From a virus, in the IMG/VR virus record IMGVR_UViG_3300009080_000001, positions 20,759 through 84,758 of that record: a DNA stretch of 64,000 bases; one strand, given 5' to 3'. The translations under genes and the position numbers were made by a program. Positions 1-64,000 of the stretch are shown here, piece after piece. The notes below the pieces were generated by a model. That model worked only from the letters and a program-made list of their open reading frames with translations. It was not told the DNA's origin and made no database searches. Positions within the stretch are counted from its first letter, which is position 1. Every line of letters starts with the position of its first letter.

Positions 1-67
1 TGTGCTAGTCATGATTATAGTTGTCCAGATAAATGCGATCAGTGGGCAATGGAATTTTTAGAGGAAA

Positions 68-328
68 ATGAGGAGGAAATTAATGGAAATTAATATTATA
101 GACGTTGAACAAACTTTTTACAGAGAATTATTAAGGTTATCTAAAGAAAAGCTAGAGGATAAAAGGGCAGATTTATTTAATGCAACAAAATATACATTAA
201 GTTCTGATTTTATTGATTATGATAAACTTACTGATGATTTAATTACAATAGATAAACAATTGAAAGCCGTTAATCAGGAGATTAAGATACATACTCCAGT
301 TTTTTGTGAAGATGATATCCCATTTTAA
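68..328 (+). CDS. hypothetical protein
   Basis: ORF; likely start at ATG 83 after GAGGAGG; ends EDDIPF. Confidence 0.6.
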   Translation: MRRKLMEINIIDVEQTFYRELLRLSKEKLEDKRADLFNATKYTLSSDFIDYDKLTDDLITIDKQLKAVNQEIKIHTPVFCEDDIPF

Positions 329-330
329 AT

Positions 331-379
331 TGTAAAATTTACACAGGCTATTGACGCAAGGTATCAAATAGACTATACT
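331..379 (+). promoter_or_regulatory. sigma70-type promoter with upstream palindrome TGTAAA-A-TTTACA
   Basis: TTGACG 351-356, 17-nt spacer, TATACT 374-379; palindrome at 331-343. Confidence 0.8.
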
Positions 380-434
380 AGTAATAGGAAATAACTTAAC
401 AAAGTTGTTAGCACAACAAAAAAAGGAAATAACA

Positions 435-1013
435 ATGACTAAACTATTCACAAGAAATTCAAAGTTAAAGAAAGCTGAGTATCATACTGTAAATTTTGGT
501 ATCCCTGCTTTAAAGACTTGTCCCGAAGCTGATAAGTGTAAGTCATTCTGTTATGCTAATAAAGGTGCATATACGTGGCCTGTAGTTAAAGCGGCCTATG
601 AATTTAGATACCAAGCAACTAAGCAAACAGATTTTATTGAGGTTGCTGTTAGTACTTTATCTAAAATGAGAAAACTTGATGCTGTGCGTATACATGATTC
701 TGGGGATTTTTACAACAAAGAGTACCTTTATAAATGGTTCGAAATAGCTCGAAATATGCCATCTAAGACGTTCTATGCCTACACTAAGAGGGTTAAGTTG
801 CTTAAGGATAACGAGGCTTTAAAACCTAGTAACATGGTTATTATATATTCATTAGGTGGTAGAGAAGATAGCTTGATTGACCAAAAAGTAGACAGGCATA
901 GTAAAATTTTCAATAACCTTGAAGAATTAGAAAAATCAGGGTATATTGATACTAGTAAGAACGATAGCAATGCTATTAAAGATAATCACAAAGTTGGATT
1001 AGTATTACATTAG
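435..1013 (+). CDS. gp88-like protein (Cys-cluster, radical-SAM-related fold)
   Basis: TCPEADKCKSFCYA, VRIHDSGDF and FYAYTK motifs typical of the GP88 family; ATG 435 after AAGGA. Confidence 0.75.
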   Translation: MTKLFTRNSKLKKAEYHTVNFGIPALKTCPEADKCKSFCYANKGAYTWPVVKAAYEFRYQATKQTDFIEVAVSTLSKMRKLDAVRIHDSGDFYNKEYLYKWFEIARNMPSKTFYAYTKRVKLLKDNEALKPSNMVIIYSLGGREDSLIDQKVDRHSKIFNNLEELEKSGYIDTSKNDSNAIKDNHKVGLVLH

Positions 1014-1023
1014 GAGATAAGAA

Positions 1024-1265
1024 ATGAAAAAAGTACATGATACTAAAACAAAAAATATGTTTTAAATGGATATTTAAAAAGAAATAGTATATTTATTATT
1101 AAATTTGAAATGAATTATGTTAAAAACGGATATAGTAAAACATTCAAACATAGTGTTATTTTATTAGGAGTAGAATATAAGATAGAATTTGCTATATATA
1201 ACAAGTTTATAGAAGATGGGAAAAAGTATGTTTTAAGTAAAGGTAGGCAAGTAGAATGTAACTAA
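1024..1265 (+). pseudogene. small gene split by a -1 frameshift, or slippage-dependent
   Basis: SD GGAG + ATG 1024 gives 13 codons; the -1 frame is open from about 1053 to TAA 1263-1265 across an A6 run. Confidence 0.4.
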
Positions 1266-1313
1266 GTAAAAATTACACACTAGATTGACGCAACAAGAAA
1301 AACATGAGATACT
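1266..1313 (+). promoter_or_regulatory. sigma70-type promoter with GTAAAAATTACA box
   Basis: TTGACG 1285-1290, 17 nt, TGn-GATACT 1308-1313. Confidence 0.75.
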
Positions 1314-1336
1314 AAATATAGAAAAGGAGTTAAGAA

Positions 1337-1588
1337 ATGAACAAACAAGAAATTAGAAAAATGGTAGGCAATCAATTCTTTAGCGCAGTATTTGTAAAAA
1401 GAAATGGTGAGGTTAGAACAATGTTATGTAGATTAGGTGTTAAAAAGCATTTAAAAGGTGGCACAAAGAAATATGACTATGACCATCTAATGACAGTATA
1501 TGACGTTAAAAAGAAAGGTTATAGGACAATTAACATGGATACACTATTGCAAGTTAAAGCTAATGGTAAAGTGATTAAGGTTAAATAG
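1337..1588 (+). CDS. SH3-like/WYL-like beta-barrel protein (DUF2693-type)
   Basis: FFSAVFVKRNGEVRTM...VYDVKKKGYRTIN pattern. Confidence 0.65.
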   Translation: MNKQEIRKMVGNQFFSAVFVKRNGEVRTMLCRLGVKKHLKGGTKKYDYDHLMTVYDVKKKGYRTINMDTLLQVKANGKVIKVK

Positions 1589-1693
1589 TGGAAAAGTGCG
1601 GAACATATCACAGTGAGGAAAATGTTAGATATTGTAGAGAGGTATTATTAGAAAAACTTGAGAAAGCTAATAAAGAAATAAAGGAATTAAAAA

Positions 1694-1882
1694 ATGAATA
1701 ATCAACAAAAACAAATGCAAGAGTTAAGTTATCAGTTAGGATTAAAGAAGCTCTCAGAGGCTCTAGAATCGGCTGAGAAAGCTCAGGATAGTAAAAGGGT
1801 ATCTGAGGTATTGGCTAAAATGGAAAAGCTTATAGACTCAAATGAGAAGCTACAAAATACAGAGAAAATATGGTTACACTAG
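1694..1882 (+). CDS. hypothetical protein
   Basis: ORF with SD AAGGA. Confidence 0.55.
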   Translation: MNNQQKQMQELSYQLGLKKLSEALESAEKAQDSKRVSEVLAKMEKLIDSNEKLQNTEKIWLH

Positions 1883-2187
1883 AATATAAGTTAAAAGGCA
1901 ATGAATTTAAACTACTCCAGTACTTAAAAACTTTAGATAATATTAAATCTCAAGGTGATATGGCACAGGATTTGTATATGAGTATCAGGACTGTAAGAGG
2001 TACTTTAAAGACATTAAAAGAGTATAATGTTATCGAAGTAGGCAAGTCCGGTGTTAAGGTTAATGATATTAGTTTATGGGATTTAGAAGCTTATACTACA
2101 AAGAAGTTTAAAACAGAATTGCCTAAATTAATAGCTCAAGAGGAGTTGGAAAATGGAAATAAAGAAGAGTCGGAAGTTACTAATTAA
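1870..2187 (+). CDS. winged-HTH DNA-binding protein
   Basis: SQGDMAQDLYMSIRTVRGTLKTLKEYNVIEV HTH pattern. Confidence 0.7.
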   Translation: MVTLEYKLKGNEFKLLQYLKTLDNIKSQGDMAQDLYMSIRTVRGTLKTLKEYNVIEVGKSGVKVNDISLWDLEAYTTKKFKTELPKLIAQEELENGNKEESEVTN

Positions 2188-2356
2188 ATTTGCTAGGCAA
2201 CAATTTAAAGAGGAACTTAAGTTTATGGACGATAAAATATATCATTGTGGTGTAAGATTTTATAGTGATAAGATGGTAAATGATTTAATTGAAAGCGGTA
2301 AGTCGGTTGGTGGTGCATTAGCTGAGTTAGCTGAGAAGGATCATAGGAGCTTATAA
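2153..2356 (+). CDS. hypothetical protein
   Basis: ORF with SD GAGGAG. Confidence 0.55.
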   Translation: MEIKKSRKLLIKFARQQFKEELKFMDDKIYHCGVRFYSDKMVNDLIESGKSVGGALAELAEKDHRSL

Positions 2357-2522
2357 TGGACATTGATAATTTAAAAAAAGACTTACATGATTTATTTTGT
2401 AAGTATAACATAGACGGTATATTTAGTGAATTTATAGACGACGGGGTGATTATAAAAGATAATGATGGAATATTTTACATATTAGATACTAAAGGAAAAA
2501 TTATTTCTATCGAAATTGATAG

Positions 2523-2571
2523 GTAAATTTTACACACTACTATTGACGCTAGGCATAAAATAAAGTATATT
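2523..2571 (+). promoter_or_regulatory. sigma70-type promoter with GTAAATTTTACA box
   Basis: TTGACG 2543-2548, 17 nt, TATATT 2566-2571. Confidence 0.8.
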
Positions 2572-2589
2572 ATATATAGGAGGTAAGGG

Positions 2590-2865
2590 ATGTTTTGGTT
2601 ATATGAATTAAGTGATGAAATGACACAACGTGGTATGTTTGAAGTTGATGGTAATTATGATGCTGTTGGTTTTTTTCTATCAAGAAAACTTGTCACAAAC
2701 TCATATATTAAAAACAATAAAATTACTTTAGAGGAAAACGGGTGGATTAAAAGAGATCTATTAAGTAAAAAGTTTTATTTAGTAGCAAATTGGGACGATA
2801 ACTTTGAAAACTTTACATATGTAAATGTTACACAGATGGTTGAAAAAAATAAATGGATAATGTAA
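2590..2865 (+). CDS. hypothetical protein
   Basis: ORF downstream of promoter, SD GGAGG. Confidence 0.6.
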   Translation: MFWLYELSDEMTQRGMFEVDGNYDAVGFFLSRKLVTNSYIKNNKITLEENGWIKRDLLSKKFYLVANWDDNFENFTYVNVTQMVEKNKWIM

Positions 2866-2898
2866 ACTATATATAGGAATTAACGCAAGGAGCTAAAA

Positions 2899-4800
2899 AT
2901 GAAATTGACTACTGATAACAAAACTGAAGACTTTGGACACAAGAAATTTAAGTTCAAGATCGACGAGAAACATGCCTTTAAAGCTATATGGGCATTGATT
3001 AATCTATATAAGTATAAGATCCAAACTCCAGTTCAAGAGGTTATATCGAACGCTAGGGATGCCCACAGAGAAGTAGGCAAGCCAGATCATACTTTTGATA
3101 TAAAGGTAACAGATACAGAGTTTATCGTTAGAGACTACGGTAGTGGTATTGATCCAGTAAAGGCTGAGAATATTTTTTGCTCTATTGGCGAGAGTACTAA
3201 GACAGGCGATAACGGTCAGACAGGCGGATTCGGTATTGGTGCAAAAAGTCCTCTAGCATACACTAAACAGTTTGAAATGATTAGTTATGTAGACGGTACT
3301 AAGTATCATTACTTCATTGCTAAAAATGGTGAAATGTTAGATATGAACTTAATCAGCACAGAGAGTACTAAAGCTAAAAACGGTACTAAGGTTATTATCC
3401 CTATTAAACAAAATACAGGATACTACAGAAACGAGTCTGATAAAAAGAGTTTTATTAAAGCAGTTGATAGGTGTTGTTATTTTTGGGAAAATAGACCTAA
3501 TTTTAACCACGAAATAGAGCCTCTAAAGCTGTTTAAAATAAAAGGTAAGTCTAACTATGCGTTTCATAATGCAAACATCGTAGACGGCAATCTCGTAGTT
3601 GTGGACGGTATCCCTTATAATGCTAATACTAATCAATGGAACTATAGCGGAAGTAGAGTAGCATTTTTCAATACTGGGGACTTAAGGATTCATGAGACTA
3701 GAGAAAGATTAGCAGATAATCCAGACGATAGTGCTTATAATATGGATAAAGTTAATGAAGCAATGGATTATATTAAAAACCATATGGACGTTAAACTTAA
3801 TGATTATATTGATAAAGATAGTATCTTTAAAAGTCTTAAAGTATTAAGTGATTTTGCTATACCTTTTAATTATAGACATGGTAACTATCGGTTTAAAAAC
3901 AGATTCATTGAGCTAGAGGGGTATGGTAAAAAATTCACTGTATATACTTCTAAATCAGGTGGTAGGTATCCATATAATTATAGATATAGAAAAGAAGATC
4001 AAAGTAGACTGAACTATAATGTCGAGGTATTTTATGATAATACCGGAGATAGTGTTCAAAAAGTTAGTCGTAGAGTAAAAGGTTACTTAACACAATTTGT
4101 TGAGAATAAAGAGAATAAAACTGTATATGTTACTACTAATAAACAGATAGCTAATATTTTCGGAGCAAAAGACTTAAGTACTTTAGAAGTGCCGAAAGTT
4201 AATAGAACTGGAGTTAAAAAACAAAATGAGCAGATAACTATTACAGAATTATATTGTTATGGTCAGAGTAGAATATATAAAAAACTTGATGATATTGTTA
4301 GTAAGTATATTTATTTAGGATTTAAAGAAGATATTAGTGAAACAATGAGATCTTTTTTAGATAGAAAAGGATATAGAGTCTGTAAACTTTCAAAAGATAA
4401 TATTGAAAAAGTTACAGGGCATGGAAAATTTACAGAGTATCATAATTTTGTTGAAAATTACAAATTGACTCAAGATGAAATAGACGGTATTTATTATTCA
4501 AGTATCAGGAGATATAACTTTAATGTAAATTTTACAGAGTTACTTGACAGTAAAATAAAAAGATACAAAGAAATTGCAGATCAATATAAAAGATGCGACA
4601 GTTATGGTGTGCCAGTTTCTCTTTATACAAAAGAAGTTGAGGCTACTATAGAAAAAATAAGTGCTGAGAACGCTGAGATTATCCATATAAAGGATTATAT
4701 TAGCGGAGAGTACCCTATGTTAGGTCACGGCAAAGACGTTAATACGGAGTATATCAACGCCATTTACAGCTATAGGAAAAATTTACATGGTGAAAAATAA
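2899..4800 (+). CDS. rIIA: rIIA-like protein with N-terminal GHKL/HSP90-type ATPase
   Basis: QEVISNARDAH, VRDYGSGI, GESTK and GGFGIGAKSPLAY motifs. Confidence 0.75.
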   Translation: MKLTTDNKTEDFGHKKFKFKIDEKHAFKAIWALINLYKYKIQTPVQEVISNARDAHREVGKPDHTFDIKVTDTEFIVRDYGSGIDPVKAENIFCSIGESTKTGDNGQTGGFGIGAKSPLAYTKQFEMISYVDGTKYHYFIAKNGEMLDMNLISTESTKAKNGTKVIIPIKQNTGYYRNESDKKSFIKAVDRCCYFWENRPNFNHEIEPLKLFKIKGKSNYAFHNANIVDGNLVVVDGIPYNANTNQWNYSGSRVAFFNTGDLRIHETRERLADNPDDSAYNMDKVNEAMDYIKNHMDVKLNDYIDKDSIFKSLKVLSDFAIPFNYRHGNYRFKNRFIELEGYGKKFTVYTSKSGGRYPYNYRYRKEDQSRLNYNVEVFYDNTGDSVQKVSRRVKGYLTQFVENKENKTVYVTTNKQIANIFGAKDLSTLEVPKVNRTGVKKQNEQITITELYCYGQSRIYKKLDDIVSKYIYLGFKEDISETMRSFLDRKGYRVCKLSKDNIEKVTGHGKFTEYHNFVENYKLTQDEIDGIYYSSIRRYNFNVNFTELLDSKIKRYKEIADQYKRCDSYGVPVSLYTKEVEATIEKISAENAEIIHIKDYISGEYPMLGHGKDVNTEYINAIYSYRKNLHGEK

Positions 4801-4803
4801 ATG

Positions 4804-4832
4804 TTGCGTAGAGTTAAAAAGTAGAGTATATT
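4804..4832 (+). promoter_or_regulatory. sigma70-type promoter
   Basis: TTGCGT 4804-4809, 17 nt, TATATT 4827-4832; GGAAAAATTTACA box at 4775-4787. Confidence 0.65.
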
Positions 4833-4878
4833 AATTATAGAAACTAAGTTGTTCTTAACAAACAGGAGGATAGAACAT

Positions 4879-6060
4879 ATGAAACTAACACAAATACCAC
4901 AAGCCGCAAAGGTTTGTTTCAAGAGTAAAGCAGCTACATTATGCCTAGTAGGAGTATCTGGATCTGGTAAGACAAGTATCTGGGGACAAACTTATAAGGA
5001 ACTAGGATTTGAAAATTATATTATCCTAAGACCTGCATTACTAGCTGATGCAGCAGATTTAATCGGTCTACCTGACTTTGAGATTATCGAGAAAGGTGGT
5101 AAGGCAGTTAAGACTACTGCATTTATGCGACCTAAATGGCTACCTTTTGAAGGTGATAATTGTTTGATTGTTATTGATGAGATTAACAGAGCAACTAAGG
5201 ACGTATCAAACGCATTGTTTGGACTGATTGAGTCGGAAGCCCCATTCATTGGTGAGTATAAACTTCCCGAAGGTTGTAAGGTAGTAGCAACGTGTAATCC
5301 GCCTACGGATAACTATGCAGGAGTACTAGACTTTGCAGATAGTGCATGGAGTTCAAGACTTAACTTTGTTAAGGTTGCACCAAGCTTAGAAACGTATACA
5401 AACTACGGTAGAGCTTCGGAAACTGTTAGTAACGTGATGTTAGACTTCCTAAATAAGAATGAAACTTTCTTTGGAACTAGCGGAGACTTTGATACTGATA
5501 TGTTTTTTACAGACGATAGTGAAGTTAAAGAGACTAATACAAGATCATTCTCAAAGGCATCGGCTATTCACGATACTGCTAAAGAGTTAGGCGTTGATAG
5601 AAATGTTACTTTTGAGTTAATAAAAGGAGTCGTTGGTACGGAATTTGCAACAGCATTTTTAAACTTTGCTGATACTTATAGTAATATCGTAACAGTTGAT
5701 GATCTACTTACAGATCCAGAGGCGCATACTAGATTCGATTATACGGCTCTCAGTGGTATCGCTAAGGTACTTCAAGACCTTAAGCATAAGTTAGGTAAGG
5801 GCGAAGTTGAAGAGGCTCAGATCCCGAATATAGCCCCTTTCCTTAAGCAGATCCCATTAGATACTCTTAAGGGATTTGTAGTGTACTTAGTAAAGGAAAA
5901 TAAGGACGAGAATGGTGCTTTAATGACGACATTCGCAGAAGCTTTAATTGACGATGATGAGATTAACGAGAAGTTAGACCTAGTTATGTCAGATGAAAGT
6001 ACTGAGGAGCTTATTGATTCTGACGAATCTGGAGAGGAGTCTGAAAATGAAGATAACTAA
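4879..6060 (+). CDS. MoxR-like AAA+ ATPase
   Basis: Walker A GVSGSGKT, Walker B IVIDEINR, VVATCNP, DSAWSSR; SD AGGAGG. Confidence 0.85.
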   Translation: MKLTQIPQAAKVCFKSKAATLCLVGVSGSGKTSIWGQTYKELGFENYIILRPALLADAADLIGLPDFEIIEKGGKAVKTTAFMRPKWLPFEGDNCLIVIDEINRATKDVSNALFGLIESEAPFIGEYKLPEGCKVVATCNPPTDNYAGVLDFADSAWSSRLNFVKVAPSLETYTNYGRASETVSNVMLDFLNKNETFFGTSGDFDTDMFFTDDSEVKETNTRSFSKASAIHDTAKELGVDRNVTFELIKGVVGTEFATAFLNFADTYSNIVTVDDLLTDPEAHTRFDYTALSGIAKVLQDLKHKLGKGEVEEAQIPNIAPFLKQIPLDTLKGFVVYLVKENKDENGALMTTFAEALIDDDEINEKLDLVMSDESTEELIDSDESGEESENEDN

Positions 6061-6295
6061 GACTGTAAATATTACACGGTATAACCATAATCGAAAGTTA
6101 TATGCTAAAAAAGGTGAGATAAGTGATAATGGTCATTATGTATCATTATCTGACTTAGAAGTTGAGATTAAGAAAGGTAATACAATAAACGTAACAGATG
6201 AGTTTGGAAATAATATGACTAACAAAGTACTACAAGGTATTGTTAGTAAAATGCAATTGAGTGACAGTGAGTTAGTGAAGTTAATTAAAGGTTAA
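6047..6295 (+). CDS. PhaR-like (PHB/PHA accumulation regulator) DNA-binding domain protein
   Basis: ITRYNHNRKLY...YVSLSDL..EIKKG..INVTD..GNNMTNKVLQGIV matches the PhaR N-terminal pattern KKYxNRRLYD...YVTLxD...G. Confidence 0.6.
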   Translation: MKITKTVNITRYNHNRKLYAKKGEISDNGHYVSLSDLEVEIKKGNTINVTDEFGNNMTNKVLQGIVSKMQLSDSELVKLIKG

Positions 6296-6433
6296 TTCCT
6301 AGACCTAGCACAAGTCTTAAAACTGAATTTAGTCCAGTGACCAGACCGACGATAAACAGAGGAATTTCTTATGGGAGCTACGTTATTGGTCAATCCTGAG
6401 TATGATTTGAAACTGCTCTTTTTGGAGATAAAA
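6296..6433 (+). ncRNA. candidate structured RNA leader or intergenic RNA
   Basis: two related small hairpin+AAACTG units, a TGACCA/TGGTCA stem and a possible H-type pseudoknot at 6392-6418. Confidence 0.3.
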
Positions 6434-6889
6434 ATGAAATATAACAGCATGAAAAAACAAGCATTTAAAGATTGGAAACGAGGTACTAAAACTCCGCAAT
6501 GGGCAAAGATAAATAAAAGGAAAAGAATATATGAACCAGAATATTACACAACCCTGAATAATTTACAGGGTACGTTGAATTTCCTTGACCATAAGTTTGA
6601 TAAATGTAATTTAGAGAATCTTGGTAATTATATTTATGAGATAAAAGATATTATAAAACCTAGACATATAGATAAAGAAGATTATTCAATGCAATATCAG
6701 ATATATAATAGTGGTATATGGAATGTTTTTAGTAGTTACTATAAGGACAAGACAGGTTACGGAGTACACTGGAAATTAGAGGAAGTTAACTATTCAAGAT
6801 TAGCTGAGAAAATGTATAAGATAACAGAGAAAAATAAGTTAAAATGTTTAGGAGGAGTAAGGTGGTTAGTGTGGGTAAAAATTACATAG
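6434..6889 (+). CDS. hypothetical protein with divergent C-terminal TRLARK module
   Basis: VNYSRLAEKMYK...GVRWLVWV; ATG 6434 after GGAG. Confidence 0.65.
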   Translation: MKYNSMKKQAFKDWKRGTKTPQWAKINKRKRIYEPEYYTTLNNLQGTLNFLDHKFDKCNLENLGNYIYEIKDIIKPRHIDKEDYSMQYQIYNSGIWNVFSSYYKDKTGYGVHWKLEEVNYSRLAEKMYKITEKNKLKCLGGVRWLVWVKIT

Positions 6890-6933
6890 TGGTTGACAAA
6901 TGATTTGCGTTATACTGTTACCTGTGTTATTAT
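6874..6933 (+). promoter_or_regulatory. sigma70-type promoter with GTAAAAATTACA box
   Basis: TTGCGT 6905-6910, 17 nt, TGn-TATTAT 6928-6933; extra TTGACA at 6893. Confidence 0.65.
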
Positions 6934-6970
6934 TAATTGTACTTAAGTTATCGTATGGAGGATAAATAAA

Positions 6971-8218
6971 ATGAGTGAAGAAAAGAAACAACCAACAGCA
7001 TTAGAAGTAGCACAAGGTAGAACTAGAATCGAGTTATTACTTACGAAGTTATATAACCACCCGACAGATAGATTCTATGCACATTTATTCTTCCATGTAG
7101 ATAGAAGAGTAGATAACGCAACGTGTCCAACAATGGGAGTTGGCATGAAAGGCGGAAGGATTCAGATGGTATATAATACTGAGTTCATTAAGCAATATAG
7201 TGACGAGGTTATTACTGAGATTCTTAAGCATGAATGTATGCACCTTATTAACGATCATATTAGTAGAGGTAGAGGTGCTAAAGAGAAGAATATGACTAAG
7301 CACAAGATGGAAAATATTGCCCAAGATTGTGCTATTAATCAATCGTTAAATGGTGCAATTATCAAGGAAATTGGTGGTGTAGATTTAGATAGCTTTAGGA
7401 AGCTCTTAACGCATCAACCAGAGGACTTTATACTTGAGGCAGGTATGACCTCAGATTATTATTATAAGCTCTTAGAACAGGAAAAGCAGGATCGTGAGGA
7501 TGCAGGAGAAGGCGACCAAGAGCAAGGTGAAGGATCACTAGGTCAACAGCTAGGTGACTTAGAAATGGACGATCATGGTCAATTTGGAGAAATGGACGCA
7601 TTAGATCAAGCTATGTTAGACGAAAAGATTAAGCAAGCTGCTGAGGACGCTAGAGCTAGTGGAGCAGGAAACCTACCAAGTGAAGTAGAGGAAATGTTAA
7701 AGCTTAGAAAGAAACCTAAAGAGAATTGGAAGAGGTTACTTAGACAATTTATTGGTGGTGGTGTTAGGTCTGATAAAAAGAAAACAAGAAGTAAACGTAA
7801 TAGACGTTACGGGATTAAGTTTTCAGGAAACAAAAAGGACTATGTTGCAAGGATATTAGTAGTACTAGATACATCAGGAAGTATGTACGGTGATAGAACT
7901 GACAAGGTACTGAATGAAATTTACGGTATCTGGAAAGCTAACCCATCAACTAAGCTCGACATTGTTGAGTGTGATGCTCAGATCCAAGACGTATTTGAGT
8001 ACGATGGTAAGGACAAATTTGCCATTACAGGGCGTGGAGGAACTAACATGACTCCTGCATTAGAGTATGCTGATAAACACAAGTACGACGGTGTTATAAT
8101 GCTTACAGACGGTGAATTTTGGGAGACTTTCAAGAATCATAAGACTCCTAGTTTATGGGTAATTGCAGGTAATCCAAGTTATACGTCGCCAATTGGTAAG
8201 ACGGTACATTTAAAGTAG
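6971..8218 (+). CDS. metallopeptidase-like + VWA domain protein (DUF2201-type), likely partner of the AAA+ ATPase
   Basis: HECMH (HExxH), NIAQDCAIN, MIDAS DTSGSM, GRGGT, LTDGE. Confidence 0.85.
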   Translation: MSEEKKQPTALEVAQGRTRIELLLTKLYNHPTDRFYAHLFFHVDRRVDNATCPTMGVGMKGGRIQMVYNTEFIKQYSDEVITEILKHECMHLINDHISRGRGAKEKNMTKHKMENIAQDCAINQSLNGAIIKEIGGVDLDSFRKLLTHQPEDFILEAGMTSDYYYKLLEQEKQDREDAGEGDQEQGEGSLGQQLGDLEMDDHGQFGEMDALDQAMLDEKIKQAAEDARASGAGNLPSEVEEMLKLRKKPKENWKRLLRQFIGGGVRSDKKKTRSKRNRRYGIKFSGNKKDYVARILVVLDTSGSMYGDRTDKVLNEIYGIWKANPSTKLDIVECDAQIQDVFEYDGKDKFAITGRGGTNMTPALEYADKHKYDGVIMLTDGEFWETFKNHKTPSLWVIAGNPSYTSPIGKTVHLK

Positions 8219-8227
8219 GAGGTAATT

Positions 8228-8563
8228 ATGGACGATATTAAAGTAGGAGATTATTTTAAAGACAGTAGTGGGTGTTATTTTGAAATAGCAGGGTATTTCA
8301 AAGATAGCGAGGATAAAAATATATACGTAATAAAGTTAGATGATTATATTGAAGGGGTTCCTTTAAAAAGACTTATTTCAGACTACGGATTTAAAAAACA
8401 AATTAATGCTCTTAATTTAGACGATAAATATAGCTATCATTATATGCCAAAACAATCAGATTGGACATTAGCATATGACAAAGTTAAAGATACAAGACTA
8501 GCAAGGAAAATGTGTAAGAAAATATACAAAGAAGAGGACGGTTGGTTATATGTCAAAATTTAA
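8228..8563 (+). CDS. TRLARK-module protein
   Basis: IKVGDYF start; C-terminal VKDTRLARKMCKKIYKEEDGWLYV. Confidence 0.75.
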   Translation: MDDIKVGDYFKDSSGCYFEIAGYFKDSEDKNIYVIKLDDYIEGVPLKRLISDYGFKKQINALNLDDKYSYHYMPKQSDWTLAYDKVKDTRLARKMCKKIYKEEDGWLYVKI

Positions 8564-8849
8564 AGTTGGTGATGTAGTTACTTTACGAAAAGATAGTAAA
8601 TATTACAAACATAACGATTTGTATGCTCATATATGTGATAAAGGATCTGGTACTATACTCGAAATCTATGACGATTATACCACACACATTTATGGGATAA
8701 AATGGAATAGTATGCCAGAAGGTGAACATGGGTATACTGACTGTTCGTTAAGAGAAGTTGATATAGAAATAAAATATAAATATACAAGACTAGCAGAGAA
8801 AGTCTACCCAAAAGGATATAAAGATGGTAAATGGTGGGTGTTATGTTAA
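8550..8849 (+). CDS. TRLARK-module protein (YTRLAEK subtype)
   Basis: KFKVGDVV start; YKYTRLAEKVYPKGYKDGKWWVL. Confidence 0.75.
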   Translation: MSKFKVGDVVTLRKDSKYYKHNDLYAHICDKGSGTILEIYDDYTTHIYGIKWNSMPEGEHGYTDCSLREVDIEIKYKYTRLAEKVYPKGYKDGKWWVLC

Positions 8850-9118
8850 AAGTTGAGGATTTAAGAGTTGGTGATATATTAGTAAACTCCTCTATTAAAT
8901 ATAGGATAGAAAGTATATCTGAAAAAGGATTTGTGCTATATTCGTATAGATATTCAGCTAGTCTTGAAAATGAGATATCTGTAAGTCATATGGGAAGGAC
9001 TATGAGAAACGGACACACTATATTACTATTTACAATAGTAAATAACACTAAACTAGCCCGTAAACTATACCCAAAAGCAGAGGTACTTGAAAACGGTAAA
9101 TTAAGGATTAGAGGATGA
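8843..9118 (+). CDS. TRLARK-module protein
   Basis: LRVGDIL; VNNTKLARKLYPKAEVLENGKLRI. Confidence 0.75.
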   Translation: MLKVEDLRVGDILVNSSIKYRIESISEKGFVLYSYRYSASLENEISVSHMGRTMRNGHTILLFTIVNNTKLARKLYPKAEVLENGKLRIRG

Positions 9119-9315
9119 GTTGGTTATTAATGTTAGTATTACTAGCTTCGATATTTTCTTGGGTATTAACACATAGATATCAAGAAGAAATAGACGAGCT
9201 TAAAAAGAAACATAATTCAGAGATTGACGATTATCAGGATCAGATATATGATACTATGAATGAGATTGTTGAACTTGAGACTAAGATTAAAGATTTAAAA
9301 AGGAGGAAGTATTGA
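9115..9315 (+). CDS. membrane-anchored coiled-coil protein
   Basis: N-terminal hydrophobic helix followed by heptad-like region. Confidence 0.55.
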   Translation: MSWLLMLVLLASIFSWVLTHRYQEEIDELKKKHNSEIDDYQDQIYDTMNEIVELETKIKDLKRRKY

Positions 9316-9602
9316 AAAAAGTATATTACTATTGTACTTGTAATAAACAGGCTAAAGGAAACGGTGCAGAGGGCTTTAGAGAGGTTTTAGTAGACAATGA
9401 AGGCATATGCTTAGACTGTGGGTACTACGCTATGGTACTGCCTAGAACGGCTAGGAATAGGATGGAAATGTACTCTATATTAAGAATTGATAAACAAAGT
9501 GAGGAGAATCATTATCTAGGTGAGAGTTTGGTAGAGACTATTAGAGGTAAACAAGAGAATTTAGAGTATAAAGGAATAAAGCCCAACAGTAAAAACTTAT
9601 AG
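9312..9602 (+). CDS. putative Zn-ribbon protein
   Basis: CTC and CLDCG motifs. Confidence 0.5.
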   Translation: MKKVYYYCTCNKQAKGNGAEGFREVLVDNEGICLDCGYYAMVLPRTARNRMEMYSILRIDKQSEENHYLGESLVETIRGKQENLEYKGIKPNSKNL

Positions 9603-9720
9603 GGGAGAATGTGTCACAAAAAGAAAAGATAAAGTTTGCTATCTGGTTACACAACAAGTTAATTGATAGGTACCCAGAGATATTTAAAAACATGAAAAAA
9701 CAATATGAAAAGGAGAAAAA

Positions 9721-9930
9721 ATGAAGCAGATATTACTAGTACTAATGATGATAGGATTTACAGCGTGTTCAGGATTACCTGTAAAGCGTGGTGGTAGTAC
9801 CTCTATAGACCGCACAGAGCGTTGTGTGTTAAGGTTGGTAGAGAATAATGGGATTAGTGCGTCAGAGGCAGAGAAGGTATGTTCTAGGATATTTAGACGT
9901 AATTATGATACAATTGGGATTAAGAGGTAA
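9721..9930 (+). CDS. putative lipoprotein
   Basis: signal peptide with lipobox-like FTAC. Confidence 0.6.
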   Translation: MKQILLVLMMIGFTACSGLPVKRGGSTSIDRTERCVLRLVENNGISASEAEKVCSRIFRRNYDTIGIKR

Positions 9931-10172
9931 TGTTAAAAGTCGGAGATTATGTTTCTATTAAACAGGGTAAAAATCTAAAAGGCGATAAAGTTGGTGTATT
10001 TAGAAAAGTTACTGAATATATTGGTAAGTATGATTTATATAAAATAGAAGGTACTGAAGGTTATCCTTATTTTGAAGACGAGTTAGACGTTTATACTAGA
10101 GTTAAGAATACAAGACTTGCAAGGAAAATGTATCCAAAAGCAGTTGAAGAAAATGGTTGGTTGTATATATGA
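9930..10172 (+). CDS. TRLARK-module protein
   Basis: LKVGDYV; VKNTRLARKMYPKAVEENGWLYI. Confidence 0.8.
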   Translation: MLKVGDYVSIKQGKNLKGDKVGVFRKVTEYIGKYDLYKIEGTEGYPYFEDELDVYTRVKNTRLARKMYPKAVEENGWLYI

Positions 10173-10612
10173 AGTACTATAAACTACAAAACTATATGAA
10201 ACAAGCTGAGGTAATAGCTAAGAACTCTCCAGATACACAGAAACAAGTAGGAGCAGTACTAGTTAAGATAGATGGCGGAGAAGTTATAGCACAAGGTTAT
10301 AACGGATACGTAAGGAATACTATGACAGCATTGCCTACGACTAGACCAAAGAAGTATGAGTACATGATACATGCGGAAGAGAACGTGATATTAAACTGTG
10401 CTAGAAATGGCATTAGTACTAAAGACTGTTATTTAGTTTGCACTTTAAGTCCATGTAAATCATGTATGAGGAGAATGAAGCAAGCAGGAATTTCAACTAT
10501 TTACTTTAAAGAGAAGTACAAAGACTTCGAAGATCAGCTAACTATGAAAGATTTACAAATAGAGTTGACGCAGGTGAAGGATTACTATAGAATAAAGTTG
10601 GAGGTTAAATGA
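10169..10612 (+). CDS. dCMP deaminase
   Basis: QVGAVLV, GYNG, HAEEN, SPCKSC zinc deaminase motifs. Confidence 0.9.
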   Translation: MKYYKLQNYMKQAEVIAKNSPDTQKQVGAVLVKIDGGEVIAQGYNGYVRNTMTALPTTRPKKYEYMIHAEENVILNCARNGISTKDCYLVCTLSPCKSCMRRMKQAGISTIYFKEKYKDFEDQLTMKDLQIELTQVKDYYRIKLEVK

Positions 10613-10905
10613 AATTTAAAGTTGGTGATAAGGTTAAGTTTAAAGACAAACCGTATTTATTTAAAATACTAATGGAAGATACTTATGGATTTTTACTAGA
10701 GGATCTTGATGTTTCACCAGATTGTTGGAAGTTATCGAATAGTTCTGTATGGACACATGAACATAGTATAAAAGCAGGAACTATGATATATAATGAGTAC
10801 GGACAATCCAGTGATCTAGAACTAGCAAAATACAAATATACAAGATTAGCAGAGAAGTTATTCCCGAAAGGACATAAAGAAGGTGATTGGTGGATATTAG
10901 ATTAA
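10609..10905 (+). CDS. TRLARK-module protein (YTRLAEK subtype)
   Basis: KFKVGDKV; YKYTRLAEKLFPKGHKEGDWWIL. Confidence 0.8.
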   Translation: MKFKVGDKVKFKDKPYLFKILMEDTYGFLLEDLDVSPDCWKLSNSSVWTHEHSIKAGTMIYNEYGQSSDLELAKYKYTRLAEKLFPKGHKEGDWWILD

Positions 10906-10996
10906 GCAAGAGTACAGAATATAACAAAGACTATGGTATTATAGTACATAATCACTTTAGAGAGTTTGTGGTTAGAGTTAGCTTTGGTGTTTATAA

Positions 10997-11341
10997 TTGG
11001 AGAATAGTGTGGAAGAAGTAAGTAGATTTAAAGTTGGTGATATTGTTATTGGTAACGAGGATAATCACTACGGTATTACGAATAGAGAGAATATATGTAA
11101 GGTTGTTGGGTTTATTTCAGAAAATGAATATCCTCCGATAAATACACAAGGTACGGTTGAAGTCGGCGACGATATGTACGTTGAAGTTATTGAATCTAAA
11201 GATTTCGAATATGATGTTGGAAAAATATTTCCAGTAGATTCTAGTAGGTTCAAACATTGTAGAGTAGTTAACACAAGGTTAGCAAAGAAGTTATATCCAA
11301 AAGCTAATGAGTCAGAAGATGGGAAGTGGTTATATGTCTAA
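10997..11341 (+). CDS. TRLARK-module protein
   Basis: RFKVGDIV; VVNTRLAKKLYPKANESEDGKWLYV. Confidence 0.8.
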   Translation: MENSVEEVSRFKVGDIVIGNEDNHYGITNRENICKVVGFISENEYPPINTQGTVEVGDDMYVEVIESKDFEYDVGKIFPVDSSRFKHCRVVNTRLAKKLYPKANESEDGKWLYV

Positions 11342-11699
11342 GTTTAAAGTTGGTGATATCGTTACTAGACATGGTTGGGTGTTAGAAATAGCATGTGTTT
11401 CAAATTGGGAAGATGCTAAATCTGATGCTAAAGATTGGTATGTAGCTAGAATTTTAAGTGGTAATGCTAGTTTAGGAAATGTTATTGCTGAAGAATTTGA
11501 AGGGTACTTTAGAGATAATATCAATATTGAAAGTATAATGGAATCGTTGAATAAATATCCTGTTGGTGTTAAATTCAATTGGGGATTTGAACATTCTTTT
11601 GAATCAGTAGAGCCAATTAAAAAAACAAGATTAGCATTGAAAGTGATACCAAAAGAAGATATATTAAAAGAAACTGAGGAATGGTTATGGGTAAAATAA
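11334..11699 (+). CDS. TRLARK-module protein
   Basis: KFKVGDIV; IKKTRLALKVIPKEDILKETEEWLWV. Confidence 0.75.
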   Translation: MSKFKVGDIVTRHGWVLEIACVSNWEDAKSDAKDWYVARILSGNASLGNVIAEEFEGYFRDNINIESIMESLNKYPVGVKFNWGFEHSFESVEPIKKTRLALKVIPKEDILKETEEWLWVK

Positions 11700-12700
11700 A
11701 ACTAAGTAATACTAAACGTGGAAAGTACCATGAATGTCCAGCTAGGTATAACTTCCATTATAATTATAAGTACAGAACTAAAGTATATGGTAGCCCGCTT
11801 TTCTTTGGAGTAGCAGTAGATGAGGCTTTAAACAGAATGTTACTGGATAAGAAAAAGAATCATAATAAGCTTGAGAAAGAGTTGATGGAATTAACTTCAG
11901 TTGAAACATTCATTAAGTACATGACTGATGTTGAATATAACAAGCAGAATGTCTATATACCGACGTTTAAAGACTGTGCATACAGTAAGGCAGACTATGA
12001 TGCTACGATGCTCTCAGAGGAAGATTTGGAGGTCATAGGGCATGATTTAGATTACTGTTCAGCTCATGTTGAATGGTATCACGCTGAGAAGAAGAAAAAG
12101 ACTCCAGAAATATCAGAAGCAGATACACTTAGCTTTAACCTGATGAACTGGTACAGCCTTAGAAAAAAAGGACTGATGATTCTTGAGTTATATGAGAAGG
12201 ATATTATGCCTCAAATTCATGAGGTATTTAGTATACAAGAGAGAGTTAACTTACCTAATGGATCAGGTGACTCTATAGATGGTGTTATTGACTTCGTAGC
12301 AAGCTTTGTAGATGATCCTAGTGCTAAGTATGTAGTTGACAATAAGACTGCAAGTAAAGCTTATAAGGCTAAGGATTTGGACGAATCAGATCAATTACAT
12401 TTATATGCTTATTATAAGGAAATTGAGAATATTGCGTATATTGTTTGTGAGAAGAATATTAGGAAAAGAGATCCGAGAGTTAGGATTAATATATTGAAAG
12501 GTAGTACATGTGAAGACTTTACAGAGAATCTACTTGACGATTATGAGGAAGTACTGTATAACATTAGAGAGGAGAAGTTCAATCCAGATTTAAAAGGTGG
12601 TTGTATTTTCTGGGGCAAAAAATGCGAGTACTATAGTTTATGTCATTATGATAAGTTTGATGATAATATATTGGTTGATTTAAAGAAGGTTAAGAAATGA
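11687..12700 (+). CDS. PD-(D/E)XK (Cas4/RecB-like) exonuclease
   Basis: ECPARY, GVIDFV, VVDNKT, QLHLY and C-terminal C..W..KCEY...C. Confidence 0.85.
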   Translation: MGKIKLSNTKRGKYHECPARYNFHYNYKYRTKVYGSPLFFGVAVDEALNRMLLDKKKNHNKLEKELMELTSVETFIKYMTDVEYNKQNVYIPTFKDCAYSKADYDATMLSEEDLEVIGHDLDYCSAHVEWYHAEKKKKTPEISEADTLSFNLMNWYSLRKKGLMILELYEKDIMPQIHEVFSIQERVNLPNGSGDSIDGVIDFVASFVDDPSAKYVVDNKTASKAYKAKDLDESDQLHLYAYYKEIENIAYIVCEKNIRKRDPRVRINILKGSTCEDFTENLLDDYEEVLYNIREEKFNPDLKGGCIFWGKKCEYYSLCHYDKFDDNILVDLKKVKK

Positions 12701-12999
12701 GTAGAGTTTCAGACATTAGTGCGATAACTGAAGGATGTAAAATTAAATGGAAAGGTAAACCCTTTACTGATTTGATCTACACAATAGAGAAGGTTAATCA
12801 TAAAACTGGAATTGTTTTTATAAGTTGGATAAGTGAAAGAGGTTATGACTTTGTTGATAAATACAATCTAAAGGACGCAATAGAAAGCGGTCCTATATAT
12901 TTAGTAACAATAGACGTAAAAGATACAAGATTAGCAAGAAAGTTATACCCAAATGCAGAAGTATTAGATAACGGAATGTTACGGATAAAGGAGAAATAA
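12697..12999 (+). CDS. TRLARK-module protein
   Basis: VKDTRLARKLYPNAEVLDNGMLRI. Confidence 0.8.
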   Translation: MSRVSDISAITEGCKIKWKGKPFTDLIYTIEKVNHKTGIVFISWISERGYDFVDKYNLKDAIESGPIYLVTIDVKDTRLARKLYPNAEVLDNGMLRIKEK

Positions 13000-13340
13000 T
13001 GGAAAGTTTAGAAGAAGTACTGAGTATCGATACAGATTCTCAAAAAGCAGGAGAGAATAAAGCTTTGTTAAAAGAAATCAAACAATTCTTAAAGAAACAA
13101 ACTAAGAAGGAAGTTAACTTAGAGAAGAAAGCGGAGGATATGCCTTATGAGGCTGTATCAGTTGTTGGGAATAGGTTCGTATCCATTAAGTTTAGTTTAG
13201 AAACAAGGGAAGCAGTTGTTGTTGACATTGAAGTAGATTCAAGAGATAATGGTAAACAGAATTATATGGCTTTTGGTAGAGCTGATAATAAATTAAGAAC
13301 AATGACTAGAGACTCAAAAGGAGATAATGGCGATGAGTAA
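12999..13340 (+). CDS. hypothetical protein
   Basis: coupled ORF, SD AAGGAG. Confidence 0.6.
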   Translation: MESLEEVLSIDTDSQKAGENKALLKEIKQFLKKQTKKEVNLEKKAEDMPYEAVSVVGNRFVSIKFSLETREAVVVDIEVDSRDNGKQNYMAFGRADNKLRTMTRDSKGDNGDE

Positions 13341-13701
13341 AATTAACAAAACAGCTTTAGAAGCTAAAGAACAAGACGTACAGTTAAAGATTAGAGAAGC
13401 ACAATGGTTAGAAGACTTACGTGGTAAAGGTAGAAGTCCAGAGGATGTAGAGAGTGTTGCAAGAGACATTCTAGGTATTGACGAGAATGGAAGTGTAATT
13501 GCTACAGCATCAGAAGTACTACCTAAGTTTAATAGTGCAAAAATGGCACTAATTCAAATTAACGGGTTGACAGAGAAGTTAGTAGATGGTAACTTAATAT
13601 CTCAGGAAGAAGAGATTCTACTGAATAGTATTGAAAGAAGGTTAGCAGATAAAGTATCTAAATTTTACGGTATTGACAGTATTTACGAAGGAGAACAATA
13701 G
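13327..13701 (+). CDS. hypothetical protein
   Basis: ORF, SD AGGAG. Confidence 0.6.
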   Translation: MAMSKINKTALEAKEQDVQLKIREAQWLEDLRGKGRSPEDVESVARDILGIDENGSVIATASEVLPKFNSAKMALIQINGLTEKLVDGNLISQEEEILLNSIERRLADKVSKFYGIDSIYEGEQ

Positions 13702-13855
13702 TGAATGACTACTTTTTAGAGACATTAGGGTTTGTATTTCTAGTATTAACAAGTGTGGGGATACTTTTATTTTTATCATATGTAATAGCTATTATTTTTG
13801 AAATAAGAGATGAAGTGTATACTATAAAAAATAAACTAAGGAAAGGGAAGAAAAA

Positions 13856-14356
13856 ATGAGTAAAGAATTAACAAAGAAACTAGCAAAGATTCAGAGTACA
13901 TTACATGCACCAAAGAATCAACGCAATAGTTTTGGAAACTACAACTACCGAAGCTGTGAGGATATCTTAGAGGCTGTTAAACCGCTTCTGGGAGACTTAA
14001 CACTAGTAATTGATGATGAGATACTACCTGCTTTAGATAGGGTTTATATCAAGGCTACAGCGACGATTTCAGATGGTGAGCATAATATATCAGTATCATC
14101 ATATGCTAGAGAGTCAGACTCTAAGAAAGGTATGGATTCAGCACAGTTAACAGGAGCTACAAGTTCATATGCTAGGAAGTACGCACTTAACGGATTGTTC
14201 TTGATTGACGATAATAAAGATGCAGATACTGATGAAGCTAAAGGTGGCAAGAAAGCTGCACCAAAGAAACCAGTAGCAGCAAGTTCAAGTAAAGATAGTT
14301 TTAGAAGACCAAAAAAGAAACAAGAGCCAACACAGGAGGCATTTGATGACATCTAG
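13856..14356 (+). CDS. erf: ERF-family ssDNA-annealing recombinase
   Basis: APKNQRNSFGNYNYRSCEDI and QLTGATSSYARKYALNGLF.I.D..DAD signature. Confidence 0.9.
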   Translation: MSKELTKKLAKIQSTLHAPKNQRNSFGNYNYRSCEDILEAVKPLLGDLTLVIDDEILPALDRVYIKATATISDGEHNISVSSYARESDSKKGMDSAQLTGATSSYARKYALNGLFLIDDNKDADTDEAKGGKKAAPKKPVAASSSKDSFRRPKKKQEPTQEAFDDI

Positions 14357-14579
14357 TTATCAAAAGAACAAGAAGGCTATATTAAAGTACCAGAAGAATA
14401 ATCCGTACTATAGGGAATATAAGAGGATTTATGAAGCTAAGTACAGAGAAGAGAATAAGATTCTATGGAACTTAAAGTCTTGGAAAGCAACACAAAGAAA
14501 AAAAGGTAAACGTATAACGCCTGAGAAAGAAATGTTATATTTAATGTATAGATTAGCAGGGGAGAATGTCCATGTCTAA
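14343..14579 (+). CDS. basic hypothetical protein
   Basis: K/R/Y-rich ORF. Confidence 0.5.
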   Translation: MMTSSYQKNKKAILKYQKNNPYYREYKRIYEAKYREENKILWNLKSWKATQRKKGKRITPEKEMLYLMYRLAGENVHV

Positions 14580-14895
14580 AGAAAAAGAAGCGTATAGCAT
14601 TGAACAAGCGTACGAAGATTTGCAAAGAGGAATTGAACTTGGAATTAATGACTTGACAAGTAAGTTACATTCAAGTATAAAAGAACTAAGCAAATCTGAA
14701 CTGGAAAGATCGATTAAAGCAATTATCGATTATCCAAATGCAGTAAATGTTTACAGTAAAAAAGAAGAATTGTTTGTTAAAGATTTAGTTGCCTTAAGGG
14801 GATTACATCTACAAGCAGAATTACAATCAATAGCCGAACTACAAAAACAAGGAGACGAAAATGGCGAAGAAGCAAAAGACAGTACAATTGGGTAG
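14566..14895 (+). CDS. hypothetical protein
   Basis: ORF in operon. Confidence 0.6.
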   Translation: MSMSKEKEAYSIEQAYEDLQRGIELGINDLTSKLHSSIKELSKSELERSIKAIIDYPNAVNVYSKKEELFVKDLVALRGLHLQAELQSIAELQKQGDENGEEAKDSTIG

Positions 14896-15187
14896 CATTA
14901 GAAAGGGACAATACGGACCATTCTTAAGTTTTGATTCAAGTATTAAAGAAATTCAAGTAACAAGAGAGTATGTATCTAATGGTGATACTGTAACTGAAGT
15001 ACTTAAAGTTCCAGTGAATGAGAAAGGTTATTTAGGTGCTGCAAATATTCAAAAGATTGAGGATTCATTTGCGTTTAAAATTGAGCAAGGATGGGTTACA
15101 GAAGAAAAAGCAGAAGAAACTATTGGTAAGTTAAAAGCCGGAACAACTCCGACTAGTAGCTTCGTTTCTGTTAAAATGGAAAGCTAA
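14861..15187 (+). CDS. hypothetical protein, possibly ssDNA-binding
   Basis: GSIRKGQYGPFLS beta-rich start; near erf; followed by terminator. Confidence 0.5.
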   Translation: MAKKQKTVQLGSIRKGQYGPFLSFDSSIKEIQVTREYVSNGDTVTEVLKVPVNEKGYLGAANIQKIEDSFAFKIEQGWVTEEKAEETIGKLKAGTTPTSSFVSVKMES

Positions 15188-15231
15188 TACCTACCTTTCA
15201 ACTAAATTGTTGAGAGCTAGAGTCAAACAAT

Positions 15232-15262
15232 GCAGGGGGTTCCTCCACTCCCTGCTTCTTAT
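15232..15262 (+). terminator. intrinsic terminator
   Basis: GCAGGGGG-ttcctcca-CTCCCTGC stem-loop followed by TTCTTAT. Confidence 0.6.
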
Positions 15263-15286
15263 CTAATGGAGGAACTTGGAGGAGTT

Positions 15287-15502
15287 ATGAATATTAAAGT
15301 AACATGTAGCGGTTGGGAAGATCATTATTGGGAATTGGAGACTATTCCTAGAGTAGGTGATATTATAATATATAGAAACCGTATTGATACCGTTTATCCT
15401 CCCTTTAAAGTAGATCAAGTTATCCATATGCCCTCAGTTGATTTAGACGGAAAATGGAGTTATTCATATGAGATTAATTGTGAAGAATTGGAGGAGTTAT
15501 GA
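15287..15502 (+). CDS. hypothetical protein (PRVGD beta-barrel-like, no TRLARK module)
   Basis: ATG after GGAGGAG; IPRVGDII. Confidence 0.6.
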   Translation: MNIKVTCSGWEDHYWELETIPRVGDIIIYRNRIDTVYPPFKVDQVIHMPSVDLDGKWSYSYEINCEELEEL

Positions 15503-15735
15503 AAGATATTTTAATAAATGCAATAATGTTTCCTTTAATAGTAGTAGGAGGTATGCTATTACTAGTAGGGTTTATAATATTATCAGTTTTACCTCTATTT
15601 ATACTGATTATGGTATATCCACATACTCCGCCAGATTGGTTAGCAATGTCTACCGTTGTATTTAATTTAATATGGTTAGGGTTACTTTCACAATCCGGTG
15701 AAATATTTGAGGTGTTATCATCAAAAAGAAACTAA
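15499..15735 (+). CDS. membrane protein
   Basis: two hydrophobic segments; SD GGAGGAG. Confidence 0.6.
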   Translation: MKDILINAIMFPLIVVGGMLLLVGFIILSVLPLFILIMVYPHTPPDWLAMSTVVFNLIWLGLLSQSGEIFEVLSSKRN

Positions 15736-15946
15736 GCCAAAGCGTAGGTTTATACAAACGCAGGGAAAAAGATATATTAAGACACTTCTCAAAAGTTGGA
15801 TACAGCCAAGAAGCTGTTACAGATTACGGTGCATCTTGTATGATTCCATTAATAGTTGTATATTACTACTTATGGAAGAACGGAGAAGAGGAAGCAAAAG
15901 AGCATATCGATAGGTTAGGTGCTTATTATGAAATTGAGGTAGATGT

Positions 15947-16201
15947 ATGAAAAAGTATATGTATGTTGGATATGAATACGAAGGTGACTGGGCAACAAAA
16001 GAGTCGGCGTTTGGAGGTGTCTATTACGGAGAGCCTTGGCACGATAAGTTAAATCTATTTTATTATCCTAGCGGAGAGTACTTTGTAACAGTTGAATTAA
16101 ACGAGGTTGTTGAAGAAACTAAACCAACGAGATTAGCAAGAAAGATGTTTCCAAATGCTATTAATCATTTTGGTAGTATGTTTATATTGGAGGGTAGGTG
16201 A
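15947..16201 (+). CDS. TRLARK-module protein
   Basis: TKPTRLARKMFPNAINHFGSMFIL. Confidence 0.75.
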   Translation: MKKYMYVGYEYEGDWATKESAFGGVYYGEPWHDKLNLFYYPSGEYFVTVELNEVVEETKPTRLARKMFPNAINHFGSMFILEGR

Positions 16202-16692
16202 TAAAACTTTACACACAATTTGGAGAATTAATAGTTTGTAATAAAGCTGAGTTTTTAGGAATGGTTCCACATGAGACTGTTGGTCCGAAAGTTGACTTAC
16301 CATATATTACAGGACTTAATGAAGAAATTGGAAGTTTCAATATGATTAATAAAAAATTAGATATTAATAGTAATTTACAGTTCTTTTCTAATAAACATTT
16401 TCCGAAAAAGAGAATGATGGACGTTGTTATGGAACTTGGAACTAATTATATGTTCCCAGAAACATTACATTGTGTTATTGTAGGTAAGAATTTCTATTTA
16501 TATAGTGATCCAGTAGTATATGAGTTTGCAGGAAAATATCAGGTTATTTCTAAAAAATACCAAGACGTTTATAGTTGCAGTATTGAACATTCTGGGATTA
16601 TGGATAAGATACAGAGATTTAAAGCTACTAGATTAGCAAAAAAGATGTTTCCAGATGTTTTAGAAGTTGACGGGTGGTTGTATTCATGTTAG
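16198..16692 (+). CDS. TRLARK-module protein
   Basis: FKATRLAKKMFPDVLEVDGWLYSC. Confidence 0.75.
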   Translation: MIKLYTQFGELIVCNKAEFLGMVPHETVGPKVDLPYITGLNEEIGSFNMINKKLDINSNLQFFSNKHFPKKRMMDVVMELGTNYMFPETLHCVIVGKNFYLYSDPVVYEFAGKYQVISKKYQDVYSCSIEHSGIMDKIQRFKATRLAKKMFPDVLEVDGWLYSC

Positions 16693-16710
16693 ATTGGTTT
16701 TGGAGGTAGT

Positions 16711-16965
16711 ATGGAATTTAAAGTTGGAGATTTAGTTAGATGTGTAGATGTTTCAGGATCAATACCTTTGCCACTGAAATTACATAATATTTATACAATA
16801 GAGGGCGAAGAATTCGGTAAATATATACGAGTAGTTGGAGTAAATAGATGGTTTACAAACGGAAGGTTTAAAAAACTGGAGAAAGTAAATAACACACGAC
16901 TAGCTAGAAAAATGTATCCAAAAGCAGAGGTTGACGAAGACGGTATGTTGGTTATAGAATGTTAG
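16711..16965 (+). CDS. TRLARK-module protein
   Basis: EFKVGDLV; VNNTRLARKMYPKAEVDEDGMLVI. Confidence 0.8.
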   Translation: MEFKVGDLVRCVDVSGSIPLPLKLHNIYTIEGEEFGKYIRVVGVNRWFTNGRFKKLEKVNNTRLARKMYPKAEVDEDGMLVIEC

Positions 16966-17168
16966 ATACTATATTGTACGTATTTTTAACAATTACGAAC
17001 TCACCAACTTATGTACCACCATATGATGTATGTAAGAAAGATATAAGTCATTTAAGTACAAGCAACCAAATTACATTTACAATTGGTTGTAGTGAAAATA
17101 AAGGAATAAGAGTATATCCAGATAGAATATTAGAAGATATATATAACGGAAAAGAATATGGCTACTAG
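16959..17168 (+). CDS. hypothetical protein
   Basis: coupled ORF. Confidence 0.5.
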   Translation: MLDTILYVFLTITNSPTYVPPYDVCKKDISHLSTSNQITFTIGCSENKGIRVYPDRILEDIYNGKEYGY

Positions 17169-17176
17169 GAGGAAAA

Positions 17177-17503
17177 GTGACCGATAATGAAGTGAATAAG
17201 ATTATAGCCGAGTATATAGGCGATCCTATCGAAGTAGAGATCGATGGTACGACTAAAATAATGGACGATATGGGGTATATGGAAAAAGACTTATACACAA
17301 AATCTCTAGACGCACTTGTGCCTGTTTGGGAGAAGTTAAAAAAAGACTTCACTATGGATAGAGATGAGTGGGGAATACACATGGCTTTTTATAAAGGAAC
17401 AGATGTTATAGTTAAAGAACAGAATGTTGGATCAATTCAACAAACAATGGCACACGCAACAGCAAAAGCAATAATAAATATGGAGGAAGAAAATGATGGC
17501 TAA
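17177..17503 (+). CDS. hypothetical phage protein (ABA-sandwich-like pattern)
   Basis: EVNKIIAEYIG...YTKSLDALVPVWEKL...ATAKAI. Confidence 0.5.
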   Translation: MTDNEVNKIIAEYIGDPIEVEIDGTTKIMDDMGYMEKDLYTKSLDALVPVWEKLKKDFTMDRDEWGIHMAFYKGTDVIVKEQNVGSIQQTMAHATAKAIINMEEENDG

Positions 17504-19415
17504 ATACCACAGAGTATGTACGAGTTTAAAAGACAAAGGAACATTAATCCCAGAAGGGGCTGATTTAGACAAATATAAAGCAGGAGAAGCTTATATTTCA
17601 GCATATCAGTACAATGAAGATCACAAGAAGTTATTTGATAAAAACAAGTCAGTAGCGGGAATTACAGACGTTACTACAGATATAATCTACTTCGATTTAG
17701 ATAATGAAGATATTGAAGTTGCAAGAAAAGATACTATTGAGGTTGTGAACCGATTGGCAAACTATGAGATTACCTCCAATCAAATCAAAACGTGCCTTTC
17801 AGGAAATAAGGGTTTTCACTTAGCCCTACACACAACTGAAACATTCACTCCAGAAGAAGCTAGGTCGTTAGCTATTAAATTAGCTGGCGATCTGGACTCT
17901 TTTGACTCAAGTATTTACAATGCTAACAGAATTATCAGGATTGAAGGAAGTGTCCATCCAAAGACCCAATTACGTAAAACAGAGCTTACATTTAAGGAGC
18001 TTCAGACGCTCAGTATTGGCGATATAAAGGACTTAGCTAAAGACGAGTACGATTACCTTAAACCGTCTAAAATAGAGCCTATAGAGTCGTTTATGAAGCT
18101 TACAGAGAGTGTTATAAAGAAGGATAAAGCCGAGAATATTGAGACTACGGAAACGCTTGATTATTTGTCTAATCCGTACAAGTTACAGCCTTGGAAATTA
18201 GCATTATCTCAAGGATTCTTTCCAAATGGAAATAGAAGTAATTCATTGATGATTTTAGGAGCTACTTTAAAGAATAAAGGGTTACTGAAAGAACAGTGTT
18301 ATTATGCCCTGAAAGCAGCCGCTGATTTACAGTCAGATAGATATGGTAAAGATAAATTTAAGAAAGAGGAGATTTGGGAAAAGGTTATTGAGCAAATTTA
18401 CAAAGCTACTTGGAATAATGGTAGTTACTCAGAAGATCACTTTCCAACTCAGTTACAAGCTTATTTTGAAGAGTTAGGGATACCTAGAAAGGAATATGCT
18501 GAGATAGCTAGTGATGTAGTTAGTATCGATGATAAGTTCGATGATTTCGTTAATTATGCAACTAATATTGATGAACATACTATGACGTTTGGTATTCCAA
18601 GTTTAGATAATGCTTTAAAAGTTAGAAAGGGTCATTTAATCGGACTACTAGCCGGACCGGGAATTGGTAAGACTAGTTTCGCTATTACATTCTTAAATAA
18701 CTGTTCTAAGCAAGGTTCTAAGTGCTTTTTCGGTTCATACGATATGTATTCACTAAATGTTTACCAGAAACTAATACAAAGACATACAGGTTATACTGAA
18801 GATGAAATGTTCCAATTTTTCAAAGATAAAGATAAAAAGAAGATTGAGGAATTTAGAGGAATCTTAAATACCGAGTATGAGAATGTATCATTCTGTTTTA
18901 AATCTGGACAATCAATTAGTGACCTTAAGAAGTCAATTGAGATGAAAGAAGAAGAGATGGGTGAGAAGATGGGACTAGTTGTAATTGATTATTTAGAGCT
19001 AGTACAAGTTGATGTTGCAGATGCTACAGCTAAAAGTTTAGAAGCTGTTAACGGACTTAGAGAGATTGCTAATGAAGGAAGGGTAGTTGTAGTACTATTA
19101 CAACCTAATAAGATTAGCTCTAAGCCAGATCAGCCGCTATTAAGCTATAATGCAGCAAAAGGTTCATCAATGGTAGCACAAGCAGTTACAGCTATGTTAA
19201 CGTGTCATAGACCGGGCTATAGCTCAGAGAATCCAGAGAATGATCTGTATTTCAGCGTTAATTGTGTTAAGAATCGTAATGGTGCTTTATTTCAAAGAGA
19301 CTTCGGCTGGATAGGTAAGACCCAGACTATTTTCGAGATGGGAGATGATGAGAGATTTGCCTTGAATTTATTAAGAGATACTAAAAGGGACGCTGATGAT
19401 GACGATGGTTATTAG
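17493..19415 (+). CDS. primase-helicase (AEP primase + DnaB/SF4 helicase)
   Basis: YFDLD, SGNKGFH, RIIRI.GS.H; Walker A GPGIGKTS, VVIDYL, LLQ, KNRNG. Confidence 0.9.
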   Translation: MMAKYHRVCTSLKDKGTLIPEGADLDKYKAGEAYISAYQYNEDHKKLFDKNKSVAGITDVTTDIIYFDLDNEDIEVARKDTIEVVNRLANYEITSNQIKTCLSGNKGFHLALHTTETFTPEEARSLAIKLAGDLDSFDSSIYNANRIIRIEGSVHPKTQLRKTELTFKELQTLSIGDIKDLAKDEYDYLKPSKIEPIESFMKLTESVIKKDKAENIETTETLDYLSNPYKLQPWKLALSQGFFPNGNRSNSLMILGATLKNKGLLKEQCYYALKAAADLQSDRYGKDKFKKEEIWEKVIEQIYKATWNNGSYSEDHFPTQLQAYFEELGIPRKEYAEIASDVVSIDDKFDDFVNYATNIDEHTMTFGIPSLDNALKVRKGHLIGLLAGPGIGKTSFAITFLNNCSKQGSKCFFGSYDMYSLNVYQKLIQRHTGYTEDEMFQFFKDKDKKKIEEFRGILNTEYENVSFCFKSGQSISDLKKSIEMKEEEMGEKMGLVVIDYLELVQVDVADATAKSLEAVNGLREIANEGRVVVVLLQPNKISSKPDQPLLSYNAAKGSSMVAQAVTAMLTCHRPGYSSENPENDLYFSVNCVKNRNGALFQRDFGWIGKTQTIFEMGDDERFALNLLRDTKRDADDDDGY

Positions 19416-19896
19416 ATATATTAGAGCAGGACTAATAGGTATTGTTTGCGGAATACTCTATTCAGGCTGTTCACATGGGGTTATCAAAAGCAAACCTATA
19501 CACACTAAACTTACTCCAGAATTGGAGAAGTATCGTGGGTATGTTCAAAAGATATCAAAAGGGAAGCTTGGTAATAAAGAGATAACCATTGGATATAGAA
19601 AGTTTAATGATAAAGATCCGAATTTATTAGGAGTATGTACATTTACTTTAGAAAACTTAGGAAAAGAGATTGACATAGTAGAAGAAGCATGGCAGTATCT
19701 AAATCATGGTGAGAAGCTTTTATTAGTAGCTCATGAATTTAGACATTGTGAATGTAATGAACTTGGTCACGAAGAAAGGTATTTTAAAGATAAGTGTTCA
19801 AAAACTATTATGCATAAATACTTACCAGATAGAGGTTGTATTAAAAAACATATGAATGATTATTTGGAAGAGATTAGGAGAGGTTGTGGAGATTAA
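19396..19896 (+). CDS. lipoprotein zinc metallopeptidase (metzincin-like)
   Basis: lipobox-like LYSGC; HEFRH...GH and a KTIMH Met-turn. Confidence 0.65.
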   Translation: MMTMVIRYIRAGLIGIVCGILYSGCSHGVIKSKPIHTKLTPELEKYRGYVQKISKGKLGNKEITIGYRKFNDKDPNLLGVCTFTLENLGKEIDIVEEAWQYLNHGEKLLLVAHEFRHCECNELGHEERYFKDKCSKTIMHKYLPDRGCIKKHMNDYLEEIRRGCGD

Positions 19897-20140
19897 AGTT
19901 GGGTGGAAATATGCTATTGAAGTAATTAGTGATAATTATACGTTTACCGTCACTAATTATGACGAAGTAGAAGGAAGAGTCTTCGGGATAGATGGATGCG
20001 GTATTGAAGACATTTGGAGCGTATCTACATTTCAAAAATACGCTACTCCTCTATATATAGAAGTTAAAGCAACAAGATTAGCACGTAAAATGTTCCCGAA
20101 TGCTGAAGAAGAAAACGGAATGTTGATACTGGAGGAATAA
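19886..20140 (+). CDS. TRLARK-module protein
   Basis: IKVGWKY; VKATRLARKMFPNAEEENGMLIL. Confidence 0.75.
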   Translation: MEIKVGWKYAIEVISDNYTFTVTNYDEVEGRVFGIDGCGIEDIWSVSTFQKYATPLYIEVKATRLARKMFPNAEEENGMLILEE

Positions 20141-20427
20141 TGGATCTATTTAATGAAATGATGTTAACGTACACAGATATTAATTTAGATATCAGTAGGT
20201 TGAAAAAAGATGTTGAGAAATTAGATGATGATAGTCTAGTTGATGAAGTTGGTTCATTAAGATATGCTATTGACGGTAAAGAGGCAGAAAAGATCGAGCA
20301 TATTCTTTTCAAGAATTACTCAGAAGAAGTGTTAGATGAAGAGGATCTTAATTTCCTTAGAGATGTATATGTACTATATTATGCTGAATTTGCAATATTA
20401 ATTGATACAGATGAAGATGACGAGTAG
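20140..20427 (+). CDS. acidic hypothetical protein
   Basis: D/E-rich ORF, SD GGAGG. Confidence 0.6.
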   Translation: MDLFNEMMLTYTDINLDISRLKKDVEKLDDDSLVDEVGSLRYAIDGKEAEKIEHILFKNYSEEVLDEEDLNFLRDVYVLYYAEFAILIDTDEDDE

Positions 20428-20549
20428 ACATAAGGTTTATTTCGTTGTAGTAATACTGTCAGCAATTTACAGATTATATGAAAATGATATTGACGGATTT
20501 ATACTTAGTATGTTAGTATTGAGTATATTTTGCTTAATACCAAGGAGGA

Positions 20550-20822
20550 ATGGTGAGTGAAAGTTGGGTTGGCAGGAAAGTAAGGTTTAAGAATTGGCCA
20601 GAGTGTATGTATTGGTATATAGAAAAGGAAGATTCTGGTAATTATATCGGAACTGTATTTGCTCATAATAAAGTACAGGAAACTGAATTCAATATTACCA
20701 AGAGGTTTACACATAAACGATATTTTTTAATTGACACAAAAGTAAAGGACACCAGACTTGCACGTAAAATGTATCCAGATTTTAAGGAAACTGAAGATGG
20801 TTATTTATTAATAATGAGGTAA
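20550..20822 (+). CDS. TRLARK-module protein
   Basis: WVGRKV; VKDTRLARKMYPDFKETEDGYLLI. Confidence 0.8.
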   Translation: MVSESWVGRKVRFKNWPECMYWYIEKEDSGNYIGTVFAHNKVQETEFNITKRFTHKRYFLIDTKVKDTRLARKMYPDFKETEDGYLLIMR

Positions 20823-20824
20823 TA

Positions 20825-23197
20825 GTGAAAGAACGTAAACTAGTAATAGTTGATAATATAAAGAAATTAGCAGAAGCTATAACACATATAAATACTTACG
20901 ATATATTAGCATACGATATAGAAACTACTGGACTTATTCCTACTAAGGAAAAGGTTATAGGGTTCTCAGTATGCGGTAAAGTAGGTGAAGCATATTATAT
21001 TCCACATTTAACTTGGGATACTACCAAAAATAAACTAGTCGAAGTATTCAGCTTCAGTAAAATATCCTCCATTTTAAATTCGTTAAAAGGTAAAGAGTTA
21101 CTGATGTGGAACGGTAGTTTCGACGTTAGATTCACCAGAGATTATTTCGATATAGACCTTACAGAAGAATTATTCGCAGATATTATGTTAATGAAACATA
21201 CAGTAGAAGAAGAGGGTCAATTTAGCTTAAAAGGCTGTGCAATCCAGTACCAAGAAGAGATTGGACTAGATGTAGCAGAAGACGCTAACAAAGAGCAGAT
21301 AGCCTTAAAAGAGAACGTAGCTAAGAATGGCGGTACAACTACTAGAGCTAAGTACGAGATGTATAAGGCTGATCTAGACGTTATGGGTGTGTATGCCGCA
21401 GCCGATGCAGACCTTACATTAAGACTTGCAAACCTATTCAGAGAAAAGCTTGAAAAAGAGGAATTAGAGGACTTCTTTTATGATGAAGAAGTTATGCCTT
21501 TATATAAGTATGTAACAATGACAATGGAATCTAATCCAGTACAATTAGATATTGATAAACTTAAATACTACAAACATAAGATAGAGCAAGATATAGTTAA
21601 ATTACATGATGCTATTGTTGCAGACTTATTAACAAGCGTTAAAGTACAAGCATGGTTAGAAGAAGTAGCTAAGACTAAATATCCGCCAAAACCTACTGGA
21701 AACTACGCTCAAAGAGTGGTAGAGAAATTCGGACTAGATTTACCAAAATCAGCATCAGGGAAGTACAGTATTTCCAGAAAGAATGTTGAGAAATTACCAG
21801 ATAGTGACGCTAAAAGCTTCTTATTAAAAGAGAGTAATATAGAGCCGGAATTTAAGGTAAAAGATACAAGGTTAGCACGTAAGATGTATCCGGGCTGTGT
21901 AGAGAAAGATGGTTGGTTAGTACCTGCTCAAGATATGTCAAGTATTTCAGTTGAATTATGGGAAGAACATAATGGTGGTAAAATCAATATCTCATCTAAA
22001 AAGCAAATGGGTGAAATAGTATTTAATTACATGAAAGTTAAGCCTTTAACTAAGACCTTAAAAGGTGCGCCACAATTTAACGATGCTTTAATTCAATATT
22101 TAGCTGATAATCAGTTTTCTTGGGCTAATGACCTTAGTGACTACAATAAGCTAATTAAGATCAAGTCAGCATATATCGATAGATTCTTGGATAATAACCA
22201 AGATGGTAATTATTACTTTTATTACAAACAACATGGAACATTATCAGGACGATATAGTTCTGACGCACAGCAGCTACCAAGACCTAAAGAAGATGGAGAA
22301 CTATCACCATTAGTACTTGAATATAACAATGCTATTAGGTCGTTCTTTGTCGCTGGTGAAGGTCGTAAGTTTATTGATGCCGATTATGAGTCGTTAGAGC
22401 CACATGTATTTGCACATGTATCAGGTGATGATGGGTTGAGAAATATCTTCCGTAAAGGTCATGATTTTTATAGTACTATTGCTATTCAAACAGAGAAGCT
22501 TGGGGAATTTAGTGCGGATAAGAAGTCCGAAAGTTACCTTGGGAAATTAAACAAACCATTACGCCAGAAGGCTAAGGCTTATAGTCTAGGCGTTCCATAT
22601 GGCATGACACCTTATGCCCTAGCTAAGACATTAGAAGTGGATGAGAAGGAAGCTAAGAAGCTATATGATGGGTATTTAGACGGGTTTCCAGAGCTTAAGA
22701 AGTGGATGCAGAAGAGTAAGAGAGATGCACAGTACAAAGGATTCGTTAAGACGCAAACTGGACGTATTAGGCACTTAGATAGGGTTAAAGAGCTACATGC
22801 TGAACATGGTGAGAAATTACTTAATTTTAAATACCGTAAAAAGCTTGAAAAACAAGTAGCTAAGAAACTTGGTGGATTTGAAGCATCTAAAGAAGTTAAA
22901 GGTATGTACCTTGATTATAAGAATGGTATAAATAATAGCCGCAACTTTCAGATTCAAGGATTATCGGCTAGTATTGTAAATAAATCCATGATACTGATTA
23001 TGCAGGATTTTAGGGACGAGAATATAGACGGTTACGTATGTGCAACAGTACATGATCAGATTATTGTTAACGTATCTGATTTAGATCTTGACAGAGCTAT
23101 AGAAATAGTGCAATATAGAATGACAACGGTTGTTGAGCTATCAGTTGATCTGAAAGCTCCGCCAGAAATTAGCGATAATTTTAGAGATGGACATTAA
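20825..23197 (+). CDS. polA: family A DNA polymerase (3'-5' exonuclease + polymerase) with thumb insertion containing the TRLARK module
   Basis: Exo DIETTG, NGSFD, YAAADA; motif A DADYESLE, motif B RQKAKAYSLGVPYG, motif C VHDQ; GTLSGRYSS. Confidence 0.95.
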   Translation: MKERKLVIVDNIKKLAEAITHINTYDILAYDIETTGLIPTKEKVIGFSVCGKVGEAYYIPHLTWDTTKNKLVEVFSFSKISSILNSLKGKELLMWNGSFDVRFTRDYFDIDLTEELFADIMLMKHTVEEEGQFSLKGCAIQYQEEIGLDVAEDANKEQIALKENVAKNGGTTTRAKYEMYKADLDVMGVYAAADADLTLRLANLFREKLEKEELEDFFYDEEVMPLYKYVTMTMESNPVQLDIDKLKYYKHKIEQDIVKLHDAIVADLLTSVKVQAWLEEVAKTKYPPKPTGNYAQRVVEKFGLDLPKSASGKYSISRKNVEKLPDSDAKSFLLKESNIEPEFKVKDTRLARKMYPGCVEKDGWLVPAQDMSSISVELWEEHNGGKINISSKKQMGEIVFNYMKVKPLTKTLKGAPQFNDALIQYLADNQFSWANDLSDYNKLIKIKSAYIDRFLDNNQDGNYYFYYKQHGTLSGRYSSDAQQLPRPKEDGELSPLVLEYNNAIRSFFVAGEGRKFIDADYESLEPHVFAHVSGDDGLRNIFRKGHDFYSTIAIQTEKLGEFSADKKSESYLGKLNKPLRQKAKAYSLGVPYGMTPYALAKTLEVDEKEAKKLYDGYLDGFPELKKWMQKSKRDAQYKGFVKTQTGRIRHLDRVKELHAEHGEKLLNFKYRKKLEKQVAKKLGGFEASKEVKGMYLDYKNGINNSRNFQIQGLSASIVNKSMILIMQDFRDENIDGYVCATVHDQIIVNVSDLDLDRAIEIVQYRMTTVVELSVDLKAPPEISDNFRDGH
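21857..21922 (+). repeat. TRLARK peptide module embedded in PolA
   Basis: VKDTRLARKMYPGCVEKDGWLV in frame. Confidence 0.9.
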
Positions 23198-23753
23198 TAT
23201 GGGTAAATTTTCAAGAAAAGAACAATGGAGTCTTATAGAGAAAGGTAAAAAAGGTTGTTCTGTTTGTGGTGATATTTTAGAATTAGATTGTTTTAGAAAA
23301 ACTGGAAAAGTAAATAAACAAGGAATTGTAGGTTACAGAAGCAATTGCAGGTACTGTAAACACGTAGATCAGATGAGTAGAAAAGGACACAATCCTAGGA
23401 ATAAAGATGATTTTTGGCATAGACATGGACTAAGAGATGAAGGGTTCATAGATAAAGCAGGAAAAGCAAGGAACTACGAAAGAGATAGAGTTAATTTTAT
23501 AAGGAGAGTTTATAATGTTGACTTTAAAGAAGCTTTAGATTTACATAAAAGATCACTACATGATACTTGTGAGATATGTGGAAAAGGGTTTGAAGACAAC
23601 GGTAAAGCTCTAGCTGTAGATCACTGTCACAGTAACGGGCATGTTAGAGGTATATTATGTGAAGTATGTAATAAAGGATTAGGACACTTTAAAGATAACG
23701 TAGATGTTATGAAAAATGCTATCAAATATTTAGAAGAAAAAAGGGAGAAATAA
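23187..23753 (+). CDS. endonuclease VII-family (His-Me) nuclease
   Basis: CEICG...LAVDHCH..GHVRGILCEVCNKGLGHFKDN. Confidence 0.9.
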   Translation: MDINMGKFSRKEQWSLIEKGKKGCSVCGDILELDCFRKTGKVNKQGIVGYRSNCRYCKHVDQMSRKGHNPRNKDDFWHRHGLRDEGFIDKAGKARNYERDRVNFIRRVYNVDFKEALDLHKRSLHDTCEICGKGFEDNGKALAVDHCHSNGHVRGILCEVCNKGLGHFKDNVDVMKNAIKYLEEKREK

Positions 23754-24028
23754 TGAAATATGAGTCTGAATTTAGAATAAAAGAAAAAGAGTTTTACCCA
23801 AGAGAAAAGCACAGTCATAAGAAAGTGATTGATGAGTTAGCAAATATCGTTAAAAGAGCTGATTTAGAGATTGATGAACTTGAAATATCTAGAGAAGTGG
23901 CGTTTGAACTACATCAAACTAGATTTAAAGAGCTATTAGAAGCTCATTCCGAAATAAGAACTTATCAAGCAATTTCGACTATTTTAGCATTAGGAGTAAT
24001 ATTGTTAGGATTAATAGTACTAGTATAA
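23753..24028 (+). CDS. coiled-coil protein with C-terminal TM
   Basis: hydrophobic C-terminus. Confidence 0.55.
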   Translation: MKYESEFRIKEKEFYPREKHSHKKVIDELANIVKRADLEIDELEISREVAFELHQTRFKELLEAHSEIRTYQAISTILALGVILLGLIVLV

Positions 24029-24045
24029 CAGAATAGGACATTGGT

Positions 24046-24216
24046 ATGAGCTACATTAGAAGAATACTTAACTGGTTATTATCATTTTTTCAAACATCAG
24101 AAACACCTGAATTAGACGAGAAAATAAACCAGAAAAAGAAAGAGATTAAAGAAATTGACAAAGAACTCGAAAAAGAGTACGATAATGTTAAAGATTCTAT
24201 GGAGGAATGGAAGTGA
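24046..24216 (+). CDS. small coiled-coil protein (not in ORF track)
   Basis: MSYIRRILNWLLSFF...EEWK, 56 aa, fills the intergenic gap. Confidence 0.5.
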   Translation: MSYIRRILNWLLSFFQTSETPELDEKINQKKKEIKEIDKELEKEYDNVKDSMEEWK

Positions 24217-24428
24217 TTATTTTTGTTATAGCTTGGATTATATGCGGATTATTTGGGTCTTATTTGTATTTTAGACAATTTAGTGATAAGAACGGATATA
24301 TGGAAGTTAAGGTAGATGATATAATTATAATGTTTTTATTAGCTGCGCTTGGTTTTGGAGGCTTAATAGTAGGGTTACTTAATAATAACGATAAGGTGTT
24401 ATTTACAATAGGAAGGAAGGATGATTAA
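24207..24428 (+). CDS. two-TM membrane protein
   Basis: two hydrophobic helices. Confidence 0.6.
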   Translation: MEVIIFVIAWIICGLFGSYLYFRQFSDKNGYMEVKVDDIIIMFLLAALGFGGLIVGLLNNNDKVLFTIGRKDD

Positions 24429-24792
24429 ACTAATAAAGACATTACTGCTTCTAGCAGCTCTTGTATACGCTTCTAACGGCATTGGATGCGATTACCCTAC
24501 ACAAGTATCAGCTAATGATACAGTGGCTTGTGAGGGCGTTATATTGACGAATAAGCAGTTTGTAGATACAAGTAATAACAAGAAAGAGTTACGTTTAAAA
24601 GACCTTAAAATAGCTAAATTAGAAGGTACTGTAGAATTAATGGATATTAGACATTCAGTATATAGAAAAGAGTTAGATAAAACTAGGGATGCTTTGTCAG
24701 ATTTAGAGATCAAGAGTACTATTGGTTACGTTATAAGCTTCAGTTTTGGAGCTGTATTAACTGGTTATATTGCTAAGGAAGTTTTGAAGTGA
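24421..24792 (+). CDS. exported protein with coiled coil and C-terminal TM (spanin-like topology)
   Basis: N-terminal signal, possibly lipobox GIGC; C-terminal hydrophobic helix. Confidence 0.5.
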   Translation: MIKLIKTLLLLAALVYASNGIGCDYPTQVSANDTVACEGVILTNKQFVDTSNNKKELRLKDLKIAKLEGTVELMDIRHSVYRKELDKTRDALSDLEIKSTIGYVISFSFGAVLTGYIAKEVLK

Positions 24793-25091
24793 AGAAAGCG
24801 ATGTGGATAAGTTATTCGTCCGATGAACATGAACCTAATTTTCCTTTTAATATTAATGATGTAATTAATGTTGAAGAGGATTTTGAAGCAGGATGGGCTA
24901 ATGGTCTATGGGAGATTCTTGACGATGAAGGATTTAGTATTAGCTACGAGTATTCCGGAGAACTTCTAAACCAGTGTTACTTATATAAAGAACAATTACT
25001 TTTCGGAGTAAAATCAACACGACTAGCAAAGAAACTATATCCAAATGCTCCAGAAAAAGAGGGTATGTTATGGATCAAAGACGATGAGTAA
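24789..25091 (+). CDS. TRLARK-module protein
   Basis: VKSTRLAKKLYPNAPEKEGMLWI. Confidence 0.8.
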   Translation: MKKAMWISYSSDEHEPNFPFNINDVINVEEDFEAGWANGLWEILDDEGFSISYEYSGELLNQCYLYKEQLLFGVKSTRLAKKLYPNAPEKEGMLWIKDDE

Positions 25092-25395
25092 ACCAGTATA
25101 TTTCAAACTAGGTTCAACTGGTAAGATTTACCAAGCAGATATCTGTAGAGATTACACAGTTGGCGTAGATTGGTCAGCTATGATCCAAGTAGTAGAATTT
25201 GACGACATATCTCAAGTACATCAAGACATATTTTCACATACATATTTCAACAGAAATTACGCTAATGTTCGAGCAAGTTTATATCTTATATTAAAAGGTG
25301 ACTTACTGTACGAATCTATCAAAGATACTAGATTAGCACGTAAGATGTATCCAGATGCTATCGAACATGAAGGTTGGTTGTTAATTGAAAGTTAG
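25084..25395 (+). CDS. TRLARK-module protein
   Basis: IKDTRLARKMYPDAIEHEGWLLI. Confidence 0.8.
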   Translation: MSKPVYFKLGSTGKIYQADICRDYTVGVDWSAMIQVVEFDDISQVHQDIFSHTYFNRNYANVRASLYLILKGDLLYESIKDTRLARKMYPDAIEHEGWLLIES

Positions 25396-25606
25396 TAAAA
25401 ATACCCAAGAAATTGAATTTGAAGCTAAAGTATTATATCCAACTTTTGGGATAAATACAGAGGTACAGACATTTGATGGTGTTGAAAAAACAACATTTTT
25501 AAGTGTGCCATGCATATTTAGCTTGACAGTACAAAAAAATCTATTTATAATCAAAATTAGTTTAGTAATCGGATTAAGCATAAAGCTTAAACTATTGGAG
25601 AATTAG
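25385..25606 (+). CDS. hypothetical protein
   Basis: ORF filling operon. Confidence 0.45.
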   Translation: MKVSKNTQEIEFEAKVLYPTFGINTEVQTFDGVEKTTFLSVPCIFSLTVQKNLFIIKISLVIGLSIKLKLLEN

Positions 25607-26587
25607 ATGAGTAAGAAACTGAAACAGATTAAACAAAGATTCGTAGATACTATGAATCAAGTAGGAGAGGTACTAGATGTATGCCCTACTGAACTTAGGA
25701 GAGACGACTATGTTAGAATCTCAGTTGATACTGATATAGAAGATAGACTTAATAAGGAAGAATTAAACCTTATTGGTGGATTTAAAAGTGCTAAGAAGTC
25801 GTTTATTAAAGGCAAGAAAGCAGGTCCAAAGATTCTATTATTTGACTTAGAGACTACGCCTATTGAAGCATATGTTTGGGGTCTATGGGATCAAAATATT
25901 GGCTTAAGTATGGTTAAAGAAGAATCATCACTATTATCTTGGTCAGCTAAATGGCTTGGAGATGATAAAGTCATGTATGACGATGTTTCCGGTCAAAAGA
26001 ACTTAAGAGACGATAAAAGGATAGTACAATCATTACTTAAATTAGTAGATGAAGCTGATATTATCGTTGGTCATAATTCTGACTCATTTGACGTTAAAGT
26101 TATGAACGCTAGAGTTATTAAGAACGGCTTAAAGCCACCAAGTTCATATAAACGTATGGATACTAAAAAGATGGCTAAGAAACACTTCAGATTCCTTTCT
26201 AACAAGCTTCAGTACTTAACTGATTCATTATGTACGGAATTTAAGAAGTCGTCACATGGTAAGTTTCCGGGCTTCTCAATGTGGAAAGAATGTCTTAAAG
26301 GAAACAAAGAAGCATTCCAAGAGATGAAAGAATATAACATTCTAGATGTAACTTCATTAGAGGAATTATTTGTACAAATGTTGCCTTGGGAATCAGCTAG
26401 AATATTCAATACCTACAAAGATAACGATTCATGTACTTGTGGACATAATAAGTTCAAAAAGAGTGGGTTTGCTTATACTCCTAGCGCAAAGTATCAAAAA
26501 TACAAATGTAAGAAATGTGGAGCAGAATCTAGAGGTACTGAGAATCTTAATCTTAGAAAATCAACTAAGAAAAATACGGTTAGGTAA
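25607..26587 (+). CDS. RNase H-like (YprB/DnaQ-type) 3'-5' exonuclease with C-terminal Zn ribbon
   Basis: LLFDLET, VGHNSDSFD, MDT, YNILDV; CTCG...CKKCG. Confidence 0.85.
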   Translation: MSKKLKQIKQRFVDTMNQVGEVLDVCPTELRRDDYVRISVDTDIEDRLNKEELNLIGGFKSAKKSFIKGKKAGPKILLFDLETTPIEAYVWGLWDQNIGLSMVKEESSLLSWSAKWLGDDKVMYDDVSGQKNLRDDKRIVQSLLKLVDEADIIVGHNSDSFDVKVMNARVIKNGLKPPSSYKRMDTKKMAKKHFRFLSNKLQYLTDSLCTEFKKSSHGKFPGFSMWKECLKGNKEAFQEMKEYNILDVTSLEELFVQMLPWESARIFNTYKDNDSCTCGHNKFKKSGFAYTPSAKYQKYKCKKCGAESRGTENLNLRKSTKKNTVR

Positions 26588-26871
26588 TGTCAGGTATAGA
26601 TCACCTATACGCTAGAATTAAGAATAGGCTCGTTGAATTTGACTTCGAGCCTACTTCAAAAAGAGCAGATGGTATATTCTATACTATAATGTGGGAATTT
26701 TCATATTCAATGAATAATATTTCTAACGATGTTATTGACAGCTATATAAAAGATGTATATAATTTTGACAGGTATAGAAATACCAGACTAGCACAAAAGA
26801 TGTTTAAAAACGATATTATTAAGAAAACAGATAAATGGATATATGTGAGAGATTATGGTAACAAAAAATAG
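26587..26871 (+). CDS. TRLARK-module protein
   Basis: YRNTRLAQKMFKNDIIKKTDKWIYV. Confidence 0.7.
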   Translation: MSGIDHLYARIKNRLVEFDFEPTSKRADGIFYTIMWEFSYSMNNISNDVIDSYIKDVYNFDRYRNTRLAQKMFKNDIIKKTDKWIYVRDYGNKK

Positions 26872-27079
26872 GAAGATGTTTAATGCTTTGAAGGATGCTG
26901 GATATTCTGACAAAGATATTGGTAGTTTTTGTGAGGCTTATTTAGAACTAGTAGCAGAGGCTATGATTGACGGTTTAGTTAGAGAAACTAAAGGTATTAA
27001 TGAAACTGAGTTAGCAGAGAAGATACTTAAAGATAAGTTGATATATAAACGTAACGGTAAGTTATATGTGGAGAAATAG
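26855..27079 (+). CDS. hypothetical protein
   Basis: coupled ORF. Confidence 0.5.
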   Translation: MVTKNRKMFNALKDAGYSDKDIGSFCEAYLELVAEAMIDGLVRETKGINETELAEKILKDKLIYKRNGKLYVEK

Positions 27080-27354
27080 TGCAAGAAATATTTGAATTTA
27101 ACGGTTGGATTGGAAGTATATTGCTCGCAATTTGTGCAGTACCTTTAGCATGGAGATCGTTAAGAGATAAACATAGTAATGGAGTTGATGGATTATTTCT
27201 GATAATCTGGGGATTAGGCGAGATACTTACGTTAACATATGTACTATATAAATGGGATTTACCGTTAATATTAAACTATGGGTTGAATCTAGTGTTTATT
27301 GGCATTGTTGTTTATTATAAGCTAAAGCCGGAGGTTGTTAATGAAAAGAAGTGA
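27079..27354 (+). CDS. PQ-loop/SemiSWEET-like three-helix membrane protein
   Basis: GWIGSILLAICAVPLAWRS..K...GV; PLILNY. Confidence 0.7.
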   Translation: MQEIFEFNGWIGSILLAICAVPLAWRSLRDKHSNGVDGLFLIIWGLGEILTLTYVLYKWDLPLILNYGLNLVFIGIVVYYKLKPEVVNEKK

Positions 27355-27553
27355 TATGTTATTGTCTATACGGGACGATATCTATACTTACAGTAATTGT
27401 CCCGAAGAAGAAATAGATAAATTAGCCAACATTATACTTAAAAATATCGAGGATTATGGGATGAAACCTCCCGGAAGATGGTCCTCAGTACTAAGAGGGA
27501 ATACTGCTAAAAGAGAGATAGCGAGATGTTCGTGGGAGGATGAAGATGAGTAA
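27335..27553 (+). CDS. hypothetical protein
   Basis: MKRSDML...IEDYGMKPP...WEDE. Confidence 0.55.
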   Translation: MLMKRSDMLLSIRDDIYTYSNCPEEEIDKLANIILKNIEDYGMKPPGRWSSVLRGNTAKREIARCSWEDEDE

Positions 27554-28112
27554 AGATACTTTTAAAGAAAACTTGGAAATGTTCCACTCTAGTAATATAC
27601 ATATACCTTCAAGAAGTATATTATTATCTGGAGAAATTACAGTAGAAAAAAGAGATGAGTTTCTAAAGAATATATTAACACTTGATGAAAAGGGTCACGA
27701 TATTATAGTATACCTATCTAGTGAAGGTGGTTACACAGATCAAGGTAAGTCGATATATGACTTGATTAAAACTAGAGATTCTAATATAAAAGGTATAGTA
27801 CTAGATGAAGCTAGTTCAAGTGCAAGTTTTATACTCCAAGCTTGTGACGAAAGGATTATGTTTCCAAATAGTTACTTAATGGTACATATTGGAGAAGAGG
27901 CTACAGGTGGACATCCTAACACTAAGAAAGCTTGGGATAAGAAGTATGAAGAAGATACAAAGATAATGGAAGATATGTATTTAAAGAGGATTAAAGAAAA
28001 AAAACCAAGATATACAAGAAAACAGTTGCAAAACATGTTAACTTTTGATACTATCTTGAATCCTAAGAAAGCAATTGAGCTTGGATTAGCAGATAAGGTA
28101 TATGGTGATTAA
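27540..28112 (+). CDS. clpP: ClpP-like serine protease
   Basis: YLSSEGG, EASSSASFIL (Ser), NSYLMVH (His), FDTILNPKKAIELGLADKV. Confidence 0.85.
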   Translation: MKMSKDTFKENLEMFHSSNIHIPSRSILLSGEITVEKRDEFLKNILTLDEKGHDIIVYLSSEGGYTDQGKSIYDLIKTRDSNIKGIVLDEASSSASFILQACDERIMFPNSYLMVHIGEEATGGHPNTKKAWDKKYEEDTKIMEDMYLKRIKEKKPRYTRKQLQNMLTFDTILNPKKAIELGLADKVYGD

Positions 28113-28353
28113 TATTAATATAGGAGACAATTTTTATGGTAAATACGGTAGAATACTCATAACGAATATAGTACATAGAGGTTGTGAAACGATTATAACA
28201 TACAAGTACGATGATGGTGATGATGTACAAGGAAGATGTTTTCTACCTAGATTCCAAAATATGTTTAAAAGACAAGTAAAAAATACAAGATTAGCAAAGA
28301 AGATGTTCCCAAATGCTGAGGAATCTGAAGATGGAGAATGGTTATATGTATAA
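28102..28353 (+). CDS. TRLARK-module protein
   Basis: INIGDNF; VKNTRLAKKMFPNAEESEDGEWLYV. Confidence 0.8.
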   Translation: MVININIGDNFYGKYGRILITNIVHRGCETIITYKYDDGDDVQGRCFLPRFQNMFKRQVKNTRLAKKMFPNAEESEDGEWLYV

Positions 28354-28750
28354 AGAAAATGAGAAACTAAGATTACTTGGAAATATCGGAAAAGAAGGCG
28401 ATAAAGGATTCGTTCCAAAAGGAACAGAAGTTACTTTCGTAAAGGCTATTGACCAAGGATTAGCATCATTTGTAGTAGTACAACTAGATGATAGGATATT
28501 CACAATCAAAGAGATAGCAGTAGAGCCTCTTGAGACGAACACATTAGCTGTTTTAAAGGACTTTAACCGTGAACTTATAGCTGAGAACCCTGAATTAGCT
28601 AAGTACCACCACAACGTATTTATGAGACTATTTCACCGTATTAAGGATTTCTTTAAAAACTTATTGACAAGGAAACCTAAAGAGATTAAGATAGAGGAAG
28701 ATCTTAGTGGTCTTAAAGATTTAATCAATGATGGAGGAGAAATTGAGTAA
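28346..28750 (+). CDS. hypothetical protein
   Basis: ATG supplied by the end of the upstream module. Confidence 0.6.
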   Translation: MYKENEKLRLLGNIGKEGDKGFVPKGTEVTFVKAIDQGLASFVVVQLDDRIFTIKEIAVEPLETNTLAVLKDFNRELIAENPELAKYHHNVFMRLFHRIKDFFKNLLTRKPKEIKIEEDLSGLKDLINDGGEIE

Positions 28751-29066
28751 GTTAATATTAGGAGGAAGGTATGTCTTTAATGTAAAAAAGCGTTGCACTT
28801 TAGTTGGTTTTGATGATGATGGTGATATTTTAGTACTTTTCGATGACGTTAACTATAATACTCCTTTTGGTACTACAACATATAGCGAGTCTGTAGGTAG
28901 CTGGGATAATCTTATTGAATTTAAAGGAGATGCGGTTGGGTATTCAGAATGTCCATTAATGTTAGAACCGTTAGAAATTAAAGTAAATGACACAAGATTA
29001 GCACGTAAATTATATCCAAATGCTAGATTACAAGCAGACGGTATGTTATTAATAGAGGTGAAATAA
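28728..29066 (+). CDS. TRLARK-module protein
   Basis: VNDTRLARKLYPNARLQADGMLLI. Confidence 0.8.
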   Translation: MMEEKLSKLILGGRYVFNVKKRCTLVGFDDDGDILVLFDDVNYNTPFGTTTYSESVGSWDNLIEFKGDAVGYSECPLMLEPLEIKVNDTRLARKLYPNARLQADGMLLIEVK

Positions 29067-29287
29067 TGGATATTTTATTGTATTTATTTTTAGGAGTAGT
29101 ATTATTTGCTGTTGGTAGTGTAATTATTATGTTTAGGTCAATAAACAAAGTTGTTTATTTCTTTAAATGTAATCCAAATGGTTTACCAAGTAAATTACCA
29201 GAAGAAGTGCAAGAGTTTAAAGATCATGTCGGAGAAGAACAGTTCCAAGAATTATACGATAAATTTCAAAAGGAAAACAATGAGTAA
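29066..29287 (+). CDS. single-TM membrane protein
   Basis: N-terminal hydrophobic helix. Confidence 0.55.
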   Translation: MDILLYLFLGVVLFAVGSVIIMFRSINKVVYFFKCNPNGLPSKLPEEVQEFKDHVGEEQFQELYDKFQKENNE

Positions 29288-29960
29288 ATATAAATGTAAA
29301 TACGGACTATATCACGATAAACCAGTAGTACAGAATCAGCCTAGTAGTAATAATGGTTGGATTTATACTGCATATTCTAAGTATTTAGCTCCCGGAAATA
29401 TAGACTCAACTAGAGTTAGATTAACATTTCAAAGCTGTAGAAAGAGTTATACTCCTTTAATTATAAATAGACTACCTAATAAGCCAAAACCTCCGCTTTC
29501 TAAAGATGAGGTTATTGGACAAGTATCTCTAGGTTTACTACATAATGAGGAACTTGAAAGAAGTCACTATAATTTCTGTAATATTGATAAGAGTTTTGAC
29601 AGGAAGTTATCATTTAAAAGTCTGATAAAAGCTATCAAAGTACTATATAAAGCTAAAGATGAACATAGAAATTACATCTGGGAAAATGAGGTTGTGGAAG
29701 CTTATCCATTAGCATTCAGATTACCACCTGAAGACATTTATTACGTTAAAGAGTATAGTGGTGTGAGAGCCTCTATTTTCGAGTCTGTAGCGTTCTATTT
29801 AAACGCAGCCATGACTATACATAATGGAGATAAAAGCTCCAGAATGCTGTTATTCCTTAAATTAGAGGATATGAATCATTGGTTGAAGAGGTTTGTTGAT
29901 AAAGATAAATGGGTTAGAGATTATTTCGAAGAGAATCACGATTTTGTGAAGAATCTGTGA
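29280..29960 (+). CDS. hypothetical protein
   Basis: ATG 29280 after AAGGA; long ORF. Confidence 0.65.
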   Translation: MSKYKCKYGLYHDKPVVQNQPSSNNGWIYTAYSKYLAPGNIDSTRVRLTFQSCRKSYTPLIINRLPNKPKPPLSKDEVIGQVSLGLLHNEELERSHYNFCNIDKSFDRKLSFKSLIKAIKVLYKAKDEHRNYIWENEVVEAYPLAFRLPPEDIYYVKEYSGVRASIFESVAFYLNAAMTIHNGDKSSRMLLFLKLEDMNHWLKRFVDKDKWVRDYFEENHDFVKNL

Positions 29961-30295
29961 AAGGTTATATAAAGATAAAAGTACCAATGTATCGACAGAA
30001 AGGACTAGTTCCTGATATGTGGACATGTACTTATTATGAGAAATTCCCGTACATTTATATGTCAGAAGACTTAACTCACTATTTAAGTAAATGGTTAGAA
30101 ATTAAAGGTGTTAGATGTTCAGTAGGTGGTATGGTACATAGAGGATTTAGAACTCACTATATTATAGATAGAGATAAGATGATAACTAGAGTACGTGATA
30201 CTAGATTAGCTAGGAAGGTATTAAAAGAGGACGAGATACTTAAAATTAAAGATGGTTGGATATATATGTTTAATGAGGAGGTTAGACTTGGCTAA
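29957..30295 (+). CDS. TRLARK-module protein
   Basis: VRDTRLARKVLKEDEILKIKDGWIYM. Confidence 0.75.
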   Translation: MKGYIKIKVPMYRQKGLVPDMWTCTYYEKFPYIYMSEDLTHYLSKWLEIKGVRCSVGGMVHRGFRTHYIIDRDKMITRVRDTRLARKVLKEDEILKIKDGWIYMFNEEVRLG

Positions 30296-30680
30296 GAAAC
30301 TAGATAAAGGTAAACCTAGAATGGATTTAATTAATCCAAGGTTTTTAGAGGAATTAGGAGAAGGATTAGGTTTCGGAGCTAGTAAGTACTCTGATTATAA
30401 TTACAGAGAAGGTGAAGGTCTGGATAGATCGAGACTGTATGCATCGGCAATGAGACATCTCTTAAAATATGCTAAAGGTGAAAAAATAGATGAAGAAAGT
30501 GACATTTCGCACTTGACCGCAGTAGCAATTAATTGTATGATGATTTATACCCTTGAAGAAGAAAACAAGGGGACTGAGTATGACGCTTGGGTTATGGAGG
30601 AAACTGATGACACAAAAGAAAATCCCTCAAAAGAAGGATCTCAAAGACGAAAGGTTAAACAAGTTACAAAGAAGAGTTAA
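30288..30680 (+). CDS. dATP/dGTP diphosphohydrolase-like protein (DUF5664-type)
   Basis: KLDKGKPRMDLI...FGASKY..YNYR...SAMRHL...GEKIDEES..SHL. Confidence 0.8.
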   Translation: MAKKLDKGKPRMDLINPRFLEELGEGLGFGASKYSDYNYREGEGLDRSRLYASAMRHLLKYAKGEKIDEESDISHLTAVAINCMMIYTLEEENKGTEYDAWVMEETDDTKENPSKEGSQRRKVKQVTKKS

Positions 30681-30966
30681 AAGATTAGAGAAAGAAAATT
30701 CATTATTAAGAAGTGAAATTAAGACATTAGAAGCGTATAGATTAAAAACAAATACTTATATTGACGAAGAACTAGATGGTGTACCAGTAGAAGATGTTAT
30801 TAAAAGTGTTGAGAAAAAGCTTACGTTGAAGAAAGTTAAGGAAAAAGATAAACATAAATGTAATGCTTGCGGAAATATGAGCTTAAAGATTATGCCTATA
30901 TTAAACGGAGAGTTAAACTTATGTGGAGATTGTGGATTTAGAAAGGTGATTAAAGATGAACAATAA
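30553..30966 (+). CDS. coiled-coil + Zn-ribbon protein
   Basis: CNACG...CGDCG. Confidence 0.6.
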   Translation: MKKKTRGLSMTLGLWRKLMTQKKIPQKKDLKDERLNKLQRRVKRLEKENSLLRSEIKTLEAYRLKTNTYIDEELDGVPVEDVIKSVEKKLTLKKVKEKDKHKCNACGNMSLKIMPILNGELNLCGDCGFRKVIKDEQ

Positions 30967-31216
30967 ATTAATGAGTTACGAAGAAGCTAAGGAACAGTTG
31001 AAGGAAGTCGAGACAAAACAAAGGTATATGAAAGGTGAAAGAAAAGACGATGAAAAAGGCGATTTTACTATTAGAATGGCTCAAATACATGTGAGCATGT
31101 ATAAGAAGGAGATTAATAAATTACTAACTATCATACATATACATAAACAGAGTCGAAAGTTATGGTCTGAGAAAGAATATTGGAAAGCTAAATACATAGG
31201 AGTACCTTGTGAGTAA
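30956..31216 (+). CDS. hypothetical protein
   Basis: coupled ORF. Confidence 0.55.
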   Translation: MNNKLMSYEEAKEQLKEVETKQRYMKGERKDDEKGDFTIRMAQIHVSMYKKEINKLLTIIHIHKQSRKLWSEKEYWKAKYIGVPCE

Positions 31217-31643
31217 AAAAATATACAATAAATTAGTTAGAAGTGAAATACCGACTATTATCAGAGAAAGCGGTAAAGAGTGTATGTACGGTAAATTAAA
31301 TTTAGAAAATAATAAAGATGAGATTATAAAATTACTAAAAGAGAAGTTAGTTGAAGAAGCTAGAGAAGTAATAGAAACATTACATAAAGGCGATTTACTA
31401 GAGGAATTAGGTGATTTAGAAAATGTAATATATAGTCTAAAAAAAGTGTTACGTGTAGAAAATGATGAGGTAAGAACCTTATCTAATGCTAAAACTATAA
31501 AAAAAGGTAATCTTGGTTCAATAATGTTAGATTCAAAAGGTCAATATATTCCTTTAAAAAATGCTAAAAGTAGACATGATGTTAATTACGAATTTATTAA
31601 ACTAATATCGGTAGAGGACAATGGACAAGAAACTAAGGACTAG
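31209..31643 (+). CDS. MazG-like/PRA-PH nucleoside triphosphate pyrophosphohydrolase
   Basis: YNKLVRSEIP, KLVEEARE, LEELGDLENV. Confidence 0.8.
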   Translation: MSKKIYNKLVRSEIPTIIRESGKECMYGKLNLENNKDEIIKLLKEKLVEEAREVIETLHKGDLLEELGDLENVIYSLKKVLRVENDEVRTLSNAKTIKKGNLGSIMLDSKGQYIPLKNAKSRHDVNYEFIKLISVEDNGQETKD

Positions 31644-32034
31644 AGTTACTAATTTAATGCGTAGAGACTTGAAAAAGACTACCATGTATAGTAATGCTAA
31701 AAAGAGACATTTCAAAGGTAAGACTGTGTATTACTGTCCTATCTGTACTAAACACTTCTACACAGGAGCTTCTGAGAAGAACTTTGAAGCACTTAAAGAA
31801 ACATACGAGGATTTAGTTAGGTGTAAGGAGAAAGAGTTCCACATGGATCATGTAGAGCCTCTGACACCATATGACAAAGAGTTCCATGATATGAATTTAG
31901 ATGAAATAGCTGATAGAAATTACTGTAAAGAAGATAATCTACAGTACATATGTCATGTTTGTCATAAAGAGAAAACATCTAAAGAGAGTACTATTAGAAG
32001 TAAATATAAGAAGTTAAAGAAAATGGAGGAATAA
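31621..32034 (+). CDS. HNH endonuclease
   Basis: CPIC...MDHVEP...NLQYICHVCHKEKT. Confidence 0.8.
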   Translation: MDKKLRTRVTNLMRRDLKKTTMYSNAKKRHFKGKTVYYCPICTKHFYTGASEKNFEALKETYEDLVRCKEKEFHMDHVEPLTPYDKEFHDMNLDEIADRNYCKEDNLQYICHVCHKEKTSKESTIRSKYKKLKKMEE

Positions 32035-32264
32035 TGGATACTACGTTATTAATATATTGTGTTATATCATTCATAGGTACAGTGTTGCACGGTTTTTATA
32101 CTGAATATTTTAAATATGATAAAGCAACTTTAACTATTTTAGAAATTATACAGATATTTGTTTGTGGTTTTATGGGGCCTGTAATTTTTCCGATTATGTT
32201 ATTTTTTTGGATAATAAATAGGGACTTTTGGAATAAAGAAGTATTCAAAAAAGGTGAAGAATGA
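32034..32264 (+). CDS. two-TM membrane protein
   Basis: hydrophobic helices. Confidence 0.55.
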   Translation: MDTTLLIYCVISFIGTVLHGFYTEYFKYDKATLTILEIIQIFVCGFMGPVIFPIMLFFWIINRDFWNKEVFKKGEE

Positions 32265-32485
32265 TCGGTTGGAAAAACGTAAAAGATACAAGATTAGCTA
32301 GAAAGATGTTCCCTGACTTTAAAGAGTCCGAAAAAGACGGGTATATTATGATCCCAGAACCTATAGATTTAACTAATACTACGTTTGCTGAAAGAGCACA
32401 TATAGCTGAACAATTGTTACAATACGGACTTATTACTACAAAAGAAGAATATTTAAAAATAATTGATAATATCCAACAAAAGTAG
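32261..32485 (+). CDS. protein with N-terminal TRLARK module
   Basis: MIGWKNVKDTRLARKMFPDFKESEKDGYIMIP followed by a helical domain. Confidence 0.75.
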   Translation: MIGWKNVKDTRLARKMFPDFKESEKDGYIMIPEPIDLTNTTFAERAHIAEQLLQYGLITTKEEYLKIIDNIQQK

Positions 32486-32514
32486 TTGACAGGGTTTTCT
32501 AAATAGATTATATT
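32486..32514 (+). promoter_or_regulatory. sigma70-type promoter
   Basis: TTGACA 32486-32491, 17 nt, TATATT 32509-32514. Confidence 0.75.
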
Positions 32515-32541
32515 TAAGACTAATCTATTAAAGGAGAATTA

Positions 32542-33306
32542 ATGAAGAAACTACTTTTAGCAATTATGCTACTACCAACACTGGCATTCGCCAATCTAAA
32601 CACAATCAAACTTACTGATAAAAACACTATCAGTTTCAACGAACAATTCAATGCAATGACTGTTGCAGCAAAACAAGCACAATTATTCGAATTAGCATCT
32701 AGTTCACAAGAAAAGGACTTATATATAGTTATGTATACTCCCGGTGGCTCAGTATCTGCTGGAGCTTTATTTATCGATACAGCAAGAGCATTAGGTAAGA
32801 ACATTCACACAATCACTATTTTCAGCGCATCTATGGGCTACCACACCGTTCAAGGACTTGGCAAGAGGTATATTCTACCATCTGGGGTTCTAATGTCTCA
32901 CAGAGCTTATGTAAGCGGATTACAGGGTCAATTTCCGGGTGAACTAAATCAAAGAGTTGAGATGCTTATGAAGTCTACTGAAGACCTTGATAAGATTGCT
33001 GCTGCTAGAGTTGGTTTAAGTCTTAAGGAATACAAATCTACTATTCACGATGAACTATGGTTAACTGGTGCTGATGCTGTTAAAAGAGGTCATGCTGATG
33101 AAGTTGTACAAGCTATCTGTGGAGAAAGTCTAAGTGGATTATACGAGAAAGTATTTAACACATTCTTTGGACCAGTTATTGTTGAATTTGCTAATTGTCC
33201 ATTAATTGTAGGACCAGTTAATATCAAAGGATCAAACGAAGCAATTATGGAAGTTAAAAAGAACATCCTAGACGATGTAACTAAAAAGGTTAAAACACTA
33301 CTATAA
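32542..33306 (+). CDS. ClpP-like protease with N-terminal signal peptide
   Basis: MKKLLLAIMLLPTLAFA; YTPGGSV, FSASMG, LMSH, ELWLTGADAVKRGHADEV. Confidence 0.8.
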   Translation: MKKLLLAIMLLPTLAFANLNTIKLTDKNTISFNEQFNAMTVAAKQAQLFELASSSQEKDLYIVMYTPGGSVSAGALFIDTARALGKNIHTITIFSASMGYHTVQGLGKRYILPSGVLMSHRAYVSGLQGQFPGELNQRVEMLMKSTEDLDKIAAARVGLSLKEYKSTIHDELWLTGADAVKRGHADEVVQAICGESLSGLYEKVFNTFFGPVIVEFANCPLIVGPVNIKGSNEAIMEVKKNILDDVTKKVKTLL

Positions 33307-33737
33307 TGGCTGATTTAGACGAATTACTAGAATTATTAGAAAAGAAAGTACAGGAGAAGGAGGCTGAAAAGTCTCCTAAACCTGAACAAAAAGAGTCCAC
33401 TAGAAGGTTCATAGAGAAATCTAATATCCGAAAAGGACTAGACAGAGTACCAAATTATGTTATATTCTTTACATACATGAAGAAGTACCGAGCAAGAGTT
33501 GGAGAAGAGAAATGGTCAAAAGTACATTTCTTTAGGTTATTTAACAGACAATTCGATCAAGCTAGAGTTGGTAAACAAAGATACTACGTACTAGATGGAA
33601 GCTCATTTGATCTAACAAGGGAAGGAAGAATTGAAGCGAAAGCATACGACAAAGAATACAGGCGACAAGTCGGCATCAAAACAGGCAAAATCAAGCTTAG
33701 AAAGCGACGTAAAGCCGTTAAAAACGAAGAGGGATAG
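33306..33737 (+). CDS. putative DNA-binding (winged-helix-like) protein
   Basis: basic; IFFTY..Y...WSKVHFFRLF...RYYVL pattern. Confidence 0.5.
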   Translation: MADLDELLELLEKKVQEKEAEKSPKPEQKESTRRFIEKSNIRKGLDRVPNYVIFFTYMKKYRARVGEEKWSKVHFFRLFNRQFDQARVGKQRYYVLDGSSFDLTREGRIEAKAYDKEYRRQVGIKTGKIKLRKRRKAVKNEEG

Positions 33738-34290
33738 TCACCAATACCCTAACCTTAAGAAGTCGTTAAACACGAAACTAAGGCGTGATTACTTGGATAA
33801 CCTGTACTATGTAGATGGTGTTAAAAACAAGAAAGATGGTGAAGATGTAATACGCCCTTTAAATGACTCTGAAAAAGAGTGGCTTAATAAGTTTAATGGT
33901 GAATACTACGGAGCAAGTTTTGATAAGAACGATGATAATAATCTACACAGTAATCGTGCCGATGATGTTACTATATATAATGTTAGGCAAGACATAAGTA
34001 GAATTAGAAAGGAAGCTGCGGCAGCATCTAAAGAAGATGACTCGGAATTAGCTAAAGAGCTGTATTTAGAATTAGAAGAGCAACTAGAGTACTTAAGAGA
34101 CATCTACCCGAAAAAGAAGTGTCAGGATGATAATAACTCTAGGAATAGATGTTTATTGAATACTGGTAAAGCTACTAATGAGGTTAAATTTATACCTTGG
34201 GAAACAATGGATCAAAATATCTTAGGTGATATGGATATAGAATTACTATATATTTTAAATGATATGATTGCGGAGGAAGAAGGTGAGTAA
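33631..34290 (+). CDS. hypothetical protein
   Basis: long ORF. Confidence 0.65.
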   Translation: MKRKHTTKNTGDKSASKQAKSSLESDVKPLKTKRDSHQYPNLKKSLNTKLRRDYLDNLYYVDGVKNKKDGEDVIRPLNDSEKEWLNKFNGEYYGASFDKNDDNNLHSNRADDVTIYNVRQDISRIRKEAAAASKEDDSELAKELYLELEEQLEYLRDIYPKKKCQDDNNSRNRCLLNTGKATNEVKFIPWETMDQNILGDMDIELLYILNDMIAEEEGE

Positions 34291-34567
34291 ATTTAAGGTT
34301 GGAGACAAGGTTTTGGTTGTTGGGTCTGATAGTTTAACTAGATATTACTTAAATTTTGGTTTGTTTGATAGAACAGGGTTAGTTGGAGTAGTAAAATTCG
34401 TTCGCAATCGAGAACGTAATATGTACTTAATACAGTTTAACGATGAAATAGATGGTATGAAGTTTGCAGAAAGTGAACTGGAGTTTGCAAGATATAAATA
34501 TACTAGACTTGCTGAGAAGATGTTCCCAAAAGGTCACAGAGAAGGTGATTGGTGGGTATTAGAGTAA
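34283..34567 (+). CDS. TRLARK-module protein (YTRLAEK subtype)
   Basis: SKFKVGDKV; YKYTRLAEKMFPKGHREGDWWVLE; last gene of the + arm. Confidence 0.8.
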   Translation: MSKFKVGDKVLVVGSDSLTRYYLNFGLFDRTGLVGVVKFVRNRERNMYLIQFNDEIDGMKFAESELEFARYKYTRLAEKMFPKGHREGDWWVLE

Positions 34568-34846
34568 AGATAATACTTTAACTACACTGTACACTGCTCC
34601 TGCAATCGCACCTAAACCTGTAGCAACAGATATAGATAACTTTAAAAGATAAGATATAGACAACCTATCTTCTATAATTTTAACATGTTTTTCAAGTAAA
34701 TCAGTTCTACGAATATGATGGTCCAAAGAGTCGGTGTTTCTAGCAACATTCAAATTGATCTTATTAACGTGATCTTGCACGTTATCTACCGCTTCTTTAA
34801 CATCTTCAATTCTATCAATTACTAAATCTAACTTATCCTTAGCCAT
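34559..34846 (-). CDS. coiled coil + C-terminal TM protein (holin/XhlA-like)
   Basis: NTDSLDHHIRRTDLLE then a hydrophobic helix. Confidence 0.5.
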   Translation of the reverse strand: MAKDKLDLVIDRIEDVKEAVDNVQDHVNKINLNVARNTDSLDHHIRRTDLLEKHVKIIEDRLSISYLLKLSISVATGLGAIAGAVYSVVKVLSLL

Positions 34847-34850
34847 AACA

Positions 34851-37800
34851 TTACCCCACTATTCCTTTGTATTGGTCTATTAATTCTTGTAATTTACTCA
34901 TATCGCCACCAAAAGCAGCTTCTTCCATTTCAGCTTTATCAGCTTCATCAACATCTAATCCTTGTAGTTTACCCATAAGGTCATCAAGAGATGATCTCTC
35001 AGTTCCCGGAAGTGCTCCTGAACCAAGTTGCTTAGATTCTCTATCTTTAGCTTTTTGAAGTTCTTCTAGTTTTTGTTCTAAATATTTACCTTCTTCTTGT
35101 CTTCTAGTGTTTGTAGAGCTTTTTAGTACATCTACAACGTCCGAGTAATCCTCATCATTAGAAGCAGCGTTTATAAGGTTATTACCTAGTTTACCAGTTT
35201 GAAATTGCTTACTATATAATACAGTCTTTACCGGATCTGGTAGATCTTCGAACTCTTTATCATGTTTATTGTTTTTGTTAAAGTTACTTTGAACTTTATC
35301 ATAATAAGCACCTGCTGTAGCATTTTCAACTTCTTCAGCATCTACTATTCCATTCTCATTAATATCTCCACTTAGATCTAATGGATTTTCAGCAAGAAAT
35401 TCATCAGCTTCTTGTTTCTTTTTACCAAGATACGGAGTCAACTTTTCCTTAATAGCTGGATCTAAGTCTAAATCATTAAGATTATCTCTTTGTCCTAAGT
35501 CTAATGCATTAGCAATAGTAACTCCAGATTTTCCTAGAACTTTCCCACTTCTTGATTTTGGTATATAACCTTGTTCTTTGAATCCTTCAAGTCTGTGCAT
35601 TAAGTCTTTATCTATATTATCAGAATAATCTCCACTTTCTTCAACGCTATCAGGCTGTCTTTCAGGTACAATAGTTCCTTTGTAGCTGTCTAATAAATCA
35701 TTTAATTCATTTTCTGGAAGACCTATATCAGATGACATTTGATCATCCATTTCTTTAATAAACTTACCAAGTGACTTTCTAAATGCTGGTGCTTGTGAAA
35801 GTGAGAACATTATTTTATCTCTACTTTCAGGATCAGAATTAACAAGCCTCTCAAGCTCATCAGCGTACATCTGAAGCCCTTTATTCTCGCTCTTCACCAT
35901 ACTACTTCTAAATTGATTAATCTTCTCAGGAGACATCTTAGACAGTAACTTAGACGACATGTCAGATACAGCAGATACAGGCTTAGTTAACATTTTAGAT
36001 AATCTCTCACCTTTACCGTATAAACTTCCCATCCCTTCCGATAATATACCAGTAGCTTTTTGCATAACACCAGCTCTTGTAAATTCCCCAGTATGGCTTA
36101 TAGATCCTTCTAGGATATTATCTACATCAGCAGTTAATTCAAGTCTATCTAAACCTTTAGATATATCATCACCTTCTTTAACTATATGTCTCTGTAAGTA
36201 ATCTTTCTCTGTTCCTAATTTACTAGGTATACCTTTAATTAACTTAACCATATCTGGATGAGACAGGTTTTTACTTAATACGCTTTTATCAATGTTCATT
36301 ATATCCATTAACTGATATAATTTAGCTTGACCAGCTTTCTTTTCTGATAGTAACGGAAGTAGTTCAGTAATCTTATCTCTTCCTAATTTCCATAATTCAA
36401 TGTACATATCTTTTTCAGGGTCATTCCTATCGAAAGCTTTACCACCAACAGTTTTTACCCATTTTTGAAGAGTATCTATGTCCATTTTCTCGAAGTTTAA
36501 TCCTTTAGGAGGCAAAGCTCCATACTTATTAAATACTTCTCCAGTAGCTTCGTTCATATATTGTGCTACTATCTTATCTCCGTCTTTTCCTACTTTAATA
36601 CTAGAAGGACTAAACGGTGTTGTATCGTCTATAAATTGTTTCTGATAACTTTGTTTAATTGGTTCACCAGCTTCATCTAATACTTCTTCAGTAAATTTAG
36701 CTCTGCTTCTACTTAGATTACCGCCTTTAGTATCCCAAGGTATTTCAGCAAGGTCATCAAATTGGAATTGACCTTCTTGTATATTTTCTAACTCGTCCCC
36801 AGATTTAAGGATATGTTTAGCTATTTTAGATTCAGCTTTAATTGGAGCCATTGTTTCTTTTCTAGTACTAGCGTCCATTTTTTTCTGTATCTCATCTTTA
36901 GTTTTTTCAACTAATTTTTGAGCAGCTTTAGTTTGATTCCCAACAGCCATAGTTTCTACTTGGTCAGCCATTTTCATAATCTTATTACTAGCAGATCCTG
37001 TAAGCATCCCAGCTTCTTCTTTTAAGCCGTTTGCGATAGCCTGTAAGTCACCAGTAAGGTTTAGAGTTTCCTCGGCTCTAGCAGCCTTCTGAGCAGCTAA
37101 TTTATCGTCCATACCAATGTCTTTAAATGCTTTCTTTATATCATCAACAAGAGATTTAACCTCTTTTTCCATTATCTTACTACGTTCTTTATTACTAGTC
37201 ATCCCATGTTCTTTAGCGAACTTAAATGGCTTAGATATTGTTGGAAATTTCTCCGCTAAATCAGATAAACCTTCTCCTACTTTCTTAACTCCTTTAACTC
37301 CAGCTTTTAGTCCTAATGACATTGCTGGTGCAGCTAATGCTCCAGTTGTAGCACCTACCGCAGTATCTTGAGCTAGTTCTGGAAGTGTTTCACCTTCACT
37401 TTCTCCGAATCCATATGCTCCACCAAACTTAGCACCTTCTTTAGCTAGTCCACTTAAGCTTTTAACCATAGGAGCTTTTCCAGCTAATGCAGCACCTGTC
37501 TTTGCAGCGGCAGCTCCGCCACCAGTAAATGCAGCAGGTATTATTCCACCTAAAGCTTCTGCTGTTATTGCTGTTCCGGGATTTTCTTTTTTAGCTGCTT
37601 TAATATGTTCTCTAGCTACATCTCTTTCTTTTACGTAGCTTTCCATCATTTCTTTTTCTTTAGCGGCAGAACCTTCTGGATCTTGTATCATTTGTCTAGG
37701 ACTAGCTCCGCCTTTAGCAGCGAACATCCCGTACAATTCATCTAACATTCCCATAGTTAAACCTTGACCACCAGCTAAAGCTGCTGTTTCAGTCATAGAT

Positions 37801-37901
37801 ATTTCATCATCTACTGGAGCAAAATCAAGATCGTCAAAGTTATCTTGTTCTTCTACAGCAGAGAAATCTAAATCATCAAAGTTATCTTCTTTTTTAGCCA
37901 T
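34851..37901 (-). CDS. large internal virion/ejection protein with pesticin-like muramidase domain
   Basis: GQGLTMGMLDE, G/A-rich helices; LEGFKEQGYIP...KSGVTIANALDLGQR. Confidence 0.7.
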   Translation of the reverse strand: MAKKEDNFDDLDFSAVEEQDNFDDLDFAPVDDEISMTETAALAGGQGLTMGMLDELYGMFAAKGGASPRQMIQDPEGSAAKEKEMMESYVKERDVAREHIKAAKKENPGTAITAEALGGIIPAAFTGGGAAAAKTGAALAGKAPMVKSLSGLAKEGAKFGGAYGFGESEGETLPELAQDTAVGATTGALAAPAMSLGLKAGVKGVKKVGEGLSDLAEKFPTISKPFKFAKEHGMTSNKERSKIMEKEVKSLVDDIKKAFKDIGMDDKLAAQKAARAEETLNLTGDLQAIANGLKEEAGMLTGSASNKIMKMADQVETMAVGNQTKAAQKLVEKTKDEIQKKMDASTRKETMAPIKAESKIAKHILKSGDELENIQEGQFQFDDLAEIPWDTKGGNLSRSRAKFTEEVLDEAGEPIKQSYQKQFIDDTTPFSPSSIKVGKDGDKIVAQYMNEATGEVFNKYGALPPKGLNFEKMDIDTLQKWVKTVGGKAFDRNDPEKDMYIELWKLGRDKITELLPLLSEKKAGQAKLYQLMDIMNIDKSVLSKNLSHPDMVKLIKGIPSKLGTEKDYLQRHIVKEGDDISKGLDRLELTADVDNILEGSISHTGEFTRAGVMQKATGILSEGMGSLYGKGERLSKMLTKPVSAVSDMSSKLLSKMSPEKINQFRSSMVKSENKGLQMYADELERLVNSDPESRDKIMFSLSQAPAFRKSLGKFIKEMDDQMSSDIGLPENELNDLLDSYKGTIVPERQPDSVEESGDYSDNIDKDLMHRLEGFKEQGYIPKSRSGKVLGKSGVTIANALDLGQRDNLNDLDLDPAIKEKLTPYLGKKKQEADEFLAENPLDLSGDINENGIVDAEEVENATAGAYYDKVQSNFNKNNKHDKEFEDLPDPVKTVLYSKQFQTGKLGNNLINAASNDEDYSDVVDVLKSSTNTRRQEEGKYLEQKLEELQKAKDRESKQLGSGALPGTERSSLDDLMGKLQGLDVDEADKAEMEEAAFGGDMSKLQELIDQYKGIVG

Positions 37902-39223
37902 TACATAAGTCCTTTAGCTCTTAATCCTTTTATAATCCTTTCTCTTGAAGCGTTAGGATTCTTTTCTTGCATCTTTTGAATTAACATTTCTGGATCAGCT
38001 TTGGTAGATTCTTTCTTACCTTTTAACAGATCTGATGCGTACTTATCTAAGTCTCTAAACCCAGCTTTCTTCAAGTTTGGTATTTGTGTTTTATCTACAA
38101 TTTGTAATTCACCTTTAGGGTCAACTATAGTAGTTTGTTCACCTCTTAATATAGGATGATCAAATCTATCTAAGTTTCCGTATTTATCAACATAATCAGC
38201 TTTAGCTTGTGATACTATCCTATCTTTTAATAGTGAACTTTTAGATCCTAATAGTATTTGTACGTTAGTTTCGTCATCATTTGAAACAGAAGCCTGAGTT
38301 GATTTCCATGCTCTACGTTCAGCATCTGAATCTACAGCCTTACTCATACCAGCAAATGTACTAACCATGTTCTTTAGGTCAATATCTTTAAACTTAGCAT
38401 CTAATGACTCGGTATCTTGACTTACATATTTAGTTAGTCCACCTAATGTAGCAATAGGACCAGTTCCTAAAGTTTCATCTTTACTATATTGTAATTGAGC
38501 GTTCATAGCTTCGTCAACTTTTGACATATTGTTTGCATTTGTTTGTAATGCTTTCTGAGACTCAGCGAAATCAGCAGCTTGTTTCTTATGTACTGCTTTG
38601 CCGAATTCAGTTTCTTTTGGTTTCTTACCTTCTGATTTAAGTTTCTTTTCAGCTAACTCTACTTGCTTCTTTTGGTAAGGAGTCATCTCATCTTTCTTAC
38701 CCATAGCCATATAATTCTGATACATCTTTTGAAGGTTTTGCATACCAGATAACTCTTCTTTTTTCTTAGAAGATCTTTCTTTTTTTAAGTTTTGAGCATG
38801 ATTTGATTTTATATCTTTAAATTGACTTCCTTGAGCATAGTTTAGTAAATTATGTGCAGATGCTAGTACGTCTGGTAAATGATCCTTCCAACCTAACTCT
38901 TTTTCAGGTTCAGCTAGTTTAGCTTTATACTGATCGATTAGCTTAGAGTATTCCTCTTTAGCTTTAGGTTCCATATAAGGAGATCTAGCATCTTCATTAG
39001 TCTGTTCTATATCTCTTTTAGTTTGATCTGGGTTTTGTTCAGAAGAGGCAATTCCCCTAGCAACTCCAGCAACATCTTGAACAGTTTCTCTTTGAGTTTC
39101 AGCAGTAGCCGTAGCTTCCTGAGCCATATCCTCTTCTAACGGAGTAGTTACATACTCTTCTCTTTCTGGAGATCCTCCCATCATAGCAGCTTGTAACTTT
39201 TTTAAGTAATCCATATCTTCCAT
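37901..39223 (-). CDS. putative ejection/internal virion protein
   Basis: helical, located in the podovirus-type internal protein cluster. Confidence 0.55.
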   Translation of the reverse strand: MEDMDYLKKLQAAMMGGSPEREEYVTTPLEEDMAQEATATAETQRETVQDVAGVARGIASSEQNPDQTKRDIEQTNEDARSPYMEPKAKEEYSKLIDQYKAKLAEPEKELGWKDHLPDVLASAHNLLNYAQGSQFKDIKSNHAQNLKKERSSKKKEELSGMQNLQKMYQNYMAMGKKDEMTPYQKKQVELAEKKLKSEGKKPKETEFGKAVHKKQAADFAESQKALQTNANNMSKVDEAMNAQLQYSKDETLGTGPIATLGGLTKYVSQDTESLDAKFKDIDLKNMVSTFAGMSKAVDSDAERRAWKSTQASVSNDDETNVQILLGSKSSLLKDRIVSQAKADYVDKYGNLDRFDHPILRGEQTTIVDPKGELQIVDKTQIPNLKKAGFRDLDKYASDLLKGKKESTKADPEMLIQKMQEKNPNASRERIIKGLRAKGLM

Positions 39224-39225
39224 TA

Positions 39226-41121
39226 TTATTCCCCTAGTGCTGAAAGTAGTTTTTTAAGTCCACTTACTTTCATGTCTTCACCATTGTCAATTTCTTCTGT
39301 TAATTCCTCTTGATATCCTGAAGGCACACCTTCCACTATATCATCTTCTCCTAAGCTGTCAACACTTTCTTCACCTCTTAATATATCCATTAAGCGTTGT
39401 TGTTGAGCAACATTTAGTACTGCTTCTCCAGAGTTTAGTCTTGCATCAACTCTATCTCTTTCAAAAGAATCTCCACCAACTACAGCACCTTCGCCTTCAG
39501 AATCGAACATTAAGTCTCCGTCTTCAGCTTGTTTAGTTCCTGAATGTATTCCTCCACATTCGTATGTAGGTTGTCTCATTCTAGCCATTTCTGATATTGG
39601 ACTAACTCCACCGTCTTCAAATTGAGCACCTTGAAATGCGTTACCAAACTGTTGAGATTGTACGGGTGTCATTACGTTTTCAGCTTTTTCTAGTTTAAAT
39701 GTATCTTCAAAAGCTTCACCTTGTTTTGGCTCTAAAGCTCCCATTAATTGGTTAGCAGCTTTAAGTCCCTTAGCAATATTTGCTCCAGACATTCCAGAAT
39801 CATCGCCTTTAATTAATTCTTGAGCTTGTTCATTTGTTTGTATATCAGCAGATGTTTTATCATTACCTTGTCCTAGCAATGCTATGTCTTTTACTTCTTC
39901 TCCAGCTATTGCTTTTTTCATATCTTGTTGCATCTTACCTTGATCAAAAAATGGGTTTTTTTCTGCAGCTCCAAACCCTTCTCTTAACTCAACTGGCATT
40001 TCTGAAACTGGTTCTTTAGCTAAATCAGTTGTATATTGTTTACCTTGCCAATCAAAAGATCCGCCATCGCCTTGTTGTGATCTTGCTTGTTTAAATGCGT
40101 CTCCAAAAGCAACTCCACCATTTTCTAGTCCAGTTACTTCTTCTCTAGCTTCTTTTTGAGGAACAAGTTCTCCACGAACTCTCTTCATATAGTCACTTTT
40201 AAATTTCTCATGTTGTTTAGATTCTTGAGCTTGCGCTTTGGCAATACCACCGTCTTCCATTTGAGTTGCTAATGCTCCTGCACCAGCTCCAATAGCAGCT
40301 CCCCAAGGACCGAAAGATGCTCCAGCAGATCCACCAGCTAATGCACCTTGCATTGCACTTGGTTTCTGAGGTCCAGCAGGTCCAGCACTTATAGAGTTCT
40401 GAGATCCGGCTTTTGCCATCTGATTATTAAACTGTTGTTGATTAAGCTGGTTTCTAACCTGAGATTGTTGGTTAGCAATATTTGCTCTTGAGTTTTCATT
40501 TTGTTGTCTAGCAGATAGATTCATTGCGTTAACATTTTGTCTATTCATTGCATTAGCTTTAGCAATTGCATCTTTAGCACTAGCTTGTTGAGATTGTCTT
40601 TGGAAATCAGCTCCTTCCATTTGTCCAGCCATTTGTCCCATACCTTGAAGGGCAGCCATTCTTTGTTGTTGACCTTGAGCAGCCATTTGCATAGCCTTCT
40701 GACGAGCAGAATTAGCTCCTCCCTGACTTCCTTGCAACTTAGCCATAAGTGATGCACCAGAATCTCCCATACCCTTACGAGCCATTTCTGATTCAATAGC
40801 AGCACGTTGAGACTTTTCTTGAGCACCTACTTGTCCCATCATCTCTTCCATAGCGAACTTATCTTGAGCTGTTAACCCTTGGTCAGCACGTTCTTGCATT
40901 CCAGATAATGCTTGCATCTGTTGCTCTTTCAATCTAGGGTCAGTACTAATGTCTCCCATAGCAGATTGACCTAATTGTTCGGCATCTAATAATCCAACTA
41001 ATTCAGGATTCTGAAGTACATATTCTTCAAGTTCTGGAGTATCTATAAGCTCCATTCTTTTCATTTTATCCCTTTGAGCCTCTCTCGCTGCTTTATTTGG
41101 ATCTGCTGCTTTACCACCCAT
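39226..41121 (-). CDS. putative ejection/pilot protein
   Basis: Q/M/A-rich, glycine-zipper GASFGPWGAAIGAGAG, repeated xExGG motifs. Confidence 0.6.
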   Translation of the reverse strand: MGGKAADPNKAAREAQRDKMKRMELIDTPELEEYVLQNPELVGLLDAEQLGQSAMGDISTDPRLKEQQMQALSGMQERADQGLTAQDKFAMEEMMGQVGAQEKSQRAAIESEMARKGMGDSGASLMAKLQGSQGGANSARQKAMQMAAQGQQQRMAALQGMGQMAGQMEGADFQRQSQQASAKDAIAKANAMNRQNVNAMNLSARQQNENSRANIANQQSQVRNQLNQQQFNNQMAKAGSQNSISAGPAGPQKPSAMQGALAGGSAGASFGPWGAAIGAGAGALATQMEDGGIAKAQAQESKQHEKFKSDYMKRVRGELVPQKEAREEVTGLENGGVAFGDAFKQARSQQGDGGSFDWQGKQYTTDLAKEPVSEMPVELREGFGAAEKNPFFDQGKMQQDMKKAIAGEEVKDIALLGQGNDKTSADIQTNEQAQELIKGDDSGMSGANIAKGLKAANQLMGALEPKQGEAFEDTFKLEKAENVMTPVQSQQFGNAFQGAQFEDGGVSPISEMARMRQPTYECGGIHSGTKQAEDGDLMFDSEGEGAVVGGDSFERDRVDARLNSGEAVLNVAQQQRLMDILRGEESVDSLGEDDIVEGVPSGYQEELTEEIDNGEDMKVSGLKKLLSALGE

Positions 41122-41130
41122 CGTTATCTC

Positions 41131-41472
41131 CTATAGGTCTTTGTAGTAATTATTTCTATGTTTATCATCTGGATCTTTTCCACAATACTCAAATCCAAAC
41201 TTTAGCATCAATCTATGACTTCTTTTCCATCCGTTTGTTCTTTCGTCTGTAAAGCCGTAAACTGTTTCTATATCTTTTTTCTTAAACTCTTCTATTAATT
41301 CTTCAATAAATTTCTTCATTACTTGTTGACCACGTACTTCCGGTCTTGAGTATATATCTATTATTGACGCTGAGTTATCCTCTTCATATATTTTGTACGT
41401 TATAAAACAATCGTCGTTATGTATTAATTCTACCTCGTCTCTTTCCTTAAGGTATTGCTTGTATAATTCCAT
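41131..41472 (-). CDS. GNAT-family acetyltransferase-like protein
   Basis: IIDIYSRPEVRGQ...HRLMLKFGF. Confidence 0.65.
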   Translation of the reverse strand: MELYKQYLKERDEVELIHNDDCFITYKIYEEDNSASIIDIYSRPEVRGQQVMKKFIEELIEEFKKKDIETVYGFTDERTNGWKRSHRLMLKFGFEYCGKDPDDKHRNNYYKDL

Positions 41473-43002
41473 CTACTTTAACCCTCTTCCTCCGCCTGAA
41501 CCACCTTCTCTTGTTGGAACCTGTTCTGGAGCTAGTTCTAAGTCTCCAATAGAGTCTAAACTTCTAACATCTTCTTGTCCTAATAGACCTTTTAGTTTTT
41601 GGAATCTAGAAAGGTTTTCTTGTGTTTGAGGTAACATTCCTGATATCTCATTTGACAGTAAACCTTTAGTGCTATTATATGCTTCTTGTTGTTCTTGTTG
41701 ACTTTGCATTTGGTCCCAAGCTTTCTTTGCTAGTATTTGTTGATGATTTCTATCACTACTAAAATGTGTTTTACTACCAAATGGGTCCATATATTTTTTT
41801 TCTAATTCTAATAAAGCTTCTGGGTTTTGGAGATTAGCAATATCAGCGTTGAATTTATCTCCTAAAGTTTTCCATCCTGATTTATGTATAGGAACTGAAT
41901 ACTTCCCTGCTCCTGCTCTAGAATCTGCGGCTTTCATTTCAGCTTTAATTCTACCTAGTAAAGCAGATTTAGCGTTATCGAAACTTCCTTGACTTCCACT
42001 TATAAGACTCTCGTAATCTTTATCCATAGTTTGGTTCTGAGCATAGTCAGCTTCTAAACCTTTTAACTTACTATAATTATCTTCTAAATTAGCAAATTGA
42101 TCTGATCCCATTTGATCAGTAGCAAGTCCTGTTACATAATCACCAAATTGATCTCTTTCTCTTTGAAATTGTCCAACATTTGATGTAAATTGTTGACTCA
42201 TATCAGATATATTTTTATCTAAAGCATTAGCTTCGTCTTGAACACCTTGCGTTATTTGTTGTCTAGCTTGATCGTCACCTGAAGTAATTAATTGATCTAG
42301 ACCACCCATACCTTGAGTATATGCACCTTGTTTACTAAATGTATCTTGAAGAAGGTTTCTACGACCTTGTTCAGTTCCAGCTTGTCCAGCCATTTGCTGT
42401 AAAGCTCTTGCTTTTTGAGATTGTTCAGCTAAACTAACATTACCAACATCTATCATTCCTTTTGGTCCTGCAGATAATTCTTGGAACCTAGAGGCTTGAT
42501 CTTCTTGAGTAGGTTGAGGTGTTACTGGTGCTTCAGTAGCCGCTGGTTGTTGAGGTTGATTTGTCCCCATTACGTTTCCAACAATGTTCTCAGCTTCTTG
42601 TTTCTGACTAGCAAGTGATGCTTGGTTTGAGTCCAAAGCAGCCTTCATATCAGCTTGTTTCTTTTCTGCTTGTGCAGCAATATCAGATGCTTGTGATCCA
42701 ACATTCTCTGTAACTGCTCCTGCCATCTTCTGTGCTTGAGGTTTGTTCTTTTGAACATACTTCTGGATATTTGTAAACATTCCAGAAGAGGCTGGTTTAC
42801 TTGACTGTTGCGGCTGTTGAGCTGCTCCAGCTTGAGTTGATGACATTCCGGCTTGTACTGTTGATGGTTGAGATGGTGCGGCTTGGGAAGCCTGAGAGTC
42901 CTGACCTTGAGGTTGTGCAGCAGGTTGCTGACCACCCGTAAGGGGAGTAGAAGAAACTACTTGATTTTGATCTGGTTTGTTGTTTGACGCATCGTATGCC
43001 AT
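41473..43002 (-). CDS. Q-rich putative internal virion protein
   Basis: low-complexity Q/P/A N-terminus, helical body. Confidence 0.55.
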   Translation of the reverse strand: MAYDASNNKPDQNQVVSSTPLTGGQQPAAQPQGQDSQASQAAPSQPSTVQAGMSSTQAGAAQQPQQSSKPASSGMFTNIQKYVQKNKPQAQKMAGAVTENVGSQASDIAAQAEKKQADMKAALDSNQASLASQKQEAENIVGNVMGTNQPQQPAATEAPVTPQPTQEDQASRFQELSAGPKGMIDVGNVSLAEQSQKARALQQMAGQAGTEQGRRNLLQDTFSKQGAYTQGMGGLDQLITSGDDQARQQITQGVQDEANALDKNISDMSQQFTSNVGQFQRERDQFGDYVTGLATDQMGSDQFANLEDNYSKLKGLEADYAQNQTMDKDYESLISGSQGSFDNAKSALLGRIKAEMKAADSRAGAGKYSVPIHKSGWKTLGDKFNADIANLQNPEALLELEKKYMDPFGSKTHFSSDRNHQQILAKKAWDQMQSQQEQQEAYNSTKGLLSNEISGMLPQTQENLSRFQKLKGLLGQEDVRSLDSIGDLELAPEQVPTREGGSGGGRGLK

Positions 43003-43029
43003 AAATGTCCTGTTTTATTTATATCTCTA

Positions 43030-43047
43030 TATATAGTTGTTAAATTT
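43030..43047 (-). promoter_or_regulatory. candidate late promoter AAATTTAACAACTATATA
   Basis: exact 18-bp match to 48303-48320; both copies lie just upstream of - strand starts. Confidence 0.55.
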
Positions 43048-43087
43048 ATACGAAATTCGTACAATAAAATTAAAAAAATGAACAATT

Positions 43088-43507
43088 CTAGTATATTACA
43101 AGTGTTATTTGGAACTTATTATTAGCTGGAAGACCTGTAATACTGTGTATTTTTATTAGATCTCCTCCAATTGGGCTAAAATTGACAAAGGGTTGTGAAG
43201 TTGGATAAATACTTGAATTCGTTAGATTATAAGCTCTTATTACTTGTATCCCTTTTACACCAGTTTTACCGACATTTACGTTAAAAGGTGTCTGGGTAGG
43301 TATTCCTGAGCTATCCACAGTAACATCTATAGTTTTAATAGTTTCTACCCTATTATCAAAGTCTATTCTACTGTCAGATAATTCAACAACTTCCTGCATA
43401 AATGAGTTTAAAATAGATCCTAACTGACTAATCAATTGGCTATATTCATCGTCAAAGTCTTCAGCTCTAATATTTCTAGTGTTATTTAACTTAGGCATTA
43501 TTTCCAT
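43088..43507 (-). CDS. small virion protein
   Basis: directly after the tail tubular gene. Confidence 0.55.
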   Translation of the reverse strand: MEIMPKLNNTRNIRAEDFDDEYSQLISQLGSILNSFMQEVVELSDSRIDFDNRVETIKTIDVTVDSSGIPTQTPFNVNVGKTGVKGIQVIRAYNLTNSSIYPTSQPFVNFSPIGGDLIKIHSITGLPANNKFQITLVIY

Positions 43508-46500
43508 CCTCTTGAGCTTATAGGTCTAATTACTCCTGTAACTCCTAATACTCTAAATTCTTCTCTAGCGTTTTTGTGTTCAAATACTAAAGTAAGATAT
43601 CTACATTTCTGCTTACCTCTAGGTACTATAGTTCTGAAAGGTATATCATTACCTTCTCCGCCCCAATAAGCATTAGGATTATCAAATTCCATATCTCCCC
43701 AATAACCTATACCTTTACCTTGGAAAGGAACTTCAGTTAAAGCTTGGTCTACATCAGATCCAAATTTGGCTATTGCGTCATAGAAGTTATTTTGGTCAAA
43801 CAATATAGTTACTTCACGTATTTGCTTAACAGCAGAAGGATCTCCAAAATGTTGAGGATTCCACTCTATAGTCTGAACAAAGTGTTTATATACTGTAATA
43901 TCGCCTTGAATGAACGGTCTAGCAGCATGTACGTATATTAAGTTGTTTGGAGCATCTATTTCCGTTATATAAGCCTCATAAGTGACGCTCTCAGGCTTCG
44001 TATAGTCTTTTAGAGTAGTTATAGTAGGTACAGCGTTAAGCTCGTCTACAAGCGTATTAACGTCCTCTAAGACGGTACTAATAGTTACTGCCTTGTTTGT
44101 AACATTTACTGGATCTAAGCTGAATAAATAGTCGTTGATAGCTTGGAATTTCTCTACCATATCGTCACCAGCACCCATTCCGAAAGATTCCTGCATAGTG
44201 CTAGAAGCTGGAGGTGTTATCCCAGTATCGAATGTATCCATTCTTCTTAATAATCTACTATTTATATAATTAATACTTATATCTTGAGTTTGTGTAATAA
44301 CGTCAGAAACTTCAACATCGTCAGAATTTGAGATCTTAACCTCAGTTCCGTCAACTCCGTCAGCAGATATCTGTATTACAAATTCCCTATCACATTGATC
44401 TGTTCTGTCAAATTCTTTACGTTCCTGAGCAACATAGTTTCTATCACCATCACCAAGGTATATCTTAGCATCACGTTCCATTACTAGACCGCATGTTGCG
44501 CTATATTCCCACTTTGACCAAGTTCTTTCAAATATGTTATATCTATACGCTTGTGTTGCAGAAGTATCATCTTCATCTTGTGGTAAAAATAGTACATATG
44601 CTCTATCATTTTCGTAAGCTATTCCGAAAGTATTTGGAACAAAGTCAAACTTAGCATTTGCTATTTCATCAACTAAATTCTCAATTCCTCTTGATATTAC
44701 TCCAGCTCCAGAATCTGTTACAACTGTAATACCTTGTTCAGTTAAACAGTATATTTGGTTGTTTAAAACAGCAGCACTATCTGGTGCGATAATTCTTGTA
44801 TTATCCAGTAACCTAACCGAAAAATTTGGAGCAGAAGTACCGGAAACAATATAAATACCATCATCTTTAAGAACAAATAAATTATCCCGTAATGCAAGTA
44901 TTCTTTTAATCTCTTCATCTTTAGCACCGACATCAATATAGTTAGCAATAGGAACCGCTTCTGGTTCATCTGCTTTTGAGTAATATAATCTATTTGGAAT
45001 TTCTAAGTTATCTGATTGTAAATCTGTGTTAAATAGTGCAGTAAATACTACTGGAAACGGATTAGCTCCAGAAGAGTCGTAATCAGTATGTAGAATATAA
45101 TCTATTTCTAAGTCTGTGTTACCGCCACCTTCAGTTACATTAGATACTGTATATACTCCAGAGAAAGATGGTGGTGCATCTGGATCTGAAGAATCATTTA
45201 AGAAAGAAAAGAACTTGCTATCACCATCTGTGATTCCAAGACCTATTCCAGCTAATGTTAATATAGTTGTATTTGTATTACCTCTTAATCTAGTTACTTG
45301 AGTTGAAACTCCTATTTCCGGACTAAACTCTCCACCAATGTCAGCAAAGCTTGGCTCTTCAACACCTACATATAAAGTATCGTCAGATAAATCTCTAGCT
45401 TCTAATAGTAGTTGACCCGGAAGATCATCAGCACCAGTTAAGTAAAAAGCATTAACAGGAGACTGTGAATCTTGATTGATTATTTTAACTAAACTTCTAG
45501 ATGTTTGATCGATAGCTTGACCAACAGATACAGAAGTAGATAGTTCAAAATCACCACCTTCAGGAGTATCAGCATCTTCAACTGCAGCAGCAGTGTAGTA
45601 CCTAGTTATAGTAGAATTACCTACTATGATTCTAGTTGTATCATTTACATAGTTATCTACAGATAAGATGTTAAATTCAGCTCTATGTGCAGATTTAGTA
45701 TTTGCATAAAACATTGAGTTTCTAAATAAAGCAATATCCAATGCAATTGGTGGTGGATCATTAGATTGTAATATCCCAGATCCTGTTATTTCGTTTGTAT
45801 ATAATGGAGCACCAGCAGCTCTAAATGACTCTGGAGTAGTATCGGTGAATGTAAGCTCACCAGCGGCTATATCCGTACTTGTAACAGCTTTTTCATACAC
45901 TATGTTACATTCATCACCCGGATCTATATCATCAAGATCTAAGCCTTCTATAGCTGTTATAATTCCTGTACGATATACTTGTACAAAATAGTTCTCGTCA
46001 ATATCTGATGGTAGTATAAGAGTAAGGTCACAGTTTGCGTCATTACCTTCAACCACAGATCCTGAGACTATGTTGGATTGAGATATGGCTCCGACAGCAG
46101 CACTTATAATAGTAGCGTCGTGAGTACCTTCTTCATTTGATGTAATTGTTACAGTATTTGCTAATAATGTTACATTGTAAGTAGACATATTTAAAGCTAT
46201 TTGATTTGCTAATATTGCAGCTACATCATTATTAGAAGCAACAGTACTAATGTCAACTTCTACGAAATTTGTTCCGAATGTATTTGAATCATATGGAGGC
46301 GTTATAGCAGGTGCTCCTGTCTTGAAATAAAAAGTAAACTTAGACCCAGCGGCAGATATGATAATATAATCTTGATCTACTAAAGGAGTTCCTACATGGT
46401 CAATTGTTAAGTCTTCACTTTGATATACAACAGCTTTATCATTACTATTAGCTATAACTTCTCTAGCACTTGGAGAACCAAGTAATAGGTTATTGTTATT

Positions 46501-47040
46501 ATCTTTTCTTCCAAATAAAAATCTATATGAGACTTTAGATTGTGGTGGTAAGAATCCACCAACTGTATCTACAGCTTCACCTTCCATATAAGCAGCTTTA
46601 GGTACACCTGCTTGGTCGATAATTACTGTAGATGTTGATGTTAAATCTGATGTGGCTTTTACTGATATACGTTTAATACCTTCTTCGGTAGTAAAGTACA
46701 TGTTACCTTTTGATTCTTGTGACTTAATTCTATATCCAGTACGTAATTCAGTATAAGAACCAGCTATATCTTGAAACAATCCATTATCGTCTTCAAATTG
46801 GATTTGATCTTCATAATGTCTGAATAGTCTTTCTTTATAATCAATTAGTTGTTTAACTGGTTTAGTAGCTGATGGATCAGTAGCATTACCATAGTCGTTA
46901 AACCCTCTACGTGGAGTTACAACACCGTCTTCGTCGATGTTTACGTTAGTAGCTTGTACTAGTGATCCTTCTTTTCTAGAAAGCTCAGATCCGTGCGTCA
47001 GGAGTCCTGCACACTTTATAAGATTAGCTCTTTGGCTCAT
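43498..47040 (-). CDS. tail tubular B / nozzle (stabilisation) protein
   Basis: N-terminal ATNVNIDEDGVVTPRRG, beta-propeller-like NRLYYSK..EPE, YNIFERTWSKW. Confidence 0.7.
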   Translation of the reverse strand: MSQRANLIKCAGLLTHGSELSRKEGSLVQATNVNIDEDGVVTPRRGFNDYGNATDPSATKPVKQLIDYKERLFRHYEDQIQFEDDNGLFQDIAGSYTELRTGYRIKSQESKGNMYFTTEEGIKRISVKATSDLTSTSTVIIDQAGVPKAAYMEGEAVDTVGGFLPPQSKVSYRFLFGRKDNNNNLLLGSPSAREVIANSNDKAVVYQSEDLTIDHVGTPLVDQDYIIISAAGSKFTFYFKTGAPAITPPYDSNTFGTNFVEVDISTVASNNDVAAILANQIALNMSTYNVTLLANTVTITSNEEGTHDATIISAAVGAISQSNIVSGSVVEGNDANCDLTLILPSDIDENYFVQVYRTGIITAIEGLDLDDIDPGDECNIVYEKAVTSTDIAAGELTFTDTTPESFRAAGAPLYTNEITGSGILQSNDPPPIALDIALFRNSMFYANTKSAHRAEFNILSVDNYVNDTTRIIVGNSTITRYYTAAAVEDADTPEGGDFELSTSVSVGQAIDQTSRSLVKIINQDSQSPVNAFYLTGADDLPGQLLLEARDLSDDTLYVGVEEPSFADIGGEFSPEIGVSTQVTRLRGNTNTTILTLAGIGLGITDGDSKFFSFLNDSSDPDAPPSFSGVYTVSNVTEGGGNTDLEIDYILHTDYDSSGANPFPVVFTALFNTDLQSDNLEIPNRLYYSKADEPEAVPIANYIDVGAKDEEIKRILALRDNLFVLKDDGIYIVSGTSAPNFSVRLLDNTRIIAPDSAAVLNNQIYCLTEQGITVVTDSGAGVISRGIENLVDEIANAKFDFVPNTFGIAYENDRAYVLFLPQDEDDTSATQAYRYNIFERTWSKWEYSATCGLVMERDAKIYLGDGDRNYVAQERKEFDRTDQCDREFVIQISADGVDGTEVKISNSDDVEVSDVITQTQDISINYINSRLLRRMDTFDTGITPPASSTMQESFGMGAGDDMVEKFQAINDYLFSLDPVNVTNKAVTISTVLEDVNTLVDELNAVPTITTLKDYTKPESVTYEAYITEIDAPNNLIYVHAARPFIQGDITVYKHFVQTIEWNPQHFGDPSAVKQIREVTILFDQNNFYDAIAKFGSDVDQALTEVPFQGKGIGYWGDMEFDNPNAYWGGEGNDIPFRTIVPRGKQKCRYLTLVFEHKNAREEFRVLGVTGVIRPISSRGWK

Positions 47041-48008
47041 TACCTACCTCTTCGTCTACGTTTAAATGCTCCAGCTCTAGATTCGTTTAAAACACCATGT
47101 CTAGGTTTAATTTTCTTAGGAGCAAGCTCAACTCTGTCGTCAACTAATTCCATAACAGATTTAGTCATTTTGTCCAATCTTCTCTGAGCATTACCGAGTC
47201 CTTCGCTATCCCCCAATGCCTCAAGAATATGAACTGCAGTAAGTTGAGCAAGCAAAGGGTGCATTTCCGTTGGTATATTTGGAACCGGAGATTCCTCCGC
47301 TTGACAAACATAATCACCTGCTTTTATGTCCCCAAGAACGTCCTCGATATCCGAAGTATTAAACTTGATGTAATTTAAACTTGTGTTTACTTCTAATTTT
47401 GGAATATCCCAACCTTTTATTCTATTTGGAGATCTTTGACCAACAATATCAAATAGTACTGTTGAAGCAAATTTACTTGGCATAGTAGTGAATGTTAATG
47501 TTGTCTCTGTTCCGTCATTTGAAATAGTTGTTATTTGACCAGCTTCCTCTGTTTTAGTAAGTACACTTGGTCTGATATAGAAATAGATACGTACTGTATC
47601 ATACGATCTAGTTGGTTTTAAGAATTTAATTTGGTTTGATTCTACATAGAATTTATCCATTCCATGAGAACTTGCTGAATTATCATATGTATAATCAGGT
47701 AACTCGCCAATAGATATTTGTGAAAGCTCATATTGAGTTCCACCATTAATCAGTACAACGTCTCTTATCTTGTTTCCTACAGATCTATATGGAATATCAT
47801 AAACCCCATTGTCATTTCTAGGTATGTCTATATGAGTAGTCAGATGCTCCTCATGTAGCGTCAATAGTTTGTCAAGAAGCTGTACATCTATCTCTTCATT
47901 AGAGATATCTAATATGTTCTGATCTGTATATACACTGGTGTCGTTAGGGATCATAGCACGATTACGCACTGATTCAACTAACTTATTTCCGGTTAGTACT
48001 CTGGACAT
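47040..48008 (-). CDS. head-tail adaptor / tail tubular A-like protein
   Basis: LVESVRNRA..., YDIP, VPNIPTEMHPLL pattern; precedes tubular B. Confidence 0.65.
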   Translation of the reverse strand: MSRVLTGNKLVESVRNRAMIPNDTSVYTDQNILDISNEEIDVQLLDKLLTLHEEHLTTHIDIPRNDNGVYDIPYRSVGNKIRDVVLINGGTQYELSQISIGELPDYTYDNSASSHGMDKFYVESNQIKFLKPTRSYDTVRIYFYIRPSVLTKTEEAGQITTISNDGTETTLTFTTMPSKFASTVLFDIVGQRSPNRIKGWDIPKLEVNTSLNYIKFNTSDIEDVLGDIKAGDYVCQAEESPVPNIPTEMHPLLAQLTAVHILEALGDSEGLGNAQRRLDKMTKSVMELVDDRVELAPKKIKPRHGVLNESRAGAFKRRRRGR

Positions 48009-48025
48009 GTGTCCTCCTGTTTAAA

Positions 48026-48289
48026 TTATGATTCACATTCACAAGGTGATGCACTGCATACATCGCACTCTTTACTTTCTTCTTTTGAACCTAATTTAGC
48101 TTTCATGATTTGTTCAGCTTTAGATAGACCTTCCATTAGACCTTCTTTAGAGTCAGACATTACTGTTACTTTCTCCATTTTCTTAGGCATTTTACCATCG
48201 AATAAGTCTTTCTTTCCGTCTTTTTTCATGCCAACCATATCTGATTTAAGCATCTTAAGCATTTCTTTCTTTAGTTCTTTCTTAGACAT
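48026..48289 (-). CDS. hypothetical protein
   Basis: SD AGGAG; K/M-rich. Confidence 0.6.
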   Translation of the reverse strand: MSKKELKKEMLKMLKSDMVGMKKDGKKDLFDGKMPKKMEKVTVMSDSKEGLMEGLSKAEQIMKAKLGSKEESKECDVCSASPCECES

Positions 48290-48302
48290 ATAGTTCTCCT
48301 AC

Positions 48303-48320
48303 TATATAGTTGTTAAATTT
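48303..48320 (-). promoter_or_regulatory. candidate late promoter AAATTTAACAACTATATA
   Basis: exact 18-bp match to 43030-43047. Confidence 0.55.
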
Positions 48321-48360
48321 TCTATCTATTGCACTATTTTTTTTGTATTTATTTTGTAAG

Positions 48361-48921
48361 TTATTGATTTTTCTTTAATTTTTCTAATGCAGCCATTCGA
48401 TCAGCAGCAGCAGGAGAGTTACCGTAGTCCTTCTTAGCCTGAATCTCTGCCATCATCGTATTCTCGTCCTCTGGGGACATTCCAGCACTGTCAGCACTAT
48501 CTAGGATAGGTACGGCAGCAGAAGCGTCCTCAGCCCCCATTAAGCCAGCCAGAGAGCCTACTATAGGTAACATCTTAAGTCCTTTAGAAAGAGGCTTTAT
48601 ACCTCGTCTCAGACTGTCTCCGACACTACTTTTCTTCATCATATCTTTCTTCATTTTATTATAATCAAGAGTATCTCCCACAGCTTCTTCCACTGGTAAT
48701 CCTCTAGATATCTTAGCTGCCTTTCTTTTAGCATCTAATTGAGCAGCCCAATGATCACCACTTTTAACTTCCATTTTATCCGCATCTCTTAAAGTGTGGT
48801 CAAATACGTTAGATTGTGAGCTATTTAATTTACCCATATCTTTAGCATAACTAGCTTTACGCTTAGAAGCTCTAGCCTCTCTAATCTTCTGTAATGCAGC
48901 TCTTTTCTCTTGATCGTTCAT
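48361..48921 (-). CDS. hypothetical virion-associated protein
   Basis: ORF in late arm. Confidence 0.55.
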   Translation of the reverse strand: MNDQEKRAALQKIREARASKRKASYAKDMGKLNSSQSNVFDHTLRDADKMEVKSGDHWAAQLDAKRKAAKISRGLPVEEAVGDTLDYNKMKKDMMKKSSVGDSLRRGIKPLSKGLKMLPIVGSLAGLMGAEDASAAVPILDSADSAGMSPEDENTMMAEIQAKKDYGNSPAAADRMAALEKLKKNQ

Positions 48922-49439
48922 TACTTTATCCTTTTTCCTACTTTCTTCATAATATCCTCTACTTCTTTAGGACTTATAGTATCTGGGTTATATTCTTCAG
49001 CCATTTCTGGAAACGCAATTGATATCACATCTCTATATACTAATTCAGAACAATTTTGATCTTTTCTAAATGGGTTTTGTATCTTCATCTTAAATACTTG
49101 TTTAGCAAAGTCAACTAGTACTATTCCCATGTTCTGCCAGAATCCGTATTTTCTACCACAATTATAGAATAACTCTTTTCTTATTTGGGAATATACATCA
49201 TCTTCAACTTCTATCTCATATACCATAACTATAGTATTATCTTCTTCGAATACATGTTTAGCCATAAATCCAATTCCAGATCCCATAGAAGAGTGATATA
49301 TTGAATCATCTCCCATATGCTTTGCAGTATTGTACATTACAAACGTATGAGAATAATCTGTTCCTAAATACTTTTGTAAGATTACGCTAAATATCTTATC
49401 ATGCTTATTCTTTGAAAATCCAACACATATCTTTTTCAT
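48921..49439 (-). CDS. permuted papain-like (YiiX/NlpC-P60) enzyme
   Basis: YSHTFV near N-terminus, GRKYG, QNCSELV. Confidence 0.7.
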   Translation of the reverse strand: MKKICVGFSKNKHDKIFSVILQKYLGTDYSHTFVMYNTAKHMGDDSIYHSSMGSGIGFMAKHVFEEDNTIVMVYEIEVEDDVYSQIRKELFYNCGRKYGFWQNMGIVLVDFAKQVFKMKIQNPFRKDQNCSELVYRDVISIAFPEMAEEYNPDTISPKEVEDIMKKVGKRIK

Positions 49440-49479
49440 TAAAATCTCCTTAATATTGATTTTAGGTTTTTTTTTAATG

Positions 49480-50340
49480 TTAATCTAATCCGCCGATATC
49501 TAGTTGGGCTAAAATGTACAATCGTATAGTTGTTCCGTTTGCGTCTATTATATTATCTATCCAGAAGTCTGTAGACTCTTTAACATTATCTACAATCTGT
49601 CTGTTTGAATCTTCAGTAAACATTGTAAAGTCTTCTTTATTCTCTGCTAAAAACTTTCTTCCAAGTTTAACAATCCTAGCTTGTCTTTCTGGTTCAGACT
49701 CTCCCGATTTTGTAGATATTGTTGCCATCATCATTCCTAATATAGGCATCTGAAGCCCTTTAACAATATTACCTCTTCTTCTAATACCTTCTTCAATAGG
49801 ATCTAAAGTTCCTTGGTGATATACTTTTCTAGTTACTTTAGTATTTGGATGATCTTCTCCGTTTTCTTTTATCCAAGTTCTAGTTGTAGTTCTATCTAAT
49901 GCAAATCCTAACGCATCTCTAGTATATACAATATCTACTCTTATTATTAAATCTGTTCTAGCTTCATCAGAGAAGTGTTCTACTTTATATAACTCTCCTT
50001 GATTAAAATGTCTTTTAGGGTATAGAGTGTCAGTTAATCCTGAAGAATAATTATGTCCTTTTGGAACCTCTGATAACCTGTATTTTTTATTAGCGTCTTG
50101 TATATATCTGTATACTTTTAAATGATGATCTTCCGACTTAAAAGGAATATATTGGCTATCAAAAACCACGTTACTTCCATCCCAACTATAAGCTAACTCA
50201 TCAAGTCCGTAATCCCCGTTGCTATCAAGTAGTTCAAATTGAACCTCGTCAGAAGTTAATTTAATAGACTTCATCCTAGTGTGAGTGTATGTTCTAATTA
50301 CCTTATTTTTAATTTTATTTAAAATACCGTATTTTTTCAT
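49480..50340 (-). CDS. hypothetical protein
   Basis: ORF coupled to the upstream fibre gene. Confidence 0.6.
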   Translation of the reverse strand: MKKYGILNKIKNKVIRTYTHTRMKSIKLTSDEVQFELLDSNGDYGLDELAYSWDGSNVVFDSQYIPFKSEDHHLKVYRYIQDANKKYRLSEVPKGHNYSSGLTDTLYPKRHFNQGELYKVEHFSDEARTDLIIRVDIVYTRDALGFALDRTTTRTWIKENGEDHPNTKVTRKVYHQGTLDPIEEGIRRRGNIVKGLQMPILGMMMATISTKSGESEPERQARIVKLGRKFLAENKEDFTMFTEDSNRQIVDNVKESTDFWIDNIIDANGTTIRLYILAQLDIGGLD

Positions 50341-53300
50341 TACTGATGTCCTCCGTTACACCATTTAGTGTACTGAATCTCTACTTGGATTAATGATATA
50401 TCTGATGTATTTCCGTCATTATCTCTTTGAATAGTTAACCATAATAGATCTCCAATATTTGATGAGTTTCTTGTGGTAAAGTCTGATATGTCTAGGTTAA
50501 ATTCTATAATAAACTGTAAATCTTGACCCGGATTTGCAACACTTCCTGTTACCGTTTTTTGACCAACAGCAGTTGTTGGAGCAAGATTGGTAGCATCATA
50601 TACTGAACTACCTTGGTTTGACGTTGAATATCTTATAGTGAAATCTATATCTGGCGAAACATCGGTTAGTTCTGAGTGTAAATGTAGTATTACTTTCATA
50701 GGACATGATGTATCTAAGTCTAATGGTAAAGGTCTAACTAATCCTACCCTATCTGTAGTAAAGGCGTCAAATTGATTCTCAATTCTACCTACTCCTAAAT
50801 TATCCCCTATCCATAAATCTTGATTATTGGGAGATGCGTTAGCGGCTTGAAATGTACCAGAGTCAAATGGTAATATATTAATAGGTCTACCTGTTCCAAA
50901 ATACTCAATATAACCATCTTTGTTTATCTCTGTTCTATTAGAATGTACTTTAAACTGTTCAAATACTGGAGCAGTTGTTAGCGTAGATACTATTCTAAAC
51001 CTCATCCAATATAAAGGTAATCCTAATGTTACTGGGTCACTAGTTTGCCAATCATCTTCTATAGTGTAGTCAAATCTTACGTGTTCAAACCCTGTTCTTT
51101 GGAAAATCTCTTTCTTATGAGGTAAATATGTTCCACTAGAATCTGTACTCATGTGGTTTAATTCTATCCAAGAAGATCCGTCCCAGTATTCAGCAGCTAT
51201 TTCTCCGCCTACTGAGGCAGTTAATGTATTTACCTTTAATCCAAAAAACGGAAACCTATTTCCTGTAACTTCTTCTGGTAATGCAGTAGCTAGATATATA
51301 GCGTCGTTAACTGCTGTACTATCGAATGTAAAGGTAGATCCGTCTGCACTAATTGTACTCGTGGTAATGTTCGTAAAAGTTCCATTGTAACTATACACAA
51401 GCATTCCATTGGTATAAGAGTCTCCTTCTCCTAAACAAGTTTCTCTTCCTTTTCCGGGAATACCTACCGATAGTTCTGATAGTATATTTACAGTTTTTTC
51501 ACCTTGTATTTCTGAATAAACAAATCCTTCTATAACAGATGTTTCAATTATCTGAGCTTTAGATAAATCAACTCTACCTCCGTTTACAAATATATCTGCT
51601 GTTCCAGTTTGTCTTAGAGGTATAGTGCCTTCTGCGTTGTCTATAGAGTATATATTTACTTTACCTGTATTAGACCTAACATCTATAGATGATAAACAAT
51701 ATTCGGTTTTCCCACTGAAAATAGTTAAATCCCCTCCGTCTTGTACTAAGGCTACCGTTGTAGTTCCATTACCTATAAAGTATCCAGAATCTAATGTTAT
51801 ATTTGCTCCTGATTTTGAAACTATACAGTCTCCTGTAATACCGTTGCTTATACATTCGTTTATTATTGTTGATAATATTCCAGAAGAGGACGTTGAACAT
51901 ATCCCGTTAGCTGAAGTAGATAGTATTACTGATATTATCCCAACTAATCCGCTGGCTGTTCCTTGGGCTTTAATTAGATAATTAGCTGAGTTAGATACTC
52001 CATATAATACTATGTCCCTTATCGTTGTATTCTGTGTGACATTGATTAAATCGGCATTTGGATTAGCAGCTATTACTGTAGTTCTACTGCTTGATCCAGA
52101 TAGTAAAACATACTCTGGTATTGTTATTGGATTTTCTATGAAACTTCCCGGTCCTACTTCTATATAAAATTGGTTTGTAATACTAGGAGTTTGAGTATTT
52201 ATATAAGTTAATGCTTGGTTTATTGTTAAATAAGGCTTGCCTAAAGATCCATCGCCAGTAGTATCGTTTCCATTTTTAGATACTTGAATTTTATTTTGTA
52301 CAGAAATGTTAGGAATTATATTACTAAAGTCAACGGTAAATGTTGAAACGTCATCTCTAGTGAAAGTAACAATCCCTGTTCCAGAATCTAGTACCCCAGA
52401 AACTATCCTTGCTAGGTTTGTGTCATCTATGTAGATTGAAAGATCTATATCAGTGTCTGATCCGCTTTCGTCCGTATACCTTATTATGTTTCCTATTTTT
52501 TGGATAGCGGTTACTGTCTGTGCCCCAACAACTGACACATTAAAATCACTTATAGTTGAAGACAACTGTGTTCCTGTATGATTAGCTCTACTTCTATTAT
52601 CAGTATCCCTGCTATTTAATTGTGCAGGAGTTTCGTAGCCGTTAGGGTTACTTGCGTCATACTTTAAATCTAAAGCAGTTTGAGTTGCTGTAGATATTGG
52701 TTTATTTGCATCAGAAGTATTATCAACATTGCTTAATCCTACTTGAGTCTTCGTAACATTATGTGGATTATCTTGAGGTAGTGAATCATGAGCTGTTTCG
52801 TCTAAGAAATTAGAGTCATCGTTAAGTTCACTTATTGAGATATTAGCTGCGTTTACAGTTAATTCAATTTGTTCATTAGCACCTTCATTTGCAACGCTTA
52901 TATCTAATTTATTGTTAGAAGATATAAATTTACTTTCTAAAAAAGAAGATGTACTTTGATCATTGGAACTTATCTTTAAACTGTCTATCTTTAATGAATT
53001 TAGAAAATCTTGTTCAGATCCAGTGTTACCTACATTTAACCAAGATTCGTATGCTGATGTTATTCCTTGTGGTCCTGCATCTCCTAAAATAGTAACATTA
53101 TGATTAGTGTCTGCTAGAGTATCTACTGTTGTACTATTGTCTCCTATACCAGTAGTTAGTATAAAGCCGTTTATAGTTTTACTATCAACAAACCAGTTAG
53201 TATCTGTATTAGTTCCTAAGTTTTCAAAACCTGCACTAACTATGTAATCAGAATCCGGAGTGGGTGTAGAAAATGTATATTGGTAAGTTCCTGTTCCTGT

Positions 53301-53717
53301 TTTTACTACAGATATTCCTCTACCTTTTGATATTGTTCCACTACTGGATACGTTAGCAAAAGCATATACTCCGAATCCACTTTGTCCCGGATCTCCTTGT
53401 GGTCCTTGTGGTCCTTCAACTAACGCTGCCCCTATATCTACTTTTATCCTATCATTATCTATTAGATTGTCTGTTATAGTAGTTAAATTACCTTGTAATA
53501 AAGATAGTCCGTTTGATCCAGAAAGATCAGAAACACCGTCGTTTATTATTATATCACCAGATATTAACAAAGGAGCTATTTCAAGTAAACTATCTGAAGT
53601 AGCAACTAAATCGTAATCAGTTTGATCTACTATTATCTGCGAATTAGCAGGTACAGTTAACCCTATCGATATTAGTTCTATGTTACTTCCTGTAGTGTTT
53701 TTTAATATCTTACTCAT
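50340..53717 (-). CDS. large tail fibre/spike-like protein
   Basis: collagen-like GPQGPQGDPG, NPHNVTKTQVGLSNVDNTSD fibre repeat, beta-helix cap VSKNGNDTTGDGS..KPYLTI. Confidence 0.7.
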   Translation of the reverse strand: MSKILKNTTGSNIELISIGLTVPANSQIIVDQTDYDLVATSDSLLEIAPLLISGDIIINDGVSDLSGSNGLSLLQGNLTTITDNLIDNDRIKVDIGAALVEGPQGPQGDPGQSGFGVYAFANVSSSGTISKGRGISVVKTGTGTYQYTFSTPTPDSDYIVSAGFENLGTNTDTNWFVDSKTINGFILTTGIGDNSTTVDTLADTNHNVTILGDAGPQGITSAYESWLNVGNTGSEQDFLNSLKIDSLKISSNDQSTSSFLESKFISSNNKLDISVANEGANEQIELTVNAANISISELNDDSNFLDETAHDSLPQDNPHNVTKTQVGLSNVDNTSDANKPISTATQTALDLKYDASNPNGYETPAQLNSRDTDNRSRANHTGTQLSSTISDFNVSVVGAQTVTAIQKIGNIIRYTDESGSDTDIDLSIYIDDTNLARIVSGVLDSGTGIVTFTRDDVSTFTVDFSNIIPNISVQNKIQVSKNGNDTTGDGSLGKPYLTINQALTYINTQTPSITNQFYIEVGPGSFIENPITIPEYVLLSGSSSRTTVIAANPNADLINVTQNTTIRDIVLYGVSNSANYLIKAQGTASGLVGIISVILSTSANGICSTSSSGILSTIINECISNGITGDCIVSKSGANITLDSGYFIGNGTTTVALVQDGGDLTIFSGKTEYCLSSIDVRSNTGKVNIYSIDNAEGTIPLRQTGTADIFVNGGRVDLSKAQIIETSVIEGFVYSEIQGEKTVNILSELSVGIPGKGRETCLGEGDSYTNGMLVYSYNGTFTNITTSTISADGSTFTFDSTAVNDAIYLATALPEEVTGNRFPFFGLKVNTLTASVGGEIAAEYWDGSSWIELNHMSTDSSGTYLPHKKEIFQRTGFEHVRFDYTIEDDWQTSDPVTLGLPLYWMRFRIVSTLTTAPVFEQFKVHSNRTEINKDGYIEYFGTGRPINILPFDSGTFQAANASPNNQDLWIGDNLGVGRIENQFDAFTTDRVGLVRPLPLDLDTSCPMKVILHLHSELTDVSPDIDFTIRYSTSNQGSSVYDATNLAPTTAVGQKTVTGSVANPGQDLQFIIEFNLDISDFTTRNSSNIGDLLWLTIQRDNDGNTSDISLIQVEIQYTKWCNGGHQ

Positions 53718-54244
53718 TAATTAGTTCCTTTTAGTTCTAAACCAGCTACTACATTTTTAGCAGATCCGCCAGTTATTCTTAGTGCTAATTGTTTTCCTGT
53801 TGTTACAGGTATACTTACTATAAACTCATCCCCTCTACTAGCAATTATATTAACCGTAGTTAGTAAAGTAAGATTTATTTGATCTCCATCGTGAGAATAT
53901 ACTCCGATAGAGAATGTATTTATATCTTCATTTGAAACGAATACTCTAGTTATCTCAGCATCGTTTATATATACGTACCTTCCTGCTCTGTTTGATGATA
54001 CTCCTTCATTTCTTAGCCAAGTATTTGATGATAAATTACCTGATCTACCGAAACTAAATCCCGGAGAAGCAGAAGAAGCTACTGTTTCTGATATCTCTTT
54101 TAAAGCTCCGTCAACATCAGTAGCAATTAAATCAGTAGGAGCTGGATCAAATACTACATTTTGAGCTTCTAACGCAAGTTCTTCATCGAACTCAAGTTCA
54201 ACTCCGTTTCTTTCTGTAATCTTTACTTTTACATCATCAGCCAT
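53717..54244 (-). CDS. structural/fibre-associated protein
   Basis: ATDVDGALKEI repeat motif shared with neighbours. Confidence 0.55.
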   Translation of the reverse strand: MADDVKVKITERNGVELEFDEELALEAQNVVFDPAPTDLIATDVDGALKEISETVASSASPGFSFGRSGNLSSNTWLRNEGVSSNRAGRYVYINDAEITRVFVSNEDINTFSIGVYSHDGDQINLTLLTTVNIIASRGDEFIVSIPVTTGKQLALRITGGSAKNVVAGLELKGTN

Positions 54245-54253
54245 TTATATTCC

Positions 54254-54292
54254 ATTATATACATAGGCAAGGGGCCTTGTCAACCCCTTACC
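54254..54292 (-). promoter_or_regulatory. GC hairpin overlapping a consensus sigma70 promoter
   Basis: on the - strand, GGTAAGGGG-TTGACAAGG-CCCCTTGCC; TTGACA-18nt-TATAAT. Confidence 0.45.
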
Positions 54293-54299
54293 GTTAATA

Positions 54300-55691
54300 T
54301 TAAGAGTTTTTCTTAATAAATTCTACAGTTGCTAACATATCATTAGCGTTTTTAGCTATACCAACTTGCCAAACATATTGTCCAGATCCAGATGGAATAG
54401 ATGTTGTAAGTGCAGATCCGTCCCAGTAAATTCTATCACCGAAAGTAGCACCTAAACCTGTGATTGCTCCAAAAGATACTTCATCGTATCTAGAATAACA
54501 AACTTCAAGTCCAATACCTTTTGACTCTAATGCAACACCAACTGCTCTGTTAGAAGTAGCTATACCCATTGGAGATACAGTGTCATCAGCAGTAAAGTAT
54601 AGTAAATCACCAACAGTAACTGCAGCACCAGTAGTAGCACAGTCTCTATCGATTAACTTAGTTGCGATTTCAGCTAAAGCATCTTCAACATTTGTAGCGT
54701 CATAGTTAGCACCAGCATCTTCAAGTCCAACAAGTGAAGCACCTTCACCGTTAGCAGTAGAAGCTAAGTCTCCCCATTTAAGGTCTAGCTTGTCAATAGC
54801 TGCGTAAACTGCATCGTTGTCAGCTACAACATTTTGCTCAGTAAAAGCTATAGTTGAAGAAGTATCTCCACCTAATTGAGCTTCTAATTCGTCTAATGCA
54901 ACTTCAACACTTGTACCTGTGTAGTATGCAGAAGCGTCGTTAATACCAACTCTTGCAGCACCTTCACCTAAAGTTGTAGAAGCTAAATCGCTTGCTTTAA
55001 CAGCTAAGTCATCAGCAGCATCAATTGTAAAGTCAGAAGCAAACTCAATTGCTAATTCATCTGTACCAGTTCCTGCGAAATGTAAACCAGAACCTGAATC
55101 TAAAATGTCTACAGAAATTACGTTAGAACCATCGATGTCGATCCCGTCTCCACCAGAAAACGTGTTAAATGGTAAGATTCCAAATTCAAGAGGGTCTGTA
55201 CCTACAACTAGTGGATTGTCACTAATCATTAAGTAAACTCTGTCAGCGTTAGCTGTACCTTCTTCAATAGGAACTACTGAACCAGCAACAACTTCTTCAT
55301 CTTCATCAAAGTCTAGTGATCTAGTCATTGCTGAACCAGTACCATTAAAGATGTAGATACCGTTGTCGATTGAACTTGTTCCACCATTTACAGTTGAACC
55401 GTCTTTAACTAAAACTCTGTCACCGCTTGCTAAAGTAACACCATCGATAGCTGCCGGAGCTGAAGCTAAATCGATAGCTGCAGTCGTTGCTACTCTTGCT
55501 GGTACTTTATAGCTTAAAGAGTTAAAGCTAATCATAGATGGGTCGATTTTACCTTCTGAGTCTAGTACGATTGGTTTACCTGCATCAGCTACTCCGGTAG
55601 AGTTGTTGATAAAGTCACCAGTTTCGTACATACCAGTTGATTCTTCATAATCACCGCTTGCGTCTACGAAAATTGCTTTTCTAATTGCCAT
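54300..55691 (-). CDS. head decoration/fibre protein
   Basis: ARVATT...IDGVTLASGDRVLVKD...NGIY motif; C-terminal capsid-cement-like domain. Confidence 0.65.
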   Translation of the reverse strand: MAIRKAIFVDASGDYEESTGMYETGDFINNSTGVADAGKPIVLDSEGKIDPSMISFNSLSYKVPARVATTAAIDLASAPAAIDGVTLASGDRVLVKDGSTVNGGTSSIDNGIYIFNGTGSAMTRSLDFDEDEEVVAGSVVPIEEGTANADRVYLMISDNPLVVGTDPLEFGILPFNTFSGGDGIDIDGSNVISVDILDSGSGLHFAGTGTDELAIEFASDFTIDAADDLAVKASDLASTTLGEGAARVGINDASAYYTGTSVEVALDELEAQLGGDTSSTIAFTEQNVVADNDAVYAAIDKLDLKWGDLASTANGEGASLVGLEDAGANYDATNVEDALAEIATKLIDRDCATTGAAVTVGDLLYFTADDTVSPMGIATSNRAVGVALESKGIGLEVCYSRYDEVSFGAITGLGATFGDRIYWDGSALTTSIPSGSGQYVWQVGIAKNANDMLATVEFIKKNS

Positions 55692-55693
55692 AT

Positions 55694-56008
55694 TTAATCC
55701 TCCAAGATTTCTCCGGTATCAGGATTGATACCAAAGCTATGTTTAATTTTATATTTGTCTTTAATCTTTTGTGTATGTTTAGATATTTCATCTTCAGCTT
55801 TTTGGAGCCTAGTCTTCATACCTTCTAAGTTATTATTCATTGCTTGTAGTACTCTTTGATTCTCAAGCTCTGCAATCTTAGCTTTTAATAATCTTACTTG
55901 TTTCTTTTCAATCATAATGTCTTGTTCTAATTTAAGACTCCTTAATTGTTCAGAATTAAGTTCCATTTCTAAATGTTCTGCTTTAGTTAGCTTTTTAACT
56001 TTGCTCAT
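55694..56008 (-). CDS. coiled-coil hypothetical protein
   Basis: heptads; INPDTGEI. Confidence 0.55.
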   Translation of the reverse strand: MSKVKKLTKAEHLEMELNSEQLRSLKLEQDIMIEKKQVRLLKAKIAELENQRVLQAMNNNLEGMKTRLQKAEDEISKHTQKIKDKYKIKHSFGINPDTGEILED

Positions 56009-56010
56009 TT

Positions 56011-56475
56011 TTAAGTCCTTTTAACTCTTATTAGTTGTGGATTAAAGTCCACTGTATCTACGTCTCTTACTGTTCCTAAACACTGTAAATATCCAGTTCC
56101 AACAGCTACATCAGTTATAGTCCCATCAGTATTTAAGAACACTCTAGAAGCCTTAGTTAGTCCTGAGAATCCTTGAACAGTTCCTACTAATAAAACTTTA
56201 CAAGTAGTAGTTGTAGGTTTCTCAAGAACTATTCCCATAGTAGGTCTAGTGTCTGTATTATCTATTGTTTTATCTACTCCGTTAACTATCGTTAAGCTTT
56301 CCATAACTAAGTCGCCAACCGCTAATGATACTAAACACTCTCTACTGACTACTACAGATTGTGCGCTAATATTATCTTTAACTTGAACTGAATCAAATTG
56401 ACCTGTAAATGGGTTAATAACGTATTTAACTTTAGCACTCATTATGCTGGAGTCTCCGTGTATGTTAATATACAA
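56011..56475 (-). CDS. capsid-cement-like structural protein
   Basis: INPFTGQFD; VGDLV...GIV...FSGLT...FL..DG; likely start about 56442. Confidence 0.55.
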   Translation of the reverse strand: MYINIHGDSSIMSAKVKYVINPFTGQFDSVQVKDNISAQSVVVSRECLVSLAVGDLVMESLTIVNGVDKTIDNTDTRPTMGIVLEKPTTTTCKVLLVGTVQGFSGLTKASRVFLNTDGTITDVAVGTGYLQCLGTVRDVDTVDFNPQLIRVKRT

Positions 56476-57371
56476 CCGTCAGTGTCGTATGTTATATCTA
56501 CTGTTTTAATTAATACAGCAAGTAACTTATATTCAACTTGAGTTATATTTCCCATAGTATCTCTAGCCGTTACTTCAAAGCTATCGTATTCTTTTGTAGG
56601 AACAGTGTTAATACTTCCGTCTGGGTTTATATTTAACTCATGCCCATCACTATCAGCTATTGTTACACCAGTAGGAGTAACTTCAAAACTTGCAGTATAT
56701 GAATTGTATCTTAGTCCCTTTAAAGTATTTCCGTTATAGATAGGATTACCAGCAGTGTCATATTCTAAACACATTTCACCAACTTCAAAACTATCGCCTT
56801 GCACTAGTCTATTAGCTAAGAATCCAGAAGTACCAAGATCTATAGCTTGAGTATCTCCAAATTGGTAGTACTGTATATCCACATAAGAAGATAATAAGTT
56901 ACTATCTAGTACATAAAACTCATCTGTACTTTCTATTGCACTTTTAACAGCGAACGCCACGACTGATGCAGGATCATTTGTAGTTAGGTCAATTTGATGC
57001 TCAACATCACCAATTCCCGGAGCACTTCCTGACCCTGAAACTTGAAACCAAAATACATGAGTCTTTTTAGTAATGAACTCTTGTAAAGTGAAGTAAGTTC
57101 CAGCTAGATCTCCTCCTGAGTCTGCTCGTACATTGATCCTATCAGAAGCTGGCGCACTAGCTTGATAGTATGTTACTTTGGTAGGTCTATCACTACCATC
57201 TAGTTCTTGTATAAAATGCGTATAAGCGTCTTTTAGTATAGCATTAGTCTCGTAATGTCTAAACGCTGATTGAAGCTCAGAGAACGCCATTTTCTGTGTC
57301 TGACCGGGATCAAACTGAGTATTCTTGACGTTTTTAAAGTCCAATTTATTGTCTTTCTTGTTAAAACTCAT
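56442..57371 (-). CDS. virion structural protein
   Basis: LAGTYF...VFWF, LNINPDGSIN motifs. Confidence 0.55.
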   Translation of the reverse strand: MSFNKKDNKLDFKNVKNTQFDPGQTQKMAFSELQSAFRHYETNAILKDAYTHFIQELDGSDRPTKVTYYQASAPASDRINVRADSGGDLAGTYFTLQEFITKKTHVFWFQVSGSGSAPGIGDVEHQIDLTTNDPASVVAFAVKSAIESTDEFYVLDSNLLSSYVDIQYYQFGDTQAIDLGTSGFLANRLVQGDSFEVGEMCLEYDTAGNPIYNGNTLKGLRYNSYTASFEVTPTGVTIADSDGHELNINPDGSINTVPTKEYDSFEVTARDTMGNITQVEYKLLAVLIKTVDITYDTDGCILTYTETPA

Positions 57372-57380
57372 TTAACTTCC

Positions 57381-59162
57381 TTATTTGGTAGTTACTTTAG
57401 CTCTATATTTAATAGTACCGGAATTGAATGTTCCGTATGTACTTGAGCTATATGTTACTTGTCCAGAAGCATCTATGTCGAAGTTTACGTCTGAATCATC
57501 TCCTAAAGATGTTTCTGATAACTCCCAACTTGCTCCTTTTTGTATTCCGTGTAATTCATATTCTTCAAATAAATCTGCAGCAGCATCTATTTCAACTGAT
57601 ACTTGAGCTACAAATGATCTTACTGTTGCGTTAGCGAATGCTAGTCCAACAACACTTGCTCCAGCCGCAGATTCAGCAATTGCTTGACTTCCTTCAGTTA
57701 AATCTCCATCACTAAATCCTACATATGATTTCATTGCAGCTACTGATGGTGCTTGGTCTGTTTCACTTCCGGCAGTTGAGTTTACTACAGCAGCAGTTCT
57801 AGCTCCAGCAGCATCAACAAATGCAGAGTCGTTAGTAAGTGTTGAAATGTTATCACTTGGCTGAGTAGCAGATAATGCTTTAGATTCTACATCATCTAAA
57901 TCAACAGCTTGTGTAACAGTTATATAATCTATTTTAGTTAACTGAGCTGGGCTTGCGTATTTATTAGTAGCACTTTCAGTTAAATCATCTGTATCTTTTG
58001 TTGCTAATCTTGTGTCGAAATCTCCGTCAAAGTCAGCGGCTACATACTTCTCAGTATCTAATTCTTCTAAAGCAGCTTGTACTTCTGTAGCAGCTATATT
58101 ACCTGCTGGAGTTACGTTAATTTGATCAGCATTATGTTTACTTGGGTTAGCGTCTAGATGTGCAGCTACCGCAGATTCAGTATCTGTAGTTCTTTCAGCT
58201 AATTGATCTAATCCACCGTCAACATTTCCCGGATCTACTCCAGTATCCCAATCTGCTAATGTAGATGGTGTATATGTAATTTCACTTGCATCGTCTTTTT
58301 CAGCCACTCTAGCAACAACATAATCTTTTACTGCTTGAGCACCAGCTATGTTTGTATTTGATACTGCTAGGTCTAAATCAGTGATTAATACGCCAGCTTT
58401 TAGGTTGTCTGTTTCAATGTTAGATACAGTGTTGTTATCAACGTCTATAGTCTTGTTTATGACCGTTTGTGTATGGTTTGCAGTGATTATCTCGGACTGA
58501 GATCCGACCTCTCCTAGAGCCATTTTAGAGGCTGTAGTACTGTCGTATCCTAGTTCAACGTCAGTAGCGTCAGACATTTCAATTGTTAGTCCAGCATTAC
58601 CAGCATCAGCACTAGCCTGAGTTCCACCGTTATTTACAGTAATATTAGCGTCTGTAACGTCTAATGTGTCAGAGTTAACAGAAGTTGTAGTACCATTTAC
58701 AGTTAAGTCACCGTCAATTGTTAGGTCATTTACTCCTGTAACATTATTACTATCATCTACGTCAATTCCAGTAGCTTCTACATCAACGCCAGAAGTTCCG
58801 ATAGACTTAACAAGCTTATTGTCAGTCATTGGAGTTGCAGCATTAATCTTAGTATCTAATTCACTTTGAATCTTATCTGAAGACCAAAGAGAAGTTGTTG
58901 TCGTTGTTGCGTCATCTAAAGCTCTATGCTCGTCAATGTCGTAGTTTAATAAGTTATTATGGTCAATTTGAGTCTCATCAACGTCAATCTTTATAAGCTC
59001 ATTAGCTCCCGGATTTTCAGTTGTGACCAGTACTTTTGATGACTCTGCTAGTACTTTCTCTTCTAAGAATGCCGCTGAGGTATCGTCTATAGATACTTTT
59101 ACTCTACGGTCATCAGAGCCTCCAGACCCGCCTATGTTAAATGATCTATATGTATTTGCCAA
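57381..59162 (-). CDS. fibre-like structural protein
   Basis: DLTVNGTTTSVNS, ATEVQAALEELD, TDDLTESATNKY fibre-type repeats. Confidence 0.6.
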   Translation of the reverse strand: MANTYRSFNIGGSGGSDDRRVKVSIDDTSAAFLEEKVLAESSKVLVTTENPGANELIKIDVDETQIDHNNLLNYDIDEHRALDDATTTTTSLWSSDKIQSELDTKINAATPMTDNKLVKSIGTSGVDVEATGIDVDDSNNVTGVNDLTIDGDLTVNGTTTSVNSDTLDVTDANITVNNGGTQASADAGNAGLTIEMSDATDVELGYDSTTASKMALGEVGSQSEIITANHTQTVINKTIDVDNNTVSNIETDNLKAGVLITDLDLAVSNTNIAGAQAVKDYVVARVAEKDDASEITYTPSTLADWDTGVDPGNVDGGLDQLAERTTDTESAVAAHLDANPSKHNADQINVTPAGNIAATEVQAALEELDTEKYVAADFDGDFDTRLATKDTDDLTESATNKYASPAQLTKIDYITVTQAVDLDDVESKALSATQPSDNISTLTNDSAFVDAAGARTAAVVNSTAGSETDQAPSVAAMKSYVGFSDGDLTEGSQAIAESAAGASVVGLAFANATVRSFVAQVSVEIDAAADLFEEYELHGIQKGASWELSETSLGDDSDVNFDIDASGQVTYSSSTYGTFNSGTIKYRAKVTTK

Positions 59163-59174
59163 GGTTATCTCCTC

Positions 59175-59531
59175 TTAGTGTCTTCGTTTTGCTTTATAAA
59201 CTATACTTTGTACATCTATGCTTCCAGTTGTAACTTCTATCTTAATTCTGATATAGTTAACACCTGTTCCACCAATATCCATAATGTCCGACCCTGTAGC
59301 ACTAGTAATAACTTGTTCAGAATCTGTTATTGGTGAGAAGTTAACATCGTCATTACTAACTTCAAGCATTATCTTCATATCAACATTAACACCATTGTCA
59401 TAAACAGTTTGGATTGAGAATTCATTCTCTCTATTCGATATGTCTATAGATGGAGTTACAAACTCAGAGTTTACAGTAGTAGCTGTTGAAACTAGTTCTG
59501 CAATTAATATAGTATCTAGTTTATTACCCAT
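59175..59531 (-). CDS. small beta-sandwich virion protein
   Basis: LEVSNDDVNF...YIRIK. Confidence 0.55.
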   Translation of the reverse strand: MGNKLDTILIAELVSTATTVNSEFVTPSIDISNRENEFSIQTVYDNGVNVDMKIMLEVSNDDVNFSPITDSEQVITSATGSDIMDIGGTGVNYIRIKIEVTTGSIDVQSIVYKAKRRH

Positions 59532-59782
59532 TACTTATCCTTTTTCTTAACTGCTGGAAGTTTAACACTTGCTAACATATCAACGATAAATACAATCATT
59601 TTATATGTCTTAGTTCCCATAAACTTATGGAGTTTTTTATCATCTTCTTGCTCAACTGTAAGCTCAACATATCTACCAAGGATAGCGAAGATAGGCTTAA
59701 ATACCACTCTACAAATAACCATGATAGCAATAACGTGTTGTAACATCGGGTATGTTTCTAATAAAAACTGTATTTGATCCAT
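59531..59782 (-). CDS. membrane protein (holin-like)
   Basis: hydrophobic segments around a QEDD motif. Confidence 0.45.
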   Translation of the reverse strand: MDQIQFLLETYPMLQHVIAIMVICRVVFKPIFAILGRYVELTVEQEDDKKLHKFMGTKTYKMIVFIVDMLASVKLPAVKKKDK

Positions 59783-60316
59783 TTAATCCTCCAAGTAATA
59801 TGTAAATTTTTTAATAATCTTTTCACTTTGTCCACCATCCATAAATTCTGAAGGGTGTTTTCTTCTTAACCAGTGTTCAAATGCTTCAATTTCTATAGCG
59901 TCTGAACTTCCGATTTTCTTCGGTAAATCTCTTAGATATTGTCTGTACGTCATATACATTTTTCTATGTTTCTGATCTACAATAACATCTGCGATAAATA
60001 GCCAATCTGTAGCGCATAATATCGAATCACGTTTCTTGATCATTTGTGTCATTTTATTTTCACGATCATATAAATGTTCTTCAATATATTCAACTGTGTA
60101 TTCAGCAGGGAGTTCTTGTTTTAAAAGTTTAACTCCCATTGGTCCAGTAACTTCTTCTAATAATTTAGCTCCGTCTATTCTATTTGGAGATGTAATTATT
60201 GTTGCGTCTTTACCTTTAGCTTTATGGTTTTTTACCCACTCTTCTGCTTCTTTTTGTGAAGGTAGTATGTTTGAGAAACTACCTCCGTTTAATTTAGTTA
60301 TGATAACTTTTATCAT
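59783..60316 (-). CDS. tail fibre assembly chaperone-like protein
   Basis: KRDSILCATDW...D...YRQYLRDLP signature. Confidence 0.7.
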   Translation of the reverse strand: MIKVIITKLNGGSFSNILPSQKEAEEWVKNHKAKGKDATIITSPNRIDGAKLLEEVTGPMGVKLLKQELPAEYTVEYIEEHLYDRENKMTQMIKKRDSILCATDWLFIADVIVDQKHRKMYMTYRQYLRDLPKKIGSSDAIEIEAFEHWLRRKHPSEFMDGGQSEKIIKKFTYYLED

Positions 60317-60318
60317 TG

Positions 60319-62421
60319 TTATTTTATTCTTGCTATTGAAAATACGTTTCTTGATGCGCTTGTCGTTAATGCTTCAGAAGTTCCTGTGTTTTGATATGTC
60401 CTTATAGCTACTTCATCCCCTTTAGTTAGCAATATAGTATCGCTTACTTTAGCTGAGTGAGCATTAACTCCGTTTGTTGCAGAGAATTCAAAAATCTCCC
60501 CAGTTTCCTCGGAACCGTTGATCCAAATAGCTCCTACAACTACCTCAGAAGCGTCTGAATTAAGTCCAGAGTAAGTGGCTATACCTTTTATCCAATAAAG
60601 ACCAGAAACGGGTATTGTGTATATTCCAGTTGAAATGTTATATGCGTTATGAGTATCGTGATCAATGTCTTCATAGATAACTACCTGTTCAACATTGTTA
60701 CTAATACTTTGACCACTATTACTAGTATACCTAGCAGCTACTGTTTCAGTTTCTAGAATCGTTTGTGGTGATGCTAGTTTTATAATTCTTAGTCTGTGAG
60801 CTTGTGTATTATTAGACAGGGTTATATTAGCACCAGAACGTATACTTGCCGATTGACCTTTATTGAGTTTAACTATTTCAGTAAACTGTACCATGTCAGA
60901 GGCAATTCCTTCGTATGCTATAAAGTTCTGATAAACAGAGTCTACGTATAGTCTCAAGTCGGTGACAGTGGACGCAGTAGCTCTTACACTACCTGTAAAT
61001 AGATATGTTCCAGTTTCTGGAGCAGTAAATTGAGTTCCGTTAAAAGATCCAGTCGTATCAACATATTCAGTAAAATCTATATCGGTGTTAGATGCGCTTA
61101 TAACAGTTCCTGCATTCCCAGATGCTTCAACAACAACATCTCTTCCACCTAAGTCTTCTGACATTTTAGCGTTAGATGACCATCCTTTTATTTTAACCTT
61201 AAAGTTGAAAGAAATATATTGAGTTTGAATTACATCTGAATATTTATAACTTGCTATTGCCGATGGTTTCCATAATGACATCTCCGTAGTAGATGCTAAG
61301 TTTACAGCGAATCCACCATTACTATCGTTATAATAATCTCCGTTACCTACTTTTGTAAAACCGTCTTCAGTATTAAGCTCTCCTTCTAATCCATCAGGTA
61401 ATGTGAATCTTAATTCGGTAGATCCTGAACCTGCCACTCCATCTTTTCTTAAATAAAAACTACCTTCTAAGTAATCTCCTACTCTTCTATATTGTAGTTG
61501 CGCTCCTCCCCATCCCGTTAGGTTAATTAAAGGTGTTACGTCCGATGCAGTTAAATTTATACTATCTGTAACAATAGTTCCATGAGCAATTGCAGTAGGT
61601 CCAACTTGAACATTATCCATTTTAACATCAAATGAATCTCCACTTTGCATACCTAAAGCATTATGAATTACTAATCTATAGTTAACTGAATCACTAGCTG
61701 TTTGAAATTGAGCATAATGAGTTCCAGAATTTGCATTAAGTTGTAAATCTTCACCATTAACTCTGATTAATTGTGAGTTAGTTTCATCGTAAATATATAC
61801 TCTTAATTGTCCATCAACTGGAGTTGTTATTGAACTATCATCAATTAGATAGTCGAATGATATTGTTAATTTCTTAGCTTTATCTGCAGAATCAACTACG
61901 AAGCTTGAATAGACACCGTGACCTTGTAAATCACCTGCTGATATTTCAATTCCACCAAAAGTGAATGATCTAGATCCTCTTAAAGGATTAGAAGTTGTTG
62001 AAGCAATTCCTGACCAACCACCGTTTACTGTTCCACCAAAATCATCTGGTAATTCACCCGGAGTTGTATTTGCATAGTTACTAAAACCATCGGCATTTAC
62101 TTCTGCATCTGGGTTAGTGATATAATTGATACCACCTGCTCCACCACCAACTTCTGCTAATGCTCCGTCTAAAACTTGGAACATCTTCTTAGTATCTGTG
62201 GCGTAACATAGCTGACCGTTAGAAGCAGTACTTGCGTATGTCTGTAAGTTAGATAAAGTATCTTTCTTTACGTCTGATCTACTTGGATCAATAATTGCAG
62301 GAGTTGTTATTGTAGCTCCTGATTCAATTACTGTAGTAGAATCCATTGTTTTATTACTGAGTGTTTGTGCTTCAGTAGTATTAACATTGTTTTGTAAATT
62401 TTTTCCTGAGCTGAAACTCAT
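60319..62421 (-). CDS. tail fibre/receptor-binding protein with tandem C1q-like domains
   Basis: FTAPETGTYLF and YTIPVSGLYWI...LTKGDEV C1q-like patterns. Confidence 0.7.
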   Translation of the reverse strand: MSFSSGKNLQNNVNTTEAQTLSNKTMDSTTVIESGATITTPAIIDPSRSDVKKDTLSNLQTYASTASNGQLCYATDTKKMFQVLDGALAEVGGGAGGINYITNPDAEVNADGFSNYANTTPGELPDDFGGTVNGGWSGIASTTSNPLRGSRSFTFGGIEISAGDLQGHGVYSSFVVDSADKAKKLTISFDYLIDDSSITTPVDGQLRVYIYDETNSQLIRVNGEDLQLNANSGTHYAQFQTASDSVNYRLVIHNALGMQSGDSFDVKMDNVQVGPTAIAHGTIVTDSINLTASDVTPLINLTGWGGAQLQYRRVGDYLEGSFYLRKDGVAGSGSTELRFTLPDGLEGELNTEDGFTKVGNGDYYNDSNGGFAVNLASTTEMSLWKPSAIASYKYSDVIQTQYISFNFKVKIKGWSSNAKMSEDLGGRDVVVEASGNAGTVISASNTDIDFTEYVDTTGSFNGTQFTAPETGTYLFTGSVRATASTVTDLRLYVDSVYQNFIAYEGIASDMVQFTEIVKLNKGQSASIRSGANITLSNNTQAHRLRIIKLASPQTILETETVAARYTSNSGQSISNNVEQVVIYEDIDHDTHNAYNISTGIYTIPVSGLYWIKGIATYSGLNSDASEVVVGAIWINGSEETGEIFEFSATNGVNAHSAKVSDTILLTKGDEVAIRTYQNTGTSEALTTSASRNVFSIARIK

Positions 62422-62447
62422 GTTATTCTCCTATTGGTTTTTTATAA

Positions 62448-63998
62448 TTATTTAATTCTTGCTATTGAAAATACGTTATAATCTGGCGAAGTTGATGGTC
62501 CTGTCGTTGTTGATGAGTATGCAAAAATTTCAACCTCATCTCCCTTTTCTAACTTAAGTATAACATTCCCTTCTACATAATGTGAGTATGATCCATTAGC
62601 CCATGCTCTATTAAACGCTCTCTTTTTATTTACTCCGTTTACTCTTATTTCTAATTGAACGCCTCCACCTGCAGTGAATGCTACTGACCCAGTTAAAAAA
62701 GACCCGTTCATACTATATATACCAGAAGCAGGTACTGTGTACACACCTGTTGATGTGTCGTAAGCATTATGTGTATCGTGATCTATATCTTCATATATTA
62801 ACACTGAAGAAGAAGTGTTGATAGTCTGAGAAGTACTGTTATCTGTTCTATAAATAGCTGCTACTGTTTCGTTTTCTAAAATTGTTTGAGCTGATGAGCG
62901 TTTAGTTATTCTTAACCTATGTAAATCTCCATCATTTGTTAGTGTTAATGTTTGGTCAGTTCTAAAGGTTACTACTTCCCCTTTGTTTAGGTAATATCCT
63001 GTAAAAAATGCATTAGTAACAATTGATGCAGCAGCTTTAGTATGTCTTTCTCTCTGAGTACCATCTACATAAAGATTTACCTGAAAAGATGATGAGGCTG
63101 TAACTCTTACGCATAAATCTATATCATAGTATCCTGATTCTGGTACAGTAAAGGCATCATTAGTATTATTTCCAGTGTTTCCTGCATTTGACCATGATGC
63201 TGTTGTGTCATATGCTATCGTCTTGAAAGGTATATCTTCAGATGATGTTACTGTTTCTCCGTCGTTTCCAGATGCTTGTAGTGCTATATCTCTACCACTA
63301 AAGTCTTCGCTCATCTTTGCGTTTGATGACCAACCTTGGATAGGTATTGTCGCTCTTAAATAAATCTGTGTTGTTGTTAAGATATGAGAACCTACATATG
63401 CTCCTCCAGTTCCTACATTATTCATTTGAACTGCGTTTCCATTATCTGAGGTTACTGCGAAAGCTGCCCAAGTATTAGATGCTGTTCCTAGATTATATTC
63501 TTCGCCGACACCTACTTTTCCTTTAACTTTACTTGCATCATTCATTAACCCTGTTGGTATTGAAAATTTTAAAACAGATCCTCCTGAACCTGCCACTCCT
63601 CCTACGGCTCTAATACCTATCTCAACACTATCGCCTACTCTTCTATAGCGTCCTTCTATTGCAGACATTACTGCGCTTCCGCCTCCGGTCATTATCGGAG
63701 TATACTCTTCCCAATCCGTAACAATAGTTCCGTGACTAATAACTTGAGGTCCAACTGAAACATTATCTAAAACAATATTAACAGCTAAAGCTTGAGTTGA
63801 ATCTTGTTCAATTACTAATCTATACTCTGTTTCTGTAGAATCAGTTTGAAATTGAGCATAATGAGTTCCTTTTCCACCAAGTAAATCTTCACCATTAGGT
63901 CTGATTGTAACAGGAGTTCCAGAAGGATCTTGAATGATTAATACTTTCATATCTCCATCTGAGTAATTAGCGTCTGAAGCGTCATAGTCAAATGAGAT
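62448..63998 (-). CDS. tail fibre/receptor-binding protein, paralog of 60319-62421 (5' end outside window)
   Basis: frame open to window end (ISFDYDASDANYSDGDMKV, matching LTISFDY in the paralog); C1q-like domains. Confidence 0.7.
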   Translation of the reverse strand: MSFDYDASDANYSDGDMKVLIIQDPSGTPVTIRPNGEDLLGGKGTHYAQFQTDSTETEYRLVIEQDSTQALAVNIVLDNVSVGPQVISHGTIVTDWEEYTPIMTGGGSAVMSAIEGRYRRVGDSVEIGIRAVGGVAGSGGSVLKFSIPTGLMNDASKVKGKVGVGEEYNLGTASNTWAAFAVTSDNGNAVQMNNVGTGGAYVGSHILTTTQIYLRATIPIQGWSSNAKMSEDFSGRDIALQASGNDGETVTSSEDIPFKTIAYDTTASWSNAGNTGNNTNDAFTVPESGYYDIDLCVRVTASSSFQVNLYVDGTQRERHTKAAASIVTNAFFTGYYLNKGEVVTFRTDQTLTLTNDGDLHRLRITKRSSAQTILENETVAAIYRTDNSTSQTINTSSSVLIYEDIDHDTHNAYDTSTGVYTVPASGIYSMNGSFLTGSVAFTAGGGVQLEIRVNGVNKKRAFNRAWANGSYSHYVEGNVILKLEKGDEVEIFAYSSTTTGPSTSPDYNVFSIARIK

Positions 63999-64000
63999 CG

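Follow-up and report, generated by a model that had tools for sequence, protein, structure and literature searches.

Along the early arm of an uncultured marine phage genome, many small genes end in copies of one peptide module. The genome is complete at 84,758 bp with direct terminal repeats, and the window considered here, the whole 64,000-nucleotide stretch of DNA that was analysed, is part only of it. Searching the window with the pattern [TS]R[LIVM]A[RKEQ]K gave 21 matches, every one of them in an ORF frame of the + strand, and a profile (HMM) seeded with these matches also picked up a TKLARK copy (9047) and a TRLALK copy (11625). All 23 in-frame, + strand copies that an earlier note on this DNA had placed by their Thr or Ser codons were recovered with this profile at E values of 1.6e-8 to 3.7e-18, with copy 8 as the outlier. 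No match was found on the minus strand or in the virion arm, from which the note had likewise reported the module to be missing, and the placement it gave stands as well, with 21 copies C-terminal, one N-terminal and one internal. The whole genome holds 29 copies, all in frame and in the early arm, and one degenerate copy. The six copies beyond the 23 are found upstream of the window; the degenerate copy (TELAEK...NGKLYV; 26984-27076, + strand) belongs to ORF 26855-27079 (74 aa; HMM E 0.014 / 0.0014).

Module copies and their carriers

All copies below are on the + strand, and each E value is that of the HMM. Copy 1 (6770-6874; E 1.8e-10), a Ser variant with a long loop, forms the C-terminus of ORF 6371-6889 (172 aa). 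Carriers with an SH3-like N-terminus bear copy 2 (8468-8560; C-terminus of ORF 8228-8563, 111 aa, KVGD start; E 5e-17), copy 4 (TKLARK; 9023-9112; ORF 8831-9118, 95 aa; E 1.6e-8), copy 5 (10086-10169; ORF 9930-10172, 80 aa; E 3.7e-18), copy 7 (11249-11338; ORF 10997-11341, 114 aa; E 1.2e-14), the divergent copy 8 (TRLALK; 11604-11696; ORF 11307-11699, 130 aa; E 5e-3, and 6e-11 with profile A1), copy 12 (16870-16962; ORF 16711-16965, 84 aa, the carrier that was modelled; E 9e-18), copy 13 (20048-20137; ORF 19856-20140, 94 aa; E 4.5e-16) and copy 19 (28261-28350; ORF 28102-28353, 83 aa, immediately 3' of ClpP-like gene 1; E 2.9e-16). The YKYTRLAEK subtype is found on SH3-like carriers too, as copy 3 (8760-8846; ORF 8550-8849, 99 aa; E 3e-13), copy 6 (10816-10902; ORF 10609-10905, 98 aa; E 1.5e-12) and copy 23 (34478-34564; ORF 34268-34567, 99 aa, the last gene of the + arm; E 2.6e-13).

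Further copies are copy 9 (12901-12993; ORF 12697-12999, 100 aa; E 1.4e-14), copy 10 (16103-16192; ORF 15947-16201, 84 aa; E 1e-13), copy 11 (16603-16689; ORF 16198-16692, 164 aa; E 3.4e-14), copy 14 (20727-20819; ORF 20550-20822, 90 aa; E 3.2e-16), copy 16 (24993-25082; ORF 24789-25091, 100 aa; E 2.9e-14), copy 17 (25303-25392; ORF 25045-25395, 116 aa; E 1.7e-16), copy 18 (TRLAQK, no Pro; 26758-26853; ORF 26587-26871, 94 aa; E 3.1e-14), copy 20 (28968-29060; ORF 28728-29066, 112 aa; E 6.3e-15) and copy 21 (30176-30274; ORF 29957-30295, 112 aa; E 7e-13). Copy 15 (21842-21931; E 3.3e-15) is internal to DNA polymerase A (PolA; ORF 20825-23197, residues 340-369), and copy 22 (32264-32359; E 6.4e-16) is N-terminal in ORF 32261-32485 (74 aa). 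Copies at gene ends overlap the ribosome-binding site and start of the next gene.

The earlier note described a constant tag on many cargos with unrelated upstream sequence. Portability is borne out by the three positions that the module occupies, and the upstream parts are indeed unrelated for part of the carriers. However, 12 of the 29 share an SH3/KOW-like N-terminal barrel opening K-F-K-V-G-D; as these form a single paralog family, not all cargos are independent, and the copy count partly reflects gene duplication and overstates independent tagging. In an AlphaFold2 carrier model, this part is a five-stranded small barrel (strands 8-11, 25-33, 36-41, 47-49 and 53-60). It resembles uL24, NusG KOW and Tudor domains such as that of PcrA (VIA Z 6.3-7.5, rmsd 1.6-2.5 over 50-60 residues), although unrelated small barrels reach such Z, and the likeness concerns the cargo N-terminus of the 12 carriers, not the module. 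Its Pfam matches are weak (SH3_12, KOW and MSSS, with SH3_12 reaching 2e-6 in two members).

Other cargos are of different kinds. Four carriers include segments of the portal or capsid of the phage itself; for example, the C-terminal half of ORF 32261-32485 resembles residues 507-535 of the portal (family profile against portal, E 1.4e-7). Moreover, relatives have the module fused to endonuclease V (Pyr_excise) and to a truncated aminotransferase. The pI of the carriers ranges from 4.4 to 9.8.

Conservation and distribution

The module is conserved as protein and not as nucleotides, its synonymous codons being near randomised. With a pooled dN/dS of 0.11, compared with 0.25 in the cargo, the module is under purifying selection, the lack of which the earlier note had named as refuting a functional tag, and this selection is stronger than that on the cargo; identity between orthologs is 78% against 53%. 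Pairs with the same residue use the identical codon at a frequency of 0.52, compared with 0.44 expected from codon usage, and identity at codon positions 1, 2 and 3 is 0.68, 0.80 and 0.52, lowest at the third. Across 197 unique copies, L is kept in 100%, A in 99%, K14 in 98% and T in 95%; R or K occupies position 10 in 96%. Position 13 co-varies with the charge of the loop (R/K with an acidic loop, E with a basic loop), suggesting that some conserved charges pair in internal salt bridges instead of making up a ligand site. Past the last strand, tails of 0-8 residues differ in both length and sequence.

The module is lineage-specific, portable and confined to one phage clade, where at least 196 metagenomic protein clusters contain it; the cultured phage and prokaryote genomes searched contain no copy. 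In 180 homologs it is C-terminal in 167, N-terminal in 8 and internal in 5. In line with the earlier note, which recognised no named family in it, searches of Pfam, PHROGs, NCBIfam and PADLOC with 10 carriers and 34 members of the A4 set returned no characterised domain over the module, the sole matches being the weak SH3/KOW ones on the N-terminal part of carriers. Among PDB sequences, the best match to the module profile (A5) was a chance 10-residue stretch (E 1.6). Compared with PDB folds, the module model reached a VIA Z of 3.0 at best (rmsd 1.9, 32 aligned) and had no Foldseek match at E <= 0.001, both with a 33-residue query of little power.

Predicted fold

The earlier note's suggestion of a tiny folded domain is supported by AlphaFold2, which predicts a discrete unit of about 30 residues folding by itself, made of a strand, a two-turn amphipathic helix, an acidic loop, a D/N-G turn and a second strand. 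Modelled alone (pLDDT 89.6), the module has strands at 5-9 and 28-32 and a helix at 12-17, and these elements agree with the model of the copy-12 carrier (84 aa; pLDDT 82.5, above 90 within the module). By helical periodicity, L, A, M and Y probably lie on one face of the helix and R10, R/K13 and K14 on the other. The hydrophobic face would pack onto both strands, while the opposite face would expose a ridge of the almost invariant Arg10 and Lys14, plus Arg/Lys13.

The polymerase copy and acidic tails

In PolA, the module is a clean in-frame insertion of 25 aa (75 nt) that is missing from 81 related PolAs. In an alignment with Klenow, PolA residues 253-380 have no counterpart; they fall between residues 234 and 248 of the Klenow fragment, and the flanks of this stretch align with the last part of helix H and with the region of helix H1 that has NLSSTKQ. 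As judged from this alignment, the copy is within a segment inserted into the thumb between helices H and H1, the thioredoxin-docking site of T7. The thioredoxin-binding domain (TBD) of T7 polymerase sits at this helix H-H1 site (PMC11339088), and gp4 and gp2.5 bind through their acidic tails to its basic patch (bioRxiv 10.64898/2026.05.20.726333).

The T7 gp5 TBD and the PolA module have in common that each adds a segment to a phage family-A polymerase where thumb helix H leads to helix H1, but they differ in size (25-30 residues within an insertion of ~110 residues, against 76 in T7), and BLASTP of the phage PolA against T7 gp5 aligned the motif regions only, with no similarity at the insertion or TBD. 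Furthermore, the module is found on 28 proteins besides PolA, whereas the TBD, to our knowledge, has been found on no protein other than the polymerase.

As in T7, the helicase tail of this phage is acidic, and it also has an aromatic end. The primase-helicase (ORF 17493-19415) terminates in DADDDDGY (19389-19412, + strand), a candidate ligand in view of its sequence, its retention in relatives and the T7 precedent. The phage ERF also ends in an acidic, aromatic tail (EAFDDI), and both tails are conserved in relatives. In a relative without the module, the helicase tail already ends QDDGWL, which indicates that the helicase tail is independent of the module.

Possible functions of the module

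The reading that we tentatively favour is that the module is a portable docking handle for one common negatively charged ligand at the replication machinery. The Arg/Lys ridge would bind this ligand and would gather many early proteins at one place, most likely the replication machinery: SH3/KOW-like binders, the portal and capsid pieces, the repair enzymes seen in relatives and, by its thumb tip, the DNA polymerase. The ligand would be the acidic, aromatic-ended tails of primase-helicase and ERF, or DNA itself, although the spread of carrier pI and the module's own acidic loop make it a poor fit to a simple DNA binder. That the module binds a ligand at all, that all copies bind the same one and what it is are our inferences; a single shared partner for all copies is plausible. 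Against a docking handle, the portal and capsid pieces have no obvious role at a replication fork.

Comparable arrangements are known from clamp-binding motifs (QL[SD]LF, PIP box), SSB C-terminal tails and T4 gp45-binding tails, where, as here, one element occurs on many unrelated proteins at either end or internally. Such short docking peptides bring clients to one replication hub, which for the module is a proposal, and consist of 5-10 unstructured residues bound by a folded partner, whereas the module is itself a folded 30-residue domain of other sequence. Its 197-copy consensus has no Gln and no pattern of the QL[SD]LF, QLxLxL or PIP-box type, so a clamp-binding client was rejected; the genes scanned included none recognisable as a clamp gene.

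A less probable but real possibility is that the module serves as a structural cap or folding nucleus without a common partner, duplicated with the small SH3-like family and occasionally shuffled, its charges forming internal salt bridges and its function differing per carrier. All 12 KVGD-type SH3-like proteins of this genome bear the module and none lacks it, subtypes of module and N-terminus go together, the first strand of the module prolongs the last barrel strand in the carrier model, and position 13 tracks loop charge. However, the module is predicted to fold alone, it also occurs N-terminally, inside a polymerase loop and on non-SH3 cargos, and related phages have small SH3-like proteins without it. 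Moreover, the exposed Lys is 98% kept and never replaced by Arg despite saturated synonymous divergence among paralogs, which would be unusual for a purely structural residue.

It is quite unlikely that the module is a turnover handle, read directly or via an adaptor by the phage's two ClpP-like proteases or an AAA+ ATPase, so that tagged early proteins, along with anything bound to their bait parts, would be removed at a set time. The same arm does encode two ClpP-family proteins with Ser and His in place (27540-28112 and 32542-33306), both directly flanked by module genes, and an AAA_5 ATPase (4849-6060), and the interface-like portal, capsid and aminotransferase fragments would fit a bait-plus-handle design. 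Yet known Clp degrons are short and at free ends, whereas module ends vary and copies are also N-terminal or internal; a degron in the thumb of a replicative polymerase is hard to explain, and the ClpP-like genes could be head-maturation proteases, as their PHROG names have it. An ssrA-like C-terminal degron was rejected, the free C-terminal residues not being conserved.

Self-association of modules into a mixed assembly or condensate of tagged proteins is highly doubtful: the basic helix beside the acidic loop could pair head to tail, and strand-helix-strand half-domains may often complete themselves by pairing, but the monomer model is already confident and nothing positive points to it. Still more improbable is a capsid-loading signal, by which tagged proteins would enter the virion and be injected into the next host. 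The capsid-targeting sequence that the internal proteins and Alt of T4 carry is a precedent, being, like the module, a constant peptide on varied phage proteins, and some carriers hold capsid or portal pieces. However, that sequence is N-terminal, spans ~10 residues and is cut by the head protease, whereas every module copy is in the replication arm and none among head genes, no protease-site-like motif accompanies them, and they are mostly C-terminal (167/180), with one inside a polymerase; a T4-type sequence was rejected accordingly.

Close to refuted, and the least probable reading of all, is a selfish in-frame DNA insertion or a gene-end DNA/RNA signal with the peptide as by-product: the entry of a 75-nt unit into the polymerase gene and the overlap with neighbouring starts recall it, as do Rickettsia palindromic elements, units of ~25-50 residues in frame in many unrelated genes, including enzyme surface loops, but those are conserved as palindromic DNA, whereas the module has near-random synonymous sites, a least identical third codon position, a dN/dS indicating selection on the peptide, no predicted consensus RNA pairs across copies and overlapping starts at differing places within it.

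The docking handle may also be part of something more elaborate, which we consider unlikely, though less so than a turnover handle. The module would be the constant handle of a phage-encoded family of bait-and-handle adaptors, and its variable parts would be binders: SH3-like barrels, and interface fragments taken from a cellular aminotransferase and from the portal and capsid of the phage itself. Together with the polymerase, these would plug into one phage-specific hub, for which the primase-helicase ring with its six acidic tails and the two ClpP-like proteases are candidates. Such adaptors would sequester, relocate or destroy chosen proteins of the host or of rival phages and, if this is true, defence sensors for portal or capsid could be among their targets.

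Module copies and their genomic setting

The 84,758-bp virus record has direct terminal repeats and carries a replication and early arm on the + strand (genome 11.7-55.3 kb), encoding an rIIA-like protein, an AAA_5 ATPase, an HNH endonuclease, dCMP deaminase, a PD-(D/E)XK nuclease, ERF, primase-helicase, the DNA polymerase PolA, endonuclease VII, an exonuclease and two ClpP-family proteins, and a virion arm on the - strand with capsid, portal, terminase and tail genes. Unlabelled coordinates below refer to the window, which spans bases 20759-84758 of the record. A scan of the window with the core pattern of the 'TRLARK' module, a unit of ~30 residues, gave 21 in-frame matches, all on the + strand, and a profile built from these matches recovered all 23 copies listed in the earlier note, each at its reported codon, with E-values from 1.6e-8 to 3.7e-18 (5e-3 for the divergent copy 11604-11696). 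The claimed restriction to the + arm also held, as the profile found no match on the - strand, in other frames or in the virion arm, and the copies sit where that note had placed them: 21 lie at the ends of small ORFs, one at the start of ORF 32261-32485 and one within PolA (ORF 20825-23197). Across the whole genome, the profile added six copies, five of them upstream of the window and the other on an ORF missed by gene calling, whereas a degenerate match at 26984-27076 was counted as a relic, for a total of 29 good copies and one relic. About a quarter of the phage early genes are module carriers.

The window also holds, at 2899-6060, the rIIA-like protein (633 aa, PHROG 612, E 1e-46) followed by the AAA_5 (MoxR-type) ATPase, which has a long acidic C-terminal tail. 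In the virion arm, the - strand segment 60319-63950 encodes two large paralogs side by side (700 and 500 aa; 39% identity over 509 residues), probably tail-fibre-like duplicates. No tRNA genes were found in the window. The sequencing runs with phage DNA are marine metagenomes, and no RNA sequencing run with phage sequence was among the runs listed.

Distribution and novelty

When 1.84 billion cluster representatives were searched exhaustively with the profile, 196 proteins, almost all of them small, matched at E <= 1e-3; a word-seeded search retrieved 78. The module is C-terminal in 167 of 180 retrieved homologs, N-terminal in 8 and internal in 5, and all true copies found come from metagenome contigs that share synteny with this phage. 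No true copy was found in 185,579 prokaryote species genomes, pattern scans giving partial, pattern-forced matches only; searching 50,697 phage records by tblastn with the PolA module region gave no match, and the one match of an IMG/VR pattern scan was due to chance. Neither the module nor a helicase homolog was found in the record of immuto, the Flavobacterium phage with the nearest cultured PolA, in a search for which that record supplied no positive control. The suggestion that the module belongs to no named family is borne out by Pfam, PHROG, NCBIfam and PADLOC, in which no family covers it. Sequence and fold searches of the PDB yielded no match to the 33-residue unit, whose length gives the fold search low power, and a literature search for the motif, including 'TRLARK' in full text, returned nothing relevant.

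Insertion in the polymerase thumb

In an alignment with Klenow fragment, PolA residues 253-380 are unmatched and fall between Klenow-fragment residues 234 and 248. Flanked on its N-terminal side by the helix that follows IERNGVKID and on its C-terminal side by NLSSTKQ, this segment lies between helices H and H1, the site occupied in T7 polymerase by the thioredoxin-binding domain (PMC11339088); further thumb-tip insertions are known in phage PolAs (PMC10201439). The immuto PolA (48% identity) has most of the thumb insertion and lacks exactly the module. Among 80 IMG/VR relatives aligned with immuto, the region measures 40-43 residues, and it measures 67 in this phage and one close relative. 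The module is present in the PolAs of three further close relatives, and none was found in 1.3 Mb around the 80 IMG/VR relative polymerases.

PolA residues ~260-420 (21600-22100) also contain a second 'K-x-x-x-G-x-x-S...L' thumb-tip motif, FGLDLPKSASGKYS... beside VKPLTKTLKGAPQF..., and the two sequences suggest an old internal duplication common to immuto and the 80 IMG/VR relatives.

Fold, conserved surface and a candidate docking role

AlphaFold2 predicts the 33-residue module alone (54 aligned copies) as strand 5-9, helix 12-17 and strand 28-32, with a mean pLDDT of 89.6. The 84-residue carrier 16711-16965 is modelled as a five-stranded small barrel followed by the same strand, helix and strand elements (pLDDT 82.5 overall, above 90 in the module). 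An ESM Atlas search gave no usable feature match, its structural matches being generic strand-helix-strand pieces. Among 197 unique copies, L11 is conserved in 100%, A12 in 99%, K14 in 98% and T9 in 95%; position 10 is R or K in 96%, P17 is kept in 89% and the turn Gly in 84%. Judged from the secondary structure and helical periodicity of the predicted model, L11, A12, M15 and Y16 would group on one face of the helix, leaving T9, R10, R/K13 and K14 opposite and probably exposed. The residue at position 13 tracks the charge of the next loop (R/K with acidic loops; E, mostly in one sub-family, with basic loops), and some conserved charges may therefore be internal.

We rank first, though tentatively, the reading that the module serves as a handle that docks proteins onto the replication machinery, its ligand being either acidic tails or DNA. 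The exposed Arg/Lys ridge would bind a negatively charged ligand, as suggested by its retention across ancient paralogs, the free portability of the module, its clean acquisition by the tip of the polymerase thumb and its fusion to DNA enzymes. Candidate ligands would be DNA or the ends of the primase-helicase (DADDDDGY, 19389-19412) and ERF (EAFDDI, 14320-14353), acidic, aromatic tails that are conserved in relatives and akin to the acidic, aromatic docking peptides of T7 gp4, T7 gp2.5 and bacterial SSB. Against a docking handle, a helicase tail of similar kind is already present in a module-less relative, many carriers are acidic (carrier pI ranges from 4.4 to 9.8), and carriers with portal and capsid fragments fit poorly. 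A helicase homolog occurs at only 2 of 80 PolA-relative loci, one of them that of the module-less relative, with a tail ending in QDDGWL, so that co-occurrence with the helicase tail lends no support. Binding by the module is what we infer from these features, and we hold the docking handle as a possible, candidate role.

Carrier proteins and alternative explanations

The module might instead be a cap with a purely structural role in one paralog family, a reading that we regard as rather unlikely. A K-F-K-V-G-D-type motif opens twelve of the carriers, which iterative search joins into one diverged family, and every protein of this type in the phage genome bears the module. The model of their N-terminal barrel resembles uL24, NusG KOW and Tudor barrels (VIA Z 6.3-7.5), with weak SH3_12, KOW and MSSS matches among family members. 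Similar small barrels without the module are present in related phages, and the cargo, the part of a carrier outside the module, is of other kinds elsewhere: in relatives, a Pyr_excise glycosylase with an SH3-like linker has the module at its end, as does P0170, a metagenome protein of 154 aa whose N-terminal part covers only the first ~55 profile positions of the class I/II aminotransferase domain (Pfam 22.3 bits, cut-off 19.7), by sequence a truncated piece of a cellular-type enzyme.

Less probable again is a turnover handle for a ClpP-like pair. The replication arm has two genes of the ClpP family (27540-28112 and 32542-33306), their catalytic Ser and His aligning to solved ClpP and the second protein having a C-terminal extension of ~60 residues; from their sequences, the products could be either genuine Clp-type proteases or enzymes of head maturation encoded away from the head genes.

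Related contigs keep the core gene order, with module genes lost, gained or swapped for others at the same slot. The slot directly after ClpP-like gene 1 holds differing module genes in different relatives (loci L036 and L040 compared with 27000-30300), which looks like cassette-style exchange.

We consider it improbable that the module is a self-association unit. The one pairing modelled, ORF 16711-16965 as a homodimer, scored 0.03 (mark 0.42), which speaks neither for nor against this reading.

A capsid-loading signal seems more doubtful still. Four carriers have 15-47-residue stretches resembling the phage's own portal or capsid, each being the best non-self match in the 145-protein proteome: the family of ORF 32261-32485 (portal 507-535, E 1.4e-7), the family of genome 15052-15379 (capsid 271-317, E 1.6e-5, with a weak Linocin_M18 match), genome 12997-13203 (capsid 48-62, E 1e-3) and genome 13459-13950 (portal 422-442, E 1.7e-4). 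These stretches may be decoys or dominant-negative pieces. A terminase fragment at genome 13951-14235 was not supported (best non-self match E 0.39).

A selfish or regulatory nucleotide element is nearly excluded: synonymous spelling varies between copies (Arg as AGA, CGT, AGG or CGA; Leu as TTA, CTA or CTT), codon positions 1/2/3 have pairwise identities of 0.68/0.80/0.52, same-residue pairs share an identical codon at 0.52 against 0.44 expected from genome codon usage, and RNAalifold predicted no consensus pair.

Selection and descent of the copies

Over 36 ortholog pairs from related metagenome contigs, mean identity is 78% in the module versus 53% in the remaining protein. Purifying selection acts on both parts, and more strongly on the module (pooled dN/dS 0.11) than on the cargo (0.25), so the cargos are not neutral passengers. 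Paralogous modules within the genome are 23-65% identical while orthologous modules are sometimes identical, so the copies are old and have not homogenised one another.

Between 8500 and 34600 the genes are tightly spaced and overlap by 1 to 47 nt; many module genes have GGAG-like ribosome-binding sites within their final codons. Preservation of the D-G codons as the next gene's start was rejected as a general rule, since the overlaps (-1 to -47 nt) fall at varying module positions. Such evident reliance on Shine-Dalgarno sites speaks against a translation signal typical of Flavobacteriia, in contrast to the nearest cultured PolA being from a Flavobacterium phage.

Implications

The PolA thumb-tip insertion, at the T7 processivity-factor site, is clean and offers a direct biochemical entry, one enzyme compared with and without 25 residues. 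A 30-residue unit predicted to fold alone could serve as a small fusion tag, and the fusions with portal, capsid and cellular-enzyme fragments hint at natural dominant-negative or decoy proteins. If the module is indeed a docking handle, one partner would give dozens of 'hypothetical' proteins a common logic, and the system would represent a new phage mode of arranging takeover proteins around a replisome or protease.

What the first reader, a model, noticed from the sequence alone, without database searches (positions are those of the whole stretch)
21632..21960. TRLARK module sits in the DNA polymerase thumb, at the T7 thioredoxin-binding-domain position
Seen: a ~110-aa insertion containing a complete module (VKDTRLARKMYPGCVEKDGWLV, 21857-21922) lies between thumb helix H (KLKYYKHKIEQDIVKLHDAIVADLL) and GGKINISSKKQMGEIVF, which is equivalent to E. 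coli PolI GEEFNLSSTKQLQTILF. Established: T7 gp5 carries its processivity-factor (thioredoxin) binding domain in this H-H1 thumb loop. Inference: the module may bind a processivity or DNA-tracking hub, or other tagged proteins. If so, the 22 small tagged proteins could be recruited to, or compete at, the replisome. Its tolerance inside an essential enzyme argues it is a self-contained folded unit.
Basis: partly seen in the sequence, partly recalled or inferred. Interest (0 to 1): 0.9.

Follow-up and report, generated by a model that had tools for sequence, protein, structure and literature searches.

The report
Shared peptide tag inside polymerase thumb
An uncultured 85-kb phage carries, at the tip of its DNA polymerase thumb (where phage T7 polymerase binds thioredoxin), the same ~25-residue folded tag that ends about two dozen of its small early proteins; the tag changed in step on the small proteins of a related lineage, which suggests that the tags dock to one shared, still unknown partner.

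Summary
The phage PolA (window 20825-23197, 790 aa) carries the "TRLARK" module at residues 344-367 (21854-21925), upstream of thumb helix H1, the position of the T7 thioredoxin-binding domain. The ~110-aa insertion is two things. One is a helical thumb-tip insertion (median 89 aa) shared by all 119 homologues examined. The other is a ~25-aa module nested in its hypervariable loop, found only in one subclade.

The module is a portable strand-helix-hairpin unit. It is predicted with the same secondary structure in the polymerase and in a small KOW/SH3-like protein. It is selected at protein level (dN/dS ~0.19 in the polymerase). It matches no Pfam or PHROG family and no paper I found.

The profile finds 230 protein clusters with it in 1.84 billion.

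This genome has 24 copies, all basic at helix positions 2 and 6. A related phage has 10 copies, all acidic/aromatic there, including syntenic orthologues. A polymerase from that sister lineage carries the same switch.

This fits docking to a shared partner, which I could not identify. The polymerase copy is dispensable: one sublineage deleted it while its small proteins kept theirs. A processivity role is untested.

First readers of this scan noted the box in this genome; I found no note of it on other DNA.

The parts
20825..23197 (+). Family A DNA polymerase with 3'-5' exonuclease, 790 aa
   Evidence: PF00476 E 1.1e-61 and PF01612 E 1.8e-09. AlphaFold2 pLDDT 93.4. Foldseek top hits are phage G20c Pol I and Klenow.
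21551..21628 (+). Thumb helix H (residues 243-268)
   Evidence: DSSP on the model. The start of Klenow helix H aligns up to pol residue 252.
21629..21973 (+). Thumb-tip insertion upstream of helix H1 (residues 269-383). It consists of a helical scaffold plus the nested module.
   Evidence: About 115 aa where Klenow has about 14. Median 89 aa in 119 homologues. Present in Flavobacterium phage immuto and in IMG/VR relatives at 45-51% identity.
21854..21925 (+). TRLARK module (residues 344-367): strand 345-346, helix 349-354, hairpin 359-361/364-366
   Evidence: 52 bits against the module profile. Secondary structure. Absent from the eight homologues at 36-51% identity. dN/dS 0.19 against L095.
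21998..22030 (+). Thumb helix H1 (residues 392-402; SSKKQMGEIVF region)
   Evidence: Aligns to Klenow 'SSTKQLQTILF'. Helix in the model.
19856..20140 (+). Small tagged protein (94 aa) with a C-terminal module, two genes upstream of pol
   Evidence: 54.7 bits.
20550..20822 (+). Small tagged protein (90 aa) with a C-terminal module. Its stop lies just before the pol start.
   Evidence: 59.7 bits.
9930..10172 (+). Small tagged protein (80 aa) used as the structural reference: KOW/SH3-like barrel plus module
   Evidence: AlphaFold2 pLDDT 87, with 91-96 over the module. Residues 1-57 match uL24 and NusG-KOW at Z 7.8.
17493..19415 (+). T7 gp4-type primase-helicase whose C-terminus is an acidic tail ending in Tyr (DADDDDGY)
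   Evidence: PHROG DnaB-like helicase and primase hits. Tail read. Related tails in 10 loci.

Best explanation
The TRLARK box is a small, autonomously folding strand-helix-hairpin module (~25 aa). It serves as a common docking tag for one partner that is not yet identified, either phage or host. About two dozen small early proteins of this phage carry it, many of them KOW/SH3-like, usually at the C-terminus. One copy was captured in the hypervariable loop of an older ~89-aa helical insertion at the thumb tip of the replicative PolA, the site where T7 polymerase binds thioredoxin. There it has been kept under purifying selection and has followed the same lineage-specific changes on the exposed face of its helix as the tags on the small proteins. 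The most likely effect is that the polymerase is tethered to, or competes for, the partner that the small proteins bind. That could couple the replisome to this partner or let the small proteins modulate it.

Shown: position, nesting, fold prediction, protein-level selection, phylogenetic distribution and the concerted signature switch. Inferred: that the switch reflects a shared binding partner, and that binding matters for replication.
For: 1. Portable unit. The same strand-helix-hairpin is predicted in pol (345-366, pLDDT 70-80) and in an 80-aa protein (57-79, pLDDT 91-96). It sits at C-termini, at N-termini (window 32261-32485) and internally.

2. Protein-level selection. Synonymous codons vary freely. 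In pol, dN/dS is 0.19 for the module and 0.16 for the surrounding scaffold. The 7-residue linker just before it has decayed to 18% pairwise identity, against 53% for the module.

3. Concerted signature. All 24 copies in this genome have R/K at helix position 2 and K at position 6. All 10 copies in L094 have E/D and F/Y there. These include syntenic orthologues with pair-specific flanks, which argues against gene conversion.

4. The polymerase copy takes part in the switch. The P0027 pol module reads T-D-L-S-K-F. A small protein, P0260, reads T-D-L-A-K-F and has the same longest-contig length (13,714 bp), source and contig count, so it is probably on the same contig. P0027 is sister (support 1.0) to the L094-type polymerases.

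5. Co-occurrence. 170 loci (2.35 Mb) around polymerases at 59% identity or less, and five related records (three of them at least 93% complete), have no module anywhere.

6. A module-like insert at the same loop in P0039 lies in an otherwise module-less clade (support 0.976). This suggests a second capture.

7. Precedent. The T7 TBD at this thumb position binds thioredoxin and the acidic tail of the helicase (PMC5997990; PMC10201439).
Against: No partner is identified.

The polymerase copy is dispensable. The P0032/P0034/L094 polymerases deleted it while their small proteins keep the tag.

Signature uniformity is not absolute.

The loop is permissive. Other homologues carry unrelated inserts of 27-35 aa there.

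Purifying selection on an inserted fold may reflect only the cost of misfolding.

The signature change could be compensated within the module, for example by an E2-R5 salt bridge in the helix.
Confidence: 0.45

Rival explanations
1. Tolerated passenger. The module was copied into a permissive, hypervariable thumb loop by illegitimate recombination with one of the many tagged genes. It persists only because it folds on its own and does no harm, and it has no role in the polymerase.
For: The loop takes unrelated inserts in other homologues: P0066 with 35 aa and P0065 with 27 aa. One sublineage lost the module cleanly while its small proteins kept theirs. Signature residues are eroded in P0033 and P0039. 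Conservation of the module equals that of the surrounding, fast-evolving thumb insertion, not that of the core.
Against: dN/dS is 0.19, and the hydrophobic core is conserved across polymerases that share only about 62-91% identity with the window's, while the adjacent linker decayed to 18%. The P0027 copy carries the rare acidic/aromatic signature of its lineage. A second capture at the same loop is possible.
Confidence: 0.27
2. Direct DNA grip. The basic helix (K-V-K-D-T-R-L-A-R-K) adds a positive patch at the thumb tip that contacts the nascent duplex and raises intrinsic processivity. The small proteins would be nucleic-acid binders that use the same element.
For: The thumb tip lies over the product duplex in family A polymerases, and the T7 TBD crosslinks to the template (PMC9198812). 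The module has a net charge of about +3 (sequence). The N-terminal domain of the small proteins is KOW/SH3-like, a fold common in nucleic-acid binders.
Against: A whole lineage replaced R/K with E/D and K with F/Y on the exposed face in all 10 copies and in a polymerase copy. That is hard to reconcile with contacts to the phosphate backbone.
Confidence: 0.12
3. T7-like tail docking. The module is the basic patch that receives the acidic, aromatic-ended C-terminal tail of the phage primase-helicase (DADDDDGY), or of an SSB. The small tagged proteins would compete for those tails.
For: The helicase is gp4-like and ends in an acidic tail with a terminal Tyr. Related helicases end similarly. In T7 such a tail binds a basic patch in the TBD (PMC5997990).
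Against: The L094 helicase tail is still acidic (DAEDDDY), although all L094 modules lost the basic face and its polymerase lacks the module. The conserved 89-aa scaffold is also lysine-rich and could serve as the patch. No SSB was recognised.
Confidence: 0.1
4. Degradation tag. The box marks early proteins, and the polymerase, for the phage's own ClpP-type protease.
For: The early arm holds two PF00574 ClpP genes (27540-28109 and 32542-33303) and an AAA+ gene.
Against: The module-less relative G001 also has two ClpP genes. The box lies at a variable distance from the C-terminus, and also at N-termini and internally. It is predicted as a well-folded unit rather than a disordered degron.
Confidence: 0.05

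Closest known systems
Thioredoxin-binding domain (TBD) of phage T7 DNA polymerase gp5
   Same: Both are insertions at the thumb tip upstream of helix H1 in a phage replicative family A polymerase. In T7 this site binds an accessory protein and the acidic tail of the gp4 helicase (PMC10201439, PMC5997990). Here too the phage has a gp4-like primase-helicase with an acidic tail that ends in an aromatic residue.
   Different: No sequence similarity was seen. The scaffold here is helical (~89 aa) and carries a nested 25-aa module that also occurs on dozens of other proteins. Thioredoxin binding is neither indicated nor tested. The module is dispensable in one sublineage.
Hub-docking short motifs shared by polymerases and many other proteins (beta-clamp-binding motif QL[SD]LF, PIP box, SSB C-tail clients); from general knowledge
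   Same: One short element recurs on a polymerase and on many otherwise unrelated proteins. This implies competition for, or recruitment to, a single partner.
   Different: The TRLARK box is a folded ~25-aa mini-domain, not a linear peptide. It does not match the clamp motif. No clamp was recognised among the proteins searched. The partner is unknown.
Other structured thumb insertions of phage PolAs: the phiKMV-like ~100-aa insertion and the POP hairpin (Czernecki et al. 2023, PMC10201439)
   Same: They are lineage-specific ordered insertions at the thumb tip, positioned near the nascent duplex.
   Different: The phiKMV insertion follows H1 and is built of beta-strands. None is reported to contain a module shared with other proteins of the same phage.
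Small KOW/SH3-like phage proteins (T4 Y07B-like; uL24 / NusG-KOW fold)
   Same: The N-terminal 57 residues of a tagged small protein match this fold at Z 7.8. The Atlas search lists a cluster in which 16-26% of members carry the T4 Y07B family (PF27001).
   Different: Neither the structure search nor the Atlas search matched the C-terminal module. The polymerase copy has no KOW domain.

Membership tests
Family A DNA polymerase with proofreading exonuclease | PF00476 polymerase domain and PF01612 3'-5' exonuclease domain, Klenow-like fold | tested here: met
   (209 and 38 bits, both above cut-off). (pLDDT 93.4). (Klenow and G20c, E 1e-30).
T7-type thioredoxin-binding domain | Insertion located between thumb helices H and H1 | tested here: met
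   Klenow alignment and model secondary structure. The TBD precedes H1 (PMC10201439). No superposition on T7 gp5 was made.
T7-type thioredoxin-binding domain | Sequence or structural homology to the T7 TBD loop | tested here: inconclusive
   T7 gp5 is not among the 67 PDB sequences at E<=1e-5 (60 listed). The insertion was not folded or searched on its own.
T7-type thioredoxin-binding domain | Binds host thioredoxin and thereby gains processivity | not testable with these tools
Beta-clamp-binding motif clients | QL[SD]LF-type pentapeptide, and a clamp in the phage or host replisome | tested here: not met
   The module consensus xVKxTRLA[RK]KMYPxAxExDGWLxI has no such peptide. No clamp was found among the proteins searched.
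C-terminal degron of a Clp protease | Unstructured tag at the extreme C-terminus, specific to genomes with the protease | tested here: not met
   Copies lie 0-73 residues from the C-terminus, and one is internal in pol. The module is predicted folded, pLDDT 91-96. The ClpP pair is also present in module-less G001.
Any curated protein family for the module | Match to a Pfam or PHROG model | tested here: not met
   No Pfam hit for the insertion or for two tagged proteins. No PHROG hit for ten tagged proteins. No tblastn hit in 50,697 phage records.
KOW/SH3-like small proteins (carriers of the module) | Five-stranded barrel with an N-terminal KVGD-type strand | tested here: met
   Residues 1-57 match uL24 and NusG KOW at Z 7.8, rmsd 1.4-2.1. 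The KVGD motif is conserved in the 88-sequence alignment A7.

The most novel reading that the evidence does not exclude
The TRLARK box defines an undescribed phage tagging system. Two dozen early proteins and the replicative polymerase of one phage share a folded 25-residue docking module for a single hub. The binding face was re-coded in concert (R/K..K to E/D..F/Y) across a whole sublineage, polymerase copy included. The small proteins would then be competitors or adaptors that act at the replisome through the thumb-tip site that T7 uses for its processivity factor.
Probability: 0.35. Interest if true: 0.85.

Novelty: new variant of a known kind. Interest (0 to 1): 0.62.

Why it matters
Thumb-tip insertions are how some family A polymerases acquire accessory factors, and T7 with thioredoxin is the textbook case. 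Here the insert is not a private loop. It is a copy of a module spread over dozens of proteins of the same phage, and its exposed face changed in step across genes. If the partner is found, it would give a natural example of a viral hub-and-tag network that includes the replicative polymerase. It would also offer a way to assign function to a large set of unannotated small phage proteins (230 clusters), and a compact portable docking module of possible use in polymerase engineering.

Tried and rejected
1. DNA-level repeat, regulatory site or mobile element. Rejected: third codon positions vary freely, and the same-codon fraction is 0.55 against 0.43 expected.

2. ClpP degron. Not supported: the ClpP pair also occurs in module-less G001.

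3. Module-module or thumb-small-protein binding. One complex-prediction job (pol 236-410 plus the 80-aa tagged protein) gave no verdict: median score 0.11 against a mark of 0.32. This is no evidence either way.

4. Word search for small proteins sharing 5-mers with the P0027 pol module. No hits. This is uninformative, because TELARF-type tags share no 5-mer with it.

I could therefore not read the contigs of P0027, P0031, P0033, P0037 and P0039, and used contig lengths from the listing of cluster members instead. The second look-up gave no further links.

6. IMG/VR scans with P0036 and P0027 returned only polymerases at 54% identity or less.

7. Searches of Pfam, PHROGs, the phage collection and papers for the module. 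No matches.

8. The structure search of the small protein matched only its KOW/SH3 domain.

9. No SSB or clamp was recognised among the 30 proteins scanned.

Full report
WHAT IS THERE

The window is bases 20759-84758 of an 84,758-bp IMG/VR phage record with direct terminal repeats and 34% G+C. ORF 20825-23197 (+, 790 aa) is a family A DNA polymerase with a 3'-5' exonuclease domain (PF00476 E 1.1e-61, PF01612 E 1.8e-09). Its closest deposited relative is Flavobacterium phage vB_FspM_immuto at 45% identity. The motif VKDTRLARKMYPGCVEKDGWLV is at 21857-21922, exactly as reported.

POSITION IN THE THUMB

HMMER alignment to Klenow places pol residues 381-400 on 'EIAGEEFNLSSTKQLQTILF'. Pol ~181-252 aligns to the segment that runs into helix H. 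About 115 residues (269-383) therefore occupy the place of about 14 in Klenow.

The AlphaFold2 model was built from 117 homologues (pLDDT 93.4, pTM 0.87). It shows, in order:
- helix H at 243-268;
- short helices at 272-285, 292-302, 318-322 and 328-333;
- a strand (345-346), a helix (349-354) and a hairpin (359-361, 364-366), which together are the module (pLDDT 70-80);
- a helix at 371-383;
- helix H1 at 392-402.

The T7 TBD likewise precedes H1 (PMC10201439). So the topological claim holds. I did not superpose the model on T7 gp5.

TWO NESTED INSERTIONS

Eight homologues at 36-51% identity (immuto and IMG/VR loci) have the helical insertion but lack the module. Among 119 homologues the insertion has a median of 89 aa (range 85-116). 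The loop that corresponds to pol 334-373 is 13-14 aa in most. It is 36-40 aa in module bearers, and P0066 and P0065 carry unrelated inserts of 35 and 27 aa there. The module is therefore a secondary insertion of ~25 aa in a hypervariable loop of an older thumb-tip insertion shared by the family.

THE MODULE FAMILY

A profile finds 24 copies at E<1e-3 in this genome. All are on the + strand, between 12 and 55 kb of the genome. Most are C-terminal, three are N-terminal and one is internal, in the polymerase.

The invariant residues are encoded by many synonymous codons. The same codon is used at 55% of identical residues against 43% expected from codon usage. Conservation is therefore at protein level and the copies are old.

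A profile search of 1.84 billion representative proteins found 230 clusters at E<=0.001. Nearly all of the 150 listed are 70-175 aa proteins with the module at the C-terminus. There is no Pfam or PHROG match, no tblastn hit in 50,697 phage records, and no paper containing the string 'TRLARK'.

An 80-aa tagged protein folds with pLDDT 87 into two parts. Residues 1-57 form a KOW/SH3-like barrel that matches uL24 and NusG-KOW at Z 7.8. The module follows as strand 57-59, helix 62-67 and hairpin 72-74/77-79, with pLDDT 91-96. This is the same secondary-structure pattern as in the polymerase.

DISTRIBUTION AMONG POLYMERASES

A graded series of homologues and a tree built with the module columns masked give the following picture:
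- Module-bearing polymerases fall in one clade: the window's polymerase, P0006, P0018, P0021, P0026-P0031, P0033 and P0037. The clade itself has weak support (0.33). The larger clade that also includes the module-less P0035, P0036 and P0038 has support 0.97.
- Within the clade, P0032 and P0034 lack the module. They are sister to P0027 with support 1.0, so this is a deletion.
- P0039 has a module-like insert (13.5 bits) at the same loop, yet it sits with support 0.976 in a clade that otherwise lacks the module. That means either a second capture or many losses.

Across the 12 bearers, mean pairwise identity by region is as follows:

| Region | Pairwise identity |
|---|---|
| Module | 0.53 |
| Scaffold | 0.59 |
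| 7-residue linker before the module | 0.18 |
| Catalytic core | 0.80 |

Against L095, dN/dS is 0.19 for the module, 0.16 for the scaffold and 0.05 for the core (only 24 codons for the module).

CO-OCCURRENCE AND CONCERTED CHANGE

170 loci (2.35 Mb) around polymerases at 59% identity or less contain no module. Neither do five related records, three of them at least 93% complete.

L094 is a 22-kb stretch of a 39.5-kb contig whose polymerase is 71% identical to this one and lacks the module. It has 10 module copies. All 10 have E or D at helix position 2 and F or Y at position 6. All 24 copies in this genome have R or K at position 2 and K at position 6.

Several L094 copies are syntenic orthologues of genes in this genome, with pair-specific flanking residues. 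The same double substitution therefore happened in many genes along one lineage, and gene conversion is unlikely.

The polymerase of the sister lineage, P0027, has T-D-L-S-K-F in its module. A small protein, P0260, has T-D-L-A-K-F and shares P0027's longest-contig length (13,714 bp), source and contig count. The acidic/aromatic class makes up about 10% of representatives.

Small proteins of this class (the P0228 cluster) share contig lengths of 4,687, 5,419 and 57,071 bp with module-less polymerases of the P0032 cluster.

Taken together, the polymerase copy took part in the switch and was later deleted in one branch while the small proteins kept their tags.

INTERPRETATION

A concerted change on the exposed face of a helix (positions i and i+4) in many unrelated carriers is best explained by co-evolution with one partner. 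That the polymerase copy follows the change, and is under purifying selection, suggests it binds the same partner. I put this at 0.45.

The rivals, in order of weight:
- A tolerated passenger (0.27). In its favour are the permissive loop and the clean loss.
- A direct DNA grip (0.12). Against it is the charge reversal.
- Docking of the acidic tail of the gp4-like helicase, which ends in DADDDDGY (T7 precedent PMC5997990) (0.10). Against it, the L094 tail stays acidic although its modules lost the basic face.
- A Clp degron (0.05). Against it, module-less G001 also has two ClpP genes.

LIMITS

- The module alone was not fold-searched.
- The single complex prediction gave no verdict.

NOVELTY

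Thumb-tip accessory insertions are a known kind; T7 TBD, Pol gamma AID and the phiKMV insertion are reviewed in PMC10201439. An insert that is a copy of a tag shared by dozens of proteins of the same phage, and that evolves in concert with them, was not described in anything I could search. Earlier notes of this scan report other phage PolAs with foreign elements at the thumb tip (an HTH domain, a clamp-binding peptide). They are untested here, but they suggest the site is used repeatedly.

Noticed in passing
window 27540-28109 and 32542-33303; also 4849-6060: The early arm holds two ClpP-family genes (PF00574, 79 and 69 bits) and an AAA+ ATPase (PF07728/PF00004). The module-less relative G001 also has two ClpP genes. 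I did not check the catalytic triad.
   Followed up: partly
window 19389-19412 (end of primase-helicase 17493-19415): The gp4-like primase-helicase ends in the acidic tail DADDDDGY. Related helicases end in DAEDDDY, EDDSSF or DDGW-type tails. This recalls the T7 gp4 tail that binds the polymerase. G001 has no homologue of this helicase.
   Followed up: partly
window 32261-32485: A 74-aa protein has an N-terminal module followed by a segment that matches the portal-gene region of relative G001 (62% identity over 29 aa, E 7e-07).
   Followed up: partly
window 23187-23753: An HNH / endonuclease VII-like gene (188 aa) overlaps the 3' end of the polymerase gene. It has no counterpart in L094 or G001, so it is probably a mobile homing endonuclease.
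   Followed up: no
L008:2971-6312; P0140: Some homologous polymerases are 1,101-1,114 aa long. P0140 carries intein/LAGLIDADG domains (PF14528, PF14890), so inteins occur in this polymerase family.
   Followed up: no
window 30252-30680 and 10157-10612: The first gene has a dATP/dGTP diphosphohydrolase N-terminal domain (PF18909, E 3.7e-27). The second is a dCMP deaminase (PF00383). Together they hint at remodelling of the nucleotide pool or at modified DNA.
   Followed up: no
window 2899-4800: An rIIA-like protein (PHROG 612, E 1.2e-46) lies in the early arm.
   Followed up: no
P0066, P0065 (homologous polymerases): Unrelated inserts of 35 and 27 aa occupy the same thumb loop that holds the module here. 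The loop is a hot spot for insertions.
   Followed up: partly
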